A DNA stretch of 64,000 nucleotides, taken from positions 30,380,001 to 30,444,000 of the forward strand of contig OX597833.1 of assembly GCA_951406725.2 (NCBI GenBank). Reading direction: 5' to 3'. The translations under genes were made by a program, and so were the position numbers. This DNA is from Octopus vulgaris. Its lineage: Eukaryota. The notes beneath the pieces were generated by a model, which saw only the letters and a program-made list of their open reading frames with translations, searched no databases and had not been told where the DNA came from. Position 1 is the first letter of the stretch. The number at the start of each line of letters is the position of its first letter. Shown here piece after piece: positions 1 to 64,000 of the stretch.

Positions 1-83
1 GAGAAAAACTCCAGTGCTCCCCTATCACCACTAGTTTGCTTGCTTGACAGTTACTTTTGAACACAAACTGTCTTTCCTGTAAT

Positions 84-125
<42 letters not shown>

Positions 126-199
126 GTGTTTTTACATCAATATGAAGCAGAGAAAACAATAGCTGTGTCCCAACAAACAAATAGTACCTCAAGCCAAGC

Positions 200-720
200 C
201 AGAGCTATATCCATGCAAGGTGATGACCTATATTAGGTGAGATTGGAAAGAGCTAATCCACTACAAAAATGCTTGAAAACAACCACACAGACAATGTAGA
301 GCATCATGTTCAGCAAATGCACTGGCTTAATGAGGCAATCCAGTGAAATGACCTGACCAATGACATGGCATACTTCTTCAACACAACAATGTTCACTGCC
401 ACATCACTAATTTGACCAAAAATGCTATTCAAGAGCTTGACTAGGAAGTTCTTTCACGCTCACCATATTCTCTTAATATAGTGCCTGCAGATTATCATCT
501 TTTACAGTCAGTCTCTGTGAAGCTTTTTCAATGATGTGGAGCTGAAAACATTGTGCAATGAATTATTTGAGTTAACAGCCAGTGATTTCTACTTTTAAGG
601 AATAGACAGTCTAGTGAAACATATGCAAGAAGTTGTGAACAATGAAGACAATATATTCTTGACTGATTTGTTAAAATTGTTGATGAAAAATAAGGATGAA
701 AATAAAAGGGGAAAAAACGA
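200..720 (+). mobile_element. Degenerate mariner transposase remnant
   Basis: Translates to LQHNN...EVLSRSPYSLNIVPADYHL, a decayed HPPYSPDLAPSDYHLF mariner motif. Boundaries approximate. Confidence 0.6.
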
Positions 721-955
721 ATTTGTCTGAACCCCCCTCCCCACACACACACATCGATATTTCATTTAGGCATAATGATACAAATAACCTTGTGTGAGAA
801 CTCAATATACATATGCTCCAATGAAACTGTAAGGTGATACCTGAGCACTCAGCTTTAATTGCACTGCATCTTATAGTAGAAACAGCTGTGAGCTAATGAA
901 GTTCATTATATAATTTCTAGTTCTCTTGTCATTTATTTAATTTCTGATATATATA

Positions 956-1795
956 TAGGGTGCAGTGGGTAAAATATTGCCATTTTATATTTTTAATTTT
1001 GCCCATTCTCATTGTTTATTTTTAATTTTATCAACTACACATTACTGTAGGGTCAGTTGGGCACCATCTGTGAGAAAAACCATTCCATGAGGCAACTCAC
1101 TCTGTCAGAAATTTGGAAATGACATGCTGTACTGCTTGGCATTCATGCCAGAATCTCCAATATGAACATTTCAGAGTGTTTGGGTGTCAATCTGAGAACA
1201 GTGCATGTACCGAGAGTGATAAAAATCAAACATCTAATCAACATGGAGTGCTTGGAGTGTTCGCTAGTGAGGGCATAGTTATGTTTCCATTCATCTTCCC
1301 ACATGGCCTACATCAAGTGCCTGGAGGAGGTAGTGCGACCCTGGGTGAAGAGAGTGGCTGCTAGAAGACCCTATGTCTGGCAACAGAACTCTGCACCATG
1401 CCACACAAGCAGGGGAACCCAGTCATGGCTGTCAGAAAATTTCTGTGACCACATCATCCCTAACATCTGGCCACCTAAATCCCCACACTGCAACCTCTTT
1501 GAATATTATGCATGGGGTGCAGTTGAGCGAGAGACTAACAAAACTCCTTGTAACACCAAACATACACTGAAGGCAAGGATTATGGCAGCATTCACCAACT
1601 TAAATAGAAATGTTGCAAGGGATTTCAAAGTCGTCTGGTGGCCATGGTTGAAGCCAATGGCGATTTTATTGAATAAATTTACTCTAATATTTCAAGATAT
1701 TTTTATGTAATTGAGGTAAATATATCTGTTAAAATAAGATCAGTGTTATTTTCATTTTTGCGTAATTTATACAACATTTTATTCACCGCACCCTG
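956..1795 (+). mobile_element. Internally deleted Tc1/mariner element, DD37D (maT)-like
   Basis: TIRs agggtgcagtgggtaaaatattg / caacattttattcaccgcaccctg with TA flanks. ORF 1303..1710 has WQQNSAPCH...WPPKSPHCNLFEY, with 37 residues between the two (mutated) catalytic positions. Confidence 0.8.
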
Positions 1796-2606
1796 TATAT
1801 ATGTATATATATATATATATATATAATATCTCATGTGTACACAAATAGATGTAAGACTGCTACTGTTGTGTTGAGAGCTCCACATAAATTATCGTATTCT
1901 AATCTACTTCCAGTATGCCGGTTAAGTAACTACTTTACTATTAGTGTATCTCATTACTATTACTAGTAATGATACAGAGCAAATCTAGAGAAATTAAGAT
2001 AATCACAGGTTTATATATTAGTTCTTACATACATTATGGTTGCTTGGAAACCAGCATTTGTGTATTCCAAATGCATTTGGATGCTTAAGTAGAATGAATC
2101 ATCAGAGAACACTTTACTGCATTAAGATACAAAGAAATAATGTCAAAGGATAGGTTAATGGTGAAGTGTCTTATAGTCATTTTGAAAAGAAAATAGAAGG
2201 AAAGCAGCATTGAAAAAGAAAAAGAAAAATTGGGTGGAGAAGCAAGAGAGAGTGGAACTGTGAATAAGAGACAGAGAAGACAAATTGAGAATAAAGAGAG
2301 TACTTATGTAAAAAAATATTATTATTACTTTTCAGTAAAATCCAACCTTGCTTTCCATCAAATTTTATGAAAGATGAATGAAAGGTCTACACCTATCTAG
2401 AAGGTGTAGTCTGATAACAAGAACTGGGGGAAGGCATTTGCTTCTGGCATGTCGTAATTTAAGATTGCATCTAGAGAAACCTGAATCCCTCTATGTTGCC
2501 ATTTTGGGGCTCCTCTCTTGTTATTTCTTTTTTGTTCTATATTGTATATGTATACATATGCATGCATATGTATATATGTATGTATGCATTTATGTCTATA
2601 TACATA

Positions 2607-3180
2607 GGTGCAGCCATTGCTATGTGGTAAGAAGCTTACTTCCCAACCACATGGTTCCAGGTTCAATCCTTGGAAGGATTGAGGGCAAAGTTGACTTCTA
2701 TGTGATTTGAGTTCAGAATGGAAAGAGCCAGAACAAATACTAATAATAACAGATTTTAAATTAGACAAAAGGTCATTAGTTTGGTTATGGTAGTGGTGGT
2801 GGATTAACAATTGATTATATCAACCAGACTACTAAACTGATGCTTTATTTTATTGAGCCTGGTGAGGTGAAAGATGAATTGAGTCTGACAGGAGCTCAAA
2901 ACATAAAGAACAAGAAATACTTGTTTCAAGTTTTTGCACAAGGCCAGCAATTTCAGGGAGAGGCTAAGTTGATTACTTTGACTCTTGTGCTTTTTTATTG
3001 ACCATGAAAGGATGAAAGCAAAGTTGACCCTGACAGCATTTAACCTAGAACATAATGATGGACAAAATGCCGCTAAGCATTTTGCCCTATGCACTAATGA
3101 TTCTGCCAGCTTTCTACCTTCAGCAGCAGGAACTACTGCAAAGCATTTTGCTCAACACTGTAACAGTTTTGCCAGTCCAT
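2607..3180. mobile_element. Cluster of tRNA-derived SINE fragments
   Basis: B-box-like ggttcaatcc at about 2660. Reverse-strand pieces (ggcaaagttgac...gagttcagaa; gctaagcattttgcc) match the copies at 17.9-18.9 kb. Confidence 0.6.
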
Positions 3181-3320
3181 CACTCTAATTTTTTTGTTTT
3201 TTATCATTTTTTAAAAAACTTTATTGTTTTTATTGTTGTTATACATACATATTCTTGTGTGTGTGGTGTGGTGTGTGTGTATATATATATCCTTAAATAC
3301 TTTTTCTCCCTCTTTTACAG

Positions 3321-3421
3321 GATGACCATCTACTTCTCATCGCTCGGCGTTGTCATATCTTACTTTACCTTAATATTTCTCACACACTTATAACTGATAC
3401 AGCTTTAAGAATAATTGCTCG
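3321..3421 (+). CDS. FBXL13: FBXL13-like internal exon A (DDHLLLIARRCHILLYLNISHTLITDTALRIIA-R)
   Basis: ttttacAG acceptor, GTatga donor, 101 nt, phase 0->2. Confidence 0.88.
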
Positions 3422-3624
3422 GTATGATTAATTATTTGCTAATCCTTTTAATATTTGGGTTATTTTCTTTTTTTGTTTATTTTGTTGGGGGTTAAAAGTC
3501 TGAAAAATTATTTTCTGTATCTCTTTTCTGCTCTCTCTGTGAACATAATTATATTGACATTTAAACAAACTATATTTGACTTTTATTGACCTATGTTCAA
3601 GTTTTTTTTAACATATTCAGTAAG

Positions 3625-3891
3625 TCAGCAGCTGGGTGCGTTGACCGGAAGCTGGGGCAACCGGAAGGGGCAGCTGTCAGGCGTGCGCAGGCAGAGGTCA
3701 ATTGGGCCTTTCCAACGTGGGTCGTCCAGGTGACAAGACGTGTGAGGACGGTCGCTAAGGGTTTGGGTGAGCAGCTGCTATCTTTAGTGTTCGGGTCAGG
3801 GCTGTGTCGAAGGATTAGCTACCACAGAAGGGTCTCCATCACGAGGAAGAGAAGGCAGGTGCCTTTATATTCAAATCGTGCACACACCACA
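3625..3891 (+). repeat. 5' LTR (first 12 bp missing)
   Basis: Matches 7525..7791 with 7 mismatches by my count; ends CCACA. Confidence 0.92.
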
Positions 3892-3944
3892 AGCTATTTC
3901 GGCAGTTCTTAAACATTTACATTTCAACACGATTCGTCGCCACG

Positions 3945-4685
3945 ATGTCTGCAAAAATTAGGATCGCCAGCGACGTCGTCAGACCTTTTAATGGTGAAGG
4001 CGATGTAGTGGCCTGGATTCGCAAAATCAGGCTGGTGGCAAGACTGCAAGGTATAAGTGATGTGGCAAGTCTTATAGTGCTGTATTTAGAAGGGAGTGCC
4101 TTAACGCTATACCTTGAGATGGATGAAGAGGAACGGCTCAGCGAGGAGAACATAGAGCGACGCTTGCGGGATGCCTATACGGAATGCGAATACACAGCTT
4201 TTGCTAAGCTAGGTGCAATCAGGTGGACGGGAAGCCAAGTGGATGACTATGCAGCAGAAGTTAGAAGGTTAGCGACTCTGGCTGGGTTTGTGGTAGAAGG
4301 GCTGGAGAGAGCAGCCCGGCTGGCATTTGTGAATGGGTTCCCCGACAATGTAGGGATTCACCTACAACGACTGTCCGGGATTAAAAAGATGGTGCTGAGC
4401 GAACTCGTGGCTCAGGCCCGCGTGTTGATGAGACACTCTGGGTGGAAGGCGATGGCGGTGACGGAGGTGCGTAAAGACGTCCGACGTCCTGAGAAAGATG
4501 TACAGAAGCTTATCGTGCTACGAGAGCGGCCGTTCTCAGGACGGTGTTTTAGATGTCAGGGACCGCACATGGCGCGGGACTGTACGCAGCCGGGGCCCGT
4601 TTGCTATCGATGCAGGCAGACAGGGCACATTGCCCGTGATTGCGACCAGGGAAACGATCCCGGGGAAGTTGCCGCAAACGAGTAG
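3945..4685 (+). CDS. Gypsy Gag with two CCHC zinc knuckles
   Basis: CFRCQGPHMARDC and CYRCRQTGHIARDC. Confidence 0.9.
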   Translation: MSAKIRIASDVVRPFNGEGDVVAWIRKIRLVARLQGISDVASLIVLYLEGSALTLYLEMDEEERLSEENIERRLRDAYTECEYTAFAKLGAIRWTGSQVDDYAAEVRRLATLAGFVVEGLERAARLAFVNGFPDNVGIHLQRLSGIKKMVLSELVAQARVLMRHSGWKAMAVTEVRKDVRRPEKDVQKLIVLRERPFSGRCFRCQGPHMARDCTQPGPVCYRCRQTGHIARDCDQGNDPGEVAANE

Positions 4686-6749
4686 AGGCGCTATTTGGAG
4701 ATGCTGCCATTGATTGACGTGGAGGCCGAGGGGAAGACGTTCAAGGCCCTCGTGGATACGGGCTGTATGTCCACAATTGTGACTTTGAGGGTGACGAAGG
4801 AATGGAACGGGGTGAGTAGTGTCCGGGCAGTCGACGGCAGCGAAATCCGTTGCAGAGGCAGCAGCAAGGTAGAGATAGTGGTGCGTGGCGCAATGCTAAG
4901 GCTGCAGGCAATTGTGGCCGAACGCGTGATAGATGGAGTTGATGTGGTGATGGGGATGGATGCCATCAACTGCCTCGGTGGCGTCAGTGTTGTGGGAAAT
5001 GAGGTCACGTTCGGAAGCGTGGGGGCGTCGTGCACTGCGAGTCAGGATCGCCAGAGAGAGCAGAGCCCCGCGAGGGACTGCGCCGCTTACACCATTGAGG
5101 ACAAAGACTTTCAGGCAGCGTTTGATGGTCAGCGGTGGACGATAGAGTGGCGATGGAAGGACGAGCCCCCGACGCTGGAAAACAGGGTGAGCTGTTACCA
5201 GCATACCCTGAAAGGCCATGCCAGGGTCAAGTTTGAAGACGAGGTGGAGAGGTGGATCGAGGAAGGGGTCCTTGTCCCTTGGAAGGAGGAGGTAGCGGGT
5301 GGAGTGCTACCCCTGATGGCGGTGGTGCAGCCTACGAAGGGAAAAGTCAGACTGATGCTGGACTTCAGGGAGCTAAACCAGCACATATCGTGTCACACAG
5401 GAGGTGAGGTGACAGACGTTTGTGGCGAAGCGTTACGTAAGTGGAGACAGTCGACCGAGGCAGCGACGATTGTCGACTTGAGATCGGCATACTTGCAGCT
5501 CCATGTGAGCGACAAACTGTGGCGATATCAGCTGGTGCAGTACAAGGGCCAGACGTACTGTTTAACCAGGCTGGGTTTTGGGCTGAATTCCGCTCCGAAG
5601 ATCATGGCGGCAGTGCTTAGGTCCATCCTAGGGAAAGACGGCAAGATTAGAAAGGCCACCAGCTCCTACATTGATGACATTTTGGTGGACGAAACTGTAG
5701 TGCCAGCCGACGAGGTAGTTAGTCATCTGGAGAAGTTCGGACTGATTGCTAAGCCACCGGAGTCGATTGAAGGGGGAGCCGCGCTGGGGCTGAAGCTGCG
5801 AAGAGATGGATTGGGTGAATTGGTGTTCCGGAGAGGAAATGATATCCCAGAGCTGAGTTCCAGCGTCAGCAGGAGGGAGCTGTTCTCGGTGTGTGGGAAG
5901 TTGGTCGGTCACTACCCTATCGCTGGATGGCTGCGCATGGCGTGTAGTTACACCAAGAGACGAGCAGAAGGGGAGAGGTGGGGCGACAAAGTGGAAGAAG
6001 GGACGGTGGCGATGATGCAGGAAATCCTAGAGAGGACGAGAGCGGAAGACTCGGTCAGGGGGATCTGGTACGTGCCCAAGACGGAATGCGGGACCATCTG
6101 GTGTGATGCCAGCAGTATAGTGATAGGGGTGGTGTTGGCAATCGAAGGCGCTGCGGTGGAGGACGCGGCCTGGCTTTGGAAAGCAGATGATTTCAACCAC
6201 ATCAATGTCGCCGAATTAGACGCGGTGCTAAAAGGGGTGAACTTGGCCTTGAAATGGGGGCTGCGCACGATTGAAATCCGGACGGATTCGGCCACTGTGC
6301 TTGGCTGGTTAGGATCGGTGATCACCGGTGAAAGGAGAGTGCGGACGAAAGGTGCTGCGGAGATCTTAGTGAAGCGCCGTCTAGGAGTTCTAGGTGAATT
6401 GATCGCCGAGTTTGGACTGAAGCAGAGCGTGGTTTTCGTGCCTTCAGAGAAAAACAGGGCGGATGTACTGACCAGGGTGAAAAGAGCATGGTTGGAAGAA
6501 CCGGAGGAGGCCCCGAAAGGGATAGCTGCGGCGTGTCGGTTGGATGACTCTGAACTGAAGAAACTGCATGCTATGCATCACCTGGGTGTGGACAGGACCC
6601 TGTATCTGCCGAAGAAAATTGATGCTGACGTCACTAGGAGAAGCATCCGGAAGGTGGTCGGGAGCTGCGACAGGTGTCAGTCCATCGACCCTGCTCCGTG
6701 TGGGCATGAACAGGGAAGCCTTTCCGTGGAGCAGAACTGGAAAGGCTAG
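4686..6749 (+). CDS. Gypsy Pol: protease, RT, RNase H and integrase zinc finger
   Basis: LVDTG protease; DFRELN, LGFGL and YIDD RT motifs; WCDASS...ELDA...TDS RNase H; HAMHH...CDRC. Confidence 0.92.
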   Translation, partial: RRYLEMLPLIDVEAEGKTFKALVDTGCMSTIVTLRVTKEWNGVSSVRAVDGSEIRCRGSSKVEIVVRGAMLRLQAIVAERVIDGVDVVMGMDAINCLGGVSVVGNEVTFGSVGASCTASQDRQREQSPARDCAAYTIEDKDFQAAFDGQRWTIEWRWKDEPPTLENRVSCYQHTLKGHARVKFEDEVERWIEEGVLVPWKEEVAGGVLPLMAVVQPTKGKVRLMLDFRELNQHISCHTGGEVTDVCGEALRKWRQSTEAATIVDLRSAYLQLHVSDKLWRYQLVQYKGQTYCLTRLGFGLNSAPKIMAAVLRSILGKDGKIRKATSSYIDDILVDETVVPADEVVSHLEKFGLIAKPPESIEGGAALGLKLRRDGLGELVFRRGNDIPELSSSVSRRELFSVCGKLVGHYPIAGWLRMACSYTKRRAEGERWGDKVEEGTVAMMQEILERTRAEDSVRGIWYVPKTECGTIWCDASSIVIGVVLAIEGAAVEDAAWLWKADDFNHINVAELDAVLKGVNLALKWGLRTIEIRTDSATVLGWLGSVITGERRVRTKGAAEILVKRRLGVLGELIAEFGLKQSVVFVPSEKNRADVLTRVKRAWLEEPEEAPKGIAAACRLDDSELKKLHAMHHLGVDRTLYLPKKIDADVTRRSIRKVVGSCDRCQSIDPAPCGHEQGSLSVEQNWKG

Positions 6750-6755
6750 CCGTGG

Positions 6756-7499
6756 ATGACACACTACCTTCAGCGAATGTACCTCTCCATCGTCGACTGC
6801 GGGCCGGGCTGGCTGGCCATTTGGAGGGAGTTGAGATCAGGCATTGCTGACGAGATCGCGCAGATCCTGAACGGGATATTCTTAGAGAGAGGTCCCGTGG
6901 AAGAACTACTGATGGACAATGGGGCGGTGTTTCGTTTGGAAGCATTGAGGGTTATGCTTGATCGGTGGAATGTGCGACGCTTGTTCAGAGCAGCGTATAG
7001 GCCGAGCGGTAACGGGATCGTGGAGAGGCACCATCGGACAGTCAAGGCCATAGCTGAAAGAGGGCACATTTCACCGCTTGAAGCATTTTTTTGGTACAAC
7101 TTGTCTCCCCGATCTGGACAAGCTGAAGAATCTGTGCCGCAGAGAGCTGTGTTCAAATATGAATGGAGGCACCCGAGCAAAGCGCCGGAGGATCACGAGG
7201 AAGAGAAGGGACCCGTTCGCGTGAAAATAGGGGAGGAAGTCTGGGTCAAGCCACCAAAGGCGCGCTGTACGTCTCAATGGAGCAGAGGAACGGTGATGGC
7301 GGTCAATTCCAGAAACAACGTATCCGTAGATGGAACGCCACGACATGTCTTGGACCTTCGCAGGATTGTCGCTTCGACGGACGACGATTCAGGAGAGGGG
7401 GAGAACAAGGAGCCCAGCTTGAGAAGATCTCGACGAACAAGGCGCACTCCTGGTTGGATGGTGGACTACGACATGGAGCGGAGAGATTGTGATCTTTAA
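6756..7499 (+). pseudogene. Gypsy integrase core and C-terminus, separated from Pol by a TAG
   Basis: LMDNG...SGNGIVERHHRT DDE core. The first catalytic D (RLAVDVTH) is disrupted by small deletions. Confidence 0.85.
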
Positions 7500-7512
7500 G
7501 ATCAGGGTGGCG

Positions 7513-7791
7513 TGTGGGATGACATCAGCAGCTGGGTGCGTTGACCGGAAGCTGGGGCAACCGGAAGGGGCAGCTGTCAGGCATGTGCAGGCAGCGGTCA
7601 ATTGGGCCTTTCCAACGTGGGTCATCCAGGTGACAAGACGTGTGAGGACGGTCGCTAAGGGTTTGGGTGAGCAGCTGCTATCTTTAGTGTTCGGGTCGGG
7701 GCTGGGTCGAAGGATTAGCTACCACAGAAGGGTCTCCATCACGAGGAAGAGAAGGCAGGTGCCTTTATATTCAAATCATGCACACACCACA
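7513..7791 (+). repeat. 3' LTR (279 bp, TGTGG...CCACA)
   Basis: 5-bp terminal inverted repeat; preceded by purine-rich agggtggcg (PPT-like). Confidence 0.92.
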
Positions 7792-7943
7792 CTGATTTTG
7801 TGTTTATACTTCTCAATATAATTTACTACTAGAGTTCAAGGAATAGAGGTCGTTTTCATGCAAAGTATGAAACAAAATTTCACTGATGTTAAATTTACTT
7901 GCATTATTTATTTTTCCCTTGTCTCCTTATTCACTTTTTTAAG

Positions 7944-8073
7944 GTACCTCAGTAACTTGCTTTGTTTAAGTTTGGCATATTGCAGAAGGTTCACAGACAA
8001 AGGAATGACTTACCTGGCACAAGGAGAATGCTGTAAGAATTTAGAACATTTAGATCTTTCAAATTGTCTTCAG
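7944..8073 (+). CDS. FBXL13: FBXL13-like exon B (YLSNLLCLSLAYCRRFTDKGMTYLAQGECCKNLEHLDLSNCLQ)
   Basis: ttttttaAG acceptor, GTatat donor, 130 nt, phase 2->0. Confidence 0.92.
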
Positions 8074-8879
8074 GTATATAATATATATTTCCATTTTATT
8101 TTTAATTTTTAAAAATTAATTCATTAGTTATATGTGTATGCACCTATATGAGTGTGTATTAATAAGTGTGTGCGTGTTCTTATGTATGTGTGATGGGTAC
8201 AAACACTGCTGAAAATTCAAGAAATTTGTTTTACAATTGTAGGCTTCCATGTTTAATCTATGTGGTACCTTGGGCAAGTGTTTTATTCTATAGCTCTGGT
8301 TCCAGCCAAACCTTATGAGTGAAGAGGATAAATGGAAGTGACAATGAACTGGAACTGCAATTCAGGATGTCAGCTCTGTCACAAACAGTGTCATGCTGAG
8401 TCTGCCTGAAGGTACATAGACCCGTGGTATATTCAGCCACTTACAGTAAAGAGTTGGTAATTCAGTTGATCAAACAAATAGAATACTCATCATGGAAGCT
8501 GACTAAATGTGCATGCTTAGGTAAGGTGGGTGCATGGTTACTTAAGAGGTGAGCCAAAACTTTTACAATATTTGCATATGTGCTAGTTTGCAATGTGTGT
8601 ATCATGTGACTGAAGCAGTTCAAGCTGTGGAAGTTACCCGCTAAGGTTGATAGTGTTGTGATAGTTGGTGCACCAAGAAAGATGTGTTCAGTTTCCAGTA
8701 TCAGGTCTCTGTTTATGCAACCTATCTAGGTAGATCATACAGGTCACAAATTTGTGATCTGAGTAGTCAGCAACTTTGAACTGTGCTCGTGATGCTGTTT
8801 GTTCATGTCTATACTGATACATCATGAAATACAGTTAGTACCTTCAGCCATTTTGAAATGACTGAACAAGCTTGCAAGG

Positions 8880-9850
8880 CTTTTACATTCCTTACCCTAT
8901 CTCTTAGCCTAACACAATCCAGGTATGCATCTAAGATCATATTCCAATCGTCCATAAGCAGTAAAGAGTGGAGTGTTCCCAGAAAAACTGAACACCTGAA
9001 GAAATCTAGCTACTCTGACCCAGATCAGACATAAACAGCAACTAGTCTAAAGGCACCACCTTCGCCAATGTTCATGTCCAGGATCATCAGCTTACCATCT
9101 GGGTCAAGGAAGATCAACTGTATCTCAAGGCCCAGGTTTTTCCAAAGCAGCACCACCACCCCATTCCCACATTCTGGGTGAAGTAAGATGTGTGGAGACC
9201 TTGAAATTACCAAAAATGTGTGCTAATGTGTGTGTTAGAAATACTGGTCTTGCTGATGGCTATCACATCCAAACCTAGGGATCTTAGTTCTTTGAGCATG
9301 CATCTCTGCTTCCAGTGTGACCTCAGGTCATGTGCCTTTATGCATCCCATTCTGAGATTCACCATGTTAAGTGAAATATAAAGAGGAAAAGGAGATGGGT
9401 TACTTGGACATTGGCTGACTCTGTCTCCATGGTGTTTTCAGCTTTCTATGGAAAACTCTTTAGGAGTCTGTTCTTGGCTCTTACATTCGGACTTCTCACA
9501 TCATTAGGCAAAGTCCCCTACGGTATTTTATGTCTCCAAGTCCAGCCTTGTTATTTTCAAATTGTGTAGCATTTTGAAAGTGCTGACCCCTCCTTTTGTC
9601 TCATGTTTTCCTTTTGTGTTTTAGACTTGTTTTAATTAGTTATATTTATTATATATCAGTTTTAGATTTGTGTTTCTTATTAGCAGAAAGTTTGTGGGTG
9701 GGTGTGTTTCATTAATGTTGTGTTTGCATTTCAGTCTACTGTGTGTGATTTTTTTTGTCAATATGGGTTGTGGTGGTGGTGGTGGTGAAGTTGTGAATTT
9801 GTTAGTGTTTGGTATGAGTGTGGTTTTAGTGATGCTGTCATAGCTCATTC
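8880..9850 (-). mobile_element. Old degenerate Tx1/L1-like LINE fragment (ORF1 end and endonuclease)
   Basis: ORF 9025..9213 (GVVVLLWKNLGLEIQLIFLDPDGKLMILD...FRLVAVY) is homologous to the APE at 13212..14495. Confidence 0.75.
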
Positions 9851-9858
9851 AGATTTTT

Positions 9859-10824
9859 GGATCTTTTCCTTTTGAACGGCAGACAATTTCTAGTTAACTA
9901 AACACTTTAAAACTTTGTATACTGGTAGAATGTGTCAAAATAAAACATTTTTTTCTCTTGGCTTTCTTGAGAAAATTGTAATTTGTTTTTCCTATGCTCT
10001 CTTTTGAGCTAAAATCATTTGCTGCATCTAAAACTGAGACAACATCCTGTAACTACCCCCCCCCCCCAACCCTAACCCCCAATTTTTTTTTTCTTAATTG
10101 TTAAATTAATTTAATTGCTATGCGTATAAAAAAAACTAAAGCAATGGAAAATAATTTAAACAATTAACATACAAAATAATTCTATAATTTTATACACACG
10201 CTTTCCGTATGTATACGGAAAGCGTGTGTATAAAATTATAGAATTATTTTGTTTGCTAATTGTTTAAATTATTTTCCATTGCTTTAGTTTTTTTTATACG
10301 CATAACAATTAAATTAATTTAACAATTAAGAAAAAAAAATTTAAGGTTGGGGGGAGGGGGGAGGGTGACCTCGGTCTACACTTGATCCATGGGTTCAGTT
10401 TGTTAAACGATGTGAACTGTGGAAATAACAGCTTGACGAACGGAGACCACACCTGCTCACCGTCCAGGTAAATCCAGAGGTGCCTAAGCCTGAGCGCATG
10501 TCTGCGCATTTTTAGCCACAGCATCCCTAACCCACCCTTCAGCGGCTTTTGGCAGCCTTACAAGAGGTCTGCTGCCCCTCTACAAAATGTTGTCTCAGTT
10601 TTAGACGCAGCAAATGTTGTTTACCTAAATGGAGGTAATTGATTGGTTAAAATTGCCGAAATGCTCGGATTTTCAGATGAAATATCTTACAAACTATAGA
10701 ATTTTCTCAATAAAACCAAGAGAAAATGATGTTTTATAAACACATTCTACCAGTATACGAAGTTTAAAAGTGTTTAGTTAACTAGAAATTGTGTTGACAT
10801 CTGCTGTTCAAAAGGAAAAGATCC
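9859..10824. mobile_element. Non-autonomous TIR DNA transposon, Merlin-like
   Basis: Termini GGATCTTTTCCTTTTGAAC...GTTCAAAAGGAAAAGATCC with imperfect inverted similarity over about 120 bp. Flanks agattttt/atattttt (7/8) suggest an 8-bp TSD. GG termini plus an 8-bp TSD fit Merlin; the superfamily call is inference. Confidence 0.75.
10056..10366. repeat. Near-perfect AT-rich palindrome, about 150-bp arms, 2-nt centre at 10211-10212
   Basis: ...atacacacgctttccgtat GT atacggaaagcgtgtgtat..., bounded by C-rich and G-rich tracts. Confidence 0.92.
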
Positions 10825-10959
10825 ATATTTTTTGTATTTTGGATTTGCTTAGCTGTCCCTACTCACAAAATGAAATTTCCATGTCAGAAAAATTCAATGC
10901 AGGAGTGAGTGGAGATATGTTTAAATGAGTGTCTATGTGTGTGCTTGAGAAAGTTGGAA

Positions 10960-10999
<40 letters not shown>

Positions 11000-11217
11000 T
11001 ATTTCTTTATTTACCATAAGGTTGAGGAAAAGAGGGGACAAAACAAACGGGGTCAGGGTATCGAATGAGACAAAACATATGAATAAACAAACAATTAAAA
11101 TATATACAATTAAATGAGAATGAGTGAATAACAAAAAATGAAGCGGAGGACGTGGTTGACCCCACAAACCACATACTCACACTGAAGACTTTGCTTTCTC
11201 CTTTTTCACATTCTTGA

Positions 11218-14200
11218 TTAAACAGGTTCTTTCACCCGCAACATACTTGCTATATACTTCCATCTTTTACGAAACACACTTTTCCATTTCATGTGGAAAA
11301 CGAAAAAGTCGATTAGCTCGAGACTGGAGATAAACATGCCTGTTGCAATTCCTTTTACTCTCGTCTTCCACACTACTTCTTTCGCCATAGCAACTACCAA
11401 GAGAAAACAGACTCGCTCCTCCCTATTCAGGGAGGTTGGCGGAACTATCTTCATTACAGATTCGCTCAACAGTTGTACTCTTCTCGAATGTGACAGCAGG
11501 TGTTCGACATAAGCCCAGAGTTCAGTCACCTTGGGGCATTGCACAATTGCGTGCAGGACAGTTTCACGGTCCCTCTCACATCTTGCACAAACCGGCGAAG
11601 GTGCACACCCATGTCTAAAGAGCTTATCTTGAACCGGTAAAGCTCCTCTGTAACATTGCCAGGCCAGGGATTTTTGGTAATTATCCATAGGCCCCGGACC
11701 GAATGTTCTTTGGAACAGGCTGGCCAGTTGATTTTCGTCGAAGCCCAGAGTTTCTCCTAGGACGTCATCACACTTAAACTCTACTAACCCTCTATAGAAG
11801 AACGAGGTAGTACCCCCGCCACTGGCGTTGCCTGACTGGGAGAGAAGCACGAGTGCCTGATAGCACTCTGCATGCCACATGCCCAACCTCGGTCTACACT
11901 TGATCCATGGGTTCAGTTTGTTAAACGATGTGAACTGTGGAAATAACAGCTTGACGAACGGAGACCACACCTGCTCACCGTCCAGGTAAATCCAGAGGTG
12001 CCTAAGTCTGAGCGCATGTCTGTGCATTTTTAGCCACGGCATCCCTTCAGCGGCTTTTGGCAGCAAATAGAGCGCCTTACAAGAGGTCTGCTGCCCCTCC
12101 ACAAAAAGCGAAAGAGCATGCGTTCCAGTTTGTTCAGCCACGAAGCGGGGCAAGGCACGACGGTCAGGCGGTAAGTGATTACAGAGGCGATAAACACCTC
12201 TGCAACCTCCGCCCTCCCTTTCAAGGACAGCTTCCGCTCAGACTATGTCTGAGTTAGGAGAGCCACCTTTCTCGGCACCTCACTCCAGTTCTTCTCTATC
12301 TGGAGATCTGGACCTAACCAGATTCCAAGCATTTTCACCGGTCCTTCTGTCCAACGTCCTACGACGCTATCGGAAGGCATCAACTTGCCCCTCCAGGTGC
12401 CGAGTTGCAAGCCGACCGATTTATCCCGGTTGACTTTCGCTCCTGCCACCGCTTCGTAGTCCCTTAAGGCCTCACCCACCCACTGTAGGTGCTCGACTCG
12501 GGAAACGATGACGGTGATGTTGTCCGCATACGCCGAAGCTGACTTTCCGCACCCTAGATCTTGCGGAGTGCCTCTCATAGTTTCCAACCTCCTCAGCAAC
12601 GGCTCGAGGGCCAAAATGTAGAGAAGCGGGGAGAGAGGACACCCTTGACGTACCGAACGTTCAATGCTGAACAGCTCCGAAAGGAAACCATTTACTCGAA
12701 CTACCGATTCGATGTTGCTGTATAAAGCGATGATCCATCCGCGGAAGGTCGGGCCGAAGCCAGCAGCTGCGAGGACCGCCACCAGATACTGATGGTCCAC
12801 CCTATCAAACGCTTTCGATTGGTCCAAGTGGACCATAGCCCCACCCTTGCCAGGAATCCTATTTACCCTTTCTAAGGTATAGTGTAGAAAGTGGAGATTG
12901 TCGTGGATGGTCCTTCCAGGGATGGCACAAGTTTGCGCCTCACCAACAAGTTAACCCACGACCTGCACCAACCTTTTTGCGAAGACCTTGGCCAAAATCT
13001 TCAACTCTGCATTAAGCAGAGTGATGGGCCTAAAATTATCAATTAAATTCCCCTTGTTTGGGTCCTTTCTTAACAGCACTACCACCCCTCGGCTCACAGA
13101 CTTAGGAATTCTCCCGTTCTGCTGCCAGTTGGTGTACACGCATGCAAGTAGGTGCCCAAACAAGTCTGGCATGCTACTATAGAGTTCGTAAGGCAGACCA
13201 TCGAGTCCCGGCTATTTGTCCCCGCCGCAGTCTGCCAACATATCCTCGACTTCTTTGGCTGTGATCAGCGCCTCACAAGATTCCGCGTCCGGCCCTGATA
13301 GACGCGGATAACCGGCTAGGAAGTCTGCGAGCTTCTCCCTGCACTCCAGCTCGCCGCTCCTCCCAAATAGCTGGGCGAAATGATTATGAAACACCTTGCA
13401 CATCTCCTCGGGTTCGTTTACTAATCGACCATTTGGGCCCGTCAAGGATTGAATGGTTGAGTTGTTGCCACGCTGGCCCTCTACCACCCGGGCCCATCCG
13501 GCTGCGTTGATCCCTTCCTGTCTCATTGCACGGATCTTAGCCCTGACAATGCACCCTTCATGTTTAGCTTTGAGATGTTGGTCAAGTGCTAACCTCGCCG
13601 CTAACACTTTCGATGCACTGCCTGACCTCATTGCCTCCTCTATTCCCTTAACTAGTTCATTTTCTACTTTGTTTCTAGCACTAGCTAGTTTTTTGCTAAA
13701 CCTAATTGACTCAAATTTGATGGCTCTTTTCAGGGCGTACCACCATTTGTTGTTGATAATGGATCCGGTTAACGCCCTCATTACTAATTGTTTAATCCGA
13801 TACCTGTAGGCTTCACAGTCCAATAGTGACTTGTTTAGCTTCCAGTAACCGGTACCTCGTCTACACATGCTATCTATGTCGAGCGTACAGGTCACTAATT
13901 TGTGATCGCTGTAGCTGACGATATGGTGTTGTGGACAGCTAAGTATTTTCTTATCTTTCCTTCTAGTTATGATTCTATCAATGTAAGATCTGGACGACCC
14001 GTCGTTTCTTGCCCAGGTCCACGCTGGAGTGTCTGGGTGGTCCAGTCTGAATCTATCTGCCAATTCGAAACGACTTAGCATATTGTTGAGGTGAGGTAAT
14101 CCCCTCCTATTCTTTCTCGAGCCAACATAATCTACGCTTGCATCACAAATTATGTTGAAGTCACCTAGCAATACTAACATGTTCGACGTGTCAAGAAAAT

Positions 14201-14590
14201 TCTCTAGGCTTTTGAAATACTCTTTCTGCCCGACTTTTCCTTTGCAGGGAGCATAGACAGCGACCAGCCTGAACACTTTACCACTGCTGTGCGTCACATC
14301 CAAAACGACCAACCTGCCTTCTGGATCTATAAAGACAGTTCTAATCTCTAAATCTAGGTTTTTCCTGACCAGCACTGCCACTGCTCCGCCCCCTCCAGGT
14401 CGACAGGGAGAAACGTATTTCTCGTAGCCGTTTAGAAGGGGCGTAAAGGCCTGCAGCCCACTCAGTCTGGATTCGGTAATTACCACTACATCCAAACGAT
14501 ACGAGCTAAGGTCGTCAAGGAGGTAGCCTTGCTTCCAATACGACCCCCAGGCCGCGAATATTTATACAACCGAGTTTAAACGAGAATGTG
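11218..14590 (-). pseudogene. LINE ORF2: AP endonuclease, RT and C-terminal CCHC, broken by stops and frameshifts
   Basis: LGDFN, SYIDR and SDHK APE motifs; NFRPITLLN, KAFDRV, VRQGCPLSP and YADN RT motifs; CARC...HAIVQC. Confidence 0.92.
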
Positions 14591-14901
14591 AAAAATTAGT
14601 CGAAAGTTTAAAACTTACTGTTTTAACGGAAGAGAGAGTGTAGATTCACCCTCCTCTTTTCTATCTGTGAGTGTTGTGTTTTGCGAGGTCAGTTTTTTTG
14701 CGAAATGCCTGTACAGATGGTTCGAAAAGTTCATCTGTAACGGGCCTACGTCCTCCGCAAAAGATTTTTTTATTTCAAAATAATCAGTGTTATCTATTGT
14801 ATAAAATTCGACATTTTCAGAAATAGTACTATTTATATGTTACGGTATATTTTTTCGCCAATTTCATTAAAATAATTTTTTCTCTTAATGGGTTATTGTT
14901 T

Positions 14902-16175
14902 TTATTTATCGCCGTGAGGGTGTTTCTTTTTTTTTGTTAGGCGATTGTGGACGGTGGGGTTGTAGGTGTGTGTGTGTTTGTGTGTGCTTTTTCCAGTGTG
15001 TGTGTTTGCGACTGTATTTGTGGGTGTGGGTGTGCTTGTCTGTCTCGGAGTATAGTCCTGTGTATCCGAAGAGGGTGGATTTTTCCGTTTCCGTCTTCTA
15101 TTTGAAGGTTCTATGGTGACCCACTCCTGGATGTTGTTGTTGTTTTCTCCCGTTGTCGGCTGAACTTCGACAATTGGGGTGTGCGACGTGGCTGCTATTT
15201 CTAGCGGTGTAGTTGTTGTTTTCGTGCTTGCCTCTGCAGTATTTTCTTTGGCTCTCTTCTTGCAGCTCGACCTTATGTGGCCTTTCTCGCCACATTTATA
15301 ACACCTGGGCTTTCTTCCCTCGACTATTACCATCATGCTGGTATTATCGCCAATGGTGAGGGAGCTGGGCAATTTTTCCAAGTCCGAGTGGTTTGCTTGG
15401 ATCACAAGTCTTGTCCATACCAGTTCATGTGACGATATCTCTTAGACTGAAGAATGGCAATTTCTTCCTCTTTGCCTAAGAGAATCGCTGCTATGACAAA
15501 GTCCACATCTATTTCGGGAGGAATGTCTGTGACCGTTATTCTGGAAGTTCTCATTCCTAAATAAAATGGTAGGAGAACTACATCTTCCGACTTCAACATT
15601 CTTGTTGAATGTTCCCTAGCTTTTTCTTCGCTAGGGAAACGCACCTCTACCGTGCCGAAGCGACTACCCCTCGTTATATAAGTAGTTTGTTGCCATATCG
15701 GCCTCAAACATTTTTCTATGGCTTCTCTCTGCACGAAGTCAATTTTCCTATTTTTCACATTATATGTCTTGTATATGACAGTTTTTCTCTCCGTCGCGTA
15801 AATTAATTCACTGGGAGGGAACAACTTCACATTATCACCTTTTTTTAATAAACTTTGGTACTTCTTTAATTCTTCTTTGTTAATAATGATGTTTTCACAG
15901 GGGCGAGTTGCTGCACTCGCAAAATTTATTTTTGACTTTTCCTGTTGTGTAGTAGCTTCGCTAGACATATTGTCGTCTGCTTTTGTAACGAGCGCCTGAG
16001 ACGTCTCTTTACTTTTATCTTCCTCTTCCCACATTTTCGCCTTCATGCCTTCAAACAAATTTTCAACGTTTTCCTCCGACTCGGAGGAGATTGGTGGCAA
16101 ATTCATGTTTTTCGTCGCTTCCCCCTTGAAACAAGGGGGAAAGAACAGCAAAAAAGAAGTGGCCTCGACGACCAA
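14902..16175 (-). pseudogene. LINE ORF1 (frameshifted) with CCHC knuckle
   Basis: ORFs 15402..16175 and 14902..15405; CYKCGEKGHIRSSC. Confidence 0.85.
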
Positions 16176-16244
16176 AACAGCAAATTTTCAAACTTTTCAG
16201 CACAAAAACAATCTTTCACTGCGGAGCAAAGAATAACACGACCG

Positions 16245-16292
<48 letters not shown>

Positions 16293-16309
16293 GAATAATA
16301 ATAAAGAGT

Positions 16310-17450
16310 TTGGTTGAATATTTTCCTGTAATTGTGGGTGTCATTTGTTGCTGTTGTTACTGTTGTTGGTGCTGGTGCTGCTGCTGTTGTTCTTGTTCCT
16401 TTGATACTGTACACTGTCTCTGTCATTGGGGTTGTGATGTTGATAGCAGAGGGGGTCTCTTCTCTCATGCTTTTTGTTGTGGACAGAGAGCTCTGAAGCA
16501 GTCTTCTGTACCTTTCAGTTGGCATCTTAGCTTTCTGCCCCAATTGCAATATGTAGATCCACTACATCAGGCTTCATCATCATTGTTCTACCGTGGTCGA
16601 GACAATGGAATTTACCATGCTATGCCAGACTTCACGGTCCATCAGGCTTAGGTTTAGAATCATTTCAATCTCCTCTGGTCCAGACCACGATGCCTCCATT
16701 TGTTTTATTTCATGGAGAGTATTGCTTCTATTTAAAGTGATGTAAGCTATCAACCACCAGATATCCAACCCTGGTGGAATTTTCTGTCTTGATGAGAAGG
16801 ACATGACATCCACAAGTTGGGAAGAGGAAAAACTCCTTGTTGCATCTAGGGGCTTTAGAATGCTTCATCTTGAAGGCTTTGCTCTTGAAGAGGAACTACA
16901 CACTCCCAAAATGCCTTGCATAGTGACATTTTCTTTGTCCATATTTCTTTCAGGGCTTGTTCCACCTGAGCATGTATCACTGCTTTTAGGACTCGAGTAT
17001 TAGAACATACACAGAGATACACTACCATCTTCTGTGTGCCTCCCACCAAAACCTCAGCTGGGATGGCAGTTTATGCATTTCTCCCATTCAGCTTCACAAG
17101 TTGTTTCACCTGTACCAGGTCATCTTCTTTCTTGTTTAGGTTAAGTACAAGATTTGTAGGTGATTTTGCTGCTATCACAATCCTTGGTGATACTTTTATA
17201 ATGGTTGCTGATGCTGATGCTGCTGTTGTAATTACCATTGCTATCATTGTTGTTGCTGCTGCTGTTGTTACTGTTATTATTGCAGCTGGTGTCACTATTG
17301 CTTTGTTGTTAAAAATGCCATGACCATTGTTGTTGTTGTTAGCTTTTACTCTCTCATGAAGATAGTTGTAGTATAAGATTTTCTTGCTATCTCCTCATTA
17401 AAACCTTTAGTGGATGTTAACAATGCTATAATTCCAATGTAAAAAAAAAA
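16310..17450 (-). mobile_element. Older degenerate LINE ORF1-like remnant
   Basis: Decayed similarity to the adjacent ORF1 (AQVEQALK; DIPPGLDIWWL vs DIPPEIDVDFV; VVEQ...CYNC-like). Confidence 0.55.
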
Positions 17451-17653
17451 AACCTGACAAAAGCTTAAAATATTACAATAGAGATCTTTACAACATGATT
17501 TGGCGGTCCCCACTCTTCACCTAGTAAATGAGTATGTCCTTATGTAAGGTACTAACAAAAATTAAAGAGAATAAACAAATTATTTCCAACAAGATTCTAC
17601 AAACCTTCAGGAGCCAATGCAACACACATGTAAAGATGATGATGATGATGATG

Positions 17654-18960
17654 ATCCTTTCTACTATAGGAATAAAGCCTGACATTTGGGGAAGGGGGAT
17701 AGTTAATTACATTGACCCCAATGTTTCTCTGGTACTTAATTTAGTGAAACACTGGGGTTGATGTAATCAACTATCCCCCTCCCCCAAATTTCAGGCCTTT
17801 TGCCTATAGTAGAAAGGATTATTATTATTATATCGTTTTGTTTACATGTATGTTGCATTGGCTCCTGAAGTTTTGTTGAATTTTATCGGAATAAGAATAA
17901 TCCTTTCTACAATAGGTACAGGGCTTAAACTTTGGGGGAGGGGACTATTCGATCACATTGACCCCAGTTTTTCACTGGTACTTATTTCATCAACCCCAAA
18001 AGGATGCAAGGCCAAGTCAACCTCAGTGGAATTTGAACTCAGAACATAGCAGCAGGCAAAATACTGCTAAGCATCTCGTCCAGTGTGCTAACAATTCTGC
18101 CAGCTTGCTGCCTTGGAAATAATAATAATAATAATAGAAAGAACATGTATGATAATTGACATAGCATGTCCCACTGATAACAGGTTCAAAGAGAAAGAAG
18201 AAAAGCTGAACAACTATGACGATTTGAAGTGGAAAATACATAGGTAGTAGTCAATGAGGAGAGTAGACGTAGTATCAATAGTAATTGATGCACTTGGAAG
18301 TATCAGCACTCAACTACCAACATGGTTCAGAAAGATTGGTACACATGCAAAGGTAGAACATCTACAAAAATCAGCATAGCTTGGAACTGCAAGAATTCTT
18401 CACAGGGTTCTTGAAGCATAACCAGTAAACAAGTGTCACCTTTGTCTGATGGCTGTGGACACTTTCCATCATACCCAGCAAAATAAGCTGTGAGTTTGCA
18501 TCAAATAATAATAATAATAATAATCCTTTCTACTAAAGACACAAGGCCTGAAATTATGGGGGAGGGGACTAGTCAATTGTATCAACCCCAGCGTTTCACT
18601 GGTACTTAATTTATCAACCCCAAAAGGACGAAAGGCAAAGTTGACCTCAGCAGAATTTTAACTCAAAACATAAAGACAGATGAAATGTCGCTAAGCATTT
18701 TGCCCAGTGTGCTAAAGATTCTACCAGCTCATTACCATAGTGGTAGTAGTAGTAATAGTAATAATGGTTTCAAATTTTGCCACAAGGGCAGTAATTTTGG
18801 CGGAGGGTATGAGTCAATTACATTGACCCCAGTGTTCAACTGGTACTTATTTCATCGGCCCTGAAAGAATGAAAGGCAAAGTTAACCTCAGCAGAACCTG
18901 AACTCAGAACGTCAAAACAGACTAAATGCTACTAATCATTTTGTCCACCATGCTAACTGA
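17654..18960. mobile_element. Tandem cluster of tRNA-derived SINEs with an RLE-LINE 3' fragment (about 18135..18500)
   Basis: Repeated unit atcctttctac...ccccag...ctggtactta...ggcaaagttgacctc...gaactcagaac...gctaagcattt, each next to (TAA)n or (GAT)n. Confidence 0.8.
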
Positions 18961-19337
18961 AGTATCTCTATGGGCAAGTAATACCAGCAAATTTTTTTCT
19001 TCAAGCTTTTCCCTAGCATAGGTTTACTCATATCTCTTTTCCCTCTGCAACAACAGCAGTAGTAACATAGTAACAGCAGTAACAATTACAACAACTAATA
19101 CTATTATTAGTGATGGTGGTAGTGGTGGTGATGGTGGGTAATGGTGGTGGGTGTCAGCATCATCGGTGTCGGTCTGTCAGGTGGTAGCAACTCATTAAAA
19201 AAAAGTTTACTAAAATATTATATGAACAACAATTTTTATTTCATTATTATGTTCTAGCATGGTCTTGGTAGTTCATTTTGAAAACAGCCATCAATTTTGA
19301 AAATAAATTCAAAAATAATTTCATCAAATATTTTCAG

Positions 19338-19436
19338 TTAACTCCTGAAGGATTCATGCAAATTTTCAACAAGTGTGATAATCTTAAAGTCTTTATTGTT
19401 GATGAATTCCCAACTTTAACAGACCAATGCATCCAG
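19338..19436 (+). CDS. FBXL13: FBXL13-like exon C (LTPEGFMQIFNKCDNLKVFIVDEFPTLTDQCIQ)
   Basis: ttttcAG acceptor, GTaagg donor, 99 nt, phase 0->0. Confidence 0.9.
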
Positions 19437-19644
19437 GTAAGGTAAATTTCATATAAGTACCCTCACTTAACCCTTTCATAATCATATTTCTTATGAAACT
19501 CAACCTCTATGTGTTTCAATTAATTTCAGATAACAATATATTACCTTGATTTATAAATTACATTTATGTATATTACCAGATTATTGATAGCATGTTTTTC
19601 AAGATACTCATGGATTTGTATGAATTTTCTGAAGCCTTAATTTC

Positions 19645-19850
19645 ATCGTCATCATCACCATCACTTTTTAATATTTGTTTTTCATGCTGGCATGGGTTAA
19701 ATGGTTTGAGAGGAGTCAATGAGCTGGAAGATTGCACCAAGCTCTAATGTTTGCTTTGTCATGTTTTCTACAACTGGATGCCGTTCCTAACATCAACCAC
19801 TTCACAAAGTATACTGGGTGCTTTTTACATGGTACTGGAACAAATGAGAT
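19645..19850 (-). mobile_element. RTE LINE 3'-end fragment
   Basis: catgctggcatgggt...ctggatgcc.ttcctaa motif shared with the 54.6 kb RTE tail. Confidence 0.6.
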
Positions 19851-20759
19851 AATCTCACAAAACAAGATCCCTCAACTAAGGAGTGTAATATTAAGGGAGG
19901 TAATTTTATGCCAAGTGATGAGAAAATAAAGTATGATAGAGGGATAGAAATAGAGGAGATACATGGCAACCCCTGTTGGAAAAGGAGAGAAGATGGTGCA
20001 GAGGTGTTGGGATGTATCCTTAGGTACAGGAAGGTGAACAACAGAGAACTGGTCCAGAGGAGTGGACAAGGTGAATGGGTAGGTAAGATCGTAAAAGTGT
20101 GCAAGGAGAGTGGCAGATGGATAGAAAAGGTAGAAGAGAATGGTAAACATGAGTATAGGTGTGATCAATGGTGAATATAAATTCAGAGGAGGGAAGGTGG
20201 AAGAAATAAATTTGGGTCAGGGAGGTGATAGGTAGCAGTACAGGTAATGTGATATGTGGGCAGTGTTCAAAAGATGCACAGCACTGGGGACAAGGTGAGC
20301 AGTGCATAAGATGATGTACATAAGCAGTAGGGGCTGCCATTGTCCAAATGAAAGAGTGAAAGTGAAGGAGGCATTCAGTGGAGGATAAGATGGTAGGGGA
20401 TGATATTGAAAATGTGAAATACAAAGTAAGTGGCTGTCATATAGTTACAATGACTGAGTGAATAATGCCATTGTCAGAAGATGGGTGTTATGAAGATGAG
20501 CTGTGGGGAAGAGACACATCAGGGACAGATTGAGTCAGGGGCATAGATGTAAGCAGTATATTTTTAAAGCCTCATTTGTGCTGAGATGGATGGGTTTTCT
20601 TGAACACAGCAATTGGCCAATCATCCCCAGCCTTTGTTACCTCCTTGCTGAGGCCCAACATCCAGAAGTCAGCCTTCACTACTTTGTTCAACATCTTCCT
20701 GGGTCTATCTCTTCCATGAGTTCCATCCACATTCCCTTACCTGTTATGTGTCCACAGTT

Positions 20760-22230
20760 TACCCTGGGTACACTATATGGAATTCCTACCTACACATTTT
20801 CTAAATATTGAACTGAGCCATTTTCCTGAAGAGATTTGTGGTTTATCTGTTTTCCAGCTTACAAGAACTTTTATCTTTGCTAAGTTAATTAATCTTTAGG
20901 ACCTTTAATTACAGGTTTTACTTCTACACCTGGAATTTCATTTTTAATTCTCAGCTATATGAGCAAAGTCATCAGAATAGAGAAACTTCCTTGGGCAACC
21001 AGTTTTTAACTCTTTTGTTATGGCTTAGAGGATAATGATATATAGAAGGGGACTGAGCACCAAACACTGGAGAACTCCTACCTGCATTCATTTCATGGCT
21101 GTACTCATCTCCAACTTTCACCTTACAGAAAGCACCCTTGTCCATGGTTTGGATAGCTCTTATCAGTCATCTACCCCTAGTATCCACAGTGATTACCTAT
21201 CAAAGGCTTTCTCCATGTTGACAAATGCTAAGTAGAGCAGTTTATTGTGGACTAAATACTTCAGCCATTACCTTCCTGGATAGCTTCAGTAGTGTTTCTC
21301 TCTAGCACAGAACCAAACTGCATCACATCTAACTTAACCCTCTTCCTAATTATTTGAGCAATAACCCTTGCCATAACTTTCCAGACCTGGTCTAGTAATT
21401 CAATACTTCTGTAATTATTTATCTTTAAGGCATTTCTTTTACCCTTGTAACAGTAGATATAATGTTTCTGTGCTTGTCGTTGGATGTGATACCTTCTTGT
21501 ACTACTTGATAAACTACTCAGGTGACTTGGCTATATCCCACTCTGCCAGATATTGTAGGCATCTCAGTTATAATTCCTGGCAGACCAGGAACTTTTCCTG
21601 TCTTCATATTCTTAATTTCTTTATCAATCATAGTTGTCAACTCAAGTAGCTGGTTCCTTTGCTGGATTCACATTAAGAAGACTTCCTTATTTTATGCATT
21701 CTCCACATTTAGCAGCCTGTCATAGTGGCACTTCCATGGCACCTTTCTAAATCACTCAGTGCAAGTGTATCATTATTGATCTGCATATACTTCTCTCCTA
21801 CGACATCATAATTTTCTCTGACACACTATCTTGTAACCTGAAACACCACACACCTCTGGTCCTAGTGCCATTGATATTGGTAAATCTCTTCCTTCCTGCC
21901 TTTCTCCTTGCCTAGCTTCTCTTCAAACTACCTGGTATATTTCTCTGCTAACCCCATACTTCCTATCCTTCCATGTCTATCTCTTCACTTTTATGGCTGT
22001 CTACTTCACTGTTCTATCTCCACATCATCCTTGGTCTGGTTTGAACTTTGTACCAACCACAGATTTGATGTCACCCTCTGTAGGTTGTTTCATAAAAATT
22101 TCCAGTTACCCTCTATGTTGTACTTCTTTATTTTCTCCACCTTTTTGTTAAAAATCTCTATATCTCTGATTATTCAATGGATCTTTAAGATTCCAAACCT
22201 TCCTTTTCCAAACCGTTTTGTGGCTCTGAG
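20760..22230 (-). mobile_element. Highly decayed RTE LINE
   Basis: aaaggctttctccatgttgacaaatgc (AFVNMEKAF) and gggactgagcac (SVLSP) match the RTE copies. Confidence 0.7.
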
Positions 22231-22234
22231 TCCT

Positions 22235-22536
22235 TCTACTACTTTGGTTTGAAGTCACTAACTTTAATTTACTGTATATCTTTAAAAAATGTGCTGCACC
22301 AATGTACTGTGATGAACTGTCTGAGATTGTTCATAATCAGTTACTGATACCGCACGGTATATATTGTCAAGATACAGTTCTTTCATGTAGGCAAAGCTCA
22401 TTACTGTAAGGAGCAGAGATACTATTGTGTAACTAATGAGTGCTTCATCAGCTTGTGTCATTGAATTTAAGTCTGTGGAAAAATATGGTGGAGAAAGAAG
22501 ACACATTAGTTACTAACTTCAAACCAAAGTAGTAGA
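22235..22536. mobile_element. About 300-bp MITE-like element
   Basis: TIR tctactactttggtttgaagt / acttcaaaccaaagtagtaga. Confidence 0.6.
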
Positions 22537-23863
22537 GGTAGAATTACCAAGTTATTGGTCCTCCAGTCATGATCTCAAGCCTACTGCATGTGTTTTGTTG
22601 GGTCTTTTGAATGCAATACATGGATGATGCTTCCCAACTACATGGTTCTGAGTTCAGTCCCACAGCATGGCACCCTGAGCAAGTACCTTCTACTATAGTC
22701 TCAGGCCAACCAAGGCCTTGTGAGTGGATTTGATAGAGTGTAACTAAAAGAAGCCCATTGTGTGTGTGTGTGAATATATATCTATACAGACAGACAGGTA
22801 TCTTTTCCTTAAATAAATATAAAATGTTTGTGAGTTTTGTTCCTGTTTACAATACATTCAGCCCAACTTAATCCATAATAACCTTTCAGCATGACCAGGC
22901 CTAACCTGCAACAAGTGTTTTTGTCAACTGGGGTCAGTCTAGTGGTATTTTCTTTTTCTTTTTTTTTTGCTACAGGTAACCAGTTCATTAGGTCACCAAT
23001 TCAGTGTTATCATTCACAGGTGTTCTTTTTTTTGGGGGGGGGGGCGGGGTAATATTTTAGGGCTAATGCATAACAATCTTTGGAGACCTGTGTGCATCCA
23101 TAAACCTCACTGTAGTTGTTTTCCTTCTTGTTTGTTTTGAAAGATGCTGCAATGATTCTTAGTCTTGCTGGTCCCAGGAAATCAAAATCCTCTGCATATC
23201 ATTACACAGTATGTGACTATATCAGTATTTAGCTGCATTTTACTGTATCATATTCACAGATGAAAAGTAAGGATTATCATGCAGTTTAAGTGTTGTAAAA
23301 AAAAGTGATGACAGTTCATGATATTTATATAATGTCAAAATGATGCATAGAACATACCTATAACTTTTTCGCAGTTGCTAAACCTATTTTGCCTCATATA
23401 ATCATACAGATATGATGTAAATAAAGCAACTCATTTTTAACATTGTCACCTGAGTTTCTTCTCAATAAAGCATCCATCTCCTTTCAATAGGCTGTATTGG
23501 GATTGCTAGATTAACAAAATTTAAAGAATAGTTCAAAACTTCACAACATATATGTGACCTAAACTAACATATCCCACACATCGGAAATCAAATGCATCCC
23601 TATGGAGTTTTTGACTATACTATCTGACAGCAATATACTCCAGCTGCATTCAGAAATGCTCATGCTGTCATTAGAAAATCTTATATAACTAAGTGCCTGT
23701 GTTTATGAAATTATAGGATGTCATTATTGTCACTTCCAATTTACTTTCACTTTTTTACAACATTAAACTCTATGTTAACCAAAGTACCATTTTTTGTATC
23801 TCTTCTGCATCTACATGGGGTCTTTATTTAATTATTTTTTATTGTTTTTCTCTTTATCTGAAG

Positions 23864-23978
23864 AGTATCTTACTTCATTGTTCCAAACTAGAACACATCT
23901 CCTTCATTGGTTCTCCACTACTCACTGATGCAGCATTCCAGAAGTTTCCCAAAGCACTGAAAATTATCAAACTTGAAG
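23864..23978 (+). CDS. FBXL13: FBXL13-like exon D (SILLHCSKLEHISFIGSPLLTDAAFQKFPKALKIIKLE-G)
   Basis: Pyrimidine tract then gaAG acceptor, GTattt donor, 115 nt, phase 0->1. Confidence 0.88.
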
Positions 23979-23994
23979 GTATTTAGCTTTATTA

Positions 23995-25620
23995 TTATTT
24001 TGGTTTGGCTCAGGTTCAGTCTTATTCCTTGTAGGATTTATGTGGGTAGTGGATTACTTCCTGTAACCTTAGGTATCCACAAGTTTTCAGCTGTCTATTA
24101 AGTGCTTAAAACCCTCCTGATAATCCATGCTGTCCCGAAGAGACAAACTTTCTGTAGGAGTTTTACTGGGCATTCTATTTCAATCTCTTTCAACCATTTG
24201 TCTATATCTTTGCTTACTGTTCCCAATGCACCAATTATTATAGGCATAACCTTTATTGTTCTCATGCTCCAAATTCTTCCTATTTCAAATTTTAAGGGAT
24301 TGTATTTTTTCTGTTTTTCATTCTCTTTCTTTACAATCCTAGAATCAAACAGGCATGGTGAGTTGATCAGTAAACAACTTCGCTTTTCCTTATCTATCAT
24401 TGTTATTTCCAGTCTTTTATTTTCTAACTTCTTGTCCATTTTGTCCCACAAAATCTTACATTCCTCTGACTCCAGTACTTTTTTTAACTCGGTGATTGTA
24501 CCATATGCTTACAGCTTCAAATTCCTATTTCTGGCACAGTTTCCTGTGTAAAATTTTTACAGCTTGGTTGAGCCTCCATTTCTTATATTCTTCCTGTGCC
24601 AACTTGGGGCATTCCTCCACATGTATGTCACTGTCTCATTCCAAGTTATTATTATAACTACTACTATTATGACCATCATCATCATTATAGAAACAAGCTC
24701 AGATTTGGTCTTAATCCTGGTAGGATTTATGTGGGTAGCAGGTTACTACCTGCAACCTTAGGGATCCACACATTTTTGACAGTCCTTCAAGTGCTTAGAA
24801 TCCTCCTGATAATCTTTACTGTCCCCAAGAGGCATTCTATTTCAATCTCCTTCAGCCATTTGTCTATATCTTGGCAAAAACCTACTTTTTCATCCCATAT
24901 TCTCTTCACTCAATTCATGAAGCCTCTTTTTCCCATTTCATTCTCATTCTTTTACACTTTTGACTGCAATTTTGGTCCTGATCAATAGCTTGATGATGAC
25001 CTGTTGGAGGTTGATCAGTTACTCCCTGCTTACCATGCATCACAACTTCACTGTTAACAGTTCCATTGTGGTTATTATTTGATTTTGACATCACTCATTT
25101 AAAGGTAGTATTTGTAAGTTGTGCAGTCACTGGTATTTTTATCGTAACACCATCACCAGGTGGGTTGCTAACCCAGACTCTGAGAGTTCACATCTGCCCT
25201 CGTGTACACTGTTTTTAGTACCAGTCTCATTCAATCCAGTGTTTTATATCTTTGTATTTGACATTTTTATTATTATTTCTCTTTATCACAGGTTTTGTTG
25301 GAGCTCCTGGTGTTTTACATGCATGGCGGGTTTTCTACCTGCAGCCTACAAGACCATGCTATCTGTTCTTTTCAGCTAATACTTTCCTGATTATTTTGGC
25401 CATGCTAAGGAGGCAAACCTTTTCTAACACTTCTATTGGGCACTCTATTCCAATTTCCTTTATATTCCCCTTGATGCCTTCTGATACTGTTCCCAAGGAC
25501 CCAACAATAATTAGCACTATCTTCACCTTCTTCATTTTCCGTAGCCGGGCTATTTCATATTTAAGAGGGTTGTATTTATCTATCTTTTCCCTTTTCTTCT
25601 TGACTATTCATGGGTCAAAG
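23995..25620 (-). mobile_element. Three 3' fragments of an RLE-type (R4/Dong-like) LINE
   Basis: ORF 24098..24451 (KRLEITMIDKEKRSCLLI...IIIGALG...LQKVCLFGTAWIIRRVL). Related copies at about 24690-24870 and 25270-25620, next to TAA-type repeats. Confidence 0.75.
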
Positions 25621-26285
25621 GGGCAACGAGCCAATGTGAAATTTTGCATTAAATTTGAGAAGAATGCTACAGAAACATTGAGCATACTTCAGCAAGCTTA
25701 CAGTGATGAGACAATTGGTTGTATGCAATGTTTCGAGTGGCACTGGTACTTCAAAAGTGGAAGAATGTCCCTAGAAGACTTGCCACAAACATCAGCCACT
25801 GGAAATGTAGTTTTGTGCATTGACAATTTGTCCCTCTGGGCCAGACAATCAATTTTGCTGCAACATTTTGAAGCATTTGAGGAAGGACTGGATCTGTGGA
25901 GTGCAGAGAATTGGATTCTTCACAACGACAATGCACTCTGTCATCAAGCTCTCCTCACTCACGAGTTTCTTGCCAAAAACAACATGGCATCACTTCCACA
26001 CCCACTCTGTTTGTCGGATTTAGTGCCTCAGACTTCCATCTCTTACCAAAGATGAAAATGCAACTCAAAGGTTGCCGTTTTACCACTGTTCTCAAGATCA
26101 AGAGCAAATCACAGAAAGTCCTCAACTTGCTTATGGAAAACAACTTCCAGGCTAGATTCCAAAAGTGGCAGGAATGCTTATTGCTGTGCATGGTGACTAT
26201 TTCATGGGATATGATGCTAAAACTTAGGTAACTAAGTTATGTTTTATTAAACATAACTTGTCTGGGAACCTTTTGATACCACCTC
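25621..26285 (+). mobile_element. Deleted mariner element
   Basis: QRANVKFCIKFEKNATET...FKSGRMSLED HTH; WILHNDNA; decayed HPPYSPDLAP; terminal cttttgataccacctc. Confidence 0.8.
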
Positions 26286-26942
26286 ATTTATCTGATAAAA
26301 AAAAGGCAATGGTCGTACCTGGAATGTTTTTAATCATACAATTGCTTTAGCATAACTAATCTGGAGCTAAACAACAACATCATCATGTATAATAATTTCA
26401 CTTTCCTTTTCTTTCTAAGTTCTACTCAATTATTGTGTTTGAAAGAATGGGAAGAAAATGAATAGTTGTGTGTGTGTGAATAAGGTTGTTGTGCCTCACA
26501 TTATCACTTGCTCAAACTAAGAAGTAATCAACAAGTCTAATTCATCTAAAACAGGAATGTTCTAATATGAATTCACCATTTATAAGTTGATAGTGTAATA
26601 CCTGTCACCATTTCTCCATATAAATGTGTGTGTGTGTGTGTGTGCTGTTGTTGCTTAGCTACAATCAGTCCTAACTGAATGAACCTATTATTATTCAAAA
26701 ATATTCTAGCCATGACCACCCTCATTTTTCAGAGATTCTGCATGCAGGACTACATTATTTAATACATCTCCTCCATTCCTGTTTAGAAGACAGTATCATG
26801 ATGTGATTTGAGGCTATCACCTAAAGGTTCTTTCCTTGGCTTATTTCTGTTTATACATGTGAGTGTAAGTGTAGATAAATGTAAGGTTGAACATATTGTA
26901 TGCATGTGATTCTCTTCTAAAATGATAACTCATCTATTATAG

Positions 26943-27105
26943 GTAACAATCGTATCTCTGACATGTCTATCAAACTGCTAAGCCGAATGTGTCCCAATGT
27001 GAGCCATATCTATTTAGCAGATTGCCAGAGACTAACAGATATATGTCTTCGATATTTAGCAACTTGCAAGCAACTAACCATTCTTAACCTTGCTGAATGT
27101 ATAAA
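26943..27105 (+). CDS. FBXL13: FBXL13-like exon E (NNRISDMSIKLLSRMCPNVSHIYLADCQRLTDICLRYLATCKQLTILNLAECI)
   Basis: ttatAG acceptor, GTaagt donor, 163 nt, phase 1->2. Confidence 0.92.
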
Positions 27106-27626
27106 GTAAGTATAAAATCTAATTTATAGTTTCTAGTGCTGTGTTCAAATCATGAGAATAGATATGGGCATCTGATTAGGAAGTTTGTTTCACAACTCCA
27201 TGGTTTCAAGTTCAATCTCACTGTATAGCACTTTGGCTATTGGTTTTCTACCATATCATCAGGTCAACTGGAGGTAAGTTGAAAACTTGGAGATCTTTGG
27301 CAGGCTGAAGGTTTAGTTTAGTTGATTTGAGAAGAGGGAATACCAAGAGCACTGTAGTGTAATTAGGAATGTAGTTACTCAACAAGTGATAGATATGTGA
27401 TTTGATACCCATCACTGGATCAGCTGTTCTATCAAATTGTTTTTATTGGCTGTGGTCATGGTAATTGCAGATTTTTCCAAAACCTGTTAGATGATGCAAT
27501 TAACATTCTTTTCTAACTGTTGTAAGTTGATGACTATAGGAAAAACTGTTGGCAAGGAGGGAATTCTAGAGAAAGAAGGACAAGGAAATAGAGGGAAGGA
27601 CTAACCCAGTTTGAAAATATATATGA

Positions 27627-28439
27627 CTAGCAGTATTGCCTGGCTTGTGCGCTCGTGCGTTCTATGCACGCGCGAATCAAGCTAAACTTGGATGAAGTTC
27701 AATCAAAATTCAATTATTTTGGTTTTAAAATCAAGCATTTAATGCCCTCTATTTTTGCGCTTATGTGTTCCATTTCCTCAATAGGAAGTACGTAGAAGCG
27801 TTTCATAAATTTTTGTTGATCAAATAATTGCATTGTTGAATTATTCTTTTAGATCAGTATTTCTCAACGGGGATTTCAGGGAAGAGTTTCAGGGAGTCGC
27901 TGGCGATGTATCGTGATGATCAAAAATCTGGCCTGCTAAAATTTGATTAAAGTGATTGAAACTGCAGACTCAATGCAAAATGGTCACATTTAATTCAAAG
28001 CGTTAAAAATTATGAAAACAATTGGTATGTGTTCACAAAGTCCAAATGATTAATACGAAAAAACCCTCCAGGCTACATCCCGAAAATTCATTTCTTTGCC
28101 GAATTTCTACAATGTTTACGGCGATTCGTTTTTATATCTTGGATTTTTTATTTTTCATGCAATTTACGCATGCTTGCACGCATGGTGAACACAGTTCACG
28201 TCAAACAGCTGACTGAGTAAAGTTCACTATTCAATGCATGGGATAAGGCCTAAACAAACACATTATTGATTTTTGCACTTGCGAGATGAATTTCGGAACA
28301 GAAATAGCGTAGTTCAATTTTCATTCGCCTAAACTTTAAGTGACCCATTTTTGGTGGGTCTACGATTTGTTGGCTGGGAGGAGATGTGCCGGGAAGTTAA
28401 AAACACAGATATACACAAGTTGAGTTTTATATATATAGA
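27627..28439 (-). mobile_element. Non-autonomous Helitron
   Basis: Minus strand starts A|TCTATATATATAAAAC and ends CTAG|T; GC-rich hairpin (cgtgcg-ttcta-tgcacg) near the 3' end; no TSD. Confidence 0.75.
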
Positions 28440-29599
28440 TAAGAGGAGGAGAAATGAGTGAGTTAGGAGTGCCCAAGTGGAGATCACCTAAGACCAGCCA
28501 GCTTTGAGGAGTAGTAACAACTGTTGTAGAGAGTTGTGAATTGCAAAGGATTCAGTTTCTGCAAGGTGGGAATCTGTATCAGATGAGAGTGAGAGTTAAG
28601 AAGAGGTCTGAACACCAGAGTCACCAAGGTAAATTACTTGTTTCAATGTAAGAAGAGATATAATTGAAGAGATCGTGATGTTTGGAGACGGTCGGAAAGC
28701 AGAAGTGAAAGTAGATGTACCAAGAGTTGGGTAAGGAGACTAGTAGTCCTTCATGCTGATATTCAGAAGGAAAAAGTGAATAGTAGGGACAGAAGAATCT
28801 ATATATTATATGCATGTAAGAAAACAATTTTTCAAAGTGAATTTTGAGTAGTCTGAAGAGCAAAAAAGGGCTACAGATGAGAGAAGAATAGAATGTGTAA
28901 TTCAATAAGTGGTAGTATATGTGTTACAGGTTGGATCAGAGTCCAAAGATATTAGAGAAGATGAGGAAAATTTTGTCTTGTGGGTTTAGTGTTATTTTTT
29001 GACAGAAACATTTAGGTACAGTGTATCAACATCCTACACTCTACAACACTATGGCAGGCTGTTATCATGATTGTGGTAAACACCTAACTGTGGACCAGCT
29101 CTGAATGCTTGCACCAATAGGGCAGGAGGTAATATTAAAATTGGTAGCATAATGTGCCTACCATTAAAATTGTTCCTATAATTTCTAATAACATTTATAT
29201 CAAAGTGTTAGCAATTAATCTATAGTTTGATTTATGGATTAATTGTCATGTAAACACCAAACTGAGATAGAATGCTTCACTGTAATGGACATTTGTTGAA
29301 CAACCTATCCTGATGGTATTAAGTGGCTGAAAAGAGATAAATGAATTCAAGAAATAATTAATAGCATATAATTTGGGAAGAGGAAACAGAAAGTGCTGTG
29401 CAATGTGATCACTAATGTAAACACCTAGCAAGCAATGGGTTTGTGGTTCAAGTTTTACTATTACCTTTGTTTGGGTAGTTATTCTTTTCTGTCTCCAACT
29501 ACAGCTCATAAAGCATAATTTCATTTACACTAAAATGTTAACAGTTTATTCATACTCATGGTTATCTTGTCAAATGAAATAAGTTTTAAAAATATCTAG

Positions 29600-29719
29600 C
29601 ATTACAGATGCTGGGATTCGAAGTTTTTCTGATGGGATCTGTGCCATTAAGTTACGTGAATTGAATCTATCAAACTGTGTGCATCTGGGTGATATGTCTT
29701 TGATCATCATTTCTAAAAA
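29600..29719 (+). CDS. FBXL13: FBXL13-like exon F (ITDAGIRSFSDGICAIKLRELNLSNCVHLGDMSLIIISK)
   Basis: atctAG acceptor, GTgagt donor, 120 nt, phase 2->2. Confidence 0.92.
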
Positions 29720-30063
29720 GTGAGTAAAAGAATTTCTATTTTGTTCAATAGAAATTGAAAATAATATAACCGTTTTCAACTATGTTAGTTTGTGTATCTG
29801 CCTGCTTCAGTGAGTTTCAGTATTTGCCTGCAAACACACATCTTCATACACACACATGCAAACACACACACGTGCACACATGTACCCACATACACATATG
29901 TTTGTGTAGTTAAGAAGTTCACTCCATAACCACTGGGTTTGGGGTTTAGTCCCACTGCATACCTCCTTGGATAGGTATCTTGGTTTGATCAATAGAAACT
30001 GTTGGAAGCCCATTGCATATATATATATAGAGAGAGAGAGGGAGGGAGAAACAAAGAGAGAGA

Positions 30064-31230
30064 GAGGGTGTCCCAGAAAGTGTATGCACATTTTAATTAC
30101 TGATAATCCACTTGATTTTCATTTATTTTTAGCCTTAACCCTTTAGAAATAAAGAATGGAAACTAGACTAAGCTTTGAACAAAGGAAATTTGTCCTAAAG
30201 TGCTACTGGAGGTTTTGAACCACATCAATCAAAGTACTAGCACACTTTAGAAGGGAGTTTCAACAGAGCCACTTACACGATTCACCATCACTTGCATTAG
30301 AGATTAGTTTGAAGCAGATGGAACTGTTCAGAATATGCACAAGAAATGTTCCAAAAGACCACAGACAATAACAAGCTCTGCAAAGTAAGAAAAGATACTA
30401 GAAACATATTGGCCAGAGTTCAAGTAAATCTGTGTAGCAAGAAAGTCATGAGATAGGAATTTTAAAATTAAATGTACATTGCATTTTGAAGTGCTGCCAG
30501 AGAATAAGTTATATTTTAAGAATAGTCTATACTCTCAATGAAGATGATCTGGACCAAAGAGTGGAGTTTTGTGAGTGGTACTTGGCAAGATGTAGAAAAG
30601 ATGTATACTTTCCAACAAAGATTGTTTGGATTGAAGAGGCTAAATATAAATTAAATGGCTTAATTAACTGCCACAATTGCACCTGTTGCATATTGTGGAG
30701 AGTCATCATGTTAATTTACCTGGAGTTACAGTATGGTGAAGCTTATCATTAAATGGCTTAACTGGACCATTCACTTTTGACAGCACTGGCAACGATCACA
30801 CTCCATTTTATTGAACATGCTGCAACAATCTCATACCAAGTATTCATGAGGACTTTGAAGATGTAGAATTTTATTACCAGCAAGATGAAGTACCCCAACA
30901 CTACCATAGTAAATAAGGGCCATCCATGACAAGATTTTGTCAAACAGGTGGATTCAATGAATAAGTTCACTAGAATATGATCTGCCTTCCCCTGACCTCA
31001 CACTGCTTGACTTTTTAATGTTTATTGTACAAAACCAGCAACAATCAATTAAATGAGAACAGCCATTGATTGAGAATGTGCACAAATAGCTAACAAAATG
31101 TTTCTTTGTGCTTGCAATTCTATTGCTTTACATTACCAGCAGTGCCTGGACCAGAGCAGTGATCAGTTTGAAAACACATGTTCATAAAATATTAAATTCT
31201 GTTTGTAGATTCTACCAAAGTTTGAAAAAG
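30064..31230 (+). mobile_element. Degenerate Tc1/mariner element (rosa/DD41D-like)
   Basis: Starts agggtgtcccagaaag; [15 protein letters not shown]...IVWIEEA.Y.LNG.IN.HNC; SPDLTLLDF-like near 30990. Confidence 0.7.
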
Positions 31231-32068
31231 AAATATTTGGTCATCCCATGAATAATGCTGTTTTTTTAATTGCATTAACTAAAAGTCAGAGGGGAATGGG
31301 ATAACCTACCTGCATCAACTTGCTATAAAAGCAGGTAGTAATTTTACCTTGTCCTTATTCTTAGTGCATGTTTTGAAGAGTGCAGTTCGAGTTTAACAGT
31401 TATTTTTTCAAAGCTATAATGAAGTGACAAAGGAGCATATTCAGCATATTTTGCTTTATGAGTTCAATAAAAGCAACAGCCAACCACTCTGAGAGTGTAG
31501 TGGGGGCTTTTATGTGCCAGTCTTTCTCTGACTGCCTCGCAACTCAGTGCTACCCATATATATGAGGCCATCCAGCCAGAAAGAGAGACATACCGTACGT
31601 AACAGTGCGTATTTCCCTTTCCAAAACTTTGTCTTCTTTAAACTCTCTGTGACCGTAGAGGGCCAGAGGTCAAGTGCCTACGGCCATAAACAACCATGCT
31701 CCTTGACAGGACAAAGGAAATACCACTGACCTAAACACCATTTTGATCCCAGCTAATGGAAAAAGGGACGTAATGTTATTTTTTTTTGTTCGTCTTCATT
31801 TTTTTTTTGTGCAGTCGTATCAATATATATATCCATAATCATCTTAACAATTATAAATTAAATATTTTTTTTGTCTACTTTCAGACTTATTTTTGAGTAC
31901 TTTATTCTAAGTTAACCCCTGGAATAATATAATATCTGTCTCCCTGTATATCTACATTCCAACATACCTACACACATACCTGCTACAAACAGATGACAAC
32001 TATAATTACTCAAATCTTTGTAAATCTATATGCTTGCATGTATATATTTAATCAATCTATTTCTGTAG

Positions 32069-32195
32069 ATTACAGAATCTGACTTACCTTAGTCTGAGCT
32101 TTTGTGATAACATCAGTGAATCCAGTCTGGAAGCATTGGGGCAGGCACCAAATCTAATTTCACTGGACATTTCTGGTAGTTCTTGTTCAGATCAG
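32069..32195 (+). CDS. FBXL13: FBXL13-like exon G (LQNLTYLSLSFCDNISESSLEALGQAPNLISLDISGSSCSDQ)
   Basis: ttctgtAG acceptor, GTattt donor, 127 nt, phase 2->0. Confidence 0.9.
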
Positions 32196-33428
32196 GTATT
32201 TGTTTAAATGTGAAATTTATCTTGTATGAAAGAGCACGTGAACAAGTGAAGGAAAGAATAAAAGGCAGAAAAAAATGAAGAAATATCACTACACTACTCT
32301 TATTCAAAGTTAGATAGGTTTTCTGTTATATGGTATGTTAAATAGGTCTAAGTTAGTAGCATAACTTTTCTGTTTTTATCAATTTGTGATAAAGGATATA
32401 TAGTGTAACACATTTAATATATTTATATTGTAATATGACAGAGGATATGTGTAACCTAGTTCTACTAGTCATAACCTGTCGCTACACTACTGGGTAATGA
32501 CCTAGTCAAGATGAATTAGGTCCTTCATATTAATAACATTAATATACTCAGCAACAACATGCTTTAATACAAATTTTAATTCCATCTTTCACATGCACTC
32601 ACTCTTTCCCACTATATTTCTCTCTCAACAACAACCTGTCATCATAGTGAAAGTGCTTTTTTAAAGTCTGTGTTTGTGTTGTCTATATGTTCAAAGACAT
32701 GCAGAAATGCACACACACACACACACACAACTCAAAAAGTAACTATGTGTATTATTTGTATACATTTAGTTGACGCACTTCCACTTAAAATTCCCATGTT
32801 TTTAATCAAAACTTGTTAGTTACTATGGTGACTGTACTACTTATCTATCTATCTTTCACACACACACTCTCTCTCTCTCTCTCTCTCTCTCTTACTATAT
32901 TTCTCTCTCAACAACAACTTTTCTCCTCCTGTTCTAGATATATGTTGTGACAAGGACTATCTCCCCTTTTAATTACTCCCCTTCTTCCCTCCCTCTATAT
33001 ACATGTTGTTATGGACAGACAGGTGGAGATCAGTTTCTCTTTTATAACAGAAGATTTTAGTGTGACATAGAGAATGTAACATCTATTTATATCGGTTGTG
33101 TGGCATGAGAAGTGACACATCTTTTGTATTCATATTATTATATGACACAGATTGTGTAACATTTATTTTTTTGTTAATGATACATGAAATAATTTTAGAT
33201 ACTCTTTTTCTAAAAATGAGATACATTACTCACAGCTGAACTACCTTTAATCATCGACTGCTCAATTAGAGCTGACTTGGTTCTAAACAATCACAGACTA
33301 AATAAAAGATTTTCCATTCTACACACTTTATAATTGTTACTACTTCACATCCACCAAAGAAAACAAAAACAACAGAGGACTATTTGTTGGGTTTTTTAAC
33401 TAAGTTTGTTTTCTCTTTATTTTATCAG

Positions 33429-33566
33429 AGTATTTCCGCAATTGGAAAAAGAGCAAGGATGAAGAATATCAACATTTCCCAGTGTACTAATATTACAGAT
33501 TTAGGGCTCCAGAAGTTTGCTAAGCAATGTCCAGGCTTGGAGCAGATTGATCTTTCACACTGTCTG
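33429..33566 (+). CDS. FBXL13: FBXL13-like exon H (SISAIGKRARMKNINISQCTNITDLGLQKFAKQCPGLEQIDLSHCL)
   Basis: tttatcAG acceptor, GTaaat donor, 138 nt, phase 0->0. Confidence 0.92.
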
Positions 33567-34878
33567 GTAAATTGTCCTTCACATTCTTTTATATGTTGAC
33601 TCAATATCTCAAATCAGTTTGAGATAACAACAATTTGACAATATTCTATAAATGGTACAAATCTGGAGTTGTCCTCTGAGTGTTATGGTTGGGATTTTCA
33701 TGTGCGTTAATTTACATGAGATCTGACATGTACAGTGACCTAAAGGACCAATCTAATAAAATCATAGTTCAGTTTATCTTGTGTAAATGAATATATAAAC
33801 AATATAAAGTTGCATGTAACATAAAGTTCTGTTGAACAATTTTATGCTTCACAAGCACACCCACACACTCACACACATACACAACCATGCATTCACTTCT
33901 ACATAAATACATATGTTCGTTCAATTAATAATTTGTTTGACATCCATTTTTTCCAAGCAAGCATGGATTGGACAAGATTTTACAGTCAAATGCTCTTCCT
34001 ACTACCAATCCTTGCTTTTGAACTAAGGTTTGGCAGAACCAACATGACAGCTTGGGACTAGGCTATCCCGATAGACTCTATCTGTGTTACAAGTAAAGTC
34101 CATCATTTTTTATAGTGTAAATGCTTGACTAATCCACAAATATGTGTACTCTTAAATTAATTCTCAGGTAGTATCAGCATGACAACATGTTACAAAGCTG
34201 TGTTTTGGTTTACAGGTATTGTCCATGTGATCAACTTGCAAACAGTTTTGGCTGCTATCAGTTTGTGTTGTTTGTCATTGAGACATCAGGTATTTTAGGA
34301 CCCCATACTACCAATTTACTCTGAAAAATAGGGATAATGGCAGCCTGTTGGAGAAATGAGGCCCATGAGGTGGAGTAACCACTGCAGCAAGTGTTGCTGG
34401 CCATTCTCCATGGCAATGCCATTGTGGTCATTAGTGCAGAGAGCAGCTGAGCACACTATTTGTTCTGGGGTATGTGGCCCATCGTTCTCTCCCCTTCCAT
34501 CTTTCACTGCCTCAGCCCACCATTTGTCTCACTTTTTCTATTTTTTCCATTCTTATCTCTCTTTCTTCTTGTTTCTTTGTATTTAAATGTTCTAATAATG
34601 TTTCCAACTAGCCAGTGTCTTCGCAATGTTTAAATCAACCAAAGGCTATCATGACACTTACCACAGGTCTCACAATGTGGGATTGATCTTGACAACTAAT
34701 GATTGTAAAGTGACCTTCTTAACCACTTAGCCATGCCTGCTTTATATATTTTTAAATTTACATTAATTAAATCTTTTAAGATAATAATATAACTACATAA
34801 ACACAATAGAGAGGAATATGTAATATAAAATATCTAATGTGCACTTGTTAATAATATCCACTTTTACATTTCCTGTAG

Positions 34879-34959
34879 CAAATTACAGATGTTGCTATAA
34901 AGAATTTAGCTTTCTGCTGTCGTCTTTTGAGTTGTGTGAAATTATCTGGTTGTAAATTT
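34879..34959 (+). CDS. FBXL13: FBXL13-like exon I (QITDVAIKNLAFCCRLLSCVKLSGCKF)
   Basis: cctgtAG acceptor, GTaagt donor, 81 nt, phase 0->0. Confidence 0.92.
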
Positions 34960-35894
34960 GTAAGTAATATTTAAACTTCTTAATTCAATATGAAAATTCC
35001 ATTTTTTGTTGTTGTTGTTTCTGTAGTTCTTAAATCTTGAATAAAATCTATTAAATATTTTAGGGTAGCTTTTAGTAAACTACAAAAAATAAATTTGCTC
35101 AATAAAATGTAAATACACAAAGAACTGTTGTAATAGCAATAGAAAATAAAATGGGTTGATACAGTAATGTGAATTAGTAGCTATAAAGTTGTTGTTAAAT
35201 GATGTTTCTCTGGATACACTAGCTATAATATATTGGCAAATGCTAGTTTGTGTGCATAGCATTTGCAATGTCCCATATATATATAAACAGGTTGCTGCTA
35301 CTGGTGACACGTAAAAAATACCCAGTATACTCTGTAAAGTGGTTGGTGTTAGGAAGGGCATCTAGCCATAGAAACCAAGCCAAAACAGATGACTGGAGCC
35401 TGGTGCAGCTCTGCAGCTTACCAGTCTCAGTCAAACCATCTAACCCATGCCAGCATGGAAAACAGATGTTAAACAATGATGTCAATGTATATCTTAAGGA
35501 ACATACTACATCTATAGAACTCCAGATATCTGCAAGAATCTATTCAAATTTTCTTGAAATAGTAAGGTGCTCACATGGAGACAGTGAGAGAGTCTATAAT
35601 TGAAGACGGTTTGGTTAAGTACCAACTAGGAGGGATTAGATATTCTATTTAGACAAGCTACATGGCAACAAGAAGCTGAAAGGAGTGCAAAGCCTTCCCT
35701 AGATAATCTAAAAGCCAAAAACTAATTTGAAAAACAGAATTCTTGAAGGACCATGGAGACTTATTTACTAAAATTACCTGGATGTAAACATAGGAAAAAA
35801 TGAGTTCCATACTTACTGAATGTTACTAGTACCACTAATGATTGCCAATCTATCCAAGGTTAATAAGTTTAGTGAATAGCTTCAATATGTACAC

Positions 35895-36793
35895 GAGGGT
35901 GTATCCAAAAGTAACCAGAAATGTTTTCTGTGGAACAAGCATGTTGTAGTTCAGGCTTCCACTGCTAGAAGCCATTTGATGCAACCCTCGAGCATCAGTT
36001 TGCCAACCGGCATTGTCGAATGTAGTCCAACTGCCATGTGGTGCATTTTTGCCTTGCAGTGCTTCTTCTCTGTTCATCAATTTTTGCAATGGCTGAAATG
36101 AAGAAACAGCATGCTTCCATGAAAATCTGCTTTCTGCTGGGGAAAATAGCAGCCAAAACAGTTATCATGCTTCTAACAGCTTACAAGGATGCTGCCATGA
36201 GCAAAACACAAGTTTATGAGTGGTTTTCATGCATTAAGAATGGTCACTTGTTGCTTGAAGACCAACCTTGTTCAGGGTGTCCATTGACCTCCTGAATGAA
36301 TGAAAACCTCATAAATAATTTATGAACTGATCGTGGAGGACCATCACCAAACAATTAATGAACTTGTTGATATGACTGGTGTGTCCTGGAGTGCCAGTCA
36401 ACTAATTTTAAGTGAGGAATTGCAAATGAAAAGAGTTGCTGCAAAATCTGTGTCTTGATCAGATGATCAAAAACAGTCACAACTGAATGCATGTCATGAA
36501 CTGAAAGAACAGTGGGAAATTGATCTGGACGTTTTTTTTTTAAGGTCATCACTGGTGAGGAAAGCTGGTGCTATGGGATTTGCAGATGTGGAAGAGGTGA
36601 AGAAAAAATGATAGAGGTGTTAAAAGGCATTACTTTGCAAGAGTTCCAACATTGCTTCAAATAGTGAAAAATGCTTCTGGACCGATACATTACTTCAAAT
36701 GGAGAATACTTTGAAGGTGATAAAAATGTAAACATGTAAAACTAAGTGAATAAAATAATATTGCAAAATTCCGGTTTCTTTTGGGTACCCCCT
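35895..36793 (+). mobile_element. Deleted mariner element with both TIRs
   Basis: cgagggtgtatccaaaagtaaccagaa / ttccggtttcttttgggtaccccctg; KQHASMKICFLLGK...QVYEWF...LEDQPCSGCP; VITGEESW. Confidence 0.82.
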
Positions 36794-37161
36794 GATATCC
36801 ACAAAGGTAGCTGAATCCAGTATAGCAACCTAACAAAGCACTTGAATTAAACTTTTGCTCTTACTTATGAAAACTTGTTTCAGTTAATGAACTGTGGCCA
36901 TGCAGGGGCCGCCACCTTGAAGGGTTTAGTTGAATAAATCAACCCCAGTACTTACAGGAACATAAACAAACCAACAACAGTAGTCAAGCAGCGGTGAGGG
37001 ACAAGCACTAACATAAAAACACACAAACATATCCAAAGGTGGGCACTGTTAATTGAGAAGTTAACTTCATTAACCATTAATCCATTAACCAAAAAGTTAA
37101 CTTCGATAATCATGAATCAGTCAATTCTTTAAAAATGTAACAGAAGTTATTTATAAACCAT

Positions 37162-38180
37162 TAGACTGCATCCCATCTAACAGCTGTTTCTGCTTCCAGT
37201 TTTGTATGGTATTGCCATTGATATGCTAAAAATATGTTTAGCCAATTAGCTGGAAAATTAACTGTTTTTTGGACTAGTCAGCTCACTGATTAGGTGTACT
37301 GGATGGCAGAGCAGCAGTCCCTGATTTACGCCACTTACCCTAGTTATTACCTCCCCTTAACCATAAATATTTCCCTAATTTTCCTACAGAATAAATTTGT
37401 TTCATTGTATTTACTAATTTCACATTCCTATTAAAATCTTTTGGACCATTTTCAAACCCAACCACCTTACTTCCTAAATATCTGAATAGGTTCCTCTCTT
37501 AATATTTATTCCAAATATTATTACTATTTTTTAAATCTAGTATTTACTATCCTTAGTGTTTTAGGGCCCCTTACAACATACACCATTTTCCCATTCATTT
37601 ATTTATTTATCATAACCTGTATAATGGTTTCAATAGCTTGCTTTTGTTTTTAAATTTCAACTGACCAATTACATCATATGTTGGACCTTGGCCTATCTCA
37701 CTTCTGACAACAGGTGGAAGGGCTTAACCACCTACTTGTAAATAAATAAAAATTACACTTAACTGATTAGCACTTTATTATGATTAATACTATTAATTAG
37801 TACTACAAACATAAGTATTATAAATTATTATGATTAATCTAAAATTGTAATGTATTGTCACCCCTTCTCCGATTGAAACTTACTGGCGTATCCCACTATG
37901 GTTTTTTGGTTTTTTATCCATCCTATCCCCACCATACAAAGGATTAATCATTTACTTAATATCCCAAAGAGATATGCAAGCAAAATGGTATGATTACAGC
38001 CATGTTCAACTTTTCCCTTTTTCTTCTCTATGCTCTTCTTCTTTATTTATTCTTCACTCTGATGAAGTTCCATGTTTCAGATCAGTTTTATTACCAAATA
38101 TGATAAATATTTTTAGCATATCAATGGCAATATCATACACCATTGGAAGCAGAAACAGCTGTTAGATGGGATGCAGTCTA
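37162..38180 (+). mobile_element. Putative Penelope-like element with about 74-bp terminal inverted repeats and a hammerhead-like motif
   Basis: 37162..37235 is the reverse complement of 38107..38180. CTGATGA at 38059 and GAAAC-AGCT-GTT at 38152..38163. Confidence 0.6.
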
Positions 38181-38987
38181 TTTCTATTGAATTGATAAAT
38201 AATCATTCAATTGTTGTTCATCGATACTTCTATTTTCTGTCTTCTTTAAATTTTGATTGTTGATAAACTCATGTTTATCCTTGTCTTTACCTACAATTTT
38301 ATAAGCACAATATGCTTGCATATGTATGGCCATGGTTAAACATAGGTAATGTACTGGTAGTGTAATGGATACTTCTATCCCTCAGACAGTTATTTTAACC
38401 TCTAACTCAGCTAACCTATGTGTGTGTGTGTGCATGTGTATGCCTGCTCACAAATACATACATACATATAATGAGTTATGTATTTATATTACTTTTACTC
38501 TTGTTCTGGTTTTAGTCACTGACCTGTCATCATCTTATAGTGTCTTTAAGGATATAGTTGATCATATTGGCCAAAGTACAACTTTTAACATCTTGTTATT
38601 TTATTCCTGCCATTCAAAAAGTGTATCAGAATATTTACACACACCTACATTGTAATCTGGGGTTTGACTTTGATTTCATTTCCTCCATGGGTGGCTAAAA
38701 TAATCAACAGGTATGTACTGTGGTCAATTCAATCAATTATACTCTCTATCTGTTAGCAGCCTTTGTAAATATATATATATATATATATTTTAATAATATA
38801 TTATTATTAATATTAGGAAATAAATATCAAAAGTCCTCAGAAAGATATACACGTGTGAAAAATGATTGTTGTATTAAAAATATATAAATAAATAAATATA
38901 AATATGTATAAAAATATATGTAAATATGTATAAGTATAAATATATAATGTATATGACAGTTTAAAAGTTTTGAATTAATTATTTAAA

Positions 38988-39081
38988 GTATCTTACGATC
39001 GTTTCACAGAAGAGTTGTCCCTATAATGAAATCCTATATTGATAAGCATTTATAGATAACGCTTCTGCTCTTCAGAGATAT
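38988..39081 (-). ncRNA. Type I hammerhead ribozyme (left arm copy)
   Basis: AUAUCU-CUGAAGA-GCAGAAG...CUUCUGU-GAAAC-GAUC-GUA-AGAUAC: complete core, stem I pairing, long stem II, palindromic loop III. Confidence 0.8.
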
Positions 39082-39312
39082 AAAATTTGAATTCTGTATA
39101 ACATATCGAATGGTAGTTTTTTTGTTTTTTTAATTTGAAGTAAAACTATAAAAAGGTGTTTGTTTGAAAGATAAATTAAAAATTACTGCTTTTGATTGAT
39201 AATCTTTAAATCCATATATACTTCCTTGGTTATTCTTCTTCAATAATCCATAATATTCATATGTAAAATCCGTTATATTAACTTGTAATTCAAATATAGT
39301 TCATATATATGA

Positions 39313-39353
39313 ATCCGTCCAACCCGTGCTAGCGCGGAAAATGGACGTTAAAC

Positions 39354-39398
<45 letters not shown>
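39313..39398 (+). mobile_element. Very short RTE 3'-tail insertion with (GAT)n
   Basis: ccgtccaacccgtgctagc...ggacgttaaacgatgatg matches 54671..54730; absent from the opposite palindrome arm. Confidence 0.85.
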
Positions 39399-40159
39399 AA
39401 TTAGTTCAGAAATGTGAAATTTGTATATATACTTTAGTATGAGAATCTTGAAATTCATATATGTCTTCTTGGTAATTCCTCTGTAGCAATCCATAATACT
39501 TTTGTATAAAATTCATTATATTATCCAGTAATCCAAATATAGTTCATAATACAAAATCAAATTATATTTTTAATTATATGTGAAGTTATAAATTGGTCAA
39601 AATATTTCTTTTACATTTATATTTTTATAATTGGAAGATGCCAATTATAACTGTCCATTTATTATAGATCAATAATCTATAATAAATGGACAGTTATAAT
39701 TGCATTAAATTAAAAAATCTAAAATTTTAATTGGCATCTTCCGATTATAAAAATAAAAATATAAAAGAAATATAACTTCACATATAATTTAAAATATAAT
39801 TTGATTTTGTATTATGAACTATACAAAAGTATTATGGATTGCTACAGAGGAATTACCAAGAAGACATATATGAATTTCAAGATTCTCATACTAAAGTATA
39901 TAAAAATTTCACATTTCTAAACTAACTATATGAACTATATTTGAATTACAAGTTAATATAACGGATTTTACATATGAATATTATGGATTATTGAAGAAGA
40001 ATAACCAAGGAAGTATATATGGATTTAAAGACTATCAATCAAAAGCAGTAATTTTTAATTTTTAATTTATCTTTCAAACAAACACCTTTTTATAGTTGTA
40101 CTTCAAATTAAAAAAAAAACAAAACTACCATTCGGTATGTTATACAGAATTCAAATTTT

Positions 40160-40253
40160 ATATCTCTGAAGAGCAGAAGTGTTATCTATAAATGCTTATC
40201 AATATAGGATTTCATTATAGGGACAACTCTTCTGCGAAACAATCGTAAGATGC
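40160..40253 (+). ncRNA. Type I hammerhead ribozyme (right arm copy)
   Basis: AUAUCU-CUGAAGA-GCAGAAG...CUUCUGC-GAAAC-AAUC-GUA-AGAUG. Confidence 0.78.
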
Positions 40254-40785
40254 TTTAAATAATTAATTGAAAACTTTTAAACTGTCATATACTTTATATA
40301 TTTATACTTATACATATTTACATATATTTTTATACATATTTATATTTATTTATATATTTTTAATACAACAATCATTTTTCACACGTGTATATCTTTCTGA
40401 GGAGTTTTGATACTGATTTCCTAATATTAATAATAATGCATTATTAATATATATATATATATATATACATATAATCACTCGTATTAGATATATAAATACT
40501 TTAATACTATTAATACTTTGATACAATAGAGCATTCAATATAAATACAGTATATAATATTCTCATTGAATATATTTAACTAAAGATTTATGCCTTTGTAA
40601 ATATAAAAATTATGTATGAGTGTGCATGTAGGTATGTCTGTACATACATGCATGTATGTAGACATGCACATCTGTGTAGGATAGGGAGAAAGAGAGAGAG
40701 AAAACCTGTGTGTGTATGTCAGTTTGTGATTAAACAAGACAGAGTTACATATATTTGAATTTTCTTACAATTGTTTATTCTGCAG

Positions 40786-40868
40786 ATCACTGACCTTACA
40801 CTGCAGTATTTGTCTGGTGTGTGTCATTATCTAGTTCAGCTAGATCTCAATGGCTGCAGTTTAATTAC
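40786..40868 (+). CDS. FBXL13: FBXL13-like exon J (ITDLTLQYLSGVCHYLVQLDLNGCSLI-T)
   Basis: tctgcAG acceptor, GTaagt donor, 83 nt, phase 0->2. Confidence 0.92.
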
Positions 40869-41382
40869 GTAAGTTTTATCTTGTAAATATTCCTCTTTCC
40901 TATTTCAAAAGCACAATTAAATTATCAGGTCATCCCATAAGCTCTGTCCAATTTTATCTTTTTTTAAAATTGAATGAAATTTAATAGTATTTTAGAATGT
41001 CTACATTTAAACTAATTAAATATTATTTTATAGAATAATAGAATTAAAATTTCTTTGATTAAAACCCTTTCTAACATGGAAGTATCCAAAGAGCATTTGA
41101 GTCACATAATGCTTTATGAGTACAAAAAGGAAACTCTGCAGCCAAAGCAACTCAAAACATACACTCAGTTTATTCAATCTGTTTTAATATCTCAACCTAA
41201 CAACATGTAATCCTTTTATGTCAAGTAGCTCTGATGAAATTTTACTCATATAATATTCTAAATGCAAATTTTATCTTATTATATTTATAAATAGAAACAA
41301 TTGTAGGTATTTTTAATTAACTATATGTTAATGAATTAACTTATATCTATATACTCTCCATTTTCTTCTTATTTATTATATA

Positions 41383-44000
41383 TCATCATCATCATCATTG
41401 TTTAATGTCTGCTTTTCATGCTGACATGGGTTGGACAGTTTGACTGAGGACTGGCAAGCCAGGAGGCTACACCATACCAGCACAATCATCTCTCTAGCAC
41501 ATCACATCTGATAGTTCATATGCCTAACTTTTCTCTCAGGGAGCTTACACACTGACATTACACATCCAGTGGAGCATACTAGCTTCATTTCTTGCAACCT
41601 TATGCATGTCCTCAGAAGTTACAGCCCATGTTTTTCTGCCGTGTAGCATGGTCGTTCACATACATGCGTCATACTGTCTATCTTTCACTCTGAGCGAGAG
41701 GTCTATTGTTACCAGTAAAGGTAGGAGCTCTCTGAACTTTACCCAGGCTATTCTTATTCTAGCAGCTAGGTAATAAAAGATATCAACTACTTCTAGTTTT
41801 TCTCCCTAGCATGTGATGGAAGCTGTTTTCTACACATTTTCAGTGTTTATTGCCCCTGTACATCTGCCACACACAAAAACTATCTTCCCAGTTAGCCTTC
41901 CTTTGATATTGCTGCACCTCTTTATGTGTCCATAGCTTGCACCAGGTACATCATATGGAGTTTCTACCTATGATTTTCTACAAATTGAGCAGGGCCATCT
42001 ACCTGAAGGGATTTGTGATTTGTCTGCCTTCCTACTTATTAGGACTTTGGTTTTAGCTAGGTTGACTCTAATCCTTGCTTCCACACCTAAAACTTCTCTA
42101 GTTCTGATAGTGGATCAGCTATTAGAGCAAGGTCATCAGAATAGAGGAGCTCCCAGGGGCATCCTGTTTTGAATTCCTCTGTTAATGCCTGGAGGACTAT
42201 GATGAATAAATGGGGGCTGAGGACTGATCCTTGGTGGACCCCTATCCCTACCTGGAATTCTTCACTGTACTCATTGTCAATCCTCACGTTACTGACAGCA
42301 TCCCTGTACATGGCTTGTACAGCTCTCACTAACCCCTCGTATATCCTTAGTGTCCACATTGACCATCGGATAAGGGATAAGGCTTTCTCCATGTCAACAA
42401 AAGCCAAGTACAGATGTTTATCTTTGACTAGGTATTGCTCCTGCAGCTGCCTTATCAGAAATATAGCTTTAGATATCTAAACTAACTCTGCCCCTAATTA
42501 GTTGGGCTATGACCCTCTCCATGACTTTCATCACCTGATCCAACAATTTGATACCTCTGTAATTATTTGTATCTAATGCATCACCTTTACTTTTGTAGCA
42601 GTTGACTTTGGTGCTGCTAACACCAGTCATTGAGTATGACTCCCTCATGTATAACCTGATTGACTATATGGGTGACTAGACTATAGCCTATACCACCAGA
42701 TATTTTAAGCATCTCTGGGTGATTCCTGATGGGTCAGGGGCTTTCCCTATCTTCATACTCTTACTTGCTTTATCTATCAAGGTACTGCCAATTCGAATAG
42801 CTGGTCCCTCTACTGGGTTGAGATTTGGAAGACTCTCTTTCTCCTATTCATTCTCTTCATTTATAAACCTTTCATAGTGGCGTCTCCAAGTCTCTATCTT
42901 TGCAGCATCATTAAATGCAAGTGAGCCATCATCCACTTGGACACATTTCACTCCTATGATATCATGATTCTCTCTCACACACTGTCTTGCAACACAAAAC
43001 ACTTCAAGTCTTTGATCTCCACAATGCAGAACATTGACAATTTTTTTCTTATCTGCTTCCCCTCTGTCTCCTAGCTTCCCTTCTGGCAGTCTGATACAAT
43101 TCCCTGCTACCACTGTTCTTCCAGTCCTTCATGCCTTTTTCTTTTCCCTGATGGCCCTGTCAACTATATTGTTCCACAACCACGTTACCTTAGGTCAAGC
43201 GAGGACTTTGCACCAGCCACAGATATGGTCAGTAGCCCTCAACAGGTTGTCTCATAAGAACCTCCAGTTGTCCTCCACATTGTGTGATGCTATAGCCTCC
43301 TCTTTTTTGTCAAATGCTTCAAGTACAATGTCTCTAAATTTCTGTCCATTCACAGGATCCTTAAGCTGCCAGACCCTTCTTTTCCATGCTGGTCGTCTTC
43401 TGAGGAGCCAGTTAACCCTGAACCTGATGTCACTAACTACTAACCTATGCATTCTTCACCTGGGAAAGTTTTGGCATTTATAAGTAGCCATCTTTCTCCT
43501 TTCCTGGTGAGAATGTAGTCAATCTGACAAGTATGTCCACCAGACTTGTAGGTGAACATGTGACTGGCAGGTTTCCTGAAGTTAGTATTGCTCATTGAAG
43601 TCACTAACCACAAAGAGGAAGTCTCTGATATTCATCAATGAGGTAGTCTTCAAGAGTGTGTCATAAAATCAGTCTTTCTGTTCATCAGGTAGCCCTGGCT
43701 GAAGGACATAAGCTGAGATAATGATTGCTAATCCATGTTGCAGCACTGATCACAGACTCTGACTACCTCAATTACCCTATCAACCCATTTCTCTGCAAGA
43801 AGTATACCCATGCCCCTAACCACATCAGTGTTCCCTATCCAGAAAATCTTCCTCTCCACCTTGCTTCTTGGATGCAGCACAAATCTACATGCCACCGTTC
43901 AAGCATCTCAACAATCTCACCAGACCTACCTTTCAATGTGCCAACATTAAGTATGCCAACTCTGAGTGTGTGGACAGTGTAGACCCACAAGACCCTGGGA
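41383..44000 (-). mobile_element. Degenerate RTE-clade LINE (APE+RT) with (GAT)n tail
   Basis: LRVGILNVGTLKGRSGEIVEMLERWHVDLCCIQEARW APE start; AFVDMEKA...GVHQGSVLSP...LLYSDDL RT. Confidence 0.88.
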
Positions 44001-45174
44001 TGGGGGACAGCAGCATCATGTATCTGAAAAGAAAGCTCACATTTGGCAGAACTCATAAACATACAACAGCCTTCAACCTGCATACACTATACCATCATTT
44101 TATGCGCTATGTAATCACTTCCATAGGAGATAAACATTAAGTAGGGATGGGGGAACATTTAAGCCATTGGAGGTGTTCAAGGAAAAGACATCCAATAGAG
44201 GTCAGAGGATAAAGACTTCCAGTTTAGGTGGGAGTGGGATGGGTGGGTGCACCATGAAACAGCTACACTCTGGCTGCCAGTGTGAAAGAATAACAATAAT
44301 AATTATAATGAAATAGAATTGGACATTTGCAGTCTTAACTAGAGTTATAACCAACAGTATTCGGTCAGCCAAACTGTGACAAAATTAAATAAAGGAATGA
44401 ATAACTACAATAAAGGAGCATGAAAGAGAGGGAGAATTGGATTGAATGTAGGGATCTCAAGTTATCTCTAACATACAACATGGAAGACGAAGCTGTGGGT
44501 ACATAGATAATAAAATAATAAAGTAATTATAATTTGCACTGTAAAAAGAGGTTTTTAGATGTGTGTTAGGTTGGAAACAAAATTGCTTATCTGAACATCT
44601 GTGACTTCTACTTCATGTGGCAAGATATTAAAATATGAGGTAGGTGAATCTGAATGAAGCTAATTTATATGGCGGGGGTGGGGGGTTAGAGGTAATTTCA
44701 TCATGTTGGAAGAAGCATGTGGTTAACGGAACTGAGACCAAGGGGCGATAGAGAGAGAGGGAGAGAATCTAGAGTTAGGCTGATCCATGGGAAGAATATA
44801 GATTTTGTTTGGGGGTTGAAAATGTATGTAACTGATTCTTAAAACAAATTATAGTCTATTTTTAATTTGTTGCATTTTTTATTAAAAAACAATATTGTTT
44901 TCAGTAAGTTTATTCTTTTGTTTTTCAATGGTAAATGAAAAAGTTCAAAAGCAATTGAATGAACAAGAGAAAATTCAGTAAAACATACTCAAAAAACAAA
45001 AACAAAAAAAAAAAACAATCAAATTCAAATATCCAGGAAAAATTCACAATAATAGAGAATAATGAAATTTCAAATGTTCAATGAACTTCATAACAACAAT
45101 ACATGATTGAGAGTTCTGAATATTTCAAAGCAATAAATTATACTACCAATTAGATATGATGAAAGAGTTCTATA

Positions 45175-45332
45175 TTTAAGAGATGAGGAAATAGGTACAT
45201 TATTTACATTTGATGGATATTTGTTCTCATCTTGTTTGTTGTTAACACAACGTTTTGGCTGATATACCGTCCTGCCTTTGTCAGGTGTCTTGGGGAAATT
45301 TCGAACCTGGGTTCTCATTCCTAAGGTATTTT
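45175..45332 (-). mobile_element. Penelope-like terminal repeat with a decayed minimal hammerhead
   Basis: Minus strand GACAC-CUGACAA-AGGC...GCC-AAAAC-GUU-GUGUU; inverted partial copy at 49430..49502. Confidence 0.5.
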
Positions 45333-45349
45333 TCGTCGTCGTCGTTATT

Positions 45350-47926
45350 ATTACTTTTTTTTTCTTCTTTCAAATTTGCTTCCATTTCTTGCCGAGTGTC
45401 TTCCCGACTCCTAGGGCAAAGAAACTCATAGTAGGCCATTAAACCAAACTCAGTAGTTCGTTCATTTTTTTTTTTGAAGTTAAATTAAAATACATGAGCA
45501 GCAACAGTTCTCACATCGACAATACTCTTCTCAATACGTGTGATGTACCAGTTAAGACAATCTTTTGCACTTCTTGCAGGGATGGTAAGCCAGGGATCAT
45601 TCTCATATAATTTTCGGTTCCCTTCTTGATCATTTCTAGTGCTCCTACGATCACTGGTATTGTAACCGCCTTGAGATGCCACATTTTCTCAATTTCAATG
45701 AGTAGGTCTTTATATTTTCTGAGCTTGTCAAACTCTTTCGCTGAGATATTATGATCACAGGGGATGCTCATGTCGATCAATAAGCAAACTTTATTGTTTT
45801 GGTCTTTCACAACAATATCTGGTTTATTGGCCTTGATGGTTCGGTCTGTATGTACTGGAAATGGTTACATTTTCTCCTTCAGTTACAGCCTCAGGGTGGT
45901 GATTATACCACTTGTCGGCAGTTTTGATATTGTAATGCCGACTTATTAGCCAGTGGAGATATTGGCCAACTCTGTCATGTCTTAATTTATACTCCACTGG
46001 TGCTAAGACTTTACATCCAGAGATTAGGTGGTCCACTGTTTCAATCATGTCGTTGCAGAATCGGCATTTTGGGTCTGCTCCATTTTTCATCACATTGGCC
46101 TGGTAGTTCCGGGTTAATAGGCTTTGATCTTGAGCAGCCAGGATGAAACCTTCGCTCTCTGCTTTTAGCCCTGAGCTCCGTAGCCACTGATGGGTTTGCT
46201 TCTGGTCAACATCAGCTTGTTTGCTGCGGGTCACATATTTGCCGTGCAGGGGTTTCTCCTCCCACCTATCAGCCAATTGCTCGTGCGCTTTCTTCATTGC
46301 CATCATTTTCACCTTCTTTGCAACAATAGTTGCCGTACTTCCCTTGGGTTGTTCAGTTTGGGTATCCTGCACGAGATTAATAGCAAATTTTTTGCTTTCC
46401 TTTATGATAGAATGAAGCTTCTTTCGTCTCTCGTGATTTTCCACGAGCTTTAGCATCCAGTCATTCGATATTTCGAGATATTTGGCCAGTCCAATTGTGG
46501 TTGTTTTGTAAGCTAGTTCAAATTGGATCAGGCCTCGACCTCCTTGGGCTCTGGGAAGGTAAAGGCGATCTACGTCTGCCTTTGGGTGGTGCATCCTATT
46601 ACAACTCAGCAGCTTGCGTATTTTTCTATCTATATTCTTTACTTCACTCATATTCCAGTTCAACACATTGTAGCTATAAGTAACAACTGGAACTGCTAAG
46701 GAATTTATAGCTAACACCTTGTTACGTGCATTTAGTTCAGATTTCAGGACTGCACGAACTCTCCTATAACATTCCTTCCTGATTTTCTTTTTCATGCTTG
46801 CATGCTGAATACCAGAGCCTTCATTTATCCCTAAATATTTGTATGTTTGTTCTTGCTCAAGCTCTCTTATGACTGTGTCAACATTTAACACGACTGAATT
46901 TGTGGTCTTCACTTTCCCTTTCTGGAAAGTGGCCTTGGCACACTTCTCAAGTCCAAAGTCCATCCCGATGTCATCGCTGAATGCTTTCACGGTGCGCAAT
47001 AGGCCTTCAAGTTCGTTATTGTCTTTACCATAAAGTTTTAAGTCATCCATATAAAATAGATGGCTTATTTTTTTATTGGCAATTTTATACCCATACCCTG
47101 TTCTGTTTAATTCACTTGTAAGGGGTATTAGGGCTATGCAGAATATTAAAGGTGAAAGTGAGTCACCTTGAAAAATTCCACAGTTGATGTTTATATTTTC
47201 TGAGGCAAGTACTCCATTAGAGTGGTATAATTGGAGATTCGTATTCCACAACGACATATTGTGCTTCAGGAAGTTTGAAATCACAGGGGAAATTTTGAAG
47301 ATGTCCAGCGATCTCAAGATCCATGGATGCGGTATACTGTCGAAGGCCTTTTTGTAGTCAATCCATGCGGTGCTGAGATTTCTGCGCTTGTTGTGACAGT
47401 TCTCAAGGATCATACGATTGATTAGCAGTTGATCTTTGCATCCGTAAGAGCCTCGGCGGCACCCTTTTTGTTCAATGGGGAAAATATCATTCTTCTCCAT
47501 GAATGCATATGTTTTCTCCGCCAGGATAGATGTTAGGATTTTATACGTGGTGGATAGACAGGTTATAGGCCGATAGTTTTTTGGAAGGTTGGTTTCGTTA
47601 TTCTTTGGGAGTAGGTAAGTAATGCCACTTGCTAACCATTCAGGTGTTTTCTTTGGGTCTCTCATAATTCCATTGAGCAGCTGAACTAGCTTACCGTGTG
47701 CGCATGGGAGCGATGCGAGCCAGAAATTCGGCACCCTATCTTTACCGGGGGATTTCCAATTATGGGCCTTCGTGAGTGCCTTTCTTAGGTCTGCTATTGT
47801 GATGTCTTCCCATGCTTGTTGTTGTAAATTTTGGTAGGATCCTTCAGTTTGTATAATCCAGTCTGCATTTATGTTGTACGTCTTCTTGCCACTCCAAATC
47901 CTTTTCCAAAAGTTTTGAACTTCTTC

Positions 47927-47929
<3 letters not shown>
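45350..47929 (-). mobile_element. 5'-truncated R4/Dong-like RLE LINE (701-aa RT ORF, zinc finger, restriction-like endonuclease)
   Basis: NYRPITCL, KKAFDS, GIFQGDSLSP, FYMDD; CRFC...HLISGC; KPDIVVKD...LIDMSIP; both ends adjoin TAA-type repeats. Confidence 0.9.
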
Positions 47930-47987
<58 letters not shown>

Positions 47988-47990
<3 letters not shown>

Positions 47991-49346
47991 TAGTTTTATT
48001 TTTATAGCGTGCTTTCACTTCACTACTGATTGCAGCTCTGTGTGCCTTGGGTATGTGCTGTAATTTGTTGATGGTTACTGTATTGAAAGTGTTTTGCGTT
48101 GGTTGTGTGCAGTGACTAGTAGTGCAATTTTATGTATGTTATATGTGTTTGTAAGTCCTGGTGTTTTTGTTATGTATTTGTCTGAATATTTTTTTATCAT
48201 ACCTAATGCGCCTACTATGATAGGAATTGTTTCTGTTTTTAGAATCCACATTCGAGTTACCTCTATTTCCAGGTCTTTGTATTTTGGAAGTTTCTCCATT
48301 TCTTTTAGAGACACGTTGTCATCTGCTGGTATTGATACATCAATTAGAAAGCATTTTTTTCTTCATGATCTCTGACAACTATATCTGGCCTGTTGGCCTT
48401 AATTTCTCTATCTGTGTGTATTGGCATATCCCAGAGTATGGTTGCTTTCTCGTTTTCTGTGACCTTTTCTGGTGTGTGCCTATACCATCTTTCTTCTGTT
48501 GTTATTCCATAATGTTAGCATAGCTTCCAGTGTATGTCGTGTCTGGGAATATATTCCTTCTTAGCCAGGACTGGGCAGCCAGAGATAATGTGATTTATTG
48601 TTTCTTGTCCATCTCCACATATTCTGCAGTTATGTTTCTTTTCATTATATGTTTTTGGTAATTTCTGGTGGGGAGGCTTTGGTCTTGTGCAGCAATTAAA
48701 AATCCTCCGATTTTGGGTGATGCATCCTAGATCCTGTCATTATTTTTCTTGCTTTCCTATCTATTTTGGTTAGTTCATTTAGTGTCCAGTTAAGGATATT
48801 GTAGCTGTAACTTATAACTGGTACGGCTAAAGTGTTAATACCTATTATCTTGTTTTTAACATTGAGCTCTGTTTTTAGTATTGATCTCACTCGTCTATAG
48901 TATTCTTTCTTTATTTTCTCTTTCATTTGTGTGTGTTGTATCTTATCTAGTTCATGGATTCCTAAGTATTTGTAAGTTTGGCTTTGGTCTAATTCTCTTA
49001 TTTCATTGGCCTTATCTAGTGTGATGTTGCTACTCTCAACTAGTTTCCCTCTTTTCAGGGTTACTTTGGCGCATTTTTCTAATCCAAATTTCATATCTAT
49101 TTCTTTGGTAAATCCATGAACTGTCTTTAGTAGTGTTTCCAGCTGTTTGTCATTTGTAGCGTATAGTTTTAGGTCATCCATATATAGAAGGTGGTTGATC
49201 GTTTTGCCATAACATTTATATCCGCATCCAGTTCTAGTTAGCATATCAGATAGAGGTGTCAGTACCAAGTAAAAAAGGAGTGGAGAGAGCGTGTCTCCTT
49301 GGAATATTCCTCTTCTAATGGGGATAGCTTTGGTTTTCACGAGTCC

Positions 49347-49349
<3 letters not shown>
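47988..49349 (-). mobile_element. Second, internally deleted R4/Dong-like LINE between two (ATT)n tracts
   Basis: RGIFQGDTLSP, LYMDD, MHHPK; RPDIV...LIDVSIP; IIVGALG; (ATT)n at 47928..47987 and 49350..49412. Confidence 0.88.
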
Positions 49350-49416
<67 letters not shown>

Positions 49417-50290
49417 TCACTGCTTGTGGGGTATATCAGCTGAAACATTACGTTAACAACAAACAAGATGAGGACAAATATTCATCAAATGTAAATAATG
49501 TAGATATGATAAAGTTTGAAAAAGTAATAAGAAATATATTTTTTACAGTTTCTTTTAAAGTACATGAAGGAAAATTTTTATTCTCTTTCATGTACTATAA
49601 TAGAAATTGTAAACAATGTCTTGGTTTTGCTGGTGGGAACTTGAATGGTTTTAAGCTTAATTTGCTTTGTATATATAGGTTTTATGATATTGGCTCTTGT
49701 CCTAATTGGTTGTAAACTCAATGATATCACTTGTTTTTGGACACCTGTAACCTAGTGTTTTGGCTGGCTGGCTGGCTGGCTGCCTGAGTATGTCATTTAT
49801 TTTTAGAACATTCTGCTGAGTTGACTTCCTCATGACCTCACCTATTTTGATTGCATGTTTTTGTCCAATAGTAATCTAGTGCTCTGGTTAGTTGATTTTT
49901 TTGTACACATCATCTTTTCCAAATGTCTTGGTCAGTTTTGCTTTTTTTTTTTTGTCTGACAGTCATCCAGTATTCCAGTTGGCTAATTCCCTTAAGATGT
50001 CATTTGTTTTTCTGATGTTTCAGTCAAATTATAGACATCATTTCTTTATTTCTTTTTTCCTTGAGTGGTCTGGTTTTGACCTAAAAATTCTAATTGGTCA
50101 ATCCTAGAGTGACATCTACTAGTGTTAAAAAAGTGTAACGTACAGTGGTTTGAAGTTAGGTTTTTGAATTCCAGTTAGGCTTTTTAATCTGTTATCTCTA
50201 CTTTTGATTTATTTTTGTTGTTTCTTGTCGTTGAATAAAATATGTTTTCTAATTCTATAGTATTGTTGTAGAGCATTTAATTTTAGTTTA

Positions 50291-50680
50291 TCATCATCAT
50301 CATCATCATCATCGTTTAACGTCCGTTCTCCATGCTAGCATGGGTTGGACGGTTCGACCAGGGATCTGGGAAGCCAGAAGGTTGCACCAGGCTCCAGTCT
50401 TATCTGGCAGTGTTTCTACAGCTGGATGCCCTTCCTAACGCCAACCACTCCGTGAGTGTAGTGGGTGCTTTTTACGTGCCACCTGCACAGGTGCCAGGCG
50501 AGGCTGGCAACGGCCACGGTCGGATTGGTGTATTTTATGTGCCACCAGCACGGAAGCCAGACGAGGCGGTGCTGGCATCGGCCACGAGTCGGATGGTGCT
50601 TTTTACGTACCACCAGACCAGGGATCCTGGCTGGTTCAATTCGATTTCGATTTCGCTTGCCCCAACATGTCTTCGCAAGC
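50291..50680 (-). mobile_element. RTE LINE 3' UTR fragment with (GAT)n tail
   Basis: About 170 nt identical to the reverse complement of 54551..54730. Confidence 0.85.
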
Positions 50681-50899
50681 ATTTCTTAATAAACACATTT
50701 TCCTTAATTTAATTAGAATTGGGTTGAAGTGTTCCTGATGCATTCAATATAGAGGGAAAATTTTGTATTTGGAATGTTTGTTTACAGGACACAGATTCAG
50801 ATGTTTACTCAGGGGTATTTTCCTGGTCGTGGGGTCTCAACTCTCTTGCTTGCGTACTGTCATTCTGTCTTTCAGAGTTAAACTAGCTTGTCATCACCT

Positions 50900-51480
50900 C
50901 ACAGTTATTAACATAAATTAAATTGTATTCAGAGTAAAATAAAGGATTTTCAAAGAGACATTATCAAGGAATTTCAGTCACTTTCCCAACTTCAGGAGAG
51001 TGAGTACATTCCCTGATACTGAAATAAAAGACCACATCTGGAAGAAAACAAATATGAATTACAAAGTTTCCTTGATAATTTCCTAACCAGGCTTGATGAC
51101 TTTTTGAAGATGAAGCCTTGTTTCCTCTCTTGTAAATCCATTCAGTTTTCAGACCTCTAGTTATGGAATCATCTGCTGTGGAAATGCAACTAATGGAGTT
51201 GCAGGAGGACCTGGATCAAAAAAGGATCCATAAATTCCAGTCTATAATCAAGCTTGGAAAACAAGTTCCAGAAATAAAACATCCTAAACTGAAAAAAACT
51301 AGTGTGTGACTCATCTCAATTGTCAGCATAACATACTGCTGTGAATCACTGTACTCTGTAATGAAGTTTGTGAAACTGAGGCATCATACACAAGTGACAG
51401 AGCTAATTCATACAGTCTTCATAATATATCAGCCTGATTTTCAGTGTCATTGTCAAGACATTTACTACCAGTAAATAGCT
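50900..51480 (+). mobile_element. hAT transposase C-terminal remnant
   Basis: QLMELQ...WKQVPEIKHPKLKK...LISIVSITYCCESLYSVMKFVK, resembling the hAT dimerisation domain. Confidence 0.7.
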
Positions 51481-52533
51481 TCTTTAATAGCCTGATGTGT
51501 GTTGTATTGTCTGTTTATCTTAAAAATATTATGATAAGACTAACTCCGTAAGGTATGATCTAATTTAAATATCTCTAATTTTATTGGTTTGCTCTTTTTA
51601 CATATTTTTCTCCATGTTTTGATCAGATGATATCTGATCAAAACATTAAGATAAATAAATATCATTCAAAATATATTTTTGTTCCTTTTCACTTTTAATT
51701 TTATGCTATTGAAATGTAATTTCATACATTTTTCTTAAATATTTCTGTAGTTCATTACTGCATTAAATAAACTAGAACTTGGTGTTTAAAATGAAACTAA
51801 TACAATTTATCAGTTTAAAAAAAACTGCATCCATAATGAATATTATTGTATACATACAAAATGTGTATGTAACAAAACATTCTTTTATTTTACTGGTTTC
51901 AGTCATTAGACCGTAGACATGCTAGGACACCACCTTTAAGGTATTAAGCCAACCATGTCAACCCCAGTACTTATTTTCTCGAGTCTAATACTATGTTATC
52001 TATCTAAGTTGTAGAACATAAACGCAGACACAGATACAAACATAAATGCAGAGTAAATGTTGTTCATGTCTTGCAGCTCTCAAATTTCTGAATTTTATTG
52101 AATATGCCACTTAGGTTAAGCAAGTTTGGCCATCCCTGCTATAGTCTATGCCAATGAGCTGGTGTAGCGAATCAATTCAATTATTTTCCAAGCTTCTGAA
52201 GAAAAGCAGCTGAAGTTGGCTAGTATTTATCCATAGTAATTTTATGTGTAGTACTAACAATGAATGTGTTTGCTAATTGTCTGTATGCTCATTAAACACA
52301 TACTAGGTAGATGCTTGTGTGTATATTAAATGTATGTGAATTGATGTGTGTGTGTGTGTGTGTGTTTGTATGTTCTTGTGTGAGCAGAAAGGTGGTGAAA
52401 AAGACAATCCTAAAGAAAATAAACTCCTTTTTCTGTTTTTATTCTGGTATGTTTTGATGTCAGAGAAAGCACTTACTGACTTAATCTCATTCTTGTTACT
52501 GGAGCAGACAGAGGCATCAGTGGAAGAAAGTGC

Positions 52534-52816
52534 AGATATTTTCCTTTTGAACGGCACTTTGTAACATAATTTCTAGGTAACTAAAAAGTTTTAAACTTCG
52601 TATACTGGTAGAATGTGTTTATAAAACATCATTTTCTCTTGGCTTTATTGAGAAAATTCTATAGGTTGTAACATATTTCGTCTAAAATTTCTTGCATTTC
52701 GGCAATTTTAACCACTCAATTACCTCCATTGAGGTAAATAACATTCTGTGCATAATGAATATGTCCCTCCTTTAAGAAACAGATTGGGTTTATTTACATT
52801 TGTGAAGAAAAAAAAG
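52534..52816. mobile_element. One end of the same Merlin-like TIR family as 9859..10824
   Basis: gatattttccttttgaacggca...aaacttcgtatactggtagaatgtg matches the reverse complement of 10600..10824. Confidence 0.75.
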
Positions 52817-54730
52817 ATGCCAGGGAAGAGTACCACTGATGCTATATTCCTGGTAAGGAAGCTGCAGGGGAAATACCTAGCCAAAGATAAGCCCCTGTAC
52901 CACGCTTTCGTTGACATGGAGAAAGCCTTTGACAGAGTCCCCCGGTCCCTTATCTGGTGGTCAATGAGGAAACTAGGGATAGATGAATGGTTAGTGAGAG
53001 CTGGGCGAGCCATGTACAGGGACGCTGCTAGTAAGGTGAGGGTTGGCAACGAGTATAGTGAAGAATTCCGGGTAGAGGTAGGGGTCCACCAAGGTTCAGT
53101 CCTAAGCCCCCTCCTATTTATCATAGTCCTCCAGGCAATAACGGAGGAATTCAAGACGGGATGCCCCTGGGAGCTCCTCTATGCTGATGACCTTACTCTA
53201 ATTGCTGAGTCACTATCAGAACTGGAGGAGAAGTTTCAGGTGTGGAAACAAGGATTAGAATCGAAGGGCCTTAGAGTCAACCTAGCTAAAACCAAAGTCC
53301 TAATAAGTAGGAAGGTAGACAAATCACAAACGTCTTCAGGTAGATGGCCCTGCTCGATCTGTAGAAAAGGTGTAGGTAGAAACTCTATAAGGCGCACCAA
53401 GTGTAAGCTATGAACACATAAGAGGTGCAGCAATGTCAAAGGAAGGCTAACTAGGAAGATAGTTTTTGTATGTGGCAGATGCTCAGGAGCAATAAACACT
53501 GAAAATGCTCTGAGACCATCTTCCGCCACATTCCAGAGAGAAAAACTAGAAATAGTTGATAGCTTCCGTTACCTAGGTGACCAAGTCAGTAGCGGGGGCA
53601 GGTGTGCTGAAAGTGTAACTGCTAGAGTAAGAATAGCTTGGGCAAAGTTCAGAGAGCTCTTACCTCTGCTAGTGACAAAAGGCCTCTCGCTCAGAGTAAA
53701 TGGCGGACTGTATGACGCATGTGTATGAACAACCATACTACATGGCAGTGAAACATGGGCCGTGACTGCTGAGGATATGCGTAAGCTCACAAGAAATGAA
53801 GCCAGTATGCTCCGATGGATGTGTAATGTCAGTGTTCATACTCGACAGAGTGTAAGAGAAAAGTTAGACCAAAGAAGCATCAGTTGTGGTGTGCAAGAGA
53901 GATGTTTGCGCTGGTATGGTCATGTGGCGAGAATTGATGAAGATAATTGTGTGAAAAAGTGCCACACCCTAGTGGTTGAGGGAACCTGTGGAAGAGGTAG
54001 ACCCAGGAAAACCTGGGACGAGGTGGTGAAGCATGACCTTCGAACTTTAGGTCTCACTGAGGAAATGACTAGAGACCGAGACCTTTGGAAGTATGCTGTG
54101 CATGAGAAGACCCAGCAGGACAAGTGAGACCATAACCTGTGGCCTCTACCTGGGATGTAGCCAGTCCACTTATGCATACCTTTCCTTCTTGGGACACAAA
54201 ACTTTATTTGTGAAGACCTGTTGAGGCAAGTGAAAATCAAAATCAAAATCGAAATCAATCAACATCAATGGAAATTGCAGCTGTGATACAAGTGCCGGTG
54301 GTATGTAAGAAAACCATCCAAATGTTGCCGTTGCCAGCACTGGCCTCGTGCCGGTGACACGTAAAAAGCACCATCCGATCATGGTCGTTGCCAGCCTTGC
54401 CTGGCCCCCGTGCCAGTGGCATGTAAAAAGCACCATATGATCGTGGCTGTTTGCCAGCCTCGTCTGGCACCTGTACCGGTGGCACGTAAAAAGCACCATC
54501 TGATCATGGCCGTTTGCCAGCCTCATCTGGCACCTGTGTTGGTGGCACGTAAAAGCACCCACTACACTCACGGAGTGGTTGGCGTTAGGAAGGGCATCCA
54601 GCTGTAGAAACACTGCCAGATAAGACTGGAGCCTGGTGCAACCTTCTGGCTTCCCAGATCCCTGGTCGAACCGTCCAACCCATGCTAGCATGGAGAACGG
54701 ACGTTAAACGATGATGATGATGATGATGAT
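52817..54730 (+). mobile_element. 5'-truncated RTE LINE with RT, repeat-containing 3' UTR and (GAT)n tail
   Basis: PGKSTTDAIF...AFVDMEKAFDRV...GVHQGSVLSP...LLYADD; RLRWYGHV...RGRPRKTW. Confidence 0.92.
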
Positions 54731-55162
54731 GTACTTTTGTGATCTTTTCTAACCATTCACGTATGAATCCGATGGTTCCTATTTGAAAGTTTTGGTTTTC
54801 TTCCGGAGTTTTGTTTTGATGAAGAAGTTTTTCCGTCTTTCTCAAAGGCTGCCATTACTTTCGAGACAGTACTTCTTGATGCACCAAACATTTCGGCTGT
54901 TTTTGTTACGCTAGCACCTGCCATACAAGTGCCAACAACTTCACCTCTTTGAAAGTCTGATAAATCTGTCATTTTAATGCATTTTAATTACCTTTTTTCT
55001 GATCATATCTGAAAAAAAACAGCAATTTTAGCAAAACATATTAAGCAACACTAATAATAAATCAAAAAACATAAAAAGTAACAAGCTTTTGATAGTTTTA
55101 TAGATATTTCAAAATTATGATGCTATGATGCTAGGTGTTTCCATTATTTTGTCCAACCCCTG
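54731..55162 (-). mobile_element. Tc1 element 5' fragment
   Basis: TA|CAGGGGTTGGACAAAATAATGGAAACACC TIR; MTDLSDFQRGEVVG...GASRSTVSKV...SGRKPKLS paired-like HTH. Confidence 0.85.
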
Positions 55163-55646
55163 TACATATTAATACAAACCTCACTGAAATTAATTAGTAC
55201 ATGAAAAAGTTTGTGAAATAGCTGTGGTCCTATAGAAGTCACATTGTTAAATAAATGTATATTCACCTCTGAACCCCCTCAACTTTATGTATATATATTT
55301 ATATATAGCGCAGGGGCAGGAGAAAAAAGGCAAATGGACAGGAAAAGAGATAACTAAATATCTTATGACTAGATATAGAGTCTGTTTACTATGAGAAAAA
55401 ACCTTGCAAATTATGTTAATTCTAGCATACTACTGGTGCTTACTTTAAACTAGAATTTATTCTGGTACGTTTTGATGTCAGAAATGGTAAGTATTAAAAC
55501 ATATAAATAATAACCTATTTGTTCTATTGGATAGAGTAATATTGTGTTGGAGGCTCCTAAAAGAATTTATATGATAAAGATTTATGTAAATCTTAATTTG
55601 ATTTGTCTTTATACATTATCATTCTCCTATATTTTTGTCTTTCCAG

Positions 55647-55727
55647 AGATAAAGGAATGAAATATGTGCAGAAAGGCTGCAATTGGTTGCGCATCCTGAA
55701 CATTCTCTATTGTAAAAGTATTTCAAA
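55647..55727 (+). CDS. FBXL13: FBXL13-like exon K (DKGMKYVQKGCNWLRILNILYCKSIS)
   Basis: tttccAG acceptor, GTgtgt donor, 81 nt, phase 2->2. Confidence 0.88.
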
Positions 55728-58700
55728 GTGTGTATAACATTTTTATGTTTATTTCATTGAGTGGCATGACAGTTTGGATTGTCGAACACACAAACTTATA
55801 GAATGCATGTTTTTCCCTCAAAGAAATGTCCCAGAAGCAGCCTGTATCATAAACTCCAGATCAGGGCTTGGGTTACTGGCAAGTGATGGTTCAAGAAAGG
55901 AATTAACAAATTCGAGATATATTCTATAATCTCATTGTATGTGTGTGGGTGTGTGCATGTGTGTGCACACGTGTGTATGTGTATCACTAATAGTCCATAA
56001 GTAAAAATAGAGCACACTCTAAAAGAGAAATAGTGATGTAATATTATTATATTGTCAAATAACATACTACTGGTTATAGCATTACTGATTTCAACTGTGT
56101 ACATGTGTGTAGTTCTAAAATCCAAAAATGGGGATGACCCTGTTGCCAAAATGAAATATTTTGCTTTTTGAGTTCAAGAAAGGATTTGGATAAGATGAAT
56201 TTTATATTCTCTTCTCAGCCAAGCAAAGCTTGGAATGTCTATTTTCACTCAGATATGCCCAAGGTTGTTCCAGCACTCTCCAGTTGATTTTTGTAGTGTT
56301 TTTTCCTCCTTTCATCACTATATATAGCTACCATTTCATTGCATCTCTCTTGGGTTCTAAAAGAGGATCTGTGATTATTTCACCTGGCCCTAATGCGGCC
56401 CTCCATTGCCAACATACTTCTGTGTGTGTATGTGTTCCTCTGTTGTTGGACATCACCACTTCTGCTTCATATACCATGACCACTGCAATGCTTTGACCAT
56501 TCACTGGGCATTCATTGTTAGCCAACCTGCCTCTGCACAGGGCCTTGGAGCTTACTCTAATATTTTTTTATACTAGCTGAATGAGACCCTTAAATTATGT
56601 CTATTGAATAATTTCCTGTACCTATAGCCCTGTGTAAAATACTTATCCACTAATCAATAGAAGGCCCTTCCTATGCTGAATGAGAAAGGTGGAAGAAACA
56701 AGAGGATGCTACAGTGGTACTTTCTCTTGTGAGTGTCAGGATTAGGCACATAATACAGTCCTTAAACTTACTGGCTGCCAGCTAGAGCCTTGTTGTAATA
56801 TGGAACTGTTGTACCAGAAATACATTGATTTGAGAATAGGTTTGAAGTCCCCCTACTGAAACCCTTTACAAGGTTTTTAAACATAATAGACATATAACAG
56901 GAATCTGTGTTAATGTACGATAGCCTTTCCGTAGGTTTTACCATAGTATGAACCAGTGGCCTATTCAAGAGTGAGTCTCTATAGTACCTTTAAGTCCTAG
57001 GAAGTTAAAAGTGTGGATCAGGTCTTTTGTAAAGCTGCCCAGAGTGTGCCTGTTCATATCTTTAGAGATGGCTCAAGTGTTATCTCTTTATAGGCCAAAG
57101 TAGATTCATAGGAATTTCTCACCTTGGGTCTCTAGTATAGATAGGCCCATGAAGTCACAGATATCCATGCTGATAAATGCTCCTAGCAACATATTGAAGT
57201 AACATTCTGGGTCTGTTTTGTTTGACCAAAGTGGAACCATTATCTCACAGCATGTTTTTTCTGGTGTGTATTGTTACCTTTATATCCCTTAGTAAAATTA
57301 AGTTCCCCATCTAATGACCCTTTTGATATAGATGATATAGTCCACATTATTGAACTGGGTGAATTTTGCTCTGCCTCTACTCTGGCTTGCCTTAAACCAT
57401 GAAATTACTTCACTGGTATTACATCATAAGGAAAAATAGGATCCCTTTTTTATGTCATTATTTAACTTCCTCAATACATTGTAACTCACCAGCCCAGTCT
57501 CTAATTTTACTGGTTTAATCAGGCAGCACTTGGGATTACGGCAAAATTTTGGCTTGTTATCCTTAATAGTAATAAAGTCATTCCTCATACTTTGTCTGTT
57601 TGGCTTTGTTGTTAATGTTACCGTTTGTATGAAGCAAAGTCTGCCTATAGTTTGCATGACACTGTTCCCTAAGAGCCTGTCATATGTGCCAGTAATTACT
57701 CTATATAAGTTTTTAGTTTTATCTGAATTTTTAAATTGTGAAGTGCTGCAATTTGCATGAAGCCACTGGAATCATTCTCACTGCTTGACATTATAAATAT
57801 ATAGAAACAATGTAAGCAGTATTATTTGATATTCAATTAAATAGCTATTAAGATTATTCCAGATATTAGTCCCCATGTTTCAAGTACTTGCCCCAATCAT
57901 TGGTGGAGAAGAGAGAATTCATAAACACACATATTTATAATAGTTTGAGTTAGTGTTCTTATAAATTACCTCTACACTGGTTATTGTGATATTGCTAACA
58001 TTGTTAATATTGATTAACTTGTTCATATGAATATTGAAATGTACAGCAGACAGGATAAGAGGAATGCTTTACAACTACAAGGATCACAAGCATGGAAAGC
58101 AGATGTTAAATGATGATGATGAGGTGGAAGAGGCAGATATGTATGTATATGTTTGGATATATATATTGTGTGTGTTGTGTGTGTGTATGTATGTGTATGA
58201 TCATCAATATTTGATGCTTGGCTTTCCATGCTGGCATGGGTTGGACAGTTTGAAGGATCTGACAAGTTGAAGAACTACACCATGCGCCAGTATCTACTTT
58301 GGCATGGTTTCCTAATGCCAACAACCTTACTAAGATGTACTGGGTGCTTTTTATGTCGCCAGCACTAGTGAAGATTACCTTATAACTTGCAAGGCTAAGG
58401 GCCTAATGTGGACCCTATAACTGAGAGAGAATAGAAAAGTGGGCATGATTCTAGGCAGAGTGATGAGGAAAAGTCAGGAAGATGAGAGAGATAGACTTAT
58501 AATTGTGATAGGGTGAGAAGGGAAAGAATATCATGTGTTAGAGTATGCACTAATTAGGAGAGGGATTCTGGCAAGGAAAAAGGAGGGGATTATTATCAAG
58601 GGTTATTGAGAAGAGGAGGACAAACTGGAAAAGGGCAAGTAGAGACAGAATGTGTAAAGGAAAGGAAAGGAAAGGAAAGGGAAGGAATGAAGAAAGAAAG

Positions 58701-59337
58701 GAAGGGAGCAATATACCGGGGTGGAGAGGATAGTGAAGTGTGAGGTTATGGGTATTGTAGACAAAAGAGAGATGGGGTAAATATGAGAACAGGTATTAAG
58801 GAAACAGAGAAGCTGTAGAGAGAAAGTAGTGAGAAAAAAATGAAGCAGGAGGGCAAGGGAGGAGTGGGTGAGTGCACTCAGAACAATGAATAAAGAGAGA
58901 CTGGAGGGTATTATAAAAGTAGAGAGAAGGGGAAGAGCAGAGTGTGGATGCTGCAAAAGCATCTTAGATGGGGAGGTAGTGAAGAGAGTTTGGTGTGAGA
59001 GAGAAAGGAATAAGGGGAAACTATGGGTGGACCCAGTGAGTACAATAAGAGAAAGAAAGGCAAAAGGGCATCCAAGAGGTATAAGGGTGAGGTAGTGAGA
59101 TATGAGGAAGTATTGGATAACAGTAGAGTTAACTCAAGAGAATGTGTGCTGGTTGCTAGTACAATAGAACAAATAAGATGGGTTGGAGGCTATGAGGGAT
59201 GAAAAAATGAGAATTGTGGGCGAGTGAGCAAGAGGATATATATATGTATATTCTTTTATTCTTTTACTTGTTTCAGTCATTTGACTGCGGCTATGCTGGA
59301 GCACCGCTAAGTAACAGGGACGTAAACACACCAGCAT

Positions 59338-59371
<34 letters not shown>

Positions 59372-59433
59372 ATAGAAATGGTAAGACAACAAAAGAATGA
59401 AAGAGACCTCAATATTATGTAAATAGAGGGATT

Positions 59434-59639
59434 TATCTGTAAATGTAATATGTGACAATTATTCGGAAGCCATAATAAAACTCCAAGTTTCGGATGTTGG
59501 GGTGGAAATCCATGCTGCCATCTTTTCACCGATTGCCGGATAACTGAAGAGATGGCAGCGTGGATTTCCGTCCCGACATCTTAAACTCGGAGTTTTATTA
59601 TGGCTGCCAAATAATTGTCATATATTACATTTACAGATA
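59434..59639. repeat. About 95-bp-arm palindrome in (TA)n with inverted hammerhead-like cores
   Basis: Arms 59434..59528 and 59545..59639. + strand GGAUAA-CUGAAGA-GAUG...CAUC-U-UAAAC-UCGGA-GUU-UUAUU; the minus copy has an intact GAAAC. Confidence 0.75.
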
Positions 59640-59670
59640 TATATATATATACACACACATACATATATAC

Positions 59671-59830
59671 GACGGGCTTCTTTCAGTTTCTATCTACCAA
59701 ATCCACTCACAAGGCTTTGGTCGGCCCAAAGCTATAGTAGAAGACACTTGCCCAAGGTGCCATGCAGTGTGACTGAACCCAGAACCATATGGTTGGTAAG
59801 CAAGTTACTTACTACACAGCCACTCCTGAA
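59671..59830 (-). mobile_element. tRNA-derived SINE (second family; also about 8210, 22620, 27160, 29900)
   Basis: Minus strand ggagtggctgtgtagtaagtaacttgcttaccaacc...ggttctgggttcagtc...ccttgggcaagtgtcttctactatagc. Confidence 0.75.
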
Positions 59831-59881
<51 letters not shown>

Positions 59882-60036
59882 CAAAAATGGGACAAGAATG
59901 CAAAACATCCAGACGGTTATCTAGTGCTCTTAGCTTAGTTTTTCCTTGGGGCTGGCCAGATTGGAGCAATCTCGAATATAACAAGCCAAAATTGCTAAGA
60001 TAATCTGGAACTCGACTGAGGATAGAAAACTCCAAA

Positions 60037-60405
60037 TCATCATCATCGTTTAGCGTCCGTTCTCCATGCTAGCATGGGTTGGACGGTTCAACTGGGGTCT
60101 GTGAAGCTGGAAGGCTTCATCAGGCCCAGTCAGATCTGGCAGTGTTTCTATGGCTGGATGCCCTTCCTAACGCCAACCACTCCGTGAGTGTAGTGGGTGC
60201 TTTTTACGTGCCAGCCGCACAGGTGCCAGACAGAGCTGGCAAACGGCCACGAACGGATGGTGCTTTTACGTGTCACCGGCACGGGGCCAGGCGAGGCTGG
60301 CAACGGACACGAACGGATGGTGCTTTTACGTGCCACCAACATGGGGGCCAGATAGAGCTGGCAAACGGCCACGAAACAGATGGTGCTTTTACGTGTCACC
60401 AGCAT
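60037..60405 (-). mobile_element. RTE 3' UTR fragment with tandem repeats
   Basis: (cat)n-cgtttagcgtccgttctccatgctagc...; repeated tggtgcttttacgtg units. Confidence 0.8.
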
Positions 60406-61177
60406 GGAATAAATATTTGTTAAGCTATTTATTAGAAAAGGTAGCACTTTGCAAATTCAAGGTATAGTGTATGCTTCACAGAGTGTATAATAATAGTTAT
60501 TTAAAAAAGGAAAAGAGAAATTCAAATGGACGTTACAGTTGTGTCAGTAAAGGAACATTTTTATTCCATACCACATATATAGACATGTAATATATACAAT
60601 ATATATATAACATGCAATACAATAAAATTATTATTGTTCATTCACCATTATTAGACATCAATTTAAATACAATCAATTTATGAAATAAACTTGCTCTGCA
60701 AAATAAATTTTAAAACTTCATAGGCATGTTGACTCCATTCAAATAGACAAAATGTATATAATTCTACCTTAGAAAATTTCTAAGAATTTGAAATGTCAAA
60801 AAGGATAACTGACCAACAGAAAATAAATAAATAACAAAATTCAGTTAGAACTTTTACAAAGTGCAAAGTCTGATTTATGGCACTCCAGTTGTTAAATATT
60901 AAAGGATAAACCATCTTTTAGTTTCCATGATAAGAACACTATATTCATCTCCATATGAATACACAGTTATATGTTCATGTATTTAGATAAAAATACATCT
61001 TCATGTTTGTTTACAAACATTTACATATACTACGCTGTATTCAATGTCGCAGATACATTGGTGTATAAATATATACACAATTGCATATATAAAGCCATAA
61101 CTATATATGAACAAACACAAACATACACACTTACCGCATCCATATTTATGCTTATATCATGCTATTTAAATATATAT

Positions 61178-62008
61178 CATCATCATCATTGTTTAATGTT
61201 CGCTTTCCATGCTAGCATGGGTTGGACGATTTGACTGAGGACTGGCAAACCAGATGGCTGCACCAGGCTCCAATCTGATCAGGCAGAGCTTTTACAGCTG
61301 GATGCCCTTCCTAATGCCAACCATTCTGAGAGTGTAGTGGGTGCTTTTACATGCCACCAGCATGAGGGCCAGTCAGGTGGTACTGGCAACGGCCACGTGC
61401 TCAAATGGTGTTTTTTACATGCCACTTGCACAGGAGCCAGTCCAGCAGCACTGGCAAAATCATGCTTGAATGTTTTTTTACATGCCACCAGCACGAAAGC
61501 CAGTCAGCTGCTTTGGCAACGATCATGCTCAGATGGTGCTCTTAGCGCTCCACTGGCATGGGTGCCAGTCATCGACAGTCATCAACGGGTCTTTGCAAGC
61601 AGAGTTTAGTGTCCATTGAAAGGAAAGATATGCATTAGTGGGCTGGTTACACCACTGGCATAGGCCACAGGTTATGGTTTCACTTGGCTTGCTGGGTCTT
61701 CTCACACACTGCATATTTCCAAAGGTCTCGCTCACTAATCATTGCCTCAGTGAGGCCTAATGTTCGAAGGTCGTGCTTCACCACCTCATCCCAGGTCTTC
61801 CTGGGTCTACCTCTTCCACAGGTTCCCTCAACCGCTAGGGTGTGGCACTTTTTCACACAGCTCTCCTCATCCATTCTTGCCACATGACCATACCAGCGCA
61901 GTCGTCTTTCTTGCACACCACATCTGATGCTTCTTAGGTCCAACTTTCCTCTCAAGGTACTTACACTCTGTCGAGTATGCACACTGACATTACACATCCA
62001 GCCGAGCA
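61178..62008 (-). mobile_element. RTE LINE 3' portion
   Basis: ORF 61680..62009 nearly identical to 53762..54127; tail at 61178. Confidence 0.88.
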
Positions 62009-62539
62009 AGTGGTAATCGAAAGAGAGACAGACAGACAGAGTGAGGACGAGAGAGACAGAGAGACAGAGGAAGGCCGAGGGAGGGACAGAAACAGAGTGA
62101 GGCGGATAGAGAGAGAGAGAGGGGGTATCAGAGTTAAGGTGGTCAGAACATGAGGGAGAAAAATATTCTTTTGGGATTTGGGTAGCATAATTTAATGAAA
62201 CAGCAAATGTTGATAATAGTAAAATAGAATTGAAAAATTTGAGAGTTTTCGGTCAGCCAATATGACAAAATCAGGGAAATAAGTGACTGTGTGATAAACT
62301 TGAATGGATGAATGAATGAAAATATGTTGCGGTTAAGGATATGTGTGAACTAAGGTTATCTTAAGACAACAACGAAGAAGACGAAACTATTGAAACTATA
62401 TTTACATGTTGACATGGTAATGAAATAGATAGAATAATGAAAAGAACTAATAAGGGGTTTATGATCTGTACTGAAATAGAAGAGTAGATGAACAAGGTTG
62501 AAAAGACAAAACTTATCTAAGCATCTTCTGAGATTTGTA

Positions 62540-63620
62540 TACTTTGGCAGAGGAAGGACTGGAAGTGTGATGGTAGCAGGGAACTGTATCAGATGGCCAG
62601 AAAAGAGGCTAGAAGACAGGTATATTACAGAGGCATCAAATTGCTTGACCAAGTGATGAAAGTCACAGAAAGGGTCATAGCTCAATTAAGTAGGAAGAGA
62701 GTTAGCATAGATGAGATGCAGTTTGGAATTGTGCCAGGTAGGAGCATGACTGACACTATATTCCTGATTAAACAACAGCAGAAGTATTTAGCCAAAAATA
62801 AACCTCTGTATCTGGCTTTTGTCAGCATGGAGAAAGCCTTTGACAGGGTCCCCAGCTCCTTTATCTGGTTGTCAATACAGAAGCTAGGGATAGATGAGTG
62901 GTTAGTGAGAGCTGTATAAGTCATGTACAGGGATGCTGCCAGTAAAGTGAAGGTTGGCAATGAGTATAGCAATGAATTCAGTGTACAAATAGGAGTTCAC
63001 CAAGGCTCAGTTCTCACCCACCCCCCCATTTATCTTAATCTTCCAGGCCTTAACAGAGATATTCAAGTCCAGCTGTCCTTGGGAGCTCCTCTACACTGAT
63101 GATCTTGTCTTAGAGCTGAATCACTAACTGACATAGAGAAGAAATTTCAGGTGTGGAAGTAAAGCCTAGAATCTAAGGGCCTCAGAGTTAATTTAGCAAA
63201 AACCAAAGTGCTAGTAAGTAGGAAAACAGACAAATCACAAATGCATTCTGGGAGTTGGTCCTGTGTGATATGTACGAAAGATGTTGGTAGAAACTCAGTG
63301 CAAGTTTTGGACACATAAGAGGTGTGGTGGTATAACTGGAAAGTTTACGGAGAATATAGTCTTTGTGTGTGGCAGATATGCAAATACAATAAATCACTAA
63401 AAAGGCAGACAATAGACTCTTTCAAATGCTCAGGGTATCATTAGAAATAGTAGATAGCTTCTGTTACCTAAGAGAACAAGTTAGCAGTGGTGGAGGTAGT
63501 TCTGAAAGTGTAGTTACTAGAATAAGAATGGGCTGGGCAAAGTTCAGAGAGCTTCTACTTTGTTTATAACGAAGGGTGAAATGCAGATGTGTATGGATGA
63601 GGACAGCTGCATAAAGAAGT
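62540..63620 (+). mobile_element. Degenerate RTE LINE RT fragment
   Basis: YRGIKLLDQVMKV...AFVSMEKAFDRV. Confidence 0.82.
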
Positions 63621-63626
63621 ATATAA

Positions 63627-63681
<55 letters not shown>

Positions 63682-64000
63682 TATACACATAAATGTAATT
63701 CTTGCTGTCTATAACTTATCAAATAAATATAAACACATGAACATACATAAATACTCATACATATAAAACATATATTTATATAAATATTCATACCTACATC
63801 AAAATACATTTACATATAACAACATACATGCAACGAAACAGATATGTACATACACATGTATACATAAAGGCAGTATTCACTTTGGTACATACTGGTATTC
63901 ATATAAACAATGATATGAATACATACATATACCTGCATAATATATACAAAGTAAAAATAATAATCCATAACTGTTTACAAAAGTGCATATGCTTGTATAT

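Follow-up and report, generated by a model that had tools for sequence, protein, structure and literature searches.

Hammerhead motifs in inverted repeats of an Octopus vulgaris genomic segment: probable 3′ ends of Penelope-like elements

In a window of 64,000 nucleotides of Octopus vulgaris DNA (the whole stretch that was analysed), four inverted-repeat families, A through D, carry hammerhead motifs. They are very probably the 3′ ends (pLTRs) of four different protein-coding Penelope-like elements (PLEs), truncated at the 5′ side and bearing an inverted piece at the 5′ junction, with a hammerhead predicted to cut only as a dimer. As a class, this is already known: publications describe hammerheads at the ends of PLEs, inverted arms and copy numbers per animal genome in the thousands. 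The unusual feature, judging from sequence, is likely a tRNA-like start signal in family C, which would let this family be copied as a short SINE-like RNA.

Results

Repeat arms and their surroundings

The inverted repeats of the original prediction, at about 37/38, 39/40, 45/49 and 59 kb, were recovered with their coordinates (Table 1), and the four families proved mutually unrelated, as had been claimed, with similarity limited to core-sized words of 9-14 nt. The claim that all of them carry hammerhead cores held for the family consensuses: in majority sequences built from the 30 best genomic matches per family, a type I core (CUGANGA, GAAA and UH, in this order) was present in all four. It did not hold for every arm in the window. 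The whole core (CUGANGA ... GAAAC-loop-GUH) was found in just three of the eight arms of families A-D, the right arm of A and both arms of B, and was broken in the left arm of A, both arms of C and both arms of D. For example, the family C arm at 45.2 kb had CUGACAA and AAAAC in place of the core motifs, and the right arm of D had an intact CUGAAGA with GAAAC mutated to UAAAC. In the right arm of A, CUGAUGA fell outside the inverted repeat and an A.A opposition was seen at the base of stem II. A short repeat with a (GAT)n tail interrupts the left arm of B (about 39308-39396). Most copies in the window are decayed.

The entire family C insertion was flanked on both sides by a 13-14-nt direct repeat. 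Its arms are 4 kb apart because two LINE pieces, which we take from their motifs to belong to the R4/Dong clade, inserted within it. Families A, B and C sit between plus-strand exons, at 33.4 and 55.65 kb, of an F-box/LRR-like gene whose best solved relative was F-box/LRR-repeat protein 2 (E=7e-16); further LRR exons were found near 7.94, 32.07, 33.43 and 55.65 kb. Family D lies 3′ of the last host exon found, and a motif scan of the remaining window and the next 20 kb detected no host exon after 55.7 kb. The location of the repeats in one gene, as first described, applies to A, B and C; D falls outside the exons detected.

A fifth hammerhead family, E, lies at 41.2 kb and had been missed by the original prediction.

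Table 1. Features located in the window (PLE clade names by motif)
Feature	Position	Strand	Remarks
Host exon, F-box/LRR-like gene	26944..27106	+	LRR_4 match
Family A inverted repeat	37162-37235/38107-38180		
Family A inverted 5′ arm	37162..37235	-	GAAAC-AGCU-GUU half of hammerhead only; without CUGAUGA half
Family A 3′ UTR/pLTR of Hydra-type PLE, 5′-truncated	37235..38417	+	82.5% match to another copy; upstream walk reaches GIY-YIG-type C-terminus
Family A right-arm hammerhead	38059..38163	+	whole core; 86 nt between core halves; palindromic loop AGCU
Family B inverted repeat	38884-39185/40056-40357		plus adjoining stretches
Family B left arm	38766..39650	-	(TA)n at end
Family B left-arm hammerhead	39075-38994	-	whole core; loop GAUC
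Family B right arm, 3′ UTR/pLTR of Hydra-type PLE	39673..40473	+	(TA)n at end
Family B right-arm hammerhead	40166-40247	+	whole core; loop AAUC
Family E, older Hydra-type 3′ end	41169..41383	+	hammerhead 41231-41305; part of stem II deleted in window copy
Family C inverted repeat	45196-45335/49429-49506		
Family C pLTR tail, long 3′ end	45166..45361	-	hammerhead 45284-45249, core mutated
R4/Dong-like non-LTR piece within internal (AAT)n of family C	45362..47927	-	RT, zinc knuckle, restriction-like nuclease motif; RVT_1 E=1e-29
Second R4/Dong-like piece, between two (ATT)n runs	47988..49349	-	RVT_1 E=5e-15
Family C tRNA-like head, 14-nt remnant	49413..49426	-	
Family C inverted 5′ arm, short 3′ end	49429..49506	+	truncated, without CUGANGA
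Family D inverted repeat	59418-59528/59545-59655		
Family D left arm, long 3′ end on (TA)n	59375..59528	-	core mutated, reads GUGAAAA
Family D right arm, pLTR of Hydra-clade PLE, short 3′ end on (TA)n	59530..59642	+	

Hammerhead cores

With a stem I of at least 4 and a stem II of at least 3, the window held four full-core matches, namely the three arms of A and B and a new one at 41231. Dinucleotide-shuffled versions of the window had a mean of 0.005 and none of 200 reached four, so the motif exceeds this control, as originally anticipated. Among copies outside the window, duplicates excluded, the whole 13-nt core was present in 23 of 28 for A, 22 of 28 for B, 12 of 29 for C and 21 of 28 for D. 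In five unrelated families (A-E) it occupied an equivalent site close to the 3′ end. Variation was seen at 18 of 1298 core positions against 410 of 11692 other non-CpG positions, a comparison whose P values are optimistic because the copies share kinship. In A, B and D the core had changed less than the sequence on either side of it; family C gave no such signal (7/290 versus 49/2928), and position N7 of its core was free to vary. Stem arms were retained across diverged subfamilies. For example, in a relative of family A (L311) loop II had changed, but the core and the arms of stem II were kept.

The majority sequence of family C was predicted to fold as the hammerhead drawn, and stems I and II of family B paired directly (5 and 7 bp). 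In family D, 96% of helix cells were paired versus 32-56% when the helices were slid, and the base of stem II had a bulged C; published PLE hammerheads have a G-C pair there, in the part of the description available (PMC4209133). Family A required a bulge in stem I and had A.A at 10.1/11.1. For the majority sequences of A and D, the fold of lowest energy was not the hammerhead, and an Rfam scan gave no hammerhead match at E<=10. Covariation in family D was limited to one pair with two-sided change, and 378 of 500 shuffles were as high. The loop III segments were predicted to pair as dimers (-11.1, -10.0, -1.7 and -9.7 kcal/mol), not as monomers.

Upstream coding regions

When the genome was walked upstream, every family from A to D ran into its own PLE ORF. 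The proposed Penelope link and inverted pLTRs were borne out. In family D, N-terminal ORF pieces adjoined the pLTR, and full copies (L144 and L145) had the order inverted pLTR, ORF, direct pLTR. Its ORF had the motifs RWK, DKT, CxCX5C, CxxC and CxH, and its protein look-alikes in the atlas included GIY-YIG clusters (score 0.95). The family B ORF had the same motifs plus an Asn-rich insert, with the pLTR upstream of the ORF in copy L296. In family A, the EN C-terminus (CxxC/CxH) lay 1.7-1.9 kb upstream of the hammerhead in two copies (L292 and L293), and the CxCX5C linker was seen in about 74%-identical relatives; RWK and DKT were not seen, the N-terminus was not recovered, and RT was found only in diverged relatives. 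In none of the families did a copy with an intact ORF turn up. Pfam gave no family name for the Hydra-type RT pieces or for the family C EN, and the clade names used here (Hydra, Penelope/Poseidon) rest on motifs, not on an RT tree.

The 5′ ends of families A, B and D were staggered and graded into the ORF. A fixed fold-back 5′ end considered for family B was rejected as an artefact of a palindromic query, its copies continuing into the ORF. An inverted partner lay within 1.5 kb in 8 of 29 copies of A, 3 of 28 of B, 17 of 29 of C and 13 of 29 of D, and an inverted 5′ copy giving a pLTR at both ends was seen in D (L144/L145), C (L263) and B (L296). Two alternative 3′ ends were found in families C and D. 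The expected (TA)n targets were confirmed for D, where 28 of 29 copies terminated on (TA)n, using one or the other of two end points, and for B at both ends of its copy in the window. One family D locus (L265) was a tandem array with at least 20 units of 109 nt; in a set of 30 family D loci, one was a multi-unit array.

The copies thus appear to be 5′-truncated autonomous elements and not the non-autonomous radiation first proposed; only family C has a large SINE-like short class.

Family C

By its motifs, family C is of the Penelope/Poseidon type, with a single ORF, an RT with DKG and, at the C-terminus, a GIY-YIG, interrupted in all observed copies. The full copy L263 carried DKG, copy L262 gave an RVT_1 match on the RT, and the look-alikes of its EN were GIY-YIG clusters (score 0.97). 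The pLTR opened with a tRNA-Arg-like head followed by an (AAT)n spacer. Among 30 tRNAs of the same genome, the best match to the head was Arg(TCG) (z=7.6 versus shuffles, with other tRNAs scoring close), and 45 of 68 aligned bases agreed in one copy. Its putative A and B boxes were judged against the general box consensus. ARAGORN called none of 29 family C loci as a tRNA, Rfam gave no tRNA match to the head, and phage blastn with it returned two chance matches only.

The 5′ boundary was sharp, with 25 of 29 head-selected copies beginning within a 16-nt window, and it coincided with position 1 of the aligned tRNA. Counts of exact 20-mers were 842 and 1,014 upstream of the head versus 5,148 in the head. 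A short self-complementary stretch lay at the boundary, and head-to-head junctions were centred on it. The sense strand of a 2,633-nt full copy had no TTTT run, a hint of transcription by RNA polymerase III.

Of 30 EN copies, 27 had the head directly after the EN stop, so that it belongs to the 3′ UTR of the autonomous element; the short copies are not an independent non-autonomous lineage. A separate SINE whose (AAT)n tail attracted a hammerhead element was rejected, since head and tail were linked in 22 of 30 head loci (≤600 nt, query locus included) and both followed the EN stop (the tail in 26 of 30 EN copies).

Copy numbers

Exact cores numbered 2,157 for C, 1,776 for D, 190 for B and 12 for A. 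The census is in the thousands, in line with published animal counts and far below the 500,000 implied by the density in the window, and the very large genome-wide figure first envisaged was not reached. No copy of families A-D was found in 92 kb of tRNA-flanking DNA and one in the next 20 kb, so the window is a dense spot.

Discussion

Published work on PLEs suggests how such ends could form. The RT/GIY-YIG protein would nick AT-rich DNA, reverse transcription would begin within the RNA, slightly beyond the pLTR, at two positions, giving an optional tail, and a frequent early stop with fold-back would leave the inverted arm. Trimming of precursor RNA is the likely role of the ribozyme, once two copies have paired via the palindromic loop III; the arms of a window pair, being oppositely oriented, would pair with each other and not form the active dimer. 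In the available parts of the published descriptions (PMC4209133, PMC8557442, PMC3846280, PMC11167929), the signature of PLE insertion comprises inverted pairs, a choice between two 3′ ends and (TA)n as target. At the predicted cut site of family C, no pile-up of read ends was seen in about 6% of each run of unstranded reads from a related organism.

Could the families instead be independent retrozyme-like elements, non-autonomous, spread via circular RNA and borrowing only PLE proteins? The ORF is missing from most copies, family C has its sharp 5′ boundary, and the family D array fits the non-LTR retrozyme definition in the available text of bioRxiv 10.64898/2026.07.22.740005. However, the staggered 5′ ends of A, B and D grade into the ORF, and a multi-unit array is the state of one in 30 D loci. 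No circle-type joint at the family C cut site was found among the 15 listed of 37 joints, a weak test with ordinary cDNA reads of a related organism. We regard this origin as very improbable. A reading of the motifs as dead remnants or coincidental matches, without selection on ribozyme function, is a very remote prospect. It would agree with the broken cores of the window arms, the negative Rfam scan, a covariation not above shuffles and the insertion in vitro of anole PLE hammerhead mutants reported in the available part of PMC11167929, but not with the shuffled control, the shared near-3′-end position in five unrelated families, the conserved cores of A, B and D or the stem arms kept in diverged subfamilies. 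Many individual old copies are certainly dead, whichever reading holds.

Within the favoured PLE origin, family C raises a question of its own. Most of its copies begin at the head, which likely reflects a short polymerase III RNA. A fuller proposal, which we find rather unlikely, is that family C is an autonomous Penelope-type element that captured a tRNA-Arg-derived promoter in its pLTR, and that RNA polymerase III reads it over its whole length, the 2.6-kb coding strand having been cleared of TTTT terminators. From this promoter would also come a short RNA made up of head, (AAT)n and hammerhead, of which the element's protein would have made about 10,000 copies, a SINE doubling as its partner's terminal repeat. 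It is quite conceivable, though short of probable, that the sharp boundary instead arose by RT stalling and snap-back at a small native hairpin just before the head, the head being a passive SINE relic with no promoter role. The self-complementary stretch and the junctions centred on it point this way, as do the palindromes described at inverted PLE junctions in the available text of PMC3846280, the lack of a read-start pile-up and the negative ARAGORN and Rfam results. Against it stand the boundary at position 1 of the aligned tRNA and the missing TTTT runs, which a passive relic leaves unexplained.

As far as the available part of Craig et al. 2021 (PMC8557442) describes it, the Hydra clade of C-terminal EN+ PLEs resembles families A, B, D and E in RWK, DKT, the CxCX5C linker and, at the C-terminus, a GIY-YIG with CxxC and CxH, and also in (TA)n insertion, a hammerhead near the 3′ end and an inverted 5′ copy with a tail. 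Unlike those elements, the families here have long 3′ UTRs (about 0.7-1.9 kb from stop to hammerhead), 31-86 nt between core halves and hundreds to thousands of copies. The single octopus Hydra family in the supplement, Hydra-1_Obim (Octopus bimaculoides), is marked 'no pLTR'; we set it beside A, B, D and E by description. Family C fits fully the minimal type I PLE-pLTR hammerheads of Cervera & De la Pena 2014 (PMC4209133, available part), with no loop III, an unpaired base on the 5′ side of stem II, a G-C closing pair and a 5-bp stem I. In the same text, opposite-strand hammerhead pairs 100-700 bp apart occur in animal PLE pLTRs in thousands of copies per genome. Families A, B, D and E differ from the minimal form in their short palindromic or 3-5-nt loops III and much longer stem/loop II, and A and D also at the stem II base (A.A and bulged C, respectively). 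Such long stems II would escape the usual descriptors and Rfam, and the non-standard stem II bases of the Hydra-type families are test cases for hammerhead tolerance.

Non-LTR retrozymes share a type I hammerhead and a PLE-pLTR origin, and the 109-nt-unit array fits them (PMC7229834; bioRxiv 10.64898/2026.07.22.740005; available parts). Their tandem arrays contrast with the window, where copies are inverted pairs and no tandem hammerhead units occur.

[quoted passage not shown] Pen2a is described there with TATA/Inr-type signals, in contrast to the tRNA-like head and (AAT)n spacer of C. A tRNA-headed PLE was described in none of the titles and abstract openings surveyed. The SINE-like hammerhead repeats of Schistosoma, which have a Pol III promoter (PMC6765202, available part), resemble the short copies of C: in a short repeat, a tRNA-type promoter precedes a type I hammerhead. 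They are short, tandem and non-coding, whereas the family C unit, for the most part single or inverted, serves in addition as terminal repeat of an autonomous element with an ORF. If family C were indeed a protein-coding element driven by Pol III, it would tie a SINE origin to Penelope elements, and one would have to ask by what means an RNA without a cap is translated.

Hammerhead cores in the window

Families A (37-38 kb), B (39-40 kb), C (45-49 kb) and D (59 kb) were all present in the window as inverted repeats. A hammerhead core had been expected in every repeat; it was whole in three of the eight arms (the halves of the inverted pairs), A right, B left and B right, while the other five arms were mutated or truncated. 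The core was nevertheless found in the majority sequences of all four families, taken from the best 30 matches for each. A descriptor scan matched four places in the window, the three whole arms and a new one at 41231; 200 shuffles averaged 0.005 matches. No core was found by hammerhead scan in the two fold-backs of other repeats (Table), and a strict scan gave no match at the decayed Hydra-type ORF.

Among genomic copies of A, B and D, variation at non-CpG sites was lower within the core than outside it; C showed no such difference. Because these copies are related to each other and were picked for likeness to the window copy, the lower variation is only suggestive of core conservation. The loop III segments were computed to pair as dimers, none as monomers. 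Helices of D were 96% paired, with covariation no higher than in shuffles. Hammerheads of Penelope-like elements (PLEs) are described as minimal, dimer-type, arranged in opposite-strand pairs and of low in vitro activity, with 2,000-9,000 copies per genome (PMC4209133).

Features of the window (positions in window coordinates)
Feature	Position	Strand	Remarks
Host F-box/LRR-like gene	exons near 7.94, 26.94, 32.07, 33.43, 55.65 kb	+	
LTR-type retrotransposon	3819-7499	+	direct repeats enclosing gag-like, protease and RT/RNase H-like frames
Perfect-looking fold-back of another repeat	10058-10365		153-nt arms
APE-endonuclease non-LTR element	11218-16187	-	fragmented
Perfect-looking fold-back of another repeat	17642-17976		87-89-nt arms, three parts
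Family E	41169-41383	+	fifth hammerhead family, overlooked in the original prediction
Two R4/Dong-like LINE pieces	45362-49349	-	nested in (AAT)n spacer of C pLTR
Decayed Hydra-type ORF of another family	56344-57723	-	about 42% identity to RT of D

Penelope-like elements behind the families

The families are new examples within an already known kind, with one variant feature that merits a test. The observation in the original prediction was partly confirmed and its interpretation partly supported. For D, pieces of an ORF start adjoined the repeat in 3 of 30 loci, and a search with one such piece retrieved copies with the hammerhead repeat immediately upstream of the ORF. Full copies consist of an inverted pseudo-LTR (pLTR), the ORF and a direct pLTR. 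Copies of B continue beyond the fold-back point of the window into a Hydra-type ORF, which has an Asn-rich insert between the RT thumb and the GIY-YIG endonuclease (EN) (loci L277, L279, L281, L282 and L294) resembling those described in rotifer Penelope elements. For A, a Hydra-type EN end was reached after a long 3′ UTR of 1.7-1.9 kb; the linker and RT were found only in diverged relatives. Family E had 42 genomic matches (68-86% identity), an 11-bp stem II in its majority sequence, a Hydra-type EN upstream in several loci, and frequent inverted pairs. The supplement of PMC8557442 lists Hydra-1_Obim from an octopus. One D locus, L265 (G000:C16:47253600-47255800), holds at least 20 tandem units of 109 nt, most with a whole core, and is a retrozyme-like array derived from a Hydra pLTR.

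In C, (AAT)n and a tRNA-Arg-like head sit upstream of the hammerhead-bearing tail. In 27 of 30 EN copies, the head is preceded by a Penelope/Poseidon-type ORF ending in GIY-YIG, and L263 is a full copy. The two C arms of the window belong to a single insertion, bordered on both sides by copies of a 13-14-nt direct repeat, and only one of them carries the long 3′ end. These arms were pushed apart by two LINE pieces that, from their motifs, we take to belong to the R4/Dong clade. Other C copies likewise carry insertions in (AAT)n.

Published work on PLE insertions describes truncated 5′ ends, 5′ copies in inverted orientation, microsatellite target sites and a tail of 30-40 nt that is not always present (PMC8557442, PMC3846280). 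Reverse transcription begins internally at two sites, which define the tail; insertion in vitro did not depend on hammerhead cleavage, and none of the reads ended at the cut site (PMC11167929). An inverted partner was present in 8 of 29 copies of A, 3 of 28 of B, 17 of 29 of C and 13 of 29 of D. In D, one of two alternative end sites adjoined (TA)n in 28 of 29 copies. The copies in the window are probably stumps of PLE insertions of this published kind.

The tRNA-like head of family C and a possible role of Pol III

The C head aligned end to end with tRNAs of its own genome, Arg(TCG) being the best match of 30 sampled, and no longer scores as a tRNA (ARAGORN on C loci, Rfam). Of 29 head-selected copies, 25 begin no more than 16 nt from the first base of the head, and the other four extend further upstream. 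Two upstream sites gave 842 and 1,014 exact 20-mers and the head 5,148; these sequences were retained in 21, 17 and 9 of 30 EN-linked copies, respectively. Scaled accordingly, copy numbers were roughly 1,200 and 1,800 versus 17,000, the last figure counting each inverted head twice.

In a test made post hoc, TTTT runs were absent from the 2,633 sense bases of L263, which had 32 AAAA runs; three Hydra-type ORFs had 15-18 TTTT runs. A count as low arose in 22 of 1,000 shuffles of its own codons, 0 of 1,000 with outside codons and 8 of 1,000 of bases. A second, partial C copy had one TTTT run, low against outside codons only, and an R4-like control with four was somewhat low against outside codons too (41 of 1,000).

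Unstranded cDNA reads of a related organism, about 6% of each of three runs from a single study, covered C; 77-78% continued into unrelated flanks, and neither read starts nor read ends piled up. Passive read-through therefore dominates, and Pol III or cleavage products may be present beside it.

Position in the host gene

All four families had been placed in one gene. This holds for A, B and C, which, like E, lie between the exons at 33.43 and 55.65 kb; D lies beyond the last exon found. Cutting of the host intron by these hammerheads is unlikely, because only the + arms are sense in the host pre-mRNA and the + arm of B has a 545-nt complement nearby.

Genomic copies

Each family had at least 40 scored matches, and first-look candidates numbered 782 (A), 762 (B), 1,600 (C) and 2,234 (D). 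Exact core-spanning patterns occurred 2,157 (C), 1,776 (D), 190 (B) and 12 (A) times in the 2.8-Gb genome, which are lower bounds as a single fixed gap length was used per family; reversed control patterns gave no match genome-wide. The very large census predicted from four copies in about 22 kb was not borne out: such a density would amount to about 500,000, against these 12-2,157 exact cores per family. The tRNA-flanking loci, 92 kb in total, contained no A-D copy, and a single one turned up in the 20 kb that follow the window. Published hammerhead counts run to over 6,000 for a coral, around 5,000 for a mussel and 120,000 for the axolotl (PMC7229834). An octopus repeat annotation reports active Penelope-like and Dong-R4 families, with ribozymes absent from its main text (PMC13282606).

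For the C pLTR, a fraction of 0.54-0.83 of sampled words was found in sequencing runs under six organism codes; the C pLTR is therefore common to related species. Single matches to at least three further hammerhead types were seen in the flanking DNA of four loci (L204, L269, L048 and L093).
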